DNA from: Mytilus californianus
Lineage: Eukaryota
NCBI RefSeq assembly: GCF_021869535.1
Contig: NW_026262581.1
Location: 17,670,001 to 17,734,000, forward strand
Length of the DNA: 64,000 nt
Direction of reading: 5' to 3'
Shown: one piece after another, positions 1-64,000 of the stretch
Position numbering within the stretch: position 1 is the first letter of the stretch
Layout: every line of letters starts with the position of its first letter
The notes under the pieces: model-generated
The model's database searches: none
What the model was told of the DNA's origin: nothing
Seen by the model: only the letters and a program-made list of their open reading frames with translations
Made by a program: the position numbers and the translations under genes

Positions 1-1373
1 ACCATAGTAGGCTGTTAATTTAAACTATAAAAAGTTAAAAAAAAGTGTGAAAAAATCAGATGAAATTACTCAGAAAAATTTATTGTGATAAACAGTAAAT
101 GAATCTTTGTTATTTATAGGTATGAATTATATGATTTACACAAAACTTTTCTGTTAATAAGAAAATGAAAAAAATTTGGTTATACTAGAAAATTGTTTTT
201 CTTTCTTCAATTTTGTTCATTATGATGTCATAAATAAATTGTTTAATAGTATGACCTACCATTGGAAGTGTTTCTGTGTTTCGGTTGATATTTTCAACAG
301 ATATAGTGCAAAATATTCATACTTAATGTTACCATAATTTGGTTTTAATATGTTCATGTTTCAAACAAGAGGCCTATAATGTAAGGTATTACCTTTCCAA
401 ATGGATTTTAAAATTTTTTTTTTATTTATTACACCAATAAAAATATAAAAAAGTGGCCTTAGTAATAAGATTCAAAATATTTTGTCCAATTGAGATTTCA
501 AAAATGACATGCATAATCTGAGAAGGAAACTTAATCGATAGGTAGTTAGAAGAAACAGGTTAAGGCAGTAAAGTCTGCTGAAAATTTATATCAACTGTTG
601 GGAAACCAAAAAATTGCAACATTTCAGTCTACTAATTGCAGTTGTTACATGTACCTTGACCTATGACCTAAAAATTAATAGGTTCTTTTCATCCCAAGGC
701 TCATTATCCACCAAAAAAATGTATAAACAACTGATTTATGGCTAAAAAATTAATCTAAAACAAAATTGTTAATGGTACTGTGACCTACACCTTTGAATTA
801 CTGAAATCAATAGGTGGTCTTCCTAATCGCATTGAACATTACCAAGCCAACTTTGGTAAAGATATGCCTTATAGTTATGGTTTAAAATATTTTGTCTGGA
901 ACCTGAAATGTCGCCATCTGGATAGCTGGCTACGGAATTCCTTTTCCGATTCTGCGTCTGCAGCTTTTTCTGATTAGCCGACAACAGAATCCATCAATAG
1001 CCATAAAAAAAATGTGGACAGTATTATCAGACAAACGGCTCAGACTCAAAAGACAAAACAGCCAAAAAGGGATAATTTGTCCTCTTGCAGAACCTGGTTC
1101 GTGTTGAGGCAAGCTATATCTTTTGGGAAAAGAGTCAATCTGTCAATGATTGGTTGATTGATGGTTGCTTAACATCCAGTGGCAAATATTTCATGCATGT
1201 TCAGGACGTCTATCCGTCAATAACAATGTCATGATCATGAAAAAATCATAGGACCCTATTGACTTTGAATGATGACTTTGAATGATAAAAAACTTGACAA
1301 CAAAAAACATATCAAGCAGATGTTTACGTTTCAGTGATATGCTTTAATTTAATCGTTGAAATGTAATTCTTAC

Positions 1374-1415
1374 CAGCCAAACATCATCAGGTAGCTTTTC
1401 CGAGTTTTGTGTCAT
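1374..1415 (-). CDS. Probable first coding exon of a divergently transcribed F-box-like gene (rest outside window)
   Basis: aaaATG ACA CAA AAC TCG GAA AAG CTA CCT GAT GAT GTT TGG CTG|gtaaga = MTQNSEKLPDDVWL; LPxxVW resembles the start of an F-box; strong phase-0 donor; no exon 2 recognised in 1-1373. Confidence 0.45.
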
Positions 1416-1580
1416 TTTCACATGGGCGCAGACATTTTCATTCCATGCGAGATATCGGCACTATACTTTCTAAGTAACGAAAAATCTAGAGCAAGCTGAA
1501 ATACAAAATCTTTGAAACGTTTAATCAAGGGGGTTTTATGACATGACGACGAAACCCTGAACGACAAAGCATCTGCTGCA
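1416..1580. promoter_or_regulatory. Putative bidirectional promoter/5'UTR region between OGFOD2 and the divergent gene
   Basis: 165 bp between two outward-facing ATGs; CpG-containing relative to the AT-rich flanks; inference only. Confidence 0.4.
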
Positions 1581-1694
1581 ATGAAGAGATTTTTCGTCTG
1601 CAGTTGTTTTTACTCTCACAACTTTTTCTTGAAGAAATACCATACTCACGTAGTTTTTGTGTCAGATCAACAGCTTTTGGACAAATATTTAAAA
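1581..1694 (+). CDS. OGFOD2: OGFOD2 exon 1
   Basis: ATG at 1581; MKRFFVCSCFYSHNFFLKKYHTHVVFVSDQQLLDKYLK; GT donor at 1695, phase 0. Confidence 0.9.
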
Positions 1695-4600
1695 GTATAA
1701 TATCTAGTGTAAATCGTTTTCATATTTTTATTTAGTTTTGGTATTGTTTCAATCTGTTTTATTTTAAGTTGATGCGTGAACTAGATTTTTATGATTGATA
1801 TTTGATTTAAGACAAATTAAGTTTATGTCAGTATTGAGTTCCATATTTTGGACTTTTGGGTTTTGTTTATTGATTCCAGGAACAATAAGTTGATAATGCC
1901 TAAGCAATGTTCATATTCTATGTACTAGACAAACACAGCAATTACAAATTAATAGGCCACTTCACGGGGCTAATTTTTTTTACAAAATTGATATGCGTGA
2001 CAAGTTTAAGGTGAATACATAGTTTTGTCTGATCAAGGAGAAAGTCAGAGAAACCTGAAACAAAATTAAGAAGATGGACGAAGTCGAATCGTTATATTTC
2101 TCTCGCCATTCATGAGCTTTAATCGCCGTAATTGTATTTTTTTCGCAAAATGCCAGCGGAAACACTGCTTGCTTGCTACCTGAACCATGAAATCATTTTT
2201 AGTAAAGGAATCACCTTCCTTTGGGTGGAGTCAAATAAAGAAGAGAACCAATCAAAAGTAATGACAGTGCATAAACATTTTGAGACCAGTTTAGAAATAT
2301 GTTTTCAATCTAAATTTAAAATATAATGTAAATTATAAGCTAATTTACAAGCACGTTGTACTTGTGTTTGATTTGTCAATTTCATTTTAATCAAAACAAT
2401 ACAATACCATTGTTACAATTGCATGCTGAGAGGAACATCTCAAAGATTTGGCCAGACCAAGTTTATTTTTACACCTTCTGTAGCATTCTCCCCAAAAAAT
2501 ACACATCAAAATCAAAGATGATAATATCCTTATTATAATATATATACATTGTATAAACATATAAAATAAGGATATGAATTTTTTTTTTCAAAATCGATTA
2601 AATTATAATGATAATGTTTATAGAATTACACATGTTAATAATTAAGTAATAAATGAACAGAGGTAATTGATTGAAATGAAATTGACAAATCAACCTGAAA
2701 ACATACTTTTGAACTAACTTGTAAAACAGGTTTCACAATATTTATATACTGTTCCTACTTTTGATTGGTTCCCTGCTTAACTATTGACTACGCCCAAAAG
2801 AAGGTGGTAGCTTAGCTAATAATAATTTCATGGTTCAGCTAGCAAACAAGCTAGCCAAAGATACCACCTTTACCTATACACTCAAGTCATTGTGCTGTAA
2901 AAAAAATAATATAAGCTGAATGAAATAACTTAACTTAATGTTTTTAAAATATGAATTAGTTTATGATTTTAAATCTAATTATTGTGGTCCATCAATTATT
3001 AACCATGTGTAAAAACATTGCAACAAAAAATAAGATTACTACATTAAAAGGGAAAACAGGAATCTGAACAATAAATAACCTGGTTAAAGGTTTAAAAAAT
3101 TAAAAAACAATTTCTCTCATAATTTGTTTATAAAGAAGCTAAGATACCAACATGTTACTGATGCTGTTCATGCTATTAGGCATTTTATTTGATTTTGAAA
3201 ATCACTTTGAAAAATGTAAACTTAACTTAAAACTGTTAACATAATTTGAAAAAAATACATTGTTGAAAAAAAAATATTAAATTGTAATAAATAAAAGAAC
3301 TTTGTTATTCTAATTTGGTGACCTTCTGACATTGACACACTTTTAGCTCATTTCGTCCACTGAAAAAGAATTTTAGATTCTTAATCTTTCTAAAGAATTG
3401 CAGTAATGTACATGTAACTATATATGCCATAGTGCTATATCAATGGAAGACAAGTCTTCTCATCTTTCTACTGATGATTTCTATCTCTTTGATAAGCATC
3501 TAGTCATATCATTTCATGGCTTCAGCTGTTGGTTCAGAGATATTTGGCTATAGACATCATGGTAGAGTTTAATAATGCATGAAATAGCTGATATGGAAAA
3601 GGACATGTTTTTATACATTATTATGTCAAATTTTGATACAAATTTGAATGTTGTAACAGAAACTTATTTATTTTTTAGACATTAAGAAATAAAGGATGTG
3701 TGACAGAAGATCAGTTCAAGGAGGTTTTGAGTGAGGTATTGTAATCAGTATATATTATAAATAAGGATTGGAATTTTGTAACACAAAGGAAGCTACCTAA
3801 CAAAAAACATAATAAAAAAAACAACATCTACAACATCTACAATATATATACATTCACTGAGCTGACAACATTACATGCTTGTTTGAATTCTTAATTATCA
3901 TTGTTTAATGAAAGGTCATGGAGAGCATTTATTAATTGATCTCTCATCAACAATTTCAAGCTGATAGTCGGTATTCTTTATTGTTTGTTTTTGTAGATTA
4001 AAAAAGAATTGCAAAGAAGGGAAACTCTTGGTCAAGCTTATTTAGAAAGAAGGAAAATTATTCAAGAAAAGTATATACCAAAGCATCCCCAGATATTTAG
4101 GTTAAAGGTATGGTATATATTTGGAATTGCTATTTGAAATTTTTCAACATTCCTGCTTCAGTGACTTCTATATTTTTTAATTGTTGAAATGTGAGTTTTT
4201 GGAAAGGTGTGTTTATAAAGAAGTTTATTTTTATATTTGATATACTGTTGCATAAGCAACTGTGCATTTCATCCAGATGTATGTTGTTCAGGTATTTACT
4301 TTTAATTTGTAAAGTGAGAAATATGTATTCTCCAGAAGGAGTGAACATACTATCATCAAGTAAAGGAAAATTAATGTTGGATGTTGAATGTTTACAAGTT
4401 GTAAATCTTTGAAAATTTATAAAATTGAATATAGGGTATATGCCAATGAAACTGTTACTTAACAATACAGAAAACAAAACGAATAGTTATCTTGGGGTCA
4501 ACATTAGTATGGTCCTCAATATAAAATTGTGTGTCTTACACAATTTGCTAACTCCTAGTTCCAACCAAAAATGGAGAATGAAGAACCTGTTATGTAAATA

Positions 4601-7600
4601 TCAATTTTTTTTATTGTAAAAAACTTCTATAAATAAAGTATAAATGATTTACTGTGTATGTGTAAGCCTACTTTCATTCTGAAGTTGAGAATTTCCTATA
4701 CATAAAATGCTAGTGTATTCCTTCTTCACACTAGTGTTTTTATCTGGTTGGAAATGGAACCCTAGGGAAAATGTCTGGGAATTGTAACACTAGTGTATTT
4801 CTTCAAAGGGAAAGAGTACACTACCAGAAAAGATTCACTGTTACAAATGTTCCATACTACATGTATTAACTATTAACATTATTTTCCAGGAAGAATTTTT
4901 ATCTCCAGATTTTATTAGCATAGTGAAGTTTTGTCAGGATTCCAAAGTTACCTGTTCTGCTGTTATTGAAAAGATCCAGAATGGACCAGGTGAAAAAAAT
5001 ACTATGCAGAACTCATACAGTAATAACTTAAATATTTAATTATTAACTTTTACTTGGCTGATATGTAGTGGTTGAAATGATGAGGACTATGTTGATAGAT
5101 TGATTGATCAATTATAGTTTTTAAAGTCCAGTGGCAAACTTTTCAAGCATATTCAGGAAGACCATACTAATAGACTAGTTCACTATAGTAAAAGGATCAC
5201 ATCACCACTTGGTAGTTAGTCTCTTTCACCTTTACTCAAGATTAATTATCTCTACATATAAATAGAATGTTTACTCAGACCTGGCAAATATTTGTATTGC
5301 TTTCAAGTTTTCAGATATTTAATTTATAATTTCAGCTGAGAAATGCTATACATTACCTGTCTTTACTGAAGAATACTGTAAACTTATGATGGAAGAACTT
5401 GAGCATTTTGAAGATAGTGATTGTCCAAAAGCCAGACCAAACACCATGAATAATTATGGAGTAATTCATAGTTAATATTTTATAATTCAAACAAATTAGT
5501 GATTTATACAGGAAATACTCTTTTTTCTATATATCTATTTTGTCAGCTCCTTTAAAACTATCTGTTTGATGATTTGGTGAAAACATTTTGTAGGGGAGAT
5601 AATCAAAATTAATAACCTCCATTTGGCAGGGGAGATAATTGATCTAACAAAATTATCAAAAAAAACTGTACCGATATTTTCGGGTATCAGTAAATAGGAA
5701 TTGGATGTTTCTATCTGTTTGACAGATCAAAACAAGTTTTACTTAAACTCAATAATTTAAAAGTTAATATGTGTATTTATTTTTTTGAATCATTGGCAAA
5801 AAATAACTACAGACTATAAAGAGCCTGTGTCAGCTGGATCTTTGTGCATTTTCAACAATGGCTTCTCTCCAACATTAAAGACTAGAATATAATTCGTGAC
5901 TAAATATCTCTTTTTAACTCACCTGACCTAAAAAATTGGTAAAAATCGTCATTTAAGGGCAATAACTGCTATAGTGAGTTGACCAACAATTTCAGCATCA
6001 CATACTTATTTGTAGATCTTGCCTTGCTGATCATTTTTGCTATTTTTAGTTCTCTATCATAATTTTCAAGATAAAAGGTAAATATTTTTAAAAATGTTAA
6101 AAATCATCAACAAACAACAGTTTTGGATATAGTTCTAAACATTATGAACATTTATGCCTTGTCAGACTTTCTCTATCTATAGTGGTTTTCAAGACAATAA
6201 TAAAATGATCTATTTTTAGTCATTTCGGCCATGTTGGTAGACAGGATCATCAGACACATTTTTTTAAGCTAGATGATCCAATGATAATTGTGGCCAAGTT
6301 TGGTTCCTATTGGCTCAGTAGTTTCAGAGGAGAAGATTTATGTAAAAATTAAAGGATGATGACCAACAGCAGTCACCAAGTGATGAGAATAATAGAAAAA
6401 CAAAGGATATGGGGTATCCATCCATGACAAAACATCAGAACATGCACAGCAAAAAACACACAAAATAGCTCATTTGACATTTTGGGTCAGGTGAGCGAAA
6501 AATGGGAAATTATTCAGTACAAATTGTTATATACAAAAATCAGACTAACTGCCAAATAAAAGGTCTCATGAATACCAATTCAAATGAGGTTGAATTATTG
6601 ACTTGCAAGCCAGTGATACATCAGTGATGTTTTTAGCTTATTTTGACAAAATTGAACCTGACTTCCAATAATGAAATATTATTTTAATATTCCGCATTAC
6701 GGGTTATAAATATTTTTGGGTCTAAATTGTAGATACTGCCCCTTTAACAAGCAATAATCAGTTGGTCAATTTAAATTAAAAACAACGCCTATAACAATAA
6801 TGGGCTTATAGTCAAATAATAGCCACCTAACAATATATGACTACCTAAAAGGAAAATCTATATGATTTTATAAAGAGGGTCGTAAAGGGGGAGGGGGGGG
6901 TTGTGTGCTTGGACGAATAGGAAATAAAATAGCAATTTCACAATGAAATATCAATAAAAAATTAGCTTGCATATTGTTTTTTTTTTAAACCAGTTTGCAA
7001 AATACAGGGTGAATAATTTGTGTCAAGCAGGAAAACATGTGGAATAAAAATTACAAACATGTTGTAGGATTTAATTGCTTTCATTTACACATCATTTGAT
7101 CATTGTTTGTTACTTGAACCTGAAAATTTAGATTTTATTTAAATCTAGTAAAACATGTTAAAACTTTTTTTTATAGCTACTATTGAATGAAATTGGATTT
7201 GATGAAGAATTTTTGATACCATTACGAGAAAAGTACCTTCAACCAATTACAGCTCATCTGTTTCCTGAATGTGGTGGTGATGAACTTGACTCACACAAAG
7301 CATTTGTTGTCAAGTACAAGATGGGAGAAGACCTTGACCTCAATTTTCACTATGACAATGCTGAAGTCACAATTAATGTAGCTCTAGGCAAGGATTTTAC
7401 TGGTGGTGACCTGTATTTTGGTGACATGAGAAAAGCACACAATGCCCAAACGAAATACAAAGAATATCAACATATTAGATATACAGGGTTATTACATAGA
7501 GGACAGCATATGCATGGGGCTAAACCGATACAATCTGGAGAACGATATAATCTGATTATTTGGATGAGGTCCTCAAAAATACGAAACAAATTATGTCCAA

Positions 7601-7692
7601 TGTGTGACAATGAACCAGAACTTGTTGAAACTGTAGGCTTTGGTGATGGTTTCACCAAACAGGAAGAAGTTATTAATGTATGTGCAATATGA
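1581..7692 (+). CDS. OGFOD2: 2-oxoglutarate/Fe(II)-dependent oxygenase domain-containing protein 2, complete 6-exon gene, 340 aa
   Basis: Exons 1581-1694, 3679-3735, 3997-4107, 4890-4989, 5336-5460, 7177-7692, all GT-AG and phase-compatible. Translation MKRFFVCSCFYSHNFFLKKYHTHV...CPKARPNTMNNYG-LLLNEIGFD...FHYDNAEVTINVALG...HRGQHMHGA...ERYNLIIWMRSSKIRNKLCPMC...GFGDGF matches the OGFOD2 family as I recall it (N-terminal CxC, RPNTMN, HxD...H triad, C-terminal CPMC). Confidence 0.95.
3679..3735 (+). CDS. OGFOD2: OGFOD2 exon 2
   Basis: tttttag|TLRNKGCVTEDQFKEVLSE|gt. Confidence 0.9.
3997..4107 (+). CDS. OGFOD2: OGFOD2 exon 3
   Basis: ttgtag|IKKELQRRETLGQAYLERRKIIQEKYIPKHPQIFRLK|gtatgg. Confidence 0.9.
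4890..4989 (+). CDS. OGFOD2: OGFOD2 exon 4
   Basis: ttccag|EEFLSPDFISIVKFCQDSKVTCSAVIEKIQNGP(A)|gtgaaa, phase 1 end. Confidence 0.88.
5336..5460 (+). CDS. OGFOD2: OGFOD2 exon 5
   Basis: tttcag|(A)EKCYTLPVFTEEYCKLMMEELEHFEDSDCPKARPNTMNNYG|gtaatt. Confidence 0.92.
5810..6502 (+). mobile_element. Degenerate HINE-like element in OGFOD2 intron 5
   Basis: Shares aagggcaataact, cccagtagtttcagaggagaagattt-like and caagtgatg blocks and a terminal gctca..gtgagc hairpin with the 16935 copy. Confidence 0.55.
7177..7692 (+). CDS. OGFOD2: OGFOD2 exon 6 (catalytic 2OG-Fe(II) domain)
   Basis: ttatag|LLLNEIGFDEEF...HYD...HGA...VCAI*; corresponds to ORF 7183..7692. Confidence 0.95.
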   Translation, partial: LLLNEIGFDEEFLIPLREKYLQPITAHLFPECGGDELDSHKAFVVKYKMGEDLDLNFHYDNAEVTINVALGKDFTGGDLYFGDMRKAHNAQTKYKEYQHIRYTGLLHRGQHMHGAKPIQSGERYNLIIWMRSSKIRNKLCPMCDNEPELVETVGFGDGFTKQEEVINVCAI

Positions 7693-8906
7693 CTTTCTTT
7701 GTTAAACATTATTCAACAATTATAGTTGAAATGGTGCTAGGATTGATAATAACATAAATTACATTATCAACAATTGATGTTGTTATTTTGGACCATACAT
7801 TTATTCTAGTGTTTTTATCTGATCAACCTGAAATCTATTTGATTAATTAAAATCTACAATTCTTATTTGGATGGTCCTCCTGAGAGGCCTAGGTCTAACT
7901 TTACTAAACGAAGTCTAATGGCATTTTTTATACGCCCGTTTACGGGACGTATTATGGTATATCGATGTCCATCTGTCAGTCCGTCTGTCCATTTGTCTGT
8001 CCGTCGTCAAGTCGTACAGGAACTCAAAAATGCCAAATTTTATGAAACTTTGGTGAATTGTTGACGTCCCTTTCAAATTTTTTAAATTTCAGATTGTACG
8101 TTCCGAGTTATGGGATTTTATTCATAAAAAATGCTGGACTTTCCACTTTTCTGAATTGTTTATATATATTGACATGAGTTCCCTTTCGATTTTTTTAAAT
8201 TTCTGATTTTATGTTTTGGAAGTATTGGGACTTTATTCATAAAAAGGGGGATTTTCCAGTATTTCGGACAATTACTCAAAAACAGGTTTAGCAGTTATTT
8301 TTATTCTTGGTAACAATTTGAATTAAAAAGTGTGACATTGAAATATAAATGTAAGAATTGTGGAACAGGATAAAAATAAAGCATAGCTGATTGTTCAGCC
8401 ATGAAAAATAAATCATTACCTCTGGTATTTAAGATTTTATATTAAATAAACATTTCGAACTAGATGGAATGTTTCCAAAAAAAAATTTAAGGTCCTTGTG
8501 CAAAGCAAACTTCGATTTTAATATGGAAATCTTTTTCATCATTTTTAGATAAATATTTCACTTTGTACAACTCTGGCTAGGTAAATGACAAGGTGGAGAC
8601 TATCTTCTCCCAATAGTTTTATTTTTCAAGGAGCATAATGAATCACACTTTACCTTTAAATTTTTCTACAAATTATTTACCTTGATCAGTTTGTTATTTA
8701 GAAACTAACACAAAGTAAAAATTTGGGGTGCTTTTGACAGTACAATGTAATATGTTTCAAGTCAGTATTCCTACATGAATTTAAATCTTATGAATTGTAT
8801 GTTATATATTTTTTTAATTGTCTTTGTGATGTTGACCTATTTAAATATTGACCTATTTAAATATTAATATATTTATTATCTGTGATAATTACTTGTTATT
8901 TTGAAT

Positions 8907-8950
8907 AATAAATTGTTTGAATAAAAAATCTTGTTTTATCTCTGTTTTGG
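8907..8950 (+). terminator. Probable OGFOD2 polyadenylation region
   Basis: Two AATAAA hexamers followed by a T/GT-rich tract; other AATAAA occur near 8375-8450. Confidence 0.35.
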
Positions 8951-9063
8951 CACATTTTTAGTCGCAAAATGCAAATCATAGGGATTACAATCCTGTGGTG
9001 ATGATGTGAACTATTTGTATAAAGCTTCATACTTTTGTTACAAAGTTTATGTCATATATAGAT

Positions 9064-9390
9064 ACAAGAAGATGTGGTATGAGTGCCAATGAGACAACTC
9101 TCCATCCAAGTCACAATTTGTAAAAGTAAACCATTATAGGTCAAAGTACGGCCTTCAACACGGAGCCTTGGCTCACACCGCACAGCAAGCTATAAAGGGC
9201 CCCAAAAATGACTAGTGTAAAACCATTCAAACAGGAAAACCAACGGTCTAATCTATATAAAAAACGAGAAACGAGAAACAGTTATGAACCACATCAACAA
9301 GCGACAACCACTGAACATCAGGTTCCTGACTTACGACAGTTGCAAACAAATGCAGCAGGTTTAAACGTTTTAATAGGCGCCAACCTTCAC
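9064..9390 (+). repeat. Dispersed repeat family (aagaagatgtggtatga(g/t)tgccaatgagacaactctcc)
   Basis: Fragments also near 26755, 36510 and, inverted, near 20750, 51950, 57350 and 63500-63800. Confidence 0.7.
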
Positions 9391-9604
9391 CATATGTCCA
9401 TTATCCTTGACCTCAATTTAGTGTTTCTCTCCTCATACTTCTAATAGCATCTTGGTAAACACAGAATTTTGAAATAGCATCTTTTTTCTTCAAATAATAG
9501 CATCACATCCATAACACAATCTATAAGAAAATCAATTAATATAGCATCACATTCAAGCAATATAACATCATATTATGCTAAAAGGTTCTGGGGAGAACAC
9601 TGCC

Positions 9605-12600
9605 TCATTTCATGGTTCAGTGACTGCTTGCACAAATTTTTTTTGTAATGTGAAAAACTCACCTGTTATGAGTAATAGGATAACTATTTGGTAGAATGGA
9701 CCTTTGCAAGGTCCACATGTCTGTCAGACAGGGTTAACCTGACCTCAACCTCATTTCATGGATCAGTGATCACGGTTAAGTTTTGGTGGTCAAGTCCGTA
9801 TCTCAGATACTACCAGCAATAGGTCAACTATATTTGGTGTATGGAGTGATAGTAAGGTGTTCATGTCCGACTGGCAGGTTTCATCTGACCTTGACCTTAT
9901 TTTCAAGGTTAAGTGGTTGATGTTAAGTTTTTGTGATTTTTCTATTTCTCAGATACTATAAGCAATATATTAGATATATTGATTGTAAAGTGTACATATC
10001 TGGCAGATTTCATCTGACCTTGACCTTTTTTAATGGCTCATTGGACAATGTTAAGCTTTTGTGGATTGGTCTATTTTTCAGATACTATAAGTAATAGGCT
10101 ACTATGTTTGGTGTATGCAATGATTGTAAGGTCACTGGTGTATATGTCAATCTGGCAAGTTTCATCTGACCTTGACCTCATTTTCATGGTGCAGTAGTCA
10201 ATGTAAATTTTCATGGTTTTTGTTGGTTTATCAGATAATATAAGCAATAGGTCAACTATATTTGGTGATAGTTGGTGTATGGAAGCATTGAAAGTTGTAC
10301 ATGTCTGGTCCGAGTACACAGTTATTTCGTAGTGCATTTCTTTTAGACAATAAATGAAAATAAAAAAAATCCCACCTGCGCTTTCTCAATAATATTTTTA
10401 CAGTGTGTTGTACTACTTTTGGGACAAATTATATCAAAATTATAGAAAACTTCATCGGCTCTAACTCAAAATATGGACAATTCTATGTTAAGGGGGTCTT
10501 GAAATCTTTTGACAGCTTCCGAAGTGCTAATTTTTAACCTTTTTCAGCTGGACCAAATCACTACTTTACTTTACAATTCATGACCCAAATTTTTTTACAG
10601 TGTAATTTCATCCCCCTACTTGCTATTTGAGGCATAAAACATGAAGGAATACATTTGGAAGGGGTACTAAAAAAATTGGCAAGCAACACACTGTCCACAC
10701 TAGGGACTTTATTCGTGGACAACGAAAATCAAAGGACGATAACTGTGTACTCGGACCTAATAGGATAGAAAAATTTGACCAATCTTAATAAAACTTGGTA
10801 TGACTAAAGCTTAATAAATTATGAGACTGCTGACAAAGTTTCATGGCAATAGGATATATATTATAGACAATATGATAAATTCTATATTCAACTTCGCGTG
10901 TTAAATTTTGACGTTTAAATTGAAAAATTTCAACTATCAACATTTGGGGCTTTAAAAATTAAAATATTGCAAAAAATTACATTTTAAAGGCCTTAATATA
11001 TGACATATTATGTATTTAAAGCAATAGAATACTCATTTGATTTATCAGACTTATCACAATTATTTAAAAGTCAAATTTATATGAGCCTGTGCCAAAAAAT
11101 GGAGGTTTTCCAATGAAGGGGGGCCTTACATGAAGATGTATTATTTTCCAGCAGTTTTAAATTTGTGGAGTTTTTTGGTTATAAATAATCCTTACATATG
11201 TATTAAATGTACTTTAAATGGAAAGAAAAATTACAAATAGCATACCATATTAGTATAAAAGGGTCTTAAGCCAAGTAAGACTGAAAATAATTTAGGGTCA
11301 ATTTAGGCCGTAGCACATATTTACATTTAAAAATGCATACTGAAGCTATAGGAAATAAAAATTTGTGTCTTTTTTATAATTTCTATACTCAGGTTACATG
11401 ATACAATAAATCTGAGCATAAAAGGACTCTTGCATTCAACTTTTTTTGCAGACAGTATGGTCTGATACAAAGATTTTTCACTTTTTAGTGAAAAACTTAC
11501 ATGCAATTTTTGCCTCAGCAGGCTTATATTTGAACCACTTGCTATTTAACATAAGAAAAGAAAGATACTATGTGAAATGAAACAGGTACAAAAGACATTG
11601 TGAAGTGCTTATAATACAAATTTAGCGAAATCTTTATTATGGACTTCAACTTTTATGTACCTAGGTCCTCACATTTAACTTGATCCAAACAGGCCGTTAC
11701 ACGAGGGTCATTTATACAACACATTTTGCACATATTGTCTGAGATAATCTTATTTTCTGTAGATTCAGAGTTCACAAATGAGTAATACAACTGGGTTAAA
11801 GCATAGAAACACAAATATTGACACAGGAAAACCTGTCACATAGAAAGTCAGAATGCCACTTATGCATCAAAATTGAAAAAGCTTTGAAATGCTTATTTTG
11901 ACCATATAATGCCAAAATGGGTAATTTTTGCAGAATTTCTATCAAATAAAAGTTTAAATCCTTTAGTTGCATGCTATCTGACAAATTGACACCATTAAAT
12001 CATTCAGGGAAGTTGCCAAAGTACAGATTCTATATTTACTGATTTCGCCTCTTAGGTCCGAGTACACAGTTATTTCGTAGTGCATTTCTTTTAGACAATA
12101 AATGAAAATAAAAAAAATCCCACCTGCGCTTTCTCAATAATATTTTTACAGTGTGTTGTACTACTTTTGGGACAAATTATATCAAAATTATAGAAAACTT
12201 CATCGGCTCTAACTCAAAATATGGACTATGTTAAGGGGGTCTTGAAATCTTTTGACAGCTTCCGAAGTGCTAATTTTTAACCTTTTTCAGCTGGACCAAA
12301 TCACTACTTTACTTTACAATTCATGACCCAAATTTTTTTACAGTGTAATTTCATCCCCCTACTTGCTATTTGAGGCATAAAACATGAAGGAATACATTTG
12401 GAAGGGGTACTAAAAAAATTGGCAAGCAACACACTGTCCACACTAGGGACTTTATTCGTGGACAACGAAAATCAAAGGACGATAACTGTGTACTCGGACC
12501 GTCTGTCTGGCAGGGTTTATCTGAACTTGGGCTCATTTTCATAGTTCAATGAATTGGATAATGTTCAGTATGAGTAATTAGGTCTGTTTCTTAGATACTA

Positions 12601-12800
12601 TTTAGATGTTTGGAATGACTGTAAGCTGTACATGTCTGTCTGGCAGGGTTCATCTGACTATGAGCTCATTTAAAAGGATCATTGATGATAGTCCCAGGTT
12701 TATGTAATATTTGTAGTTTAGCGTTCATGTTACATACTTTCAACATAAGTTCAATCATAAGTAAAGCGGGTGAGACATTTCAGTGTGTGCACTCTTTGTT
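9605..12800 (-). mobile_element. Helentron/HINE-like non-autonomous element with ~140-bp internal tandem repeats, interrupted by the composite MITE
   Basis: Repeated unit catctgaccttgacctc...gtacatgtc; terminus at 12770-12800 is the reverse complement of the start of the 21788 element; left boundary approximate. Confidence 0.65.
10307..12500. mobile_element. Composite element: two direct copies of a ~450-bp TIR MITE around 1297 bp, 4-bp GTCT duplication outside
   Basis: 10307-10757 and 12055-12500 are identical by eye except for a 5-bp indel; each has the 19-bp TIR GGTCCGAGTACACAGTTAT; outer flanks acatGTCT| and |GTCTgtctggcag; both inner flanks are TA. Confidence 0.8.
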
Positions 12801-15800
12801 ATTGTAGTATATATATATATGTGTTGTGGAGCTACTGATCTACTCGCACAGAAAAATCTTTCAGAGACCTGTTGATTCATCATTATTCATTGGGTACCAA
12901 TTTATGTGGATTTTGTTGGTAAAAGTGAACCTCAAATTTAAATGTTCAACGAAGTTCAAATTTTCTATAGGCTTGTATGCAGACTGGCAAAACCTCAAAA
13001 TCAAATATACAAGACAATATAATTATTCCTCAATCCATACAGGTACCCACGTATATGGTTGTTGGTTGCTCAACATCCAGTGGCACCAACATATATAAAT
13101 GAACCCACAGTATATCAAAGACAATGACTCACTTGGAACAGACAAACAAACATGCAGCTGGATTTAACAAATTCATGCAAATCTTTTAACAAGGAAAAAA
13201 GACATAACAAATAAGTATTTATTAGTACTACAAATATTTGTATAAAAATAATTTCAAATAAATACATTTATATACAGTATTTTCTGTAAAAGAGGAATAT
13301 GTAAACAAATTTTCTTTTGTACTAAGCGTTGTGATGTTTCTAAATAAATCATAAGTAATTTAGTTAGGTTTGCTTTATACATAAAATTGTGTTTTATATT
13401 GTTCCTTTCAAAGTATTTAGTACAAAGTATGATTATACACCATTCTATTTTTCTCCACCAAAAAACTTCAGATTTAAAAGCATAAAACATTTTGATTGGT
13501 ATTTCATCCTTCTTTATTCAATGTGAAAAAAAATGCCAAAAAAAGTTGGTTTATGAAATGACCCGTAAGTCACATAAAAACAGAATGCAGGAAAACATGT
13601 AAAATATATCACCCTGTTAAAATAATAAAAAGAATAATATCACATAGCAGTATATTGTTTGTGTCATAAGATTAAAGGCAATATTCTTTATGCTGTACAG
13701 ATCTTGCATATACGAATATATAAATGAGAAATGTATCCATTGATACAGATCAAAGTACTGTCAAAACCTCAAGGACAAATATTTAATCATTAAAAACAGG
13801 ATTTAATGTTGTCAATAATATTTGAAAATTTCACCTTAAATTCTTTTAAAAAAAAGCCACTTGGAACATCAAATGTATGGCATAGATTCATAGAACAATG
13901 AAAGTTTGTATATAGAAAATGTTCCCGTGTTAAGATTCCTGAATAACTCAGATTTTACTCCTTACAAATGTGGATTTTCATATATTTACATCATTTCTTA
14001 ATAAAAAATAAATAAGGCAAAAGTGTATCAGCACTAGTCAACAATTGGAGTTATTCAATATCTACAAAGTAATATCTTTCTACCATATAACATCAAACAA
14101 ATGAAAAATGAAGATCTTAAAGAATGCACATGTGGTTCAAGCATACACCCACTCGTAACTCGAAGTATGTGAAAATAGGACAAAGGTGTCGGAAAGATCT
14201 AATAAGCTCTCACATGTTACTACATATATGAAGTCAATCTGTTTAGAAAACATATTAAAAAATTCAAACTATCTGCAAACAGGAAAGTGGTGTCCGGCAA
14301 TTGCTCACAAAATACAATTCATCACTGTTAAGCTGCTGACTAAATATGGAAATATTCTTATCAGTGGTACCAGAGAAATGTGGAATATTTGTTGAACGAA
14401 AGGATGTATGGACAGACATGGTGTTTGCAATAAAGCCTCAATCCCATAGTGGGGTATAATAAGGCCAAAAGAAAACCATTCTGTTTCTTCTGATCAAACT
14501 TACTTTTTATTGCCATTTCCAAAAAAGAAAAAAAAGAGATCTGTTTATTGTATCTGATTTGAAGGACAAGAACATCAAAATAGAGGGACTTACATTGTTT
14601 GTCAATAAAATTGTCATCCTTTTTCATTTTTTTTTCTGTGGCCTAACAGTAAATAAATTTGCATGGTTTTCTGTGAGACAAGCTCTTAAATGATAAAACA
14701 TCTGATATATACTACATATACACTGTAATTCACATCTTCATAGTTCAATCTCAACATATTTAAAACGAACTGAAATGGAATGTATATTGACAAGCACACT
14801 CAAAATGATACTCATACAAAAATAAGGAGAAATGGTATGATCATCAATGAGACAAATACCGACTTAAGTCAAAATTATGTGGATGAAATCAATTATAGGT
14901 AACCATATTTTCCAAAACACATAACTGATGATAAATTCTCTAGATGATTTGAGTTCAATATAAAAGAGAGAATGCTGGTGATTTTGATTAAATTCATAAA
15001 AAAGAAAAAATCTGACAAATTCACATATTTTGACACAAGCTTTAATGGGAAAGAAGGAATAGAGGGTAAATTATTTCATGACATAAAATGCCTACACACA
15101 TTTTACAAAACCAAAAGTAAAACCTCCAGAATTATATTGCAGTTCTTCATCTCAAAGTCACAATTAGGACTTTCTGCTCATAGTTAAATATTTACTAAAT
15201 AAAAAGTATATGACAAAAATAATGGAGCAATATTGTTTGTTTACCCATTTAAGTAAATAATATTGACAGTCATAATGGCTGGACAAAATGTTTTAAGGAA
15301 TCAACATAGATGGTTCATTCTAAGTTTAAACTTTGGTCTAAATTGGACCTGTGTTTTCAGAGATTTTTAAAATATTTTAAACTGTCCATTGGTACATACT
15401 TTGGAACAGATTGATTGATTGATTGATTGGTGTTTGTTTTATGTCACCTGAGCACCTTTGGGACAGATGGACAGACGGATGTTGGAACATTTTCTGAAAG
15501 CAAGGTGAGCCAGTAGGGTTTAAATATAATTGTTCATGTCTACATGTTTATGGCCATCTCAAAATGATACAATTATTAGGTAAAAAATGATTCCATTCCA
15601 TCCTATCATTCGTAATAGTTCGTAACAGACATGTAACAGACATGTAACAAACCATGCAACAACAATCATGTCTACTTCCAAATATAATGTCAAATCTTTC
15701 AACATACTCTTAATGTAATAAATGATGCAATGATCAATGACGGAACTAAATGAGTAATGTCTATCGTTCACATGTTAAATGTGTCTATTACAATGATGGA

Positions 15801-15842
15801 ACTGGATGAGAAATGTATATCCTTTACATGTTTATGTGTTTA

Positions 15843-15987
15843 TTACAAAGAGACTTTTTGAAATTCTTGACGTCCTTCATAGGCATTATTTTCATAAGCT
15901 GCTGGGTCACTGAAATGTTCCTGATCATAGGAATTATTTTTCTTCACATTGTGTTCTCTTTGAACTAAATCCTCTCTCTTTCTGTGT
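15843..15987 (-). CDS. exon E38: terminal exon, cytoplasmic tail
   Basis: atttcag|(R)HRKREDLVQREHNVKKNNSYDQEHFSDPAAYENNAYEGRQEFQKVSL*, phase-2 compatible with E37. Confidence 0.85.
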
Positions 15988-18900
15988 CTGAAATATATAT
16001 AAACAACATATAAAACTTATTTTACCAAATTAAACACTTTACCTTAAAATTTTAATTACATTCATGTGTTTATCATGCACTTTTTTTAATTTTTAAAATA
16101 ATTTCACATTTTATATCAATGTGAGATGTGTACAATTATCCAGGCTTTCAAATACAGAGGTAAAACTCAAGAAAATACAAACTTTCTGATGCAGAGATAA
16201 AACAAAATAATCAACCCATAATTCTTCATGTTTTTTTGATTGAGTGATTGTTAGGGCTTAACACCACTTTCAGCTCTCTTTTTTTGCTATATCTTGTGGC
16301 CATTTTTAATATAAGAGGAATGTAGTCTCTCATGTTTCTGAAAATGGACATAAATATTACTCTACCATTAAACGTAGATTATTATATAAGTAACCTTAAT
16401 TTTTTTAACATATAGATATATATATATACAAGTCTAATTGAAAACATCATTCAAACCTATGATTGCATTGGATAAAAACCGCAATTTTTATACGTGTGCA
16501 TGCAAAACAAATTTCTTGGTAAAGGGGTCTAAATACAGCAAAAACAACATTTTCTGAAGGCAAGGTGAGCCAGTAGGGTTTAAATATAATTGTTCATGTC
16601 TACATGTATATGGCCATCTCAAAATGATACAATTATTAGGTAAAAAATGATTCCAACAATGAAAACAACATATATATATGGTTTAGAGTGTGTTTCATAG
16701 ATATGATTATGTACAATTACAGCTAAATATAACTGATATAATATTTTAAGCATTATTAATAATGGAATATCATTATAATAAAATAGCATACAATATAAAA
16801 TTGAGAATGGAAATGGGGAATGTGTCAAAGAGACAACAACCCGACCAAAGAGCAGAAAACAGCCGAAGGCCACCAATGGGTCTTCAACACAGCGAGAAAA
16901 TCCCCACCCTGAGGCGGGCTTCAGCTGGCCCCTAAACAACTAGAGGCTATAAAGAGCCTGTGTCGCTCACCTTGGTCTATGTGCATATTAAACAAAGGAC
17001 ACAGATGGATTCATGACAAAATTTACAAAAATTTACAAAATTTATGAAAATTGTAAAAAATTGACTATAAAGGGCAATAACTCCTTAAGGAGTCAACTGA
17101 CCATTTTGGTCATGTTGACTTATTTGTAGATCTTACTTTGCTGAACATTATTGCTGTTTACAGTTTATCCCTATTTATAATAATTTTCAAGATAATAACC
17201 AAAAACGGCAAAATTTCCTTAAAATTACCAATTCAGGGGCAGCAACCAAACAACGGGTTGTCAGATTCATCTGAAAATTTCATGGCAGATAGATCTTGAC
17301 CTGATGAACAATTTTACCCATGTCAGATTTGCTCTAAATGCTTTGGTTTCAGAGATATAAGCCAAAATCTACATTTTACCCCTATGTTCTATTTTTAGCC
17401 ATGGCAGCCATCTTGGTTGGTTGGCCAGGTCACCGGACACATTTTTAAAACTAGATACCCCAATGATGATTTAGCCAAGTTTGGTCAAGTTTGGCCCAGT
17501 AGTTTCAGAGGAGAAGATTTTTGTAAAAGTTTACGGACGACGGACGCCAAGTGATGAGAAAAGCTCACTTGGCCCTTTGGGCCAGGTGAGCTAAAAATGT
17601 GTACTAGTTCAATGAAAATGGACGTCACACGCTAAACTTTAAAACATATAAATGAACTAAAATTAAAAAACATACAAAACTAACAAAGGCCGAGGCTCCT
17701 GACTTGGGACAGGCCCAAAATGTGGCGGGGTTAAACATGTTTTGTGAGATCTTAACCCTCCCCCTATACCTTTAGCCAATGTAAAATAAACAAACACATA
17801 GCAATGCACACAGTAAAACTCAGTTTAAAAGAAGTCGATGTCCGATGTCAGAATAGGTAACAAAAGAAACTAAGCAAAATGACAATAATACAAAAATTAA
17901 CAGAGGACTAGTTTAGTATAGTTAACCTTTATTACTATGAATTCTAAAATAGCATTTAATTTTATATCTTATAGGGTAAATTCTGCATGACTCATTGTAA
18001 ACAACTATTTAAAGTTAAAAATAGCAGCACAGCTTCTCGTAATCTTTTAAAAAGCCAATAAGGATGCTGTCCAAAAATGTTCATCAAATCGACAAAAAAA
18101 AAAAAAAAAAAAAATATTTTCCTGTTTATAGACATAGTAGTTGCAAAGTAAGATCTATAACTTAACTTCCACCTAAGTAATTCATGCCATTAATGTAGGT
18201 TAAAATGATCAAACTGTTCAAGGAACTTTAATTACATCTCTTTTTTTTTATCTTTACTAAATGTTACTGAGAACTTGAATGTATATATATTAAAGAAGAA
18301 TCTATACATCATCCCCTAACTACATCACCCAGTGGGATAACAAACTGATTTGTAGACAGAGCATGTGATATTTTAGGACAAGGGATTATAAATACAACAG
18401 GAGAGACCAACATTTTGCTACATCTGTTCAATTCCAAATATCTAGCAAAGAATTAAAACTTTTTGTCACCTCCAAAAAATTTGTTTTCAATTAGAAAACT
18501 AACTAATATAATAGCAAGTTTTTTTTAACATTCTACTTAATAACTTAATTTTCTAAGTCAGATAGATGTAATTAACTTCTTTTTTTGTATTTTGGAAAAA
18601 ACCACTGACACTACAATCTATAATTCTTCATCACAAGCAGAAAGAAAAGCACGAATACAGGCAAGCATGCAAGTCTACTGCAACCCTACATGATGCCCAT
18701 CAGATGACTTTCTAATAAAACTTAAAATCCACTGATTTTAAAGAAAATAACATCATAAATAACTATATTGCTTTGGAAAATATTTCGTGTTAACAAATAA
18801 TATGATCACCATACAGTTTGCAAAAATAATCAATCCATTTCAAAATGCTTTTTATAAATATATTTGAATCATTTTCAAGTTCTCAAAAGTAGATCTCAAA

Positions 18901-21900
18901 TATTTTGCTAAATTTGTTGAATTTTAAAAACAGTTACCATCCACCAGATTGCAAAGGATGTAGATATAAGCAATGTTTGTTTTGATTACCTGGGCATCCA
19001 GATTCACATTTATTGTTTTTTTCTCAATAACTACAATCTTTGAAAACATTCAAATGCAATACAGTCATCCCTTAAGTAAAAATCATGCAACTACATGCTA
19101 AAATCATATGTTAATGAAATGCTCTACACATTAGATATCAAATATATTTCAATGATAAATGGTTTTTACTTGACATTTGTAACTTTTCAACTTCATATTT
19201 CTTTTCCAACCTACAAGAAAATGTAACCTCTTGATTCTAGTATAATATAAAATCTTGGTTTTCTTATAGTTTGTGCTTTTAATTTTTTTTGGCACTATTT
19301 GAAATTGTCTTTGAATCCTAGAACAATAAATTCTGTCTCCAATTCCAATTATATCATGAAGTTGCATATATTGTCCAATTTCTAAGTGCAGACTGGAACA
19401 GTATTCAACAGACTATATAAAAAAAAGCTCTACTTTGCAAAGCTTAATCTGATTGATAAATCTTTATACTTAAACGAAAGAGGCTCACAAGAGCCTGAAT
19501 CGCTCTCATTTTGATGTTTATTTTCTCCTCTATTGCAATCAGTTATGTTTGCTTATGAATCAAATCCCAGGACACAATTTTTAACCCAGTTACCCTTGGG
19601 AAAATTCAGCTTAAGTTTTGTAACATTTAATTGGCCCAGTAGTTTCAGAGATGAATATTTTTTAAAATGCCAATGATGACCAAGTGATGGCAAAATCTCA
19701 CATAGCCTTTTAGACCAGGTCTATTATATTTTTCAAAATTACTAGGTGCAATTTGCAATGTACTTTGTGCAACATGATATCTAACTTAGCAATCCAGATA
19801 TAGTAAATATTATTTAGACTGAACATAGTGCTTAAAAACATTGTGTTGTAAAAATATCATCACTGTGCTTTAATGGGGTACATAATTTTTTATGTACTTC
19901 TTATTACAATTATAGAACAATGGCAATAAAAATGCAGCACAGATTTAATTTCACCACAAGCAAAATGAAAGTACTTGACCTTTGACTTTTGACTTTCAGA
20001 CAGACATTTAAAGACTACTTTAACGTTTCAATTTCAGTTATTTCCATTATATGTTGTTTAAGAAATAGTGATGCGCATTACTTCAAATATCTTTTTTTTC
20101 TATTTGAACGTTGAAAGGTAAAGATCTAGCATTCAGATCCTTCATGAAATAAATTTTGATTCTGTGCTGAGCTTTTCTTTCTTTGCCATTGGTTTATTAA
20201 AATAGAGGGATATACATACAAATGTCCCGCCATTTAAACATAGTGATTATGAGTGTTAACAGATAAAGCAGTGATTGCAAAAATGGGAATAGGAGCATTA
20301 TATATATATATAGACTATCTTCAAACCTTCACTTACTCAAAGGTATAAAATATAAAGTGATGTAATACTGACCTTCTCTTATGTATAACACAACAGATTA
20401 TAGTAATAACTATTATGGCAGCTAATACTCCTAAAACTATAGCTAGGGGTAATGTCCATTTCTGTAAAGAAATTTATAAAAAAAAAACCAATGTAAAGTG
20501 TCCATTGGATATCTGATCCTTCTGCCTATCTGTAGAGAACAATTAATTCCTGTAATTCAGGGGGTTGCGGTTGGTTTATGTCTAATATTTATTTTTCATT
20601 TTTGTTTTATCATAAATCAGTTCATCAGTTTTCATGTTTGAATTGTTTTACATTTTGTCATTTTGGTCCTTTTATAGCTAACTATATGGTACCAGTTTTG
20701 CTCCTTGTTGAAAGCTGTACAATGACCTATAATCATCCATTTCATTTGGTATATGGTGGAGAGTTCGTCTCATTGGCATCTGTTTGCTTTTACATTTTAA
20801 ACATACAGTAAACGAAACATTAATGAGATCTCCTAACTAGCTTCAAATTATATTATTTACTTCATCCATTATGTAATGTATACACAATTTTGGGCCATTT
20901 TGATGAATAAAAATGAAGAATATTAACTAGAGATGTGACACCGATAGATTTGTATTTTTTAAATAAATGAATTCTAGTTTTTCTAATTACCTTATAAATG
21001 GTCGATTTTACCTTTCCGATATTTGATATCTGAAGTTGAATAAATATAAATTATTTTCTTCATGGATAAATGGGATACCCAGAAGTGCTTACCTTATCAT
21101 CATCATCCTCTTTTGGTGCTCTAGAATGTAAAGTTTTACCAGCTGTTGCTAGAGACTGTTGTAGTTGTGCTGTAGAGGGAGAGTTTAGGTCTTCTACATT
21201 GTCACCCTTAAGTCCTACTCTATAATTTACTTCAGAGACTGGATTTCTACAATCGTAAATCAATAACTGCATGAAAACATGCTACCATAAAATAAAATGA
21301 CTCTCAAGAAAAATGTAAAGACAACAATGGATAATAATCAGGAAAACTTTAATCTTCTTTTTTAAGATTATGAAGTTATCCATTTTGTTATCAGAATTTA
21401 ACTTTTAAGAGTTGCTAAACTAAGAAAGCAGATAAGGTGGTTTGCTGGATTATTTTCTCAGTTGTAAGCAATTCCTTACCCATCTTTGTCTTTAGCTTTA
21501 TTGTTAATACCAGTGACAGTCACATCTAAGTCTGGTTTGGTTACATCTGTAAGGAGAAGAGAAAAGTATAGAGAAACATTTATTTTTATGTAAGTCTCAA
21601 TAAAAGTTTTCAATAGTCATTTGTTTTTTAAAAAGTAATATATCATAAAAATTAATTGCATATTTTTAATGAAAACATATCAAATTTAAAACTAAAAGAT
21701 CTGTGAGCTTAACTCTGCTCACAATCATATTCCTGCTCCCCATTTATACATTTATTGCAAAGTCTATGCTTTGCTGTGTAAAACTGCACAAGAGTGCACA
21801 TGCTGAAATGTCTCGCCTTCTTTACTAACCATTGATTTTATGTTGATAGTCCTAAATACAAAGCTTTACTACAAGTAACACATAAACTTAACATGATCCA

Positions 21901-24900
21901 AGAAAACGAGGTCAAGGTCAGATAAACTAAACGAGAAATACATGTACACCTTACAATCATTCAATAAACCAAACATAGTTGACCTATTGCTTATTGTTTC
22001 TAAGAAACAGTATTAAACAAGAAAACTTACCATTGACCAATGAACCATGAAAATGAGGTCAAGGTCAGATGAACCATGCCAGACAGACATGTACACCTTA
22101 CAATCAATTTAGGCATTAAATATAGTTGACCTATTGCTTATAGTATCTAAGAAACAAACTTAACCATGAAAACTTAACATTGACCAATGAACCATGAAAA
22201 TGAGGTCAAGGTCAGATGATACCTGCCTGACAGACATATACACCTTACAATCCTTCCATACATCAAATAGGGTTGATCTATTGCTTATAGTTGAAGAAAA
22301 ACAGACCAAAACACAAAAACTTAACACTGAGAAATGAACTGTGAAAATGAGGTGAAGGTCAAATAAAAACTGTGAGACTGACATGTACATCATAAAATAT
22401 TTCCATACACCATTTATAGTTGACCTATTGCATATAGTATTAGAAAAAAAGACCAAAACTCAAAAACTTAACTTTGACCACTGAACCATGAAAATGAGGT
22501 CAAGGTCAGATGACACCTACCAGTTGGACATGTACACCTTACAATCATTCCATATACCAAATATAGTAGACCTACTGCTTATAGTATCTGATATATGGAC
22601 TTGACCACGAAAGCTTAACCTTGTTCACTGATCCATGAAATGAGGTCGAGGTCATATGAAAATTGTCTGACGGGCATGAGGACCTTGCAAGGTACACACA
22701 TACTAAATATAGTTATCCTATTACTCATAATAAGAAAGAAATTAACATTACAAAAAATGTTGACTTTTTTTCCAAGTAGTCACTGAACCATGAAAATGAG
22801 GTCAAGGACAATGGACATATGACAGACGGAAACTTTGTAACAAGGCATCTATATACAAAGTATGAAGCATCCAGGTCTTCTAGCTTCTAAAATATAAAGC
22901 TTTTAAGAAGTTAGCTAACGCCGCTGACGCCGGATCACTATCCCTATGTCAAGCTTTCTGCGATAAAAGTCGCAGGCTCGACAAAAAACCAGTCAAATAG
23001 GAAAACTGAATAGAAGATGCCCAATGGCATTTGTAATACAGGTTCAATATTCCAAAACGATTGTATTGCCTGTACAAGTCCGAAAATATAAATTATATTT
23101 CAAGTCTGGTTGTGCCAAGCCCGAAATAATGTAGGTTTGCCATTTAAACATAATACAGAAAAAAAATTGAAGAATATGCAATCTTTTTAACCTGACATTT
23201 TGCCAGCCAAGCGTTTCCGGTCATACAAGTGACATGATGAATTAGTACTACAAAAAAAGGCCTACTTTTATCCCCTCATTACAATCAAGGTTAATTAGTT
23301 GTCTGACAGTTGAAATTTACCTGTTTAGGCAACACGTATCTGTCTCAGGTCCCTGTTTTACCTTTGTCAAGCCAACATCCATTATTAGGATAATTTGCTT
23401 TTTAAAAACAAAAGTAAACTTTCTGACAGCGTGATTTTGCATGAATAAATAGTCTAAAGCAGATGTTATTAAGCATTTTGAATGATGCACTGTCAACGTA
23501 ACAGTTTACCTCAGAACATCAAATTTACATCAAAAGTCTAAAGTTTAATATCATTTTTGTCAATCATTGTTATGATACCCAAATTATTACCATGATTGCC
23601 TTTTGTAACTAAGTCTTACAGGATTAAAATCCAAATAAAAAAAAAATGTTCGGCTGGCTCAAATAGTTTTTGGAAGCCCTGTTGCAGAACCAAGATGTCT
23701 ACCCCTTTCGTCCGTATATTGCTATGAAAAACCTCTAAAAATCTTATGGACTGATAAATAAAATAGATGAAATATTCAGTTGGATACTAAAGATTCTGTA
23801 AAATTTGCGTTGAAAATCCAGTCAAGGAACAATTAGACAATCAATCAACTGAACACGTCAATAACTATATAATACTGTGTCAATATGTGGGAGGATAAAA
23901 AAAAACATTTAGTAACAAATTCCAGCAAGGCCTTTAGTAATTTAAAAATTCTATTGAACCAAAAAGTTGTCTTTTAAAATATTTACCAGGATTTTCTTTG
24001 ACAAATGCATCTTTGATGGCCTCTGCAATTTTTGGTTTATCTGCATTCTGTGTTTGACCGTCCAGTTGTAGAGATCCTGCCAGTTTGGGTTTACATAGAC
24101 AAGGTTCCGATCCTGCCTGTTTTAATGGTGTTTTTATGCGATTGTTACTTGGTATATTCAAAAATAATGATTGTGGTTCTTCATCTTCAACTGCCACTGT
24201 ATACTCCATAGGAGTTACTTCCCTTCTGTAAAGTTAAAAAATTCTTATTTAGTTGTCAGTTTTTTTCATCAAATGCTTCAGACAGTAGAATCATACCTAA
24301 TAAGTCTCCTGTCACACATAAGTTACTGAAATTCTGGATTAAGTCAAACTGAGAATAAGACAGATACAAAGGAAAGAATCTGAGAAAAACTGATTTCTGA
24401 ATTACAAAAAACATGAATACTGTTGTGATTCATTTATTTTTGTGGATTGAGGAAAAATTGAATTTTTGTGGATACTTGATTTCGAGATATTTCTGCATAC
24501 AAGCTTATAGAAAATTTGTACCTTGTTGAACATTTAAATTAGTGGATCACCTTTACCCACAAAATCAACAAAAATTGGTATCCAATGAATAATAATGAAT
24601 CAACAGTACATGTACATATATATATGGTAAATGTTAGAAAACCCTTGACTTGTTCTAGATATGTATGTTAGCTTGAAGTTACACTGTAAGACAACATAAT
24701 GGGGTCATATTCTCAAATCTACAGAACATGAGGAAAGGCCCTAAAATCCTTAGTCATGTCCTGACATTATGAATGCTGTATGGCACTAAAGCACTTATTA
24801 TATTCATTGTTATGTATTTCAAGTTAATCTAAATTATATGACTGGTATGTCTTGTGTAATCAAATGGGATAGTATTTATGGTTTTTGTCAAAATTCAAAC

Positions 24901-27900
24901 ATATTTATGCCTTTATTTTAGGAAACAAATTGGCTGCAGTTTTTCACCAAAGCCCAGTTTGACTGATAACTTTGTAAGTAAAGCTAAATTATTAATCCTC
25001 TAATGTATGCCCATGTTCAAGAGTATAAGGTTTATGTCACTTAAATGGAAATCGTTCAGATTTATATAACTAGTGGCTCTAAAGAGTCTGTGTCGCTCAC
25101 CTTGGTCTATGTGCATAATCAACAAAGGACACTCTCCAACATTGTAAACGAGAATAGACTTCATAACAAAAATCTCTGTTTTGTTGATCTTGTATTGCTG
25201 ATCTTTTAGTCTGTTTAGTTTCTCTCTATCTTCTTTAGTTTTTGCACAAAACACAAAAGAGGGTAAAAAAAATCCTAATTTAAGGGCAATCACTCCTAAA
25301 AAGAGTGACAGTCTACTAACTATATCTGCAAAATTTGACTTGTTAGTAGATCTTGCCTTGCTGATCATTTTTGTGATTTAAAGTGTCTACTTATCTATTA
25401 TAATTTTTATCATATAAGGCAAAACACAAAAAAAATGGTGAAAATCGTCATTAAAGGGCAACAACTCCAATAAAGAGTCATCAGACAATTTCCTCCCTAT
25501 GTCTTATTTGTAGATCTTGTCTTGCTGATCCTTTTTGCTTATTTCAGTTTCTATATATCTATTATAATTTTCAAGATACATGTATAAGGCAAAAAACACA
25601 AAAAATTGGTAAAAATTGTCATCAAAGGGCAATAACTCTACTAAGGAGACAACTGATGATTTCGACCATGTTAGACTTATTTGTAGAAATTGTCTTGCTG
25701 ATCATTTTTGCATTTTAAAGTTTCTCCCTATCCATTACAGTTTTCAAGATAATAGGCAAAAATGAAAAAAAAATGGTTTTGTCATTTACGGGCAATAACT
25801 CCTATAAGAAATCGTCTGACAGTTTTGGCGTATATGGACAATATTGGTAGAGCTCAACATTCTCAACGTTTTTGTTTCTGTCAGATTTTCTCTCTATTTA
25901 TAACGGTTTTCAAAATAATAGACAAAATTTGCATTTTACTCCTATGTTCTATTTTTAGCCATGTCAGCTATCTTGGTTGGCAGGCGGGAGCAACAGACAC
26001 ATTTTTAAAACTAGATACCCCAATGATGATTGTGGCCAAGTAGTTTCAGAGGAGAAGATTTTTGTAAAAGTTAACAGACGACGACGATGGACGACAAACG
26101 CCAAGTGATGAGAAAAGTGGTCATAAATTATGTTTTAGTTAGAAGTGAATAAATAAAGTGCCATTATTTTTTTTTTTGTCTATCAGACTTACAAAATATT
26201 TTTTGTGAAAAAAAAGATTCTTTAAATCACTATGTTGAAAATTCGTAATATCAATATTGACCTTTTGTGTTCTCAACATGTACATTCACAAGTTCTTGAA
26301 CTTAACACAGGAATGATAGCAGACATTACAGTGAAAATCAAAGGTCTATAATACTTTAGCATTCAGAAAACACTAGTTTCTAGGCTAATAATAGACAGAT
26401 AAAAATTATTCAAGACAAAGCATAGCATTAAATAAATAAGAAAGTAAATACCCATTTCCATCAACCAGTTTATGAGATGGCTGAGTAGCTCTCTTTTGTC
26501 TCCTGGACTGTTGTTTTACTCTAACCAATAATGATGTACTGGACAGTCCTGAAATAAACAAATTTTGCATTTGAAGTGCTGCCTTTCAAAATAATTGACT
26601 TCTTTTGCATGATAACTTTATGTTTCTGGACATAAATATTTGAAATGCAAAAGTTTAAAAAAAAAAATGTTCAAATGCTGCTTAATAATGAAAATAATAC
26701 AATAAATATTTAAATTTTGTAAACAAGTAAATCTTGAATATAGTTACAATATAAATAAGAAGATGTGGTATGAGTGCCAATGAGACAACTCTCCATCCAA
26801 GTCAAAATGTATAAAAAATACACTAGTAATATATGCTCATCTCTAGATGTGTTTTAGTATTTAGTGTTCTTAGGTTGCTGTATCACTGACATTTTACCCA
26901 ACACCTTATTTTTATTCATACTTTTATATGTTTTTACAGCAGTTGTTTTAACATCAATTTATATTTTTAGTTACTATCAACAAAGAGCTCCAGCACAAAC
27001 AGAAACCCAAATTTATAACACCTTCTATCATTCACATAATTCTAATTATCTTTATGACCCTAAACATTTGCTTACCTTTGTTGGCATCTTTCCACACTGT
27101 ACTAATAGCAGTTCTAACTCGAGTTGAGTTGATAGTTTTAGAGTATACATAATGTTTCTTCAGACTAGTAGCACTACAGCCACACTGTGTCAGGTTAACA
27201 TTTAGAGCACTGTATTTTGGAGGGTCAATGCCCTTTGATTCTGGGTCTGTATCATTGATACTAACAATGTATCTCACTTTTGTCACTATATTCCTATAAA
27301 ACAATACAAACAGTTTTCAAAATTAAACACCATTTACATGTTTTCTAATTATTTTTCTTCAAATTTGAAATGAAATAAGTACTTTTAGATAAATACATAA
27401 TTTTTATACTATATGTTTATTATAAATAGAAATATTTTTTTCTTGAAAAGATCTGTTAAAATTATTTCACATCTGAACAATATTCATGCCATAAGAATTT
27501 GACATGCTTGAATAGATGTTTTGCTATAAAAATTCATATCTCTTATTCAATAAAAGAATTTGAACTTGCAACTCCCTCCCTCCAAAAAAAAACTTTCTCT
27601 TAGATGGTATTGGCTATTCTGTTCAGGTCTTTGATTTTGATTCTCTCAACTGTTTCATTCAAATTAGTATCATACATTTGTATTACAACAAATTAAGAAA
27701 AAAGTCATCTTTCTGCACCAGTAATAAGTGCATTGGATAATTGTATTATGCACATGAGTGGAGTGGCCCTAAAATCAAAAATGTAGTGGCACCTAGTAAG
27801 AGATGAAGAACGACTGATATTAGATTTAATGAATGACAGGATTTAAATAACTTACCAACTGACATCTACATATATGCTGGTATCAATCATTTTAACTACA

Positions 27901-30900
27901 ACTGGTTTATCTGAAGAAAAAAAACAAGTAAATTAAAAACAGTAAAAAAAACCCACTTCTTCCAGTAATTCCAGATATTCATAGATTAAAACGTGATTGT
28001 TTACAAGTGAAATATGTGTAGGTGAAGAAATGTTTTTCTCTGTTGCATTGTTTTGTCTGCTATCCTTTAAAAGATTTTTGAATGGAATTAGTCCATTTTG
28101 TTAGTTTAATTTAAAATTTATTTCAACAGAAAATTAAATTAAGTTCTGTTGCTAATAAGTGCTTCCCTTGAGTAGGGTTATCTTGAATGGAAAAAACCTC
28201 TGAGTTTTAACATATTGGGATATTAACTGTTCTGTTTGTGCCATTTGCAGTATTTTCTGTTGGCCTCATACCTGTCATTTTCAGATAATCCAATAAGTGA
28301 TTGATAGCTTATTCAATTTAAACCTTGATAATAACAAAACATAAAATTTCATTTATATAAATAATATCATAACATACCTGGTGCAACAGACATCCAATTA
28401 AGTTTCAAAACAGAAAGAAGTCTGTCAGAGTTCTGGACCTTTCCCTTGAGGTATAAAACATAAACCTTCCTGTGAGGAATACTTGTGGTATCTGTCTGTA
28501 CCTTAGGGTCTAGCTGATTGTCCAGCTTATATTTCAGTGTGGCTAATGATGTCTCCCATAGTTTTCTAGTGGTGTTATTTATTTCTAGCTTAAAGTACAG
28601 CTTTGCAATCTTAACACTGAAATTAGACATACATAACAAAAATTGTTAGTTCAGAAATCAATGCAATATTTTATCAATGCAAGATGACTATTGCCATAAA
28701 TAAATCTCACAATTTAATTGATGTTAGTAAATTTCTACTGCAATTTGTAAAGAAATCACATTAATCAGTTTGGTATTTCTGTTAGTTGTTCACTAGTCAC
28801 AATCAAAATGCCCACAGTAAATCAAGTTTTAATGATGGAAATTTGTTTTATATGTCAAATACTAATGTAAGAAAGTATTACATTTAGTTCTATGTAATCA
28901 ACTGTATAGTGTTAGCTTCAATAAGATGACATTATTTGTAAAATGTAGGACATTAAATCTTGTATGGACACAGTCCTGTACAGTTGTTTGAACTTCAAGG
29001 AAAAAACAAAGTTCAAAAAATTTGATAAGTGATTAAAGCCAGGTTTTTCCTAGTCCAGACTTATATGACAGTAATATGATATCAAAGAAAGCTATCAAAC
29101 ATGGAGAGAAGAAGGAAATTCCTTATTTTTGTCAATTATTAAATACATATCTCACCTGGTGTTAGAAGAGGACACATAGTCCTTTTTCAGTAATATATGT
29201 GTTTTAATACTCTTTAATTGATCTGAAAAATAAAAAAAATATCATTTTTTTATCATTTTTTGTGAAAACTAACTTTTATTTGACAGCTACATAGAAAGAT
29301 TGTACAAGAAAATGTTTTAAAAAACTGAACTTCTATTAACAGATAAATACTTAAGTTTTATGGATATAATCTTCTGTGGCTAAATTGATTTTCCACTGTC
29401 TAAGGATTTTGAAAAGTCTATTAGATACACTACTCTTTGCTGCACAAGTTTTGCCTCAAGATCTTAAGCTATGTGTGAGTAACTTATTTGAATCTAGCTA
29501 TAGACCAATAATATCAAGAAATTTCTTTGTGCATTGACTCACATTTTGTCATTGCAAAGCAATATACCTGTACTTAAATTCAAACAGCTTACCTTTTGTT
29601 GTATTTGCTATAGCATGATTCAGCATATTCGCAACATTGTGACTATCAGTAACTGTCATTGTATTCTCATATCTGACGCTAGCAGTAAACAATGTATTAA
29701 TTCTATATTCTGCTGCAGAATATAATTTCCCCTGAATTTTCTGCTTTTCTGCCTCTTTCCTCATTACTATGGTATCTGGTTCCATCTCCATGTCAGGGGT
29801 TACTGCCTCTCCTTCTTTATTCTCAGCATCATACAGGACAGAAGTCAAATGAGTACCAAGGTCACCTACAGATGGTTCTGTTGATATTACACGTACCAAG
29901 TATCCTGAAAGAAAAACGGTTTTTGTTATCAAATGTATGGTTGTGTTTGTATTCTAATTTTGTATTGTGTCAAATCAAATTTTTAAGACTTACCAGCTAG
30001 GTATGAAGAAAAACACACAAAAAATAATAGAATCCATACCTTATCATGCATACTGGTTGAGAACAGTTATCGTCAGTTACAAGTTACTGTCCTTATGTGT
30101 AAATACCAGTACTGCTTTTATTTTCATACAAATATTTTTAAAACTAATTTTGTTTGATCCAATTAAGACAATTAAATCCTGATTCCACTGTTCTTTCAAC
30201 ACATCTTGGGAAGATACATGTGTGGGGACATTGATGTCATCAATTTATAAAGTCTTGATTTTGATAAAACTGACTGATAAATTAATAGCAAAGGTAACTA
30301 ACTACCTTAACTAACTTTGAATAAAAAGTTTCTTTCCAAAGAATAAAAAAGATTTACTAATTTCAAAATCAATTTCTATAGTCCTCTTCAATGCAGTGTA
30401 ACTTGTCAGTGGCAGATCCAGAGGGGGGCACTGACTGCCACAAAAGAGGGGTTCCCCCCCTGGATCTGCCTATGTTTGTTGATTTTAGATGACATAAATT
30501 CAAGATTAGTTCGGATTCAGTGTATTAGTAGTTTATCGAAGAAATTAAAGTCACTCTGAAAATGGTCATAAAGTTACCTTTTGGTAACACTTAATTTTCA
30601 TTATTAGAAAAAATATTTCAAAAAGCAGTTCCTGTTAAAAGTTGTTTTCTAAAAACCTTAACTTTGTAAGGGTAACTGGTACTGGATCAGTACAGTTTGA
30701 TGCAATTTTTGTTATAAATAAAAAATATATTCTTGTCAAAAAAAAAATATTTTGCAAACTACCTATCAGTAAATATTCATTTTTTAATTCTTTTAAGATT
30801 TAGGACACATGCAATTAACACAGGAGTTTAAATATCCCCTTAATATTTTTTTTTTGTTGATGAAATTCAAAAGAGAATCTGAAATATTTCTTGATTGTTT

Positions 30901-33900
30901 TATTTACCTTAAATCATTATGAATTTCCAGCAAGCTGATGAATAAGAAAGAAGATCTCAACTTTGGCCTTTTTCACAAGGTTTTCATACAGACAGAGATT
31001 ATCTACTTCCATAATTTTCAAATTTAAATATGATTTTTTTGGCAAAAGAAAAGAAGATTACCCAAGTTTGAAGCATTCCAAGCATTCTCCAGTAGTGTCT
31101 TTATAATTGTCTTGTTGATTGGAATATGTTGAGACTGCAGTACCAACTTGAAACACAAACTGTACCTGGTCACATGTTTCTTCCCTGGAAACACCTGTAC
31201 CTCAGGTATGACCATCTTGGTGTAATTGACAGGTTCAGTCAGAGTTGGGTATAGCATATTTCCATCAGCAGTAACGATAAACGTGAATGTTGTCAATGAT
31301 TTTCTAAAAACATAAAATTAAATTTCTAAAGGAGATCTACATTCTTATGGTTTGCTATCAAAATAAAGCAAGATAAGACAATTTTAAAACCAATGCAAAT
31401 TCATATTTATAGACAACATTTTTCTTTTCTTCAGAAATTAATTTTTCTAAATCATAATTATTCAATACTGAATTCTTTAAAAGTAATTTGACCTGAGGTC
31501 GAAGTTTCGGCAAGAAGCTTATTTGCCAAGGATAGGAAATATACTTACCCAGTCAAATCCTCAAACGTATTTTCTCTTGATACTGAAGACAACTCTACAT
31601 TGCTATAAGCTGCAAAATAAAACAATAATATCTCCTATCTTAAGACAACTAGAACATAACATAATCAGGATAAAATTCCTGCCACACATTTAAAAATTAT
31701 ACCTTCAGGCTTACTATTTTCCTCTTTACACGTTAATGTTTGTAGTGTGAAGTCACTTCGCTCACTGTCTATCCCCTCAGGTTTAAATATTCTATCAGAA
31801 GAACCTAAGAAAGCTTCAAATTCACTAGCAAAAGCAATTGCCTGAATAAATGTTTGTGGATAGTGAAATTGAACGTGATTTTTTAACTCGTGATTGTTTA
31901 ACCCGTGAATGTACTGATCTAATACAGTTGGTTCTATATCAGAACATTTTAAAGTTGGATAGGCTTTCTGTGCTGACCTACGGAGCCTTAATTAACCGTA
32001 GTCTGCGACATACTTAAAGGAGTAGGGGTAAGGGCCGATTTTGGCCTCAAACTTCAGGTTCATCTGATGAAAGATTTTGGACACTTTTTAAACACTTAAG
32101 TGTCTACTTCAGTCGATTCAATTACTTTATGTGAAAGATTTGAGCTGATTTAGTCATTAAAGACGTTCAAATTCAAGCTTAAATATGAAATATGCCATAA
32201 TATGTCACTTTTCAGATGGTTTTAGTCAAAACTGAAAGTGGCCGCATCCGTGTTCATTCTCAACCTTTATATATGTTATGTATTATCATCAAATACAACT
32301 TACATTTAAATATTAAGAATGAACACATATGCAGCCACTTCCATTTAAGATGGAAACCGTCTAAAAATTACCTCAAATGCTAAAATTGTGAAGATTTCAG
32401 TAAATTAGCATGACTTAATGATGCTAGTACCCGAAACATGTGCATTGTATTGTCAAAGACAGCCCATATTTATGTAACAGAAGAATTCTACTTTCCAATA
32501 ATTAGCTAACAGTTTACATTTTAACAATTTTGTAAAACTGCTATATTTTGAGGCCAAAAAGGGGTCTTACTGGGCCTACTCCTTTATTCTGCTTTATATG
32601 AATAGTGTACCTTCAGAATTATATATGCTAAACAACAAATATTTCTACTGTAGATTTTCTGATCACACAGCATTTCAGTGCTTACTGTATAAATTGTTGA
32701 ATTTATTGATTCGCCTGGATTCGTTGCTGCTCAACTTTATGTGGCAAATATTGGGCCTTGGACATGTATTTTAAATATTTCGCTTGACAAACAAAATAGG
32801 TAAAAATGTAAGACCAGACTTGTTTCTTCCAATTAAATTTACATTCTGCATGCAAGATAGTATAACCAACTGCATGGTAACATATGAATGAATAAAGGAG
32901 ATGGAACATAAATGAGACAATGACACAACAAAATAAATTAACCCAATAGATTTCTATAAATATATAAGGATCTCATATATATATGACAAATATCAGTACA
33001 TACCTGTTACATTTTCCCAGTATAGCTTAACATGGTTCATCAATGATAACTTTTTATCGTTTGGAACAATTCCAAAGAAATGAACTTGGAACAAATCTGA
33101 GTATGACACAGCACTGATGTCAGATTCCATAACAGTGTACTCTTGTTGCCGTGGTGAAGTAAAGTTGATTTCCTGCTGTAGATCTTGCTTACTCATGCTC
33201 CCTTCCTCAGCAGCATTCAATATATTTCCACTGACATTTACAATGTAATTATATCTCCATACTGTTTTGCTTAAAAAATACAGTAAAATTTCATAGTTTG
33301 AAATTACTACTAGTAATACTAATTAGAAGACATGATGATAATTTTTCTAATAATTTTCATTTTTTAAATACAAAAGGCTGTCAGATTGACAGCAAACTGG
33401 ATTTTCCTGCATGAAATGATATTTGCTAATCCTGTCCCCAAACAGGATCAATTAAAAAAAAAATAAATGAATTTTTGTAGGGTTTAGAAATGGAAAGTCC
33501 AAAATCACTCTGAGTATCACTTTTTGCTACTAAAAGGTCTAAAACTCAACAACGAAAAAAGCATATATATCATGAAAACTGAAACCTGACCTTTATTTAG
33601 TCACAGGAAACAGCACATCTAAATTTGAAAAGATTTCGTTGAAGTGTTTTCAGGTTATTGCATGGACAACGCTCTAAGTATCACTTTTCGCTACTTAAAG
33701 GTCTACAACTCAAAAACAATAACAGCTAAAATCGTGAAAATCGAACTTGACCTTCATTTAGTCACAGGAAACAACATATCTAAATTTGAAAAGATTTCGT
33801 CCAAGAGTTTTCAGGTTATCACATGAACAATGCTCTAAGTATCACTTTTCGCTACTTTTAGGGTCTACAACTCAACAATGATAAAAGCTAAAATCATGAA

Positions 33901-36900
33901 AATCATACTTGACCTTCATTTAGTCACAAAAAAACAACGTATCTAAATTTGAAAAAATTTCATCAAAGCATTTTCAAGTTATTGCACAGCCACTGTTTGG
34001 TAACCGCCCACAGTACATCACCGAACAAATAACCAATAATCCGTTTAAAAATGGAAAACTGATTCATCTGAAATATTCCCAATTCTTTAAATACAATGAA
34101 TAAATCATTCAAAATCTGTCTATGATTTAAGATTTAAAATCTTATCTTGTTAGAATATAAATAATTGTTTAATATTCTGTTGTAGTAAAGCGATTTATTG
34201 AGTCTTATTTAATATCAACATTTTAGTACTTATTTTAAATGTAATCATGCTTATCTACCTTGAATTTGACACTGTTGCAACAACTTTCTGTTCGTTGAAC
34301 ACTACTAGTTTAACATCGTCAACATTGGCAGCTGTAAATAAATCATTTTAAACATGTTATAATCATTTTTGTATTGGCATCGGTCAGTAGTACATGTACT
34401 GGAAGGATGGAAACACAAATCTGGACCCAAATTTAAAATATTTTTCAATACTGTAAATTCAGAAATTATTGCGAGGTTTTTATTATTGCGACAAATGTGA
34501 CAGAGTTGTAAACGCAATAATTTAAACTCGCATTTTGAAATATTTTATATGAACTAAACAGGATTTTTCTCAAAATCGTAAAAATTAAAATTGCATTTAA
34601 GTCTAAAATGACAAAATCGCAATAATAAATGCACGCAATAATTTCTGAATTTACAGTAGCAACAGCCTCATAATAATTTTTTTCTGAATTTACACTTTAG
34701 TATCATTGAAAATGTCTAGTAACAGCAAAGATTGATTTCTCTAAATTTTTTTATATAAAATCATTTCCATCTATTTTCTCAAAAAATATTTACAAAAAGT
34801 TTGACATTTAAGGGAAAAATTTCACAGTTTCTGCATCTTTTTCATTCATCTCAATTACATTTATCAACACCTTTCGGGCTATGATGTACATGTACTTTCT
34901 AAAATCTTGGCATCTAAATTCCCCAACTGCATTCCATTCTTTCTATTACATAGACCTTCATTAAACAAATATCAATAGACAAAATATTGTCCACTTGATT
35001 GGAGAAATAAGAAGCTTTTATAAATGTAAATCAAAGTCACATGTCAAATACTGTTTCTGCTAATAAATACCTTTAACTCTCTTTGCTAAAGTCTGTTTAA
35101 CAACACTATGAAATTTCTCTTTATCCACATTATAAATTCTCCTGTTGATCATCACTTTAAAAGCCTGGGTTATTCTGTAAGTTTGATGAGCATCCACATC
35201 CTTAGGAAAATATGGCTCTGATAGTGGATTAGTTACAACCACATCGGTGGTTTCCTTATACGATGGAGTAGCATCATACTGACTGTTTACTATTGTACCA
35301 TCTGTTGTTGTTATATGGTATGAAAGCTCCCAAAGTGTGTTACTGCAATAGTTTATATGATACATTAAAATAAACAAGAGGCTCTCAAGAGCCTGAATCG
35401 CTCACCTGTATTTCAGAGGAGAAGATTTTTAAATGTAAGCAAACTTGATGAACAAATTGTGTAAAATTGTCTTTAAAGGGCAATAACTCCTTAAGGGGTC
35501 AATTGACAATTATGGTCATATTAACTTTTTTGTAGATCTTACTTTGCCATACATTATTGCTGCTTACAGTTTATATATATCTATAATAATATTCAAAATA
35601 ATAACAAAAAACTGCAAAATTTTGTTAAAACTACCAATTCGGTGGCAGCAACCCAACAATGGGTTGTTCGATTTGTCTGAAAATTTCAGGGCAGATAGAT
35701 CTTGACCAATTAAACAACTTTACCCCTGTAACATTTGCTCTAAAAGATTTAGTTTTTGAGATATAAGCCAAAAACTGCATTTGACCCTTTTGTTCTATTT
35801 TTAGCCATGGCGGCCATGTTTGTCGATGGATACAAACTTCGGATACAATTTATAAACAAGATACCCTAAGGAACATTTAGTTAAAGTTTGAAGGTAATTG
35901 GCCCAGTAGTTTGAGAGGAGAAGATTTTTAAATGTAAGCAAACTTGATTAACAAATTGTGTAAAATTGTCTTTAAAGGGCAATAACTCCTTAAGGGGTCA
36001 ATTGACAATTATGGTCATATCAACTTTTTTGTAGATCTTACTTTGCCGAACATTATTGCTGCTTACAGTTTATATATATCTATAATAATATTCAAAATAA
36101 CAACAAAAAACTGCAAAATTTTGTTAAAACTACCAATTCGGTGGCAGCAACCCAACAATGGGTTGTTCGATTCGTCTGAAGATTTCAGAGCTGATAGATC
36201 TTGACCAATTGAACAATTTTACCCCTTCGTCAGATTTGCTCTTAAAGCTTTAGTTTTTGAGATATAAGCCAAAAACTGCATTTGACCCCTATGTTCTATT
36301 TTTAGCCATGGCGGCCATGTTTGTCGATGGATCAAAACTTTGGATACACTTTATAAACTAGATACCCTAAGGTACATTTAGTTAAAGTTTGAAGGTATTT
36401 GGCCCAGTAGTTACAGAGGGGAAGATTTTTGAAATAGTTTAGGACGACGACAGACGCCAAGTGATGGCATAAGCTCACATGGGGCCCTTCGGGCCCCGGT
36501 GAGCTAAAAAATAAGGAGATATGGAATGATTGCCAATGAGACATTATCCACCAGAACTCAAATGACATAGTAGTAAAAGATCTTTATCAAAGATTTGTCA
36601 TAAAACTAGGGCTCAAGGGAGACTACTGTACTTCCAGAAATCTTTGCGATGTTTATTTAAGAAATGAATGCTTCTTTTTGTAATTTTATTGGATAGTAAA
36701 AGTGTTGACCGAAGCACATTTTGTGTGCACAATCAACACTTTTACAACCCTATTAAATTACTAAAAGAAGCATTCATCTCTTATAATTACATTTTTAAGA
36801 CCATGAAAAAAAGTTTAATCAAGTTTTTCATTTATTTACCTGTGCATTTTTTTTGTGGAAGCACGTGTCATCACGTCATCACGAATGTAACATTTCATTT

Positions 36901-39900
36901 TCGATATGAAGGTTAATTTTTGAATGACCCGCGATTGTTGTTAGTCAATCAAACCAAAGGATTCTACGGAAACATACATGTAATGTAATTATCTAATTGT
37001 GAATCTTGACAGGATAGGCTTGGTAAAAAAAAAATGTTATTTACATGTATGAAGCATGTCCAAAAATCTGTATTTTTTATCTTTCATTTTAGTCTATTGT
37101 GCAACAATTGCAATAAGTGCACTAAAAAATATCTGAATTTACAGTATACTGATCATCTGGCAGCATTGTGATATACAAATTAAATTTTGAGTCATTTATG
37201 TTTTTTGGATCCTTAACAGGTTGCAACAAAATATTTATTTCCCACAATAGTACACTATTATTGACTATTTTTATTAAATCAAGAAAATCACAGCTTCTGT
37301 TAATAATGTATTTTTGGCAGCAATATACTTATATAATTTGTTTAAAGGGTCGTATAACAAACAACATTCAAATTAACATCAAAATAGTAAAATTTAAATC
37401 ACGGATGGATACCCATATCCTTTCTTTTCTATTATACATGTACATGTATAAAACAATAGATCCTACCAATTAATTGAACTTGATTTCACATATATAGACA
37501 GGTTTTTCCAATTATCTGCCTTTAGTTTGTGACGTGACTCAAAGGCGTCCTTGTAGTAGTAATCGCCATTACAACCGTGAAAAAAATGTAAACAAGATAT
37601 ACATCTATTTCCCAGACCGCATATAATTACCGTAAACACAAGAAAGTGAAGCGTACTTGACCTCGGCAAAATTAGAGAATAAATAATAAAGTAATTAGAT
37701 AAGGAATGGACATTAAAATTATAAGTGTATTGCAGCCCTGGAGTAGTGTCATTAAAATATATAACTCACGGTATTTGATACGTTACACCCGGGACATAAT
37801 ATATACGAATACTAATTCCAGGTTAAATATCGATTATAATCATTTGGTAATCATAATATTGATTATTATAACACATACATAAATACATTAAATTGTCTTG
37901 CCGGGTCGAATGTGATATATCAGAAAAACCAGCTGCAATTTTATCAAACTCATAGAAATTTCTGTGGTCAGACCTATAATGAGGCAGTCCTAAACTTCAA
38001 CAATCCTCTAATCAGACGGTCCTATAATTCGACAGCCCGTTTTCTCCAGTGTGCGGTTACTTACATCTTATGAAAAAAATATATACCTATAGACATGTAC
38101 CGTTTGATGATAAACTTTTTCACAGAAAAGATTTTTTTGCTTGTGGTTCGACTCATGTATACTGCTCAAAATTGAGTGACACTTTCGTATCACTTTTGTC
38201 TCCGCATGAATTTAGTTATAAGGTGTTCGATTCCAATTTCTTTTGCAGAAAAATTACTTGACATAAAACAACTAGTATGCATAGTATAAAATCATGCGTC
38301 GGCCCGTGCTAAAAATAAATGCATGTCATTAAACCACAAGACGCAAACGTGTAAATTAAAAGCAATGATTAGTTATATGTTTTAAAAACGTCCTTTAGTG
38401 TTTTGCCAACTCCCCCTCCCCACCAACCCAAAACAGAGGTCTCGTATATTGTCATCCTGAATCAGTCCCAGGTGTATAAAATACAGTGAAATACAGTATT
38501 ACAGTATTACATTAGGGATGTATATTGGACCATCAGACTACTGAACTGTCGGAATTTCAGATCATCGGATTATGGCTAGGCTTCCAAAGGTTCTGGTAAA
38601 CTATTTGATTACCAAGACCTTTGAAAAATCCTTTCTAATGTGTAAAATTTTATAATTCATGCACAGAATAATCGACTGAGGAAAGTTCAAATCAAGTATC
38701 AACAGAAAAAACTATATACGTTGTATAAAGACAGCAAAGTGAATATATACTTTAAGCACACATGCCTTCATACAGTTGAACCTCGTTGTGTCGAAATTGA
38801 AGGGACCGCACCAAAGTATTCGACACATCCTAGGTTCGACTCATCCGAGGTCGAGTGTGTCGTCATAAATTTGGAAAGCATGAAATACGGTATGATTTGT
38901 GTAAACTATATATATATAGCTAGATACAATGAACAGTGTGCCTTTTTTTCGATATGACACTTTATGATTGTGTATTCATTCTCCATTTTTGGTCCTTCAT
39001 AATTACTAAACACACAAGTACAGATACAAATCATGCACAAATAAAATCAATAGTCTACACAAATATTTACAAAGGTCAGTCACTATAAATTATGAAATCA
39101 CTCGCGGAACGAATTAAGTTATGAACGGTCTCTGATGAGCCAGAGGTCGTCTGCTTTACATTAAATTATCATGAATTTATCATAATTGTCCTAATCCTTT
39201 TATTTATTTAATCAATGAGTTTTAAATCTAACGATTCATTTAATCTCGGCTTGGGTCATTTAAATTCTTTTTGTTTTTATCTGATGTGAAAAATGTTCAA
39301 CACACTAACATTCCACTTGAACAATCAACCAAAGGTGTTAATTACCGGTCACCATAAAGCCTTTTAACTGTTATACAAACAAGTATGTTTACTCAGTTTA
39401 ATCTCTTGGAAAATGATTAGGTTACATAAGAAATACATCCGATTTGAATTTTTATCATTAGGTTTGCATCTTGTGGAAATTCTTACTTTCCAACTTCGAG
39501 TCATCGGGGTCAATTTACATGAATTTTACATCGACGGGACTATAAAATTTACTCGACTTAACCGAGTATTCGAATCAACCGAGTTCGACTCATCAGAGGT
39601 AATTATACATTGATCTAACGGGAATTTTACCGGGACTGAGAAATTACTTCGACTCATCCGAGTTTTCGACACAACCGAGTTCGACACAACGAGGTTCGAC
39701 TGTATATGGACCAATAGGACGAGGTTTATAGAGAAGTGCCCTTAATAGAAAGTTTTGCTGGGATTTGTCTATGGATGCAGCTGTTTGTAAAACCTTTATG
39801 TTTTTCAGCAAGAATTGGCACCCAGGAATAAAAAAGTTTACAAGCCTTACTTTTTGAAATATGAAAGCGCCATCCCAAATAACCAAATATCGAACTAAGT

Positions 39901-42900
39901 GTTAACCTCATCAGTACGATCGAGCAACAGCTGATCTGCAATATTGCAGTTAAAAATTAATTATGTTGTTATTCCACTAAATAATAGAAAACTTAGTTAC
40001 ATAAGTATACAATAAGGCGTAACTGTCATTCATAATATGTCTATACGCTGACGAGGTTTCCCACTTTTATTCAATTTTGAACTCCTTACTTCTCTGTTAA
40101 CAATATGTTTGTCTGAGTTAATGTTGTTGGAACGTCTGTTCATTTTGCAGCATAAAGATAGTCGTCATGTATAAAAAAAAGTTCGTCTCTTCATACTTGG
40201 TTGATTTGCATCCAATTCTAACTTCATGCATGTATATAGCCTCGAGGTAGGTTTCATTGTTATTATCTAAAGAAATGTACAGGAACGGATTTAGGGGGGT
40301 ACCTGGGCCCCCTTATGCAGTTTCATTCATGGTTAATCCAGACTTTTTTCCGCTTCCACTATAAATTGTGTCTTGTTTGGGGACCCCCCCCCCCTTTTTT
40401 TCAAAACCCTGGATCCGCATCTGATGTGTAGATATTCTATACAAACAGAGGCAGATGAACTGTAATCATCGGATTAATTTTCATAGATAATTTAAGTTTT
40501 TTACAGTCGTTTGACGGCGTGTCAACATTCGTCTGCCAGAGTAATTTTACTTATCAAAAAAAATGGATTGTGTGCAGTCGGAACAACTTGTATAATTCAC
40601 ATAATTTATTTATTGATTTTTTCAACATCTGAGATTTTCTACGATTATTTGTACAATTATTAACTGCACAAGAAATGTCTCTACCTTTTTTTTTATAACT
40701 TTCGGCAGTATCCATAGTGAAATAAATAAGAAAATGAAGGAAATACAAATGTAAACAGAAAATCGATAATGTTTTGATCAATACACGTGCGTTATTTTTC
40801 ACGGTTGTAATGGCAGATCGGTCATGTGAGACGTTAATGGACGCGCCCTTGTTTTCTAGGTCAATTATAGATGAACCCGTCTATATATATCATAACTGCT
40901 GGAAGTAAATTACAGCCAACAATTAATTTAATAAATTCAATGAGTTGTCCTTTATTGTTAAAACATTTTAAAAATGTTTATAAAAATGCTTATAATTCTG
41001 TTAAAATGTCATTACCTGGTACTATAAAATGTTTCTTCTTGCTTCAAAACTTGAACACTCTTTACCTTTGTACCTGAAATGTAAAAGAATGTTCATTCAC
41101 CTCCTTATTGATAAGAATTATACTCTTTTCAAGCTTTACATTAATATACAAGTTACATCTTATTGTTAAACATGTCTTCTTATTTTTCTTACAGTTGAGG
41201 AACTGGATTCAAATGCTAATGTGCTTGGTTTCGCACTAAAAGTGTGCATAGTGTCGGGCAACACAGAAAGTTCCATCTTTGCTATTTACATTTAAATTTT
41301 TTTTTTTAAAACATGTACTTCTTTTGGTTTATGCTAAATCAGGCTCCTTAATCTTCAGTTGTGACATTACAAAACTTATATAATCTAATTCCAAACATAT
41401 ATATTGGCTTGTTCTTTTTTTGTTGTTGCCATTACACATTTTAATTAACCAGAAAAGACATTTCAGTCATATGCCAATAGAATGCTGTTTCTTGAGATTT
41501 CTGTTTTGTATCATTATACAGACAAAGAAATTTCTACATGTTAAAACAATCAATTACCGGTACCTATTTTTTTCTTCCATAACACAGTAAGCTTATCTCC
41601 CACTTTATTAAGGTCTGAATCTGCAATTCTCTGAGCAAAATGTATGCTAAACAAATTACTGTATTCAAATACAGTCTCTGTTGTGTTGCTGACTAATTTC
41701 CCGTAAAGCATACTACTTCCTGTTCTGGTTACATTTAAGTCTGTTTGTAAAGTGCTATTTGTAACACTATCTACTTGAACTGGACTCACTGTTACATTGT
41801 TGGAAGTAATTTTATACCATAATCTCCACAATGATAATCTAAAAATAAGTAACATGTATAAATTCATGGTTAAGCAACATTTAACGTCAGAATTAGTTTT
41901 TGCACTGAAAAAAAAGGCTGATAGAAACTTATGAATTATTTATATGACAAGAAATGGTAACCTTTATATTGAAGATTTGTAAATTTTTATCTGAGATTTG
42001 AACTTCTGAGCTTGAAGTTTCAAATTTCATACTTTTTCAATGAAAATACATTCTATCCCAAAACTATAGTTAGAGAATGACAATCTTCAGATGCTGAACA
42101 TAAACATATGCATAGTCAACTAGATCAAGTTTCCAAGTACTGACAGCTTACTACAGGTTTTGTTTTCATATTGTTTTTCCATTTGCCAAGACCCCTGTCT
42201 GTCCTTTAAAAAAGGTTTGCATAGTGTTTCCCATAGTGGGAAATATCTGTTAAGATGTTGATCAAGATTTTTAGACAATAGTAACATTGTGAAAGAGTAT
42301 TTTTTAGGCATCAACAAGATTGGATTGTGAAAAACAAAATCAGTTCCATATCAGAAAACCATTAAAAATATCAGTATTTAAACAATCTTAATAGTTAATC
42401 ACAAACTTGATGTCAACGGGAATTTTGGATCCAATTTAGAGGATTTTATCTATTGGAATGGTGCTGAAAATCTATCTCTATTGTTATCTTCCCATTTCAA
42501 ACATAATTATAGATACATACCTAGTACTTGAAACCATTTCTTCTTGGTGAACTATTTCTGTTTTGGTTTGTTTCAAATCTGAAATGTATAGAGTATAGAT
42601 ATAATAAGCTACTAGTTTGATATCAGTTGATTTTCGGTTCATAGGTGAATAATGAAGACTTACAAATCAAATTTACTTTCCCTTCTACTTGACTGACTTT
42701 TTGTGGAATTCATGTAGATATTTATCATTTATGGTGATCAACAGTTGTCATTCTGGTTAACCATTTCCAATTCAACAAAATAATAAATAAATATATTTAT
42801 ACAATTCGTCATGTTAGCCACAATTTAAACACATAAACACAGTGTTGTCAGTGTTTTTCCTTGATACATCTCACCTTCATTAAATGTCCAAGAAATGTAA

Positions 42901-45900
42901 TACTATAAATTCAGAAATTATTGCGAGGTTTTTATTAACGTGAATAATGCCACTGGGATAGTATCGCAATAATTAGAACTCACATTATGATATCTGATAC
43001 ATACATCTATGTGCAAATTTTCATGAAATCTCGCATTTGTGTCCATTCTTCAAAAATCGCAATAATAAATGCACACATTAATTTCTGAATTTACAGTATT
43101 ATCAATTAGATTGCATGCAGGGCATTTGTGTAGTGCCACCAAACCTAGCTTTTAATATGAGGTTCTGTTTTGAACATTATAAAGCCTTCTTTGACATATT
43201 GCATTCATGCTGAAAAAATCTTCTTCCAGTTCTAATTCTTATATTAGTTAATATAATAAGAAGCAATCCTATCAGCTTTTATAAAATAAATCTAAATTGT
43301 TCTGAATGCCAATGTGGTTGTATCATATTTTTGCTGAGTACACCCAAGTGCATGCTGCATAAAAAGACTTCCTCTTAATTACTTATGATTGTTTTGTACA
43401 GTACCACTATCTTACCTGATCTAAACACTGCCCATGCTGTCTTAAGTGCTTTCTCCACATTGGCGATATCTGTTCTGAGTACTGGTAATGTAAAATCCAC
43501 ATGGAAAAGACTATTGTAGCTGTATAATCCTGGTCCAGGTGAAATTCTACCTGGTACATTAATGTCTTGTACTGGAACCTGGTCAGGATGAATCGCTTTT
43601 CCATCAACAGTCAGGTAATAGCTTAATTTGCTAACTTTCTTCTTAGACCTTAAAATATACAATATATTAAAAATTTAATGGATAAAAAAGAGCTCCTACT
43701 TTATTTCATTATACAAACAAAAGTAAAGATTTCATACAAATATTTTTACTGAAATATGTTCCATTTCTATTGCAGGAAATAACATACAAAAATTTCACAC
43801 TTGATTTCTAAGATTTTTGTCTGAAGTCTTCTGTAAATTAATTTTCCAAGATGAAATTAAATTCATTTAACTATTAAGATGCAAAGGGAATAACATTTCT
43901 GAGTACTTAGTAAACGTAATTGTCACAGCAAGAAAAACACAATAAAACAAAAGTAGGTATTTAGAGTTCACTGATACAACTTGACAAGTCACATGTGTAA
44001 TGTGCATTAACAGTAAAATGAAATGAAATACTTACAATGATTTGTACAAATACCAATCCTGACTTCCAATCATGACACTAACATTCAACTTGGAATCAGT
44101 AAATACTGGAAAAAATAGAAAAAAATAAAACAAATTTTAAATAAGAGAACAGAGTTCCAATGTCCCCAGCGTAGCACATATTTTATCTATCCAAGGTACA
44201 ATGGCAATAACTTAAAAAAAATCACTTTTTTTTTGTTCTTTAAAACTTTTTATAAATATCTTAAGAGAAGTGAAGTCTTCAGAGCAAATTTCTGTTATAA
44301 TTAATATTTCCAGGAGTAACTGGTTTAAAATATTTGATCAGCACTTGTTTTCGAAAATGTCAAAGACATTGCTGATATAAACCTATGATATAAGTTTTAT
44401 AAAATTCTGGCAAGATTTTTACACATGAGAGCGCTAACAATGCAATTTCCATATAATCAATATTTCTAAGGGCATAACTCTTTTAAACATAATTGGTCGG
44501 CACTGATTTTCAAACTAGTCAAAGACATTGCTAATATATACCTATGATATAAGATATAAGTTTCATAAAATTCTGGCAAGAATTGTACACATGAGAGCGC
44601 TAACAATGCAATTTCCATATAATTAAGGTTTCCAAGGGCCATAACTCTTTTAAAAATAATTGATTGGCACTGATTTTCGAGCTCGTCCAAGACATTGCTG
44701 ATACTTATTTCATAAAAATCTGGCAACAATTGTACACGCGAGAGCTCTAACATGACCGGACGGACGGGATAAGAGACAGTTGGACACTCGGTATTTCTAT
44801 GTCCCCCACAACGCGTTTTGCAGGGGAAAAAAAATTGATGCCCTAAAGAGATCAAGTTCAGAGTTCAAAAGTGAAAACATATGGATATTTATCTTTAAAG
44901 AAGTATCTTTTGTTGGATTTAATACTTATCTTACAGCAGCTAACTTTACATCATTAATCAATTTAATAATCTATTTACACAGTCCCTATTTTTTCAATGC
45001 CCATTTAAACCTTTAATACTTTTCTCTGCAAAGTTTTGCTACAAGGATTTGATAATAACTTTTACGGTCAGTTTTATAGTAACAATTTTTTTGTCAAATA
45101 TTTGTCTGATAGAATTCTATAAAAAAAATACAGAGAATTTTAGATATAAAAGTTTTAATAGCCAAAAAAACAATTTATCAGAACCCAATGTTATCAACTG
45201 ACCTTTTTCCTTCCAGGTTTTTTTTATATCATTTATGACTGAGGTAACTTCAGTTCTTTTAAGGGCTTTGCTGAGGTACACAGAGAAAGCAGTATCTAAT
45301 CTCTTGTAATGTGTCACTGTATGTACCACATACTTGGCATTGTTAACACCAGTAAAATTAATCATAGATTGTATCTGTGTTGTATTTACGTCCTTAGTTT
45401 CTCGAGAATCAACATAAGTTTTTTCTTTCTTGACGAATATGCTTAACATCATGTATTTCCTGCAAAATACATATTTCCACATAAAAAAGATTAAGATTAT
45501 ATATTGCACCTGGATGATATATATGTAAAGACGATATATTCATTATGATCAGTTCAAATTATAAGAAAAACAAGAATAGTGTTCATAGGATACCATGCGC
45601 CAACCACACATCACATTCCCATGTTCAGTGAACCACAATATCTGGGTCAAAACCCTATAATGGGCCTATATTTTAAGAAATTCACATTTGCTGAACATGT
45701 GAACTAAGCTTCAAGTTGATGAGACTACAACTTTATGGTTAACTGCCATTAAGTCAAACCTTTAACCTGATATGGGATAAAATACAGGAAAACTTAATGT
45801 TCATTACTACCAATGGTTGATAGCTATAATTGTAAAACTTAATGTTCATTACTACCAATGGTTGATAGCTATAATTGTAAAACTTAATGTTCACTACTAC

Positions 45901-48900
45901 CAATGGTTGATAGCTATAATTGTAAAACTTAATGTTCACTACTACCAATGGTTGATAGCTATAATTGTAAAACTTAATGTTCATTACTACCAATGGTTGA
46001 TAGCTATAATTGTAAAACTTAATGTTCACTACTACCAATGGTTGATAGCTATAATTGTAAAACTTAATGTTCATTACTACCAATGGTTGATATCTATAAT
46101 TGTAAAACTTAATGTTCACTACTACCAATGGTTGATAGCTATAATTGTAAAACTTAATGTTCATTACTACCAATGGTTGATAGCTATAATTGTAAAACTT
46201 AATGTTCATTACTACCAATGGTTGATAGCTATAATTGTAAAACTTAATGTTCACTACTACCAATGGTTGATAGCTATAATTGTAAAACTTAATGTTCATT
46301 ACTACCAATGGTTGATAGCTATAATTGTAAAACTTAATGTTCACTACTACCAATGGTTGATAGCTATAATTGTAAAACTTAATGTTCACTACTACCAATG
46401 GTTGATAGCTATAATTGTAAAACTTAATGTTCACTACTACCAATGGTTGATAGCTATAATTGTAAAACTTAATGCTCACTACTACCAATGGTGACGGCAA
46501 AAAAATAAAATAGTTATAATTGTAAAACTTAATGTCATTTAAAAATTTTATATCATTGATCAATTTATAATATTCCATTCTGTGGATCAATATCATTAAA
46601 TGAGAATTCACTTACTTGTTACCACTTAAAACTTGAGTTTGTTCAGGAATATCTACATGTACAACGATGTTATTACCTGAAATAAAAAGCCATTCACAAA
46701 TACTCTAGACTGAAAGAGATATGTAGATTCTCACATGGATCAGACTTTCTGTTTGTTAGAAATCAAGGTGCCATCCTGATCTTTACTTGTAATGTTGGGT
46801 TTCTGTTTCATTAATGTTCAATATTCAGTAAAAACAAAGATCTTGTAGTAATCATGTGTTTAGCAATGCATTTATATATATCTATAAAACAGCCCTTGAA
46901 TCAAAAGTATAATTTTATGTATTATTAATCAACAGAGTTAGTTTTGAAGTTACATCTAAACAGCATTTTTTTTCTACTAAGTTCTGTTACCTGTCAAATT
47001 AAGAGAACATTCAGTATCACCAAGTTATTGTTGATCTTAAGGTTTTTAAATTAGTTTTTTGACATTCAAATAATCAGTAATCAGGTATTAAAAGTAGTCA
47101 TCAAAAGATAAAAATAAAAGTACATGCAGTGACGGATTCAGAACTTTTTATAAGGGGGGGGACTGACTGCCATAAGAGGGGACCCGCTACAGTCATGCTT
47201 CAGTGATTCCCTATATAATCAACCAAATTTTTCCACAAAAGGTGTGCCCCCCCCCCCCCCCCCCCCCCTGGATCCGCCTATGGTACATGCATTCTTACCA
47301 ATGTTATTCGAAGACTTCCACCATTTCACAAGAACAGATTTCATTTTGTCTATGTCTTTTACTCTAACTTCTCTATTTATAAAGATCTTGTATCTCATTC
47401 TGCTATCCACAACATTGATTGGATGAAGAATGGTATAGTTATGACAACTGGCATCAGTAAAGTTCAAATGAAAGTCGGTTAACATAGATGTCACTGAAGG
47501 GTCAATAAGAGAGCCATCTTTTTTCAAATAATAATCAACTTTCCAAACTGTCTTCCTGTAAATGTAAAAATGTTCTTAAATGTTATAGTATGCATAGGAA
47601 TGGCCATTTAGGAAAAATAAAATTTTTAATAAATTGCAAAATTGACTTTATAATAAGAGATGAGTTGAACATTTCTATGTTGAATGGTAGAGCATTCTGG
47701 TGTTGACGGTAGTGCATTTTATGTTGATGGTAGAACATTTTAAGGTCGATGGAAGAACATTTTGGTGTTGATGGAAAATCATTTTAATGTTGATGTAAGA
47801 AATTCTGGTAGTCACAGCTGAATTCATAAGGAAGCCCTTAATTTCAACCAACTCATTGGCATCAAAAGCTGACAATGGATGAAATGTATTTTTATATAGA
47901 CAAGAGCAACACAAGTGGACAGTATTTTTTATTTCAATCTTACTTTGCTGCTATGTCAATATACTTGGTATATCTGTTAACTGTAACTTCTGTGTTGTTA
48001 TATGTCAAGGAACCTGTGGAATAATCCAAATATCAAAACATAAGACATTTTCTTATAATGTGAAAACGTCAAGTCAACTCTTGAAATGATAACAAATACA
48101 ATGAGTTTTTATCAGAAATAAAATTAATGTTGACTGTATTTGAATATAAGTTTCAAAATACTTATTATTGAAATAAATAATTGTGTTTCCATTATGATTA
48201 ACAAAGATGAGTAATTTTGTATTACACACAAATAAAAGAGTACCTTTCATTTTCTTTATCCAAGATGCTTTAATGTCTTGTTCAAACTTTGTTCTCTGTT
48301 TATATCCAATCTCTTTAGATAGATAAAATGAGAAAGCCAATTTTGTTCTGATTAGTTCTGATTCTGTCACATTGGCAACTTCATACTGTTCCTTTCTTTG
48401 ATTGACAATGCCCTTGACCTTTTGTTTCAAAATGTCAAGGTCAATTCCAGTATGTGTCATGGACTCCACCACTGTGTGGTTCTTTTTAAGGAAATACATC
48501 ACTCTCCAGTAAGATTTTCTGTAGAAAGTCACATGCAAATATTTGAATTAATAATATCTTCTCTTATATTTATCAAATTAGTCTATACTCTTATCTTATA
48601 GCTATAAAAACAGACAAACGTTTAAATAAGGTTAATAAATACTTAATGCCTATCAGAACTATTGAAGCTAAAATTGTCTTTTTCATAACTGCAAAATGTA
48701 TTTTTATGTCTGTGTAGATTAATATTTACTATCAAAACCAGGGCTTCCAAAAATATTTGAGCCAGCCGGCCATTTTCTTCAATCCTGTTTTTTTATCCCT
48801 TTAGACAGGTTACCCCATAACAAAAGATGGACATAACCATATGATAAAGCCATTAAACTATTAAAGGATGATAAACTCCATAGACTTCATACTTTTTCAG

Positions 48901-51900
48901 TTTTTATATAAATTCCATGTTTGACATTAACAATTACATTGAGATTGCATGGTCCAAATTGGCATATATCCACAGACTTAACAAAGTGTATTAGTCAGTC
49001 GAGGACCAGCTTAGTTGTTTGATAAACACGTTTTCCAATACCGGATATTTACTAGACGACGATAGAACGTGGAATGGAGACAGTTGTGCAAAATCCGTGT
49101 ATTTTTATCTAGCATTATTGAGTTTAAGCAGTTCTTTCCACGTTATTTCTTAGGGAAAATACTTGAGATGAACATAAGATAATGATATAAATGACATTTT
49201 TATCGTTTTGGCTGAATTTGGACGCATTATAACAGTCTTAATCTGTTTCGGTAAAAAGAAGTAAGATTTAAACCTGGAATGTTTTTAATTTTAATAAAAA
49301 AATAACTTCCAAAAAGATCGATTGATGTCCGGTACAAATAGTTTACCTGACACAGGTGATTACAGGTAAATCTCACCTGTTAGACACTTAATCAACCTTG
49401 ATTGTAATGAGAGGGGATTATAGAAGGGCTTGTTTATAGAGTACTGTCACTTCAAAATGGTTGATTTTTCTGAATTATATGAACGTTGAAATGGCAAACC
49501 CACGTAGGATGTCTGTTTCATGCTTGGCCCAGTCAGACAATGTCTGATAAATTTGACAGTTTTGGAAGCCTTGATCAAAACCCATTGTGTATGATTGATT
49601 GATTAAAGTTGTGTCAAGCGTCAAAATGAAAAAATGAAGTTGTAAGAAAACTATATTTTAAATTGTTTAGTAAAGCTGAGTTCTGTCAGTTTTATTGCAT
49701 AAACCTTTGTATTATAATATTAGAACTCTTTCACATTTTCATTCTATTTTAATCTTACTTTTGTTACACCTTCAAAAACACATAACTTCTGCTAATAAGG
49801 TACTTACCCATTCTTATCAACAAACTCTTCAATACTTTCTTTTGTTATATTGGCTATGGAAAGACAACCACATAAGGAATATTCTAAAAAAAACAAGTGA
49901 ATCTGTGAGCTACTGCTCACTTATGATAGCCCCACCCCGCTAAAAGTATAAGATAAACAGGAAGTAGTTGATTGATGAATCTGAAAATGTATCACACAGT
50001 ATAGCTGACTCATATAAACCCTGAAACCAAATTTCAGAAATCCTTGTAATGTAGTTCCTGAGAAAGATGCGTTGAAAAATATTCATGGGACGGAAGGACG
50101 GCCTGACTGATGGATGGACGGACAGACAGAGGTAAAACAGTATACCCCCACTTTTTTAAAGCAGGGGTATAATAAAAACATAGCGTAACTATGTAAGTAG
50201 ACTTATGAGGAATTATCAACATCACTTAATAAAGCTGTTCTATAAAATTCAAGATGGTACAAATCAATTGATAGTAATAGTTAGATATTTGACTTGACTA
50301 AAAGCATTTTCAATAGTTACTATGAATTTAGGTCGAGCCTGACAACCTCATTAGTAATTATTTCAACAAGATATTCATCTGCATAACTGAAGGCAATAAT
50401 TATTTCCAAAAATATCTATAATAAACTGCTGACACAGAAATATGTCCGGTCTGGTTAAACTTTAACAATTGTTGACACTGCCAACGCCGGAAATAGCATG
50501 ACTACTTCTGTCGCCGAAGAAAGAAGTGAAAACTTCATTTTAACTTTCCTACCAATTGCCTGTTTCATTGATTCTGACACAATATGTAATGAATCTATAA
50601 GATTGTTCCAATCGAAGATATATATTGTACCTTTGCTAGATGAATTCCAAGTTTCTAACAGTGCAGTCTGTATAGCTGTGAGAGATGTTTCCGACACTTT
50701 ACCAGTGAAGAAGATCGAGAACCTATTTCTGTAGTTATATATCAAGGATCTATCAGTCTTAACAATCTGGTATTTTTGTTCACGTGGTCCAGTGATGTTT
50801 AACCTGGATATCAAGTTGTCAATATCCAGACCAGGTACAGAGGTTGCTGGTACATACTGTCCATTCACCTTTACAAAATATACAAGCTTCCATACTCTTT
50901 TCCTGCAAAAGTCACATTGGTCAACATTAACATTATACATAAATACTTGACCAATGATACAGTTTTTGGATGATCTATTACTCTAATAGAATCATATAGC
51001 AGTTTACAAACTTTCCATCAATCACTGAATTGTACTGATAACTTTCCTACGTCTGTTTTTCAAAACATTTTTGTATAAAAAAGTACAGTAAGTGAAATCA
51101 AAGTACATTCAACTACCATGGTCTACTATTAAAATATGTTAAATTCTGATCATATTATTTGCTACAGCATTTCCAGATATCACAATAATCAATCTTGCAT
51201 CTTGTCCATTGATCACTAACTGCAACTAATTTATTAATTTTATACAGAATAACTAAAAGTAAAATGTTGAAAGCAAAGCAGCTCAAAATCAACTATTTAT
51301 TTTCTTTGTAGTGTTAATGATGCTGAGTAGGTATAAGTACTTTGCATTCAAAAATATATATTGGAAGTACTGTAAAACTACTTATTTTCATTGATACTTC
51401 ATTTTGCGTTAAGCCCTTTCTAGACGACTTCAGAGCAATTTTTTTCACGATTTTTTTATTTTCTTGCTGAATTATTGTTTTTATTATTTTCTTGGAAAAA
51501 TCAAAGTTTTACATAATCAAGACTTTTTATATTCATGCTATTTTTTTATTGCGAAAGGGGTGAAAATTTATCACTTGCGAGCATTAGTTGGCTTACAGTG
51601 TTATGTGTTTTTCGTAAAGATAATACTACTATAAAGGAAGGAACATGAGTGGAAAAGTAGTATACAAATTCTGAAATACTGTAAATTTATTGAGAGCACT
51701 ATATTACTGAGAATCAAATTTTGTAAAAAAATATATACAAATAATATATACCCTGTAGATGTTATATATTCTTCCTGCCTTTTAACTTCTACTGATACAT
51801 TTGTTACCGTTTGTTCTGTGACAGTCTTGTTTACCACAAATACTGAAAAAAAAATTAAATACTCATAAAAGAAAATGGCATATGTGAATATGAAAGGTAT

Positions 51901-54900
51901 ACATGCAATATAAAACATCTTCTTTTTTTCCCTTATATGTACATAAAATGGAGAGTTGTCTCATTGGCACTCATACCACATCTTCTTATATCTACATAAA
52001 GATTCCCAATAAGAAAACAACAAACACCATCATAAACACTGTCTGATATTAGTGAATGCAACATAACAAAATCCTTTAAATTGTAGAAAGCTTATCTATT
52101 ATTGGTATATGATCAAAAAATGTTTAGCAAAAAGATTCTTACCTTTACAAGTAGTTGCTTTTAGCTCTGCCTGTATGGTATTCAGGGCATCAAAATTGCC
52201 CACAGTGAATACATTTTTGTCATCAGAGGCAATAACTTTCAACTCATTTTCTTTAATTCCTTTACCAATACCAATAGCAAACACTTGAATGCCAGCCTGA
52301 TGAAGTTTACTTGCTTCCACTTTGGTTTTATTAAAATCCCTTGATTTGCCATCAGTCATGACTATAACAACGTTAGCTGCATTATCACGATCACCCGCAG
52401 ATTTTGTAAATGAATGATTACCCACATATTGCAATGCAAGATCAGTGAAGGTACCACCAGAGTTATATGAAATTTTTCTAATAGCTGCTACTAAATCCAT
52501 CTTTAACAAGTGCTGATTCATATTAAACTTGTTAAAAACAGTTTTAGAGAATGTGGTTACGCCAATCTGAATATTGTCAGGTCCAATTGTAAAAGATTCT
52601 GCAAATTTTGCTACAAAATCTTTCTGTTTCTCAAAATTTGCACTTCCAACACTTCCTGATGCATCTAAAAGAAACTGTATATCTGCTGGAACCTCATTAC
52701 AAACTGAAACAAATACAATTTCATTCGTAAATACAAATGTTGATATTTTAGACAAGTCATTAGCTGATTTCATTATTATTTTTTGTAACATTTAAAACGT
52801 TTAACAAACAAATATTATTTGACTTAATTATAAAGGCTAAAGTTTAAAACAACACAACAGTTTTGCAAAGGGTTTGTAGTTGAGTATTGAAACATGACGA
52901 AACACCATTTAATATTTATGGTACATCAACAGAACCATATTTAAGTGTGATTTTGTAAACGATAGATGTAAACTCTTCAAAAAATATAGTTATATGCTGT
53001 AATTTATGTACAGACATTTTGCCATAGTGAATTCAGGTATTTCTATGAAGTGGTAAATCTTCATGGAAATTAAATTTCAATATTTTTAGGGCCCAGCGTG
53101 TTTGCAAGGATTACTTTTTCACATTTTTATTGTCCCAGATTCTGATTGCCCTTTAAAATCAAATATATGAGAAGAGATTGCACAACAGTGCAATTTAAAT
53201 ATTTTATTTTCTGAAATAGTGAAAGTATGCATTTGTAATCCACATTATAATACATATAGTAACTTTGTATGTGATATTTAGACATCTTATTATTTTTTTT
53301 TTAAATCTGCACTCTGCATAAGCTTTATAAAATTAATGGATACAAAATAGGTTTTGAATTCACCTGTTTTTTCTTCAATTAAATGCAATTTTTCCTCCAC
53401 CATTTGTTTCAGCAACAAACTAATTTTCTTGGTAGCATCTGTTCCAAATCTATGATTGACAATCACAGAAGACGTCCATTGATATGGTAAAAATGAATTG
53501 TCAACCTGATCTACTTTGTTTAGCACTCTATAGATTCCTCTTGGTCCTGTGACACCATGGAAAACTGTGGTGTTTAATCTGACAGATGTCCTGGAATCTA
53601 CAACTTTTCCTTCTTTCTTCACAAAGTAGACTAATCTCCACACAGAATGTCTGCAAAAAACAGAGTAATTTTCTTTACAAATTTAAAATCTCAGTGAAAT
53701 ATGGAAAAATATAAAAAATAATCAAAATCAATGAATGTTTCGTATGAGGTGCTGACCAAGTGTTGTTACTTTGTAGCTGATCCATCATCCAAGATTGCCG
53801 CCAGAGGGGGACTTCGTTTAACATAGGACCCTATGGACAATACATACAAATGTCTTCTTTTTAGAGAACAACTGAATGGAATGAAACCAAACATGGCATG
53901 AATGTTCCTTATGAGGTGCTGACCAAGTGTTGTTACTTTGCAGCCGATCCATCATCCAAGATGGCCGCCAGCAGGGGACTTAGTTTAACAAAGGACCCTA
54001 TGGGAAAAACATACAAATGTCTTCTTTTAGTGAACCACTGAATGGAATGAAACCAAAAATCGCATAAATGTTCCTATGAGGTGCTGACCAAGTGTTGTTA
54101 CTTTGTAGCCGATCCATCATCCAAGATGGCCGCCAGCGGGGGACTTAGTTTAACATAGGACCCTATGGGAAAAACATACAAATGTCTTCTTTTAAGAGAA
54201 CCACTGAATGGAATGAAACCAAACATGGCATGAATGTTACTATTGAGGTGCTGACCAAGTGGTGCTACTTTGTAGCAAATCATTCAACCAAGATGGCTGC
54301 CAACAAGGGACTTAGTTTAACAAAGGACCCTATGGGAAATATATACAAATGTCTTCTTCTAGAAAACCGCTTAATGGATTGAAACCAAACGTGGTATGAA
54401 TGTTTCTTTTGAGGTGCTGACCAAGTGTTGTTACTTTGTAGCTGATTTGTCATTGTCCTTATAAAGTCATTTTCTACAATTTCAATGAATTTATTGGTAA
54501 TTTCTGTAAACTTTACAAAAGTCTTCTGCTTTTTATGAAATTACAGGGCCAAATATTAAACCAAATTTGGCCTCAATCATTATTAGGGTATCTGTTAATA
54601 TAAAAACTATGTTTGGTTTCATTCCATTCAGTGGTTCTATAGAAGAAGTTAATAAAATGCTCCGCAGGGCGCAGCTTGATACGACCGCAGAGGTCGAACC
54701 CTGAAAAGTTGGGGCAAGTATGGACACAACATTCAAGCTTGATACAGCTCTGAATTTGGATTGTGATTAAATATTTGACACAGCATAGGTTTCTGACACA
54801 GAATGAATGTGGTCTAAGAACTTAAAAATTTTAAATTGGACATTCACCTATTATGGTCTAATATCCAAAATCTAAATACATGGTTAGATTCAGCATATCA

Positions 54901-57900
54901 AAGAACCCCAAGAATTCAATTTTTGATGAAATCAAACAAAGTTTACTTTTGGACCCTTTTGACCTCAATGTGGACAAAGTTGATAACGGGGCCCAAAAAT
55001 CAAAAATCTAAATACATGGTTAAATTCAGCATATCAAAGAACCCCATATATTCAATTTTTGTTGAAATCAAACAAAGTTTAATTTTGGATCCCGATTTGG
55101 ACCAACTTGAAAACTGGGCCCATAATCAAAAATCTAAATACATGTTTAGATTCAGCATATCAAAGAACCCTAAAAATTCAATTTTTGTTAAAATCAAACT
55201 AAGTTTAATTTTGGACCCTTTGGACCTTAATGTAGACCAATTTGAAAACGGAACCAAAAATTAAGAATCTAAATACACGGTTAGATTCGGCATATCAAAG
55301 AACCCCAATAATTCAATTTTTGATGAAATCAAACAAAGTTAAATTTTGGACCCTTTGGACCTCAATGTGGACCAATTTAAAAACGGGGCCCAAAATCCAA
55401 AAACTTAATACACGGTTAGATTCAGCATATTAAAGAACCCCAAGAATTCAAGAATAAAACCCCACTGAAATTGATCAAGAAATAAGCAATTTATACGAAG
55501 TATCTTCTTTTGCACAATACTGTGCAATTGAATATTTCTTGCTATTGCGCAATACTGTACAATTGACAATTTCTTGTTACTGCGCAATATTGTGCTATTG
55601 GATATTTCTTGCTATTGCGCAATACTGTGCAATTGAAGATTTCTTGCTATTGCGCAATACTGTGCAATTGAAGATTTCTTGCTATTGTGCAATACTGTGC
55701 AATTGAAAATTTCTTGCTATTGCACAATACTTATTATATAATAATTTACACATCCTGTTTGGTGTGTATCTCCTACCATATCATTATTATTTGCTTTTAA
55801 ATATTAATCAGAAATAACCAACTTAAAATGGAAAATTTTAAAAGAAAAAAAAAAGGAAAAAAAGAAAAAAAAAGTTAAAAAAAATCCCCCCCCCCCAAAT
55901 TTTTTGAACCCCCTTATGATTCATCACCCCCAAACTCAATCCCAGCCTTCCCTTTGTGGTATGGTACCTTGCAGTACAATTTCAGAGAGTTCCATACACT
56001 TGAACACAAGTTATTGTCTGGAATCTAGAAAAATGCTTATTTTTGGACCCTTTTTGACCCCCAATTCCTAAACGTTTCCGGCAATTACCCCCAAACTCAA
56101 TTCCAGCTTTCCCTTTGTGATATGAAACCTTGTAGTACAATTTCAGAAATATCCAAACACTTACACACAAGTTATTGTCATGAAACTAGAAAAATGCTTG
56201 TTTTTTGCCCCTTTTTTGGCCCCTAATTCCTAAAATTTTGAGGCAATTACCCCCAAAATCAATTACAGCCTTTCCTTTGTGATATGGAACCTTGTGGTAC
56301 AATGTCAGAGAGATCCATACACTTACACACAAGTTATTGTCTGGAAGTTACAAAAATGCTTATTTTTGGCCCCTAATTCCTTAACTGTTGGTACCATAAC
56401 CCCCAAAATCAATCCCAACCTTCCTTTCGTGGTATTGAACCTTATGGTTAAATTTCATGGAGATCCATTCACTTAAACTAAAGTTAGAGTGCGAAAACCA
56501 ATATGTCTTCGGACGACGACGACGCCAACGTCATACCAATATACGACCAAAAAATTTTTAATTTTTGCGGTCGTATAAAAATATAAAAAGTTCACGACAA
56601 TGGCGGATGACCGACGACGGACGCCTAGTGGTGAGAAAAGCTCACTTGGCCCTTTGGGCCAGGTGAGCTAAAAAAGGGCTTCTGTTCAAGTTTCCTAAGA
56701 TTCTATTACAAGAAAAATACAGAAAAACAAAGAAAAATACTTTCAAAATTTTTCTCTGGATATTGTCTTTTGATTATGAAAAAGCCTTTTTCCAAGTTTC
56801 ATAAAATTCCATGAAGATTGACATAGTAATTGGCGTCTACAAAAACCTTATCCACAGACTAAATAAACCTTAATGTTAACAACTCAAGACAATGGAATTG
56901 AGGATCACTTATTGCATTCTGTCTCACTTCACAATTTTTGTTGCTGACAAGACTAAAAAGACAAGAAATATATTGTGGGTCCAGTTTGGTCTAGGGCTAG
57001 TAATACTCCTCCCTCAATTTCCGTTTAAAATATTTAAACAACAGTCCTTTCTAAATTTTCTTTTACAAACCATAACTGCTCATGTTCTCAAGTATTAGAA
57101 GGCCTCTTTTTCATACTACATTTATAAGTTATATAATCTCTAAAATGTCTTACCCATCAACTTTATCAACCAGTTCTTCTTGTGTCATATGGTCAATATT
57201 AACATTCATTCCTGAAATTTATACAGATTATACATCATATCAATCAGATTTCTTTTCTAACCTTAGCTTTGTTAATGTACTCAGCCGACTATGCAGTATG
57301 GGTTTTGCTCATTGTTGAAGGCTGTACAGCGACCTATAGTTGTTAATATCTATGTCATCTGTCTAACTGGCAATCATGCCACATCTTATTTTCATATCTT
57401 ATTCACTTAAAAGTTTTATTTCTGTATTTAATCATGAAATGGAGCTGTCATACATCAAAACTAATACTCTCTCATCTTAATCTTATTTTTATTTAAATCA
57501 TCAAAAGGTTATCTGCAGTTTTTGGATACCTAGCTGACCCTTTTGCAAAGAAATGGTTTTTTTTTTGCATATTATCACAAAATCTAATACTATTTCATAG
57601 AGAGTACAGAAAATGAAATTAAGATGTGAATTATTATATACTATCATTATAAATATTGTTATTTAAATAAAATCTATTTATTAATGCAAAACTTATTAGA
57701 GTAGTTTGTGTGTAAAATGAAGGTCAAGGGGGTTGAATTCTTATGTAGACCTTTGTCACTAAACCTGATGCATCATCTGACAAAAGACCCTTCCTCTATA
57801 ATTTGAAGTTGCTTATATATCTTGACCTTAACACAGTACTTTACTTAAGCCATTCATGGGTAAAATGAAGCTCAAGGTGACTTAATTTTAGTATAGACCT

Positions 57901-60900
57901 TTTTCACTATGCATGATGTATCAGCTGACAAAAAGAGCATTCTCTATGTTTCGTTTGGTTAATGAATCTGGTCCTCAACCCAAACTTAACTAGGACAGAT
58001 GAATGAATGAACAGACAGAACTGAGCAAAGGATAATTAAGTTAAACAATAAAATAAACATTGTATGTAAATATAAACAGAAATATACTTTTTTTGTTAGT
58101 TATAAGATTATTTTGCTCTGATCAATTGACTTGATATATCCAGCTATTACATATTAAAGGCATATTCCATTCAAAATCATAATCCTTTACTGAATTTGAA
58201 TGTCATTGTCTTTTACCTTTGATTTTTTCTTTTACTCATAAAATAATGAATATTTTAGCAGGTAAAATTCACAAATGACTATGACACAGATAATTTACCT
58301 CTTGCTTTCCAGGCTTGAATAATTCTTTTCTTGAACTCCTCATATGAATTATGTGTAACTTTACTAGATAGATACACAGAAAAGTGACTGTTGTATTCAA
58401 TATTAGATGTAGATGGTTTCACTAATACCAGCGAGGCCCCAATGGTGGAGTTCACATTCTTGAAAGCTGCCACCAGAGATGTGTGTGAAAGCTCAGGCAA
58501 AGAAATATTTACAGGTACGCTGTTGTTCATGTTTATAACGTACTCCCAACTCCATGTTTTCTCTCTAAAAAATAAATCTACTGTAAAAGCAGAAATTTTC
58601 GTGGAGGATTAGGATTTAATTTCGTTTATTTCGTGGAAAGAATATATCCACGAAATTAAAACCCCCTCGAAAATTTAACCTAAATATAAGATCACTTCCA
58701 AATTCTGGAAACCACGAAATTAAATCCCTATGAAATCTTATATAGAGACAAAACCACGAAATTTTAACCCAACGAAAATTAATGTTTCTACAGTATATCA
58801 AAATTCATATTCGAGAACACCTAAATATTGTAAAATAATGCAACATTATTAAACAATGGTAATTTATGATTACAAAATTTGTCTTGTCTTGGTATTAACT
58901 TAATAAATATTACAAAAGAATTAAAATAGTTATCTAAGAATAACCTTTATTTTGTAAGACAATGATATACTCCCCTCAATGCATCCTTTCATCAAGAAAT
59001 TTGATTATAGGTCACTTATACACAAGATATTATCTCTTAAACTTGAGTGGAGTTATCTGCATAAAACTCAAATGGAATTCTTAAATGATATCAGATCTTA
59101 GATGTAAAATATAATTATCAGTAAAGCATGATAAAAATGTCAGATTGACTACTATTTGTCATATGCTCCCCTTGATTTATCTTTACAACAAGTTACATGA
59201 TTGTAAGTAACTACTGTGACTTGACTGTTAGTGTTGCTCTCCACCTATTGCATCTTATTCAAAATTTTGACCGAATTGCAATTTGTTTTATAAAACCAAA
59301 CTGTTCAACTGGTCAGAAATTTGAAAAAACTGCTGTAGACAACCACAGTCAAGTTGTGAAAGTGCAAGGTGATAAATTAAAGCATACTTACAATCCTATA
59401 AGACTTTAATTCCACTTCAATGTTATTATGAAAAATTCGTAAGGGTTCCGCGGAACCCAGTGTCTCGCCTACTTTTGCTGTTAATCGCAGGCTCAACAAA
59501 AATGAGGAAAAAAATAAATAAAAATATTCCTCTCTATACTATCTTTTGATTGTTAGTAGCTTCTGTCCAAGTTTGGTAAAAATCCAGGATAGTTTATGAA
59601 TCTAATAAATGTTTTAAAAACTTAAACTGCAGACTGTATGTAATGTTAACTGGAAGAAAAACTAAGTCCATTTATAAATAAAAATGGTAGAAATCCAGGA
59701 TAGTTTAAGAAAGTTATTAAAATTTCAAAAACTTCAACCACAGAGTGAATGTAATGTTTCTTGGCAGAAAAACTAAGTCCATTTATAAGTAAAATACGGA
59801 AAAAATGGATTTTTTTTTTTACAAAATTTACTTCTGGATACTATCTTATGATCATAAGCAAGCTTCTTTCCAAGTTTGGTAGAAATCCAGGATAGTTTAA
59901 GAAAGTTATTAAAATTTCAAAAACTTTAACCACAGAGTGAATGTAATGTTTCTTGGCAGAAAAACTAAGTCCATTTATAAGTAAAATAGGGAAAAAATGG
60001 AATTTTTTTTTTACAAAATTTACTTTTGAATATTATCTTATGATCATAAACAAGCTTAGTTTGGACATTTTTATAGCAATTCAAAATTTCTAGCCATCAC
60101 CTTTAGCATGACAATAACAATAAAAATTTCTATACAAACTGTTAGACTGATTTTTCATATTAACATCGAAGTGGAATTAAAGTCTTATAGGATTGTAAGT
60201 ATGCTTTATTTTATCACCTTGCACTTTCACGACTTGACTGGTTTTCTACAGCAGTTTGTTCAAATTTCTGACCAGTTGAACAGTTTGGTTTTATAAAACA
60301 AATTGCAATTTGGCAAGAATTTTGAATAAGTTGCAATAGGTGGAGAGCAACACTAACAGTCAAGTCACAGTAAGTCAAATGCAAGAAAAAATCTACTGAA
60401 TTTGACCTTACTTTTCACTTATTTCCAGTCACTTACCCTGTTTCTGTTACCATAGGTCTCTGTCTGATGAATTTTATATCTATGTTATCTAGTCCCATCC
60501 CTGCAAAATTTCAACATAAATAGAGGTAGTAATTGATGCTGCTGCTCCATTAAAATATCATTCATTCAGTATAAAAAGACATTGGAATTTAAACAATCAG
60601 AACTAGAGTGTGACCAAGTGCATCAGCAATAATAAGCTAAGCTTTGAGTTAAAGTTGTTTATAAAGATTTCCTCATTAGAAAAAAAATATTTTGCATTAA
60701 TTGGTCTCATACAGCATACTTCTCCAAAGCTCCATGTGGTGTTTAAAGCACAAGAGGAACTTATGCATCTTTCATAGGTCATGAGTGTATTAATGTAATA
60801 TACATGCACTATAGTTTTGAATGAATATATTTCTGCTTTAATTCCTTAAAATGTCCAAGGTATTCAGATTATTAAAGGAGAATTTCAAGAGTAAAAAAAA

Positions 60901-63228
60901 AAGAAGTTGTTACTAATGCAAATAAATGTTACCTTTCAATTTAGCAGTCCATGAAGTTTTCAATTTTTTGGCAACCGTCTTGAAGTCAGTTGTGGCAACA
61001 AATGATTTAAAGTATAAATGATGAAGACTACTGGTAGATATATAACTTTTCAGGTCGACTGTACTATAGGGGACACCAGTCGCAGAAGTAAAGTTGAGGT
61101 GTGAAGACAAATGGGAATTAGTTAGACTTAAAGTAGTCCACTTGTCAGTTTTGGTTCCATTTACAGATAAAGTATACAGCAGTTTCCAGGATGATTTCCT
61201 ACAAAAGATTATTTAATCTACTTTAATGGCAAAACATTTTTTCATTAGAGTCAGTATTGATAATTAAGAATACTCAAAATCTGTCTTAGTAACAGATCAT
61301 TTCAGTTGTTAAATAATTTGTACTACAAAAATATAGATCTTCTAAAAATATTATAGCAACAGGTAGGTAATTTTAAATTGATTTTTCAAATCCATAGATG
61401 TTAGAAAATATAAATAATAATTATCTCTGTTTACAAATAAATGTTATTAACCATCACAAAACATTGAAAATTGCTTTCAATAAAAGTAAACTCTAGGGCA
61501 AGATGTCTGAATTCTGTTTGTCAAAATGATAAAGGCTATTAAGATTTTCATTGGCTTTTTTTATGTGTGTGTGTGTGCTAGGAAACTACATGAGAAGTCC
61601 TGATCATTTTAAACATGGTATAATATTTGTAGATTTTCGGAATTCATTCTGTAGATAATAAATCCAAAGTTCCATTTTTTTTAACACCCAATATGCGAGC
61701 AGCCTCTGTGGTCAAGTGGTACCACACATGTCTGTATTTGAGGTTGTTTATTCCCTTTTCAACCAAAACTACAAATCTTAATCCTATTTCTTACCCTGTT
61801 GTTTTGTCTACCAGTTCTTCTTGTCCTGTAATGTCTACTGTTACTGTGGAGGGATCAACCTCTGTAAAATAGCATTTTACAACAGTTTAAAGTACTTAAA
61901 ATAAAAAATAGTTCAATTATAATTTTTTTTTTATGTTCTTTTCTGCAATATGTCTTAATGACAAGAATATTCTTTTAAACTGCCTTCCCTTCTATCACCG
62001 GAGTTCATCCTGTTTTGAGTTGGTGTTTTTTCTGTGTACTTTATCAGACTGATTTTTATGTTTTTATCTTTTTGCATATGGCCATGGCTTCTTTGATATG
62101 ATTTCTGGTTATATCCTTTGAATCTTATTATTTTTATTACGACACCATATCTTTTTAATAAATAGTTGATAATAAATTTATATCAAAATCTAACACAAAA
62201 ATGTCAGATGACTGAATCTCAAGGTGAAATACCGGAGTAAAATCCTTAACACTTATTACTAAAAATAAACCTATGAATTTCTTTTAACTTCTCTGAAAAT
62301 TCTTACATAAAATCATTAATACTCTATGATCAAAATGCAAGCTGAGTACAAAGCGACAAATGGATTGTACACATCATACTAACCAGGGAGAACTGTCGCT
62401 GTAAAAAATTCTGAACCACTTTTACTTAAAAAAGACCTTTTGTTGCAAGTTTCTATTCAAAATGTATGAGATTCATTCTCTATAATAGTTTTTCATTGAA
62501 ATGCAATCTGAGTGCAACAAGACAGACAGATTTGAGACATTATACTAACCAGGGTGTTCTGTACACCAGGCAGTAATGACAGCACCTTTCATTTTATCAT
62601 GATCAGTTGTTGATACTTTGTGGTTTAAGTTGAATGAGAAGATGTGAGTAGCATCTATTGTGTGTCTCCCAGTCTTCAATTTATAGGACTTCCCATTGGT
62701 AGATGTAAAATTTAACATTGATTCAAACTTTGTTGTGTTAAGTTCTGGTGGGTTTACAGTTTTACCATCAACTTTAAGAATGAAAGGGAGCCTCCAAGTT
62801 TTCTCTCTAAAAAATATACAAAAAAAATAATAATTTTCTTACAAATTTGACATTATATTTATGCACTTATTCAAAGCTTTTATTTTCTTTTCTTTTTCTT
62901 TCACCATTATATTGTCTGGATAAAACCACAATTGTTTAATAGTATTATAAGCTTAATAAAGCACAGCAGAATCATTTCCTTTTTAATACAACTTTTTGAA
63001 GTACAAAAAATAAAATAAAGGTAAATATCAATACACAATTAAACATCACTTCCTCAGGTAAACATCGCTTAACCTAGTTAAACATCACTTCCTCAGGTAA
63101 ACATCACTTAACCTAGTTAAACATCACTTCCTCAGGTAAACATCACTTAACCTAGTTAAACATCACTAACCCAGTTAAAGTATAATATTCCTTGGTTTTA
63201 TTTAATCCTTCAATATGAATTTTCTTTC
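15843..63228 (-). CDS. Giant type I membrane protein with >=18 tandem SEA-like (KIAA1549/UPF0606-like) repeats, an inserted vWA domain, furin site, TM helix and short cytoplasmic tail; 5' end outside window
   Basis: 38 GT-AG exons chain into one open frame of 6539 nt (~2178 aa) ending TAA at 15843-15845. Short (phase 1->2) and long (phase 2->1) exons alternate regularly. Recurrent motifs: W-x-L-x-Y-x-V-x-x-(N/D)G, F-x-V-Y...helix ending in W, and V-x-I...QEE-x-V...G. The gene model is seen in the sequence; the SEA-fold assignment is inference. Confidence 0.9.
16935..17597 (+). mobile_element. Helentron/HINE-like element nested in another dispersed repeat
   Basis: gaggct..aagagcctgtgtcgctcacc start, (gacg)n microsatellite, 3' hairpin gctcacttggccctttgggccaggtgagc plus A-run. 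Confidence 0.7.
20373..20461 (-). CDS. exon E37: transmembrane helix
   Basis: tttacag|KWTLPLAIVLGVLAAIIVITIICCVIHKR(R)|gtcagt; >20 hydrophobic residues followed by basic stop-transfer residues. Confidence 0.92.
21093..21246 (-). CDS. exon E36 (end of last repeat, juxtamembrane)
   Basis: NPVSEVNYRVGLKGDNVEDLNSPSTAQLQQSLATAGKTLHSRAPKEDDDDK|gtaagc, phase 2->0. Confidence 0.9.
21480..21546 (-). CDS. exon E35 (short)
   Basis: DVTKPDLDVTVTGINNKAKDKDG|gtaagg. Confidence 0.88.
21788..22988 (+). mobile_element. Helentron/HINE-like element, same family as 9605-12800
   Basis: acaagagtgcaca..gctgaaatgtctcgcc start, ~7 copies of the gaaccatgaaaatgaggtcaaggtcaga unit, A-rich end. Confidence 0.7.
23987..24225 (-). 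CDS. exon E34 (long repeat exon)
   Basis: REVTPMEYTVAVEDEEP...EPCLCKPKLAGSLQLDG...KIAEAIKDAFVKENP|gtaaa. Confidence 0.9.
24420..24606. mobile_element. TA-TSD MITE
   Basis: TA|CTGTTGTGATTCATT...AATGAATCAACAG|TA; related fragment near 12865-13030. Confidence 0.7.
25066..26118 (+). mobile_element. HINE-like element with internal ~170-bp tandem units
   Basis: Same termini and blocks as the 16935 copy; (gac)n microsatellite near the 3' end. Confidence 0.65.
26452..26548 (-). CDS. exon E33 (short, carries furin site)
   Basis: GLSSTSLLVRVKQQSRRQKRATQPSHKLVDGNG. Confidence 0.88.
27076..27293 (-). CDS. exon E32 (long repeat exon)
   Basis: NIVTKVRYIVSINDTDP...TQCGCS...HYVYSKTINSTRVRTAISTVWKDANK|gtaag. 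Confidence 0.88.
27856..27910 (-). CDS. exon E31 (short)
   Basis: DKPVVVKMIDTSIYVDVSW|gtaagt. Confidence 0.82.
28378..28616 (-). CDS. exon E30 (long repeat exon)
   Basis: VKIAKLYFKLEINNTT...KVYVLYLKGKVQNSDRLLSVLKLNWMSVAP|gtatg. Confidence 0.88.
29156..29222 (-). CDS. exon E29 (short)
   Basis: DQLKSIKTHILLKKDYVSSSNTS|gtgag. Confidence 0.82.
29593..29904 (-). CDS. exon E28 (fused short+long repeat exon)
   Basis: GYLVRVISTEPSVGDLGTHLTSVLYDAENKEGEAVTP...NMLNHAIANTTK|gtaag, phase 1->1. Confidence 0.88.
31062..31303 (-). CDS. exon E27 (long repeat exon)
   Basis: KSLTTFTFIVTADGNMLYPT...YSLCFKLVLQSQHIPINKTIIKTLLENAWNASNL. Confidence 0.88.
31549..31609 (-). CDS. exon E26 (short)
   Basis: AYSNVELSSVSRENTFEDLTG|gtaagt. 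Confidence 0.85.
31703..31804 (-). CDS. candidate symmetric cassette exon (34 codons) of the repeat gene
   Basis: ttcttag|GSSDRIFKPEGIDSERSDFTLQTLTCKEENSKPE|gtataa, open, phase 1->1, 93-nt intron to E26. Confidence 0.55.
32018..32583. mobile_element. Kolobok-like MITE
   Basis: TTAA|AGGAGTAGG...CCTACTCCT|TTAT with ~35-bp imperfect TIR; TTAA target with RR termini is the Kolobok signature. Confidence 0.7.
33004..33269 (-). CDS. exon E25 (long repeat exon)
   Basis: KTVWRYNYIVNVSGNILNAAE...LFQVHFFGIVPNDKKLSLMNHVKLYWENVT|gtatg. Confidence 0.88.
34259..34331 (-). CDS. exon E24 (short)
   Basis: AANVDDVKLVVFNEQKVVATVSNSS|gtagat. Confidence 0.8.
34451..34656. mobile_element. TA-TSD MITE
   Basis: TIR CTGTAAATTCAGAAATTATTGCG at both ends, TA flanks; second copy at 42903-43096. 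Confidence 0.85.
35071..35342 (-). CDS. exon E23 (long repeat exon)
   Basis: NTLWELSYHITTTDGTIVNS...AFKVMINRRIYNVDKEKFHSVVKQTLAKRVK. Confidence 0.88.
35372..36510 (+). mobile_element. HINE-like element with an internal ~490-bp tandem duplication
   Basis: aacaagaggctctcaagagcctgaatcgctcacc start; ~35410-35900 repeated at ~35900-36420; terminal hairpin gctcacatggggcccttcgggccccggtgagc. Confidence 0.7.
38773..39702. mobile_element. Tc1/mariner-pogo-type MITE, 930 bp
   Basis: TIR CAGTTGAACCTCGTTGTGTCGAA / TTCGACACAACGAGGTTCGACTG, TA on both sides, internal ttcgactcatccgag subterminal repeats. Confidence 0.85.
40430..40715 (-). pseudogene. Degenerate THAP zinc-finger-like relic
   Basis: MDTAESYKKKGRDISCAVNNCTNNRRK...LCELYKLFRLHT, then frameshifted LLWQTNV and SSSASVCIEY blocks resembling THAP W and VCSxHF motifs. 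Confidence 0.4.
41016..41073 (-). CDS. exon E22 (short)
   Basis: GTKVKSVQVLKQEETFYSTS|gtaatg. Confidence 0.85.
41558..41838 (-). CDS. exon E21 (long repeat exon)
   Basis: LSLWRLWYKITSNNVTVSP...LFSIHFAQRIADSDLNKVGDKLTVLWKKKIGT; an alternative in-frame donor lies 6 nt upstream (exon end 41564). Confidence 0.85.
42521..42578 (-). CDS. exon E20 (short)
   Basis: DLKQTKTEIVHQEEMVSSTR|gtatg. Confidence 0.85.
42903..43096. mobile_element. TA-TSD MITE, same family as 34451-34656
   Basis: ctataaattcagaaattattgcgagg...atttctgaatttacag, TA flanks. Confidence 0.8.
43416..43648 (-). CDS. exon E19 (long repeat exon)
   Basis: SKKKVSKLSYYLTVDGKAIHPD...LFHVDFTLPVLRTDIANVEKALKTAWAVFRS|gtaag. Confidence 0.88.
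44036..44105 (-). CDS. exon E18 (short)
   Basis: VFTDSKLNVSVMIGSQDWYLYKSL|gtaagt. Confidence 0.82.
44146..44830 (+). mobile_element. HINE-like element with internal tandem units
   Basis: caatgtcccc subterminal motif, three copies of acatgagagcgctaac units, (gacg)n, tcccc..gggga hairpin; boundaries approximate. Confidence 0.55.
45203..45459 (-). CDS. exon E17 (long repeat exon)
   Basis: KYMMLSIFVKKEKTYVDSR...AFSVYLSKALKRTEVTSVINDIKKTWKEK. Confidence 0.88.
45789..46538. repeat. 45-bp minisatellite, ~16 copies
   Basis: Unit aaaacttaatgttca(t/c)tactaccaatggttgatagctataattgt, near-perfect, no spacers. Confidence 0.95.
46616..46676 (-). CDS. exon E16 (short)
   Basis: GNNIVVHVDIPEQTQVLSGNK|gtaagt. 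Confidence 0.82.
47127..47282. mobile_element. Short GC-rich MITE
   Basis: CAGTGACGGATTCAG...CTGGATCCGCCTATG flanked by a GTACATG direct repeat; relatives near 30408-30475 and 40280-40425. Confidence 0.75.
47299..47555 (-). CDS. exon E15 (long repeat exon)
   Basis: KTVWKVDYYLKKDGSLIDPS...YKIFINREVRVKDIDKMKSVLVKWWKSSNNI|gtaag. Confidence 0.88.
47944..48013 (-). CDS. exon E14 (short)
   Basis: GSLTYNNTEVTVNRYTKYIDIAAK|gtaag. Confidence 0.82.
48244..48518 (-). CDS. exon E13 (long repeat exon)
   Basis: KSYWRVMYFLKKNHTVVES...AFSFYLSKEIGYKQRTKFEQDIKASWIKKMK. Confidence 0.88.
48739..49573. mobile_element. hAT-like MITE with perfect 8-bp TSD
   Basis: ATCAAAAC|CAGGGCTTCCAAA...TTTGGAAGCCTTG|ATCAAAAC; related inverted copy near 23280-23681. 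Confidence 0.85.
49808..49883 (-). CDS. exon E12 (short)
   Basis: EYSLCGCLSIANITKESIEEFVDKNG|gtaagt. Confidence 0.82.
49886..50172 (+). mobile_element. Short HINE-like element abutting the E12 splice acceptor
   Basis: aaaacaagtgaatctgtgagc start, (gacg/gaca)n tract, taccccc..ggggtat terminal hairpin. Confidence 0.6.
50631..50902 (-). CDS. exon E11 (long repeat exon)
   Basis: KRVWKLVYFVKVNGQYVPAT...RFSIFFTGKVSETSLTAIQTALLETWNSSSK. Confidence 0.9.
51752..51842 (-). CDS. exon E10 (short)
   Basis: VFVVNKTVTEQTVTNVSVEVKRQEEYITSTG|gt. Confidence 0.88.
52143..52703 (-). CDS. exon E9: von Willebrand factor A domain
   Basis: 561 nt, symmetric phase 1->1; CNEVPADIQFLLDASGSVG...GGTFTDLAL...VIVMTDGKS...IASDDKNVFTVGNFDAL...TTCK; MIDAS DxSxS, T and D present. 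Confidence 0.95.
53364..53650 (-). CDS. exon E8 (long repeat exon preceding vWA)
   Basis: HSVWRLVYFVKKEGKVVDSR...ISLLLKQMVEEKLHLIEEKT|gtgaat. Confidence 0.88.
53735..56672. mobile_element. Cluster of nested HINE-like/dispersed repeats
   Basis: ~180-bp tandem units (gaggtgctgaccaagtgttgttacttt), ~130-bp units (ttagattcagcatatcaaagaaccc), (gac)n tracts, terminal gctcac..gtgagc hairpin at 56640-56669. Confidence 0.65.
55512..55730. repeat. 35-bp tandem repeat, ~6 copies
   Basis: Unit tattgcgcaatactgtgcaattgaagatttcttgc. Confidence 0.85.
57154..57211 (-). CDS. exon E7 (short)
   Basis: GMNVNIDHMTQEELVDKVDG|gtaag. Confidence 0.88.
58299..58564 (-). CDS. exon E6 (long repeat exon)
   Basis: EKTWSWEYVINMNNSVPV...HFSVYLSSKVTHNSYEEFKKRIIQAWKAR. 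Confidence 0.88.
58581..58793. mobile_element. TA-TSD MITE
   Basis: TA|CTGTAAAAGC...TTTCTACAG|TA with internal ccacgaaatt repeats. Confidence 0.75.
59214..60370. mobile_element. Foldback-type element with ~210-bp TIRs and a nested HINE-like insertion
   Basis: 59212-59425 is the reverse complement of 60161-60372; TA on both sides; 59432-60062 holds ~180-bp tandem units. Confidence 0.8.
60437..60500 (-). CDS. exon E5 (short)
   Basis: GMGLDNIDIKFIRQRPMVTETG|gtaagt. Confidence 0.85.
60933..61198 (-). CDS. exon E4 (long repeat exon)
   Basis: KSSWKLLYTLSVNGTK...LHHLYFKSFVATTDFKTVAKKLKTSWTAKLK. Confidence 0.88.
61795..61861 (-). CDS. exon E3 (short)
   Basis: EVDPSTVTVDITGQEELVDKTTG|gtaag. Confidence 0.88.
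62550..62806 (-). CDS. exon E2 (long repeat exon)
   Basis: EKTWRLPFILKVDGKTVNPPEL...HIFSFNLNHKVSTTDHDKMKGAVITAWCTEHP, phase 2->1. Confidence 0.88.
63043..63170. repeat. 39-bp dimeric tandem repeat, ~3 copies
   Basis: aaacatcacttcctcaggt + aaacatcacttaacctagtt, abutting the E1 donor. Confidence 0.85.
63171..63228 (-). CDS. SEA-like repeat gene exon E1 (short)
   Basis: ttttcag|xKKIHIEGLNKTKEYYTLTG|gttagt, phase 1->2. Confidence 0.75.
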
Positions 63229-64000
63229 CTGAAAATAATAAAAAAAAGAATTAAATCTCCATTGTTAACCCATCACTTTTAGACAGACACTGAAAAGAAA
63301 TATTCATTATTTCAAATCAGCTAAATTCAGTTTAACATTCCAAAGCTACACCAATTCAAAACACTATTTGTGTCTACAGAAAAACCTTAAATCAAACATA
63401 CATGTAATTTATTGGTTATGGTTTATTGCTGTTTTTTCATATTTATTTATCGTTTATTGTTTTGTATAGTTTGTTCTTGTATTGTGCAGTTGCACAATTG
63501 TCCCAGGTTAGGGGACGGTTGACACCTTCATACTAGTTTTAACCCTGCCACATTCTGTATGTGCTTGTCCCAAGTCAGGAGCCTGTAGTTCAGTGGTTGT
63601 TGTTGGTTCATGTCTGTCACATCTGTTTTTCGTAAATTGTTTTGTTATAAATTAGGCCGTTTGTTTTCTCAATTGAATTGTTTTATATTTTTCATGTCAG
63701 GGCCTTTTATAGCAAACTATACAGTATGGGTTTTTCTCATTGTTGAAGGCTGTACGGTTGCTAATAATTACTTACATCTACTTCATTTGAACTTTGGTGT
63801 TAGTTGTCGCCTTATTTCTATATATACCTTTGTAATGCTGTTTGTAATATTCAACTAGTGTGCTGTAAAACTTTGTATAATCAGTTGGTTGAATCCAGGA
63901 TCCTACATATAATCCTCCAAGGTAACTATAATGGAAATATTTCTGCCAGTCTTTCCAGCCCCAGGAGAAGTGATAGTTGTGACCGTGTATGTTAGTTATG

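Follow-up and report, generated by a model that had tools for sequence, protein, structure and literature searches.

A mussel locus of many small exons is predicted to encode a very large type I membrane glycoprotein with tandem SEA-like domains and a vWA insert

Do the scattered short coding segments on the minus strand of this Mytilus californianus locus belong to a single gene, and if so, what kind of protein does it specify? An earlier note on the window, i.e., the whole 64,000-nucleotide stretch that was analyzed, had joined 38 GT-AG exons in frame into about 2178 aa. An independent exon search, based on AG/GT borders, phase compatibility and freedom from stops, yielded the same exon count and length. 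The 38 minus-strand exons, each bounded by AG...GT, total 6,536 nt, and their joined translation of 2,178 residues contains no stop, against 177 and 216 stops in the other two frames; the stop codon is at 15845-15843 (-). The limit of the gene, previously set at 63228, had to be moved because a further long exon, cut by the window edge, lies upstream at 64000-63828. This brings the model to 39 exons and 2,236 aa within the window and completes the first SEA-like domain (positions 6-113 of the A3 profile described below, i-E 2e-20). The exons alternate between a long type, 218-312 nt with intron phases 2/1, and a short type, 55-97 nt with phases 1/2; the exon for the vWA domain has phases 1/1. 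In the following list, the basis of each exon is the search for phase-compatible AG/GT exons and the open joined translation, unless stated otherwise; slashes within sequence strings mark splice or cleavage points.

Exon 0, 63828..64000, minus strand: long type, cut by the window edge; donor AAG/GTATAT, phase 1; tblastn match to Dreissena P0008
Exon 1, 63171..63228, minus strand: short type, strand 2 of a domain
Exon 2, 62550..62806, minus strand: long; also in the repeat alignment
Exon 3, 61795..61861, minus strand: short
Exon 4, 60933..61198, minus strand: long; Potamilus counterpart 43% identical
Exon 5, 60437..60500, minus strand: short
Exon 6, 58299..58564, minus strand: long
Exon 7, 57154..57211, minus strand: short
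Exon 8, 53364..53650, minus strand: long; its 3' half is strand 1 and helix 1 of the vWA-split domain
Exon 9, 52143..52703, minus strand: entire vWA domain, 561 nt, phase 1-1; basis, Pfam match and splice sites
Exon 10, 51752..51842, minus strand: short, 5'-extended; strand 2 of the vWA-split domain
Exon 11, 50631..50902, minus strand: long; dN/dS determined against contig L001
Exon 12, 49808..49883, minus strand: short, CxC motif
Exon 13, 48244..48518, minus strand: long
Exon 14, 47944..48013, minus strand: short
Exon 15, 47299..47555, minus strand: long
Exon 16, 46616..46676, minus strand: short
Exon 17, 45203..45459, minus strand: long
Exon 18, 44036..44105, minus strand: short
Exon 19, 43416..43648, minus strand: long
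Exon 20, 42521..42578, minus strand: short
Exon 21, 41558..41838, minus strand: long
Exon 22, 41016..41073, minus strand: short; a 5.7-kb intron is next
Exon 23, 35071..35342, minus strand: long
Exon 24, 34259..34331, minus strand: short
Exon 25, 33004..33269, minus strand: long; basis, exon search and tblastn
Exon 26, 31549..31609, minus strand: short
Exon 27, 31062..31303, minus strand: long
Exon 28, 29593..29904, minus strand: short and long fused, one intron lost; 312 nt, acceptor and donor both phase 1
Exon 29, 29156..29222, minus strand: short
Exon 30, 28378..28616, minus strand: long
Exon 31, 27856..27910, minus strand: short
Exon 32, 27076..27293, minus strand: long, CxC motif
Exon 33, 26452..26548, minus strand: strand 2 and loop of the penultimate domain, with the furin-type site
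Exon 34, 23987..24225, minus strand: long, CxC motif; best-conserved ectodomain exon, 47% identical to Potamilus
Exon 35, 21480..21546, minus strand: short, strand 2 of the last domain
Exon 36, 21093..21246, minus strand: remainder of the last SEA-like domain and acidic stalk
Exon 37, 20373..20461, minus strand: transmembrane helix (20455-20381) and basic stop-transfer residues; 52% identical to Potamilus
Exon 38, 15843..15987, minus strand: cytoplasmic tail and stop codon; 49% identical to Potamilus

Database searches identified orthologues in bivalves, a limpet and the annelid Owenia. The window protein aligns with the C-terminal ~2,000 residues of the mollusc orthologues. It is colinear, end to end, with a 3,590-aa protein of Potamilus streckersoni (KAK3591160; 32.6% identity over 1,921 columns), and in the same end-to-end manner with proteins of Saccostrea echinata (LOC133190156, P0204; 3,593 aa, 33.8% identity) and Patella caerulea (KAK6195844; 3,634 aa, 27.5% identity). 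The full-length alignment of the Owenia fusiformis protein (CAH1774350, 3,394 aa) was made with the Patella and Potamilus proteins only, and its C-terminal module was matched. A two-domain juxtamembrane module, the transmembrane helix and a tail motif are common to all four orthologues. In agreement with the earlier remark that no characterized protein resembles this one, the orthologues are all named hypothetical or uncharacterized; the Patella entry bears the automatic name "Delta-like protein." Public annotations split or truncate the orthologous gene in several molluscs (split in Tegillarca, Mya and Dreissena).

Because every exon, short ones included, has a counterpart in the colinear end-to-end orthologue alignment, the gene model is, as judged from sequence, that of a real gene, with splice junctions that are predicted, those of the vWA exon above all. 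A long and a short exon thought to be missing from 41015-35343 were ruled out by the colinear Potamilus alignment, and a single 5.7-kb intron occupies this interval. Comparison of the one exon examined for selection, 50902-50631, with a contig of a related species (L001) gave a dN/dS of 0.12. Identity to the same contig was 87.5% in introns and 90.1% in exons, which is uninformative as a footprint. No Rfam match was found in the window. We conclude that a single, very large type I membrane glycoprotein is encoded here, and that the minus strand between 64000 and 15843 accounts for its C-terminal 2,236 residues. From the orthologues, its full length is estimated at about 3,800 aa, of which the window holds the C-terminal ~60%.

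The ectodomain had been described as at least 18 tandem repeats of very low mutual identity. We searched the spliced protein with a profile, A3, made from 51 domains cut to single-domain windows and taken solely from the repeats of other species; it replaced A2, a two-domain alignment with overlapping windows that was out of register. A3 gave 19 matches, each with i-E < 0.01 (best 8e-30), the envelopes of which abut or overlap with zero linkers between them. The array in the window thus comprises 19 complete domains of ~110 aa, one of them split by the vWA exon; every domain is encoded by three exons. Paralogous repeats are on average 17.7% identical, and a hand count from the alignment and the exon translations reproduced the Trp reported at the helix end in 13 of 17 long exons. 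For 12 of 17 window domains, the best Potamilus match is the positional orthologue (hand reading of the comparison table). The domains number 27 in P0001, 27 in P0002 and 25 in Saccostrea P0204, a set covering bivalves and limpet. On these sequence comparisons, the array is ancient, fixed in length at 25-27 domains in bivalves and limpet, and orthologous repeat for repeat. Its window part contains 43 N-glycosylation sequons.

Sequence searches did not connect the repeat with a described family. None of the 51 orthologue domains matched PF01390 or another relevant Pfam model (E <= 1), nor did any of seven scanned non-vWA segments of the window match PF01390. A profile search of PDB sequences returned chance-level matches only, a language-model feature search of the ESM Atlas nothing beyond chance (best score, 0.77), and a word-indexed homologue search with the C-terminal module the query alone. 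Many SEA domains, although not all, carry a G/S-[VI]-V-V autoproteolysis motif. This canonical motif (G/SVVV) is absent from the beta2-beta3 turn of the repeats, which reads G-x-[SK]-x-W; the sole strings of GS followed by two hydrophobic residues occur after beta3, inside an N-G-S sequon.

The AlphaFold2 model of the positional orthologue of one window repeat (41% identical) has a pLDDT of 88.8 and a pTM of 0.82, and a model of the two C-terminal domains has a pLDDT of 88.6. Both show the order beta1-alpha1-beta2-beta3-alpha2-beta4 with a short beta4, bearing out the SEA/ferredoxin-like fold proposed in the earlier note; the modelled repeat has neither the Ig nor the FN3 fold that the note had named as contrary findings. 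In VIA-align comparisons, the best solved match was PCDH15 MAD12 (Z 9.3 over 112 residues), followed by Nup54 (Z 8.0), CDH23 MAD28 (Z 7.8-7.9) and CELSR1 (Z 7.5), values of 8-9 being barely above the level that the notes of the structure-search tool call common. MUC16 SEA (Z 5.1-5.7), the dystrophin-glycoprotein complex (Z 5.6), TMPRSS6 (Z 5.0) and IA-2 domains were also among the matches, and the last domain matches the GPR126 SEA domain with Z 5.7. Sequence identity to the structural matches is 3-14%. The top 13 rows of the exhaustive structural search (Z >= 5) are membrane-adjacent domains of cadherins, Nup54, and SEA-type or SEA-containing surface proteins, with generic ferredoxin folds ranking lower. 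In the ESM Atlas, the best match was an arthropod cluster (TM 0.65) with PF12877 in 43% of its members; mucin-13 reached TM 0.56. The context is that of the SEA superfamily: the domains are extracellular, the transmembrane helix directly follows the last one, and the orthologues have an S/T/P-rich stretch. According to these models, domains with a SEA/membrane-adjacent-domain ferredoxin-like fold follow one another without a break through the whole ectodomain part that the window encodes. Cadherin membrane-adjacent domains, Nup54 and SEA-type surface domains were reportedly all classed as divergent SEA domains by Pei and Grishin in 2017.

The vWA domain announced for this locus is indeed present. 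Exon 9 matches Pfam PF00092 over profile positions 1-173 of 174 (E 8.4e-46; 52683-52168), and the MIDAS is intact, with D-x-S-x-S as D-A-S-G-S at 52662-52648, plus G-G-T and T-D-G. The exon is flanked by the acceptor TTTCAG/ and the donor AAG/GTAAGA, the latter fitting 8 of 9 consensus positions. The insertion point corresponds to A3 profile position 41, in the helix1-strand2 loop of a mid-rod domain. The vWA domain is the sole large gap in the alignments with the mollusc orthologues and is absent from all four orthologues (Potamilus, Saccostrea, Patella and Owenia). Its nearest relatives are many single-exon ORFs, 60-65% identical, scattered over bivalve contigs; no copy more than 65% identical was found, though a related species is 87-90% identical in a neighboring exon. 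Judging by these comparisons, the vWA domain is a lineage-specific gain, a phase 1-1 exon inserted into a helix1-strand2 loop.

At the C terminus, the predicted transmembrane helix and short tail were recovered at residues 2104-2128 (hydropathy window maximum, 3.34) and as 50 aa, respectively. The furin site reported ahead of the helix, R-R-Q-K-R/A at 26504-26490 (-), belongs to the penultimate domain, where it falls in the loop joining strands 2 and 3. That loop contains the sole segment of the two-domain model with pLDDT below 50, and the site lies inside this segment. All four bivalve and limpet orthologues checked have a counterpart: RMRR in Potamilus, RRRR in Patella, RHRR in Dreissena and RQKR in Saccostrea. 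Owenia, the Haliotis protein and a Mizuhopecten paralogue lack the site, and cleavage is therefore not shared by all family members. SEA domains are known to be cut between strands 2 and 3, either autoproteolytically or by furin (bioRxiv 10.1101/2025.08.18.670743). The tail contains Y-D-Q-E-H-F-S-D (15929-15906) and Y-E-N-N-A-Y (15896-15879); across species, the consensus is Y-D-x-E-H-F-S followed by an aromatic-x-N-x-x-Y or NPxY-type motif.

What lies beyond the window can be approached through the orthologues. They match Pfam DSL (36-50 bits) and MNNL (26 bits), both beyond the cut-offs, and Saccostrea has both. A phmmer search matched DLL1 4xbm (8e-9) and Serrate 7alt over residues 24-214 of an orthologue, and Jagged structures as well. 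Between annelid and molluscs, the cysteine framework of MNNL-DSL does not vary. In Patella, a signal peptide is present together with an S/T/P-rich stretch of ~230 aa; the Potamilus model, partial at its N terminus, also shows such a stretch of the same length. One or two EGF-like cysteine modules precede the mucin stretch in the mollusc orthologues, and Owenia has more EGF repeats. By extension from the four full-length orthologues, the mussel N terminus probably comprises a signal peptide, MNNL/C2-DSL, an EGF-like module and a ~230-aa Ser/Thr/Pro-rich stretch. One survey of Notch ligands in lophotrochozoans defined Delta by nine or more EGF repeats and left aside DSL proteins that carry additional domains (PMC5356439); another does not describe this architecture (PMC8166818).

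Could the locus nevertheless be something else? A decaying pseudogene, or two or more neighboring genes wrongly chained, is hardly credible. The model is predicted from sequence, and several public annotations (Tegillarca, Mya and Dreissena) break the orthologue into pieces, but 39 exons of consistent phases with 2,236 open codons, colinearity with three full-length orthologues and the dN/dS of 0.12 all argue against it. We also consider it improbable that the repeat is an independent ferredoxin-like invention, unrelated to SEA and membrane-adjacent domains. The Pfam and PDB profile searches, which produced zero sequence-level links to SEA, and the identities of 3-14% to the structural matches would agree with convergence, as would Z scores of 5-9, a range possibly reflecting a common arrangement. 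However, the top 13 rows are without exception cadherin membrane-adjacent, Nup54 or SEA-type, generic ferredoxins come lower, and the extracellular and juxtamembrane location, the mucin-like stretch and the protease site in the strand2-strand3 loop fit a SEA relationship. Also unlikely is a vWA exon that forms no constitutive part of the protein: it may be alternatively skipped, or be a recent copy of an abundant bivalve vWA exon that is never spliced in. When the 561-nt phase 1-1 exon is skipped, the reading frame is kept and the split SEA-like domain becomes whole, 0 of 4 orthologues carry the exon, and both the scattered single-exon relatives at 60-65% identity and the lack of any closer copy, despite 87-90% identity of a related species in a neighboring exon, speak for this view. 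Against it, the frame is open, the Pfam match is full-length with its MIDAS, and the splice sites are strong (donor 8/9). In addition, the flanking exons are ~7-10 residues longer right at the junctions and the helix-capping Trp is gone, which resembles accommodation of an insert; exon 8 shows this directly, its helix end lacking the usual Trp and being ~7 residues longer.

We also compared the protein with known systems. It resembles MUC16, MUC1 and MUC13 in being a type I membrane glycoprotein with juxtamembrane SEA-fold domains and a mucin-like stretch, and MUC16 in particular in its many tandem SEA domains (fold match Z 5.1-5.7; mucin-13 at TM 0.56). However, MUC16 has PTS linkers and recently amplified, similar repeats, whereas the mussel domains abut, are 18% identical and diverged anciently; unlike SEA mucins, the mussel protein has no G/SVVV motif and no Pfam SEA match, and its cleavage is predicted to be by furin. 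PCDH15 MAD12, CDH23 MAD28 and CELSR1 share a ferredoxin-like, membrane-adjoining domain that matches over ~100-112 residues, but have a single one after cadherin repeats, in contrast to ~27 copies and no cadherin repeats here. The orthologues belong to the same family, with 25-27 SEA-like domains in three molluscs, and differ in lacking the vWA domain.

The earlier note had also pointed to KIAA1549/UPF0606 proteins. KIAA1549 and KIAA1549L have type I membrane topology; their N-terminal region is heavily O-glycosylated, and the transmembrane helix is preceded by three SEA-like domains, one of them with a furin site in a loop (PMC13570299; bioRxiv 10.1101/2025.08.18.670743). Furin processing of KIAA1549 has been demonstrated experimentally (PMC13570299). 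A furin site in a SEA-like loop is a common feature, but the likeness holds at the level of the fold only, KIAA1549L being among the best shape matches of the modelled repeat (TM 0.50; Atlas cluster, 0.65), and does not extend to family membership. PF12877 gave zero matches at E <= 1 in the C-terminal ~390 residues of three orthologues and in the window exons, and the tail has 50 aa rather than hundreds, which places the mussel protein outside the KIAA1549 family. KIAA1549 moreover has 3 such domains, a very large cytoplasmic domain and neither DSL head nor vWA, against ~27 domains here. With Delta, Serrate and Jagged, the family shares the type I topology and, in the orthologues, a beginning made of signal peptide, MNNL/C2 and a homologous DSL (DLL1, Serrate, Jagged). 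The canonical ligands have nine or more EGF repeats, whereas the mollusc members have one or two EGF-like modules, a mucin stretch and ~27 SEA-like domains, and the mussel-family tail lacks an ATEV motif. Finally, at S1 in the Notch NRR (HD) and in GPR126, furin likewise has its site between strands 2 and 3 of a SEA-like domain close to the membrane, and the cut domain gives a force-responsive, non-covalent heterodimer (PMC6586460). The mussel protein differs in having no LNR or GAIN partner domain, and its cleaved domain is the penultimate one, capped by another SEA-like domain.

Taken as a whole, these data are probably best explained by a huge type I SEA-rod glycoprotein with a DSL head assigned by orthology, a furin-cut, force-sensitive stalk and a gained vWA domain. 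The chain of SEA-like domains would form a stiff glycosylated stalk on the order of 100 nm, holding the head, the mucin stretch and, in the mussel, a metal-dependent vWA binding site far off the membrane. Furin would cut the penultimate domain in the Golgi, and by analogy with Notch S1, GPR126 and KIAA1549, the two chains may be kept together by the beta-sheet of the cleaved domain. Tension on the head or the vWA domain could then separate the chains or give sheddases access to the last domain, and this would be a force-sensitive release point; juxtamembrane SEA-like domains are described as force-gated proteolytic switches (PMC6586460). The Y-D-x-E-H-F-S and aromatic-x-N-x-x-Y/NPxY-type motifs of the tail may couple the remaining stub to endocytic PTB adaptors.

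A plainer role, which we regard as possible but unlikely, is that of a passive glycosylated analogue of membrane mucins that protects or lubricates gill, mantle or foot epithelia, with a vestigial DSL head and furin serving constitutive shedding. The 43 sequons in the window, the S/T/P-rich stretch of the orthologues, the classical association of SEA with mucins (the fold matches include MUC16 and MUC13), the few EGF modules of the head and the missing furin site of some family members are all compatible with such a spacer. In contrast, repeat-for-repeat orthology and a fixed set of 25-27 domains argue for constraint on each domain and not on bulk alone, and the MNNL-DSL cysteine framework, invariant from annelid to mollusc, and the conserved tail motifs also point away from it. 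At the other extreme stands the idea that molluscs and annelids possess, in this family, an unrecognized class of long-reach Notch-type ligands, with a C2-DSL head carried ~100 nm outward by a rod of constantly 27 SEA-like domains, a furin-cleaved, force-sensitive SEA switch on the ligand side mirroring that of the Notch receptor, an NPxY-type tail and, in the mussel, a mid-rod vWA adhesion site. We hold this to be quite improbable. The force-sensitive SEA-rod glycoprotein remains our preferred reading, and its role may be that of a glycocalyx, adhesion or mechanosensing rod.

SEA-type membrane proteins as such are already known; what is new is a variant with ~27 SEA-like domains and a predicted vWA insert. 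In Notch, dystroglycan, adhesion GPCRs, tip-link cadherins and KIAA1549, juxtamembrane SEA-like domains serve as cleavage modules gated by force. Here, a protein consists almost wholly of such domains, ~27 in succession, built on a repeat that Pfam does not capture. It would join in one molecule a head of the Delta/Serrate type, a mucin stretch and a SEA switch predicted to be cut by furin, which are usually studied apart. The vWA exon provides a clean, datable case of exon shuffling into an intra-domain loop. Nature has provided in this family a means to test if SEA-like domains are able to make a long load-bearing rod, and whether a Notch-ligand head can act at long range or under a mechanical fuse on the ligand side.

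The window is AT-rich (G+C ~31%), and its minus strand carries a long series of stop-free pieces with a common repeated pattern, which we scanned for AG and GT boundaries. In all long pieces one base of a split codon remains after the acceptor and one base is added at the donor, and between each pair of long exons lies a short exon of complementary phases. Joining 38 exons, all 38 flanked by AG and GT, gave 6,536 nt, or 2,178 codons, without a stop; the other two frames contain 177 and 216. This independent rebuild arrived at the exon count and length proposed in an earlier note based on the sequence alone. The start of that model (63228) proved one exon short: a further exon of the long type, truncated by the window edge, runs from the edge to 63828 on the minus strand (exon 0). 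Its addition completes the first SEA-like domain and brings the window to 39 exons and 2,236 residues; the gene thus runs on upstream beyond the window. An intron has dropped out of the periodic pattern, as shown by a fused exon:

29593-29904, minus strand: short and long exon in one, 312 nt, its acceptor in phase 1 where the pattern has phase 2

In the one exon tested, dN/dS was 0.12. The locus is one intact gene under selection.

Repeats in the introns give rise to further ORFs. The minisatellite at 45789-46492 (45-bp unit, 15.6 copies, 98% matches) yields ORFs on the minus (285 aa) and the plus strand (225 aa), both spurious and outside the gene model. Satellites with a period of ~135-167 bp fill larger introns (53731-54446, 54863-55451, 55926-56374, 21893-22660 and 33508-33986), some giving short repeated ORFs, e.g., ...PPLAAILDDGSATK units. 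Just past the exon 15 donor, an intron run at 47222-47300 codes for glycines (minus) or prolines (plus) and lengthens raw ORFs on both strands; it is non-coding in the gene model.

Fourteen long exons aligned with one another at 15-31% identity. A search of 1.84 billion representative proteins with the profile of this alignment found 161 proteins, the top three of which (3,590, 3,634 and 3,394 aa) had 24, 23 and 11 matched stretches. The domain-level profile A3, built from 51 domains of other species only, gave 19 matches on the protein from 38 exons: 17 domains in full, one in part and one split into two halves. With exon 0 included, the number of complete domains was 19, bearing out the earlier count of at least 18 tandem divergent repeats. 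Each domain takes three exons: it starts in the 3′ half of a long exon, continues through a short one and finishes in the 5′ half of the long exon that follows. The domain envelopes abut or overlap, showing that the domains follow each other without linkers. The window part contains 43 N-glycosylation sequons, one furin-type site and just 13 cysteines, with three CxC pairs.

These pairs, at spliced residues 753/755, 1880/1882 and 1990/1992 (exons 49883-49808, 27293-27076 and 24225-23987), stand out in an ectodomain otherwise poor in cysteine. The furin site lies between the second and third pairs, and the third is kept in every orthologue aligned; the pairs may bind metal or form a disulfide with a partner.

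The window protein aligned end to end with three orthologues, the sole large gap (~150-200 residues) being the vWA domain. In Potamilus, every window exon has a counterpart, short ones included.

Alignment of the window protein with its orthologues
Potamilus: residues 1565-3590, 32.6% identity
Patella: residues 1616-3632, 27.5% identity
Saccostrea: residues 1515-3593, 33.8% identity

Above the length cut-off, these proteins have 27, 27 and 25 domains, respectively. By our own reading of the tables, the positional orthologue is the best match for 12 of the 17 window domains in Potamilus and 7 of the 17 in Patella, and mean identity among paralogous repeats is 17.7%. The array is therefore ancient and fixed in number, in contrast to the recently amplified mucin type.

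No SEA or other relevant Pfam model matched the seven non-vWA window segments scanned or the 51 orthologue domains. Using A3 as the alignment, we modeled Potamilus residues 2071-2189, the positional orthologue of the window domain from exons 11-13 (41% identical), with AlphaFold2. The model (pLDDT 88.8, pTM 0.82) has the order strand-helix-strand-strand-helix(-strand). VIA-align was run exhaustively and on Foldseek candidates; generic ferredoxin folds ranked below its matches listed here.

Structural matches of the modeled domain
VIA-align, Protocadherin-15 MAD12: Z 9.3, 112 residues
VIA-align, Nup54 ferredoxin-like domain: Z 8.0
VIA-align, Cadherin-23 MAD28: Z 7.8-7.9
VIA-align, CELSR1: Z 7.5
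VIA-align, MUC16 SEA: Z 5.1-5.7
VIA-align, Dystrophin-glycoprotein complex: Z 5.6
VIA-align, TMPRSS6: Z 5.0
Foldseek, AlphaFold DB, Protocadherin-15: TM 0.62
Foldseek, AlphaFold DB, mosquito cadherin: TM 0.64
Foldseek, AlphaFold DB, KIAA1549L: TM 0.50
Foldseek, AlphaFold DB, MUC13: among the matches listed
ESM Atlas, arthropod cluster with PF12877 (KIAA1549) in 43% of members: TM 0.65
ESM Atlas, Mucin-13: TM 0.56
ESM Atlas, KIAA0319: TM 0.58

The proteins matched were reportedly grouped as divergent SEA domains by Pei and Grishin in 2017. The predicted order and the structural matches thus support the beta-alpha-beta-beta-alpha-beta SEA/ferredoxin-like fold suggested earlier. The likeness to KIAA1549, also suggested, holds for shape but not for family membership, because PF12877 had no match in the C-terminal regions of the three orthologues scanned and the tail is very short.

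As the earlier note held, the protein contains a vWA domain, complete on one 561-nt phase 1-1 exon (Pfam E 8.4e-46) with the MIDAS residues present. The A3 match is broken exactly at profile position 41, the end of helix 1 and before strand 2, showing that the vWA interrupts one domain instead of separating two. The exons on either side are extended where they meet it. The vWA is absent from the Potamilus, Patella, Owenia and Saccostrea orthologues, and its nearest relatives are many single-exon ORFs in bivalve contigs, 60-65% identical and named collagen- or matrilin-like. The predicted vWA exon is a lineage-specific gain.

Single-exon vWA ORFs with 45-65% identity to this exon (P0151-P0200) are very numerous in bivalve genomes, several of them sharing a contig; this suggests a large reservoir of phase 1-1 vWA exons available for shuffling.

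Conservation is highest over the last ~290 residues, for which phmmer gave E values between 4e-72 and 1e-18 in six proteins. AlphaFold2 modeled the last two Potamilus domains as two SEA-like domains (pLDDT 88.6, pTM 0.80), both matching MAD, Nup54, GPR126-SEA, MUC16-SEA and phogrin ectodomains in structure searches. The furin site, already noticed from the sequence, is predicted to lie in the only disordered segment of this model, which separates strands 2 and 3 in the penultimate domain. It reads R-R-Q-K-R|A in the window and is conserved in four orthologues (Potamilus RMRR, Patella RRRR, Dreissena RHRR, Saccostrea RQKR); among the sequences compared, it is absent in Owenia, a Haliotis protein and a Mizuhopecten paralogue. 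The G|SVVV motif was not found in the window protein. SEA domains are cut in the strand 2-strand 3 loop by autoproteolysis or, as in Notch and GPR126, by furin (bioRxiv 10.1101/2025.08.18.670743); the predicted site here falls in the same loop. KIAA1549 is cut by furin within one of its SEA-like domains (PMC13570299), and SEA-like domains next to the membrane function as force-gated proteolytic switches (PMC6586460). One TM helix, as anticipated near the C terminus, is followed by a 50-aa tail. The motif Y-D-x-E-H-F-S is kept in molluscs and an annelid (window 15879-15929, minus strand; tails of P0001, P0002, P0003, P0010, P0143 and P0204), followed in mollusc tails by aromatic-x-N-x-x-Y, which in Potamilus and Saccostrea is a genuine NPxY. 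Both motifs look like putative docking sites for partners.

Full-length orthologues begin with a signal peptide, MNNL/C2 and DSL, with Pfam scores exceeding curated cut-offs; the head has phmmer matches to DLL1 and, over residues 24-214, Serrate. Next come an EGF-like module and a stretch of ~230 residues rich in Ser, Thr and Pro; in the head, Owenia and the molluscs share an unchanged cysteine framework. By orthology, the window gene would have such a head outside the window. In databases the orthologues are hypothetical, uncharacterized or, by automatic rule, "Delta-like protein", in keeping with the earlier remark that no characterized protein with so many repeats plus a vWA was recognized, and the gene is annotated in pieces in several bivalves.

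The window protein is thus a chain of SEA-like domains with a vWA insertion; its furin site occupies the canonical loop, and it ends in a TM helix and a tail that is conserved. That its gene model is an annotation artefact is very improbable, and convergence on the SEA-like fold is unlikely. A non-constitutive vWA exon is somewhat more plausible, as skipping it would keep the frame intact, yet we doubt it; similarly, we give only limited credence to a passive glycocalyx spacer.

Its building blocks are already known, and with unnamed orthologues in public databases the gene is not new as sequence. A literature search found no paper on the SEA-like repeat family and no precedent for such a protein as a described kind; one lophotrochozoan Notch-ligand survey left out DSL proteins with extra domains (PMC5356439), and a second did not describe the DSL plus SEA-like architecture (PMC8166818). 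What is new is the repeat family itself, captured by no curated model, with its copy number and age, and the way that a DSL head, a mucin stretch, a rod of SEA-like domains and a furin switch are united; in the mussel, a vWA nested within one domain comes on top. A link to Notch signaling would be a more speculative step. In our preferred reading, the SEA-like chain would serve as a stalk of roughly 100 nm; furin cleavage would give a non-covalent two-chain state allowing force-dependent release, and the tail may provide endocytic coupling.
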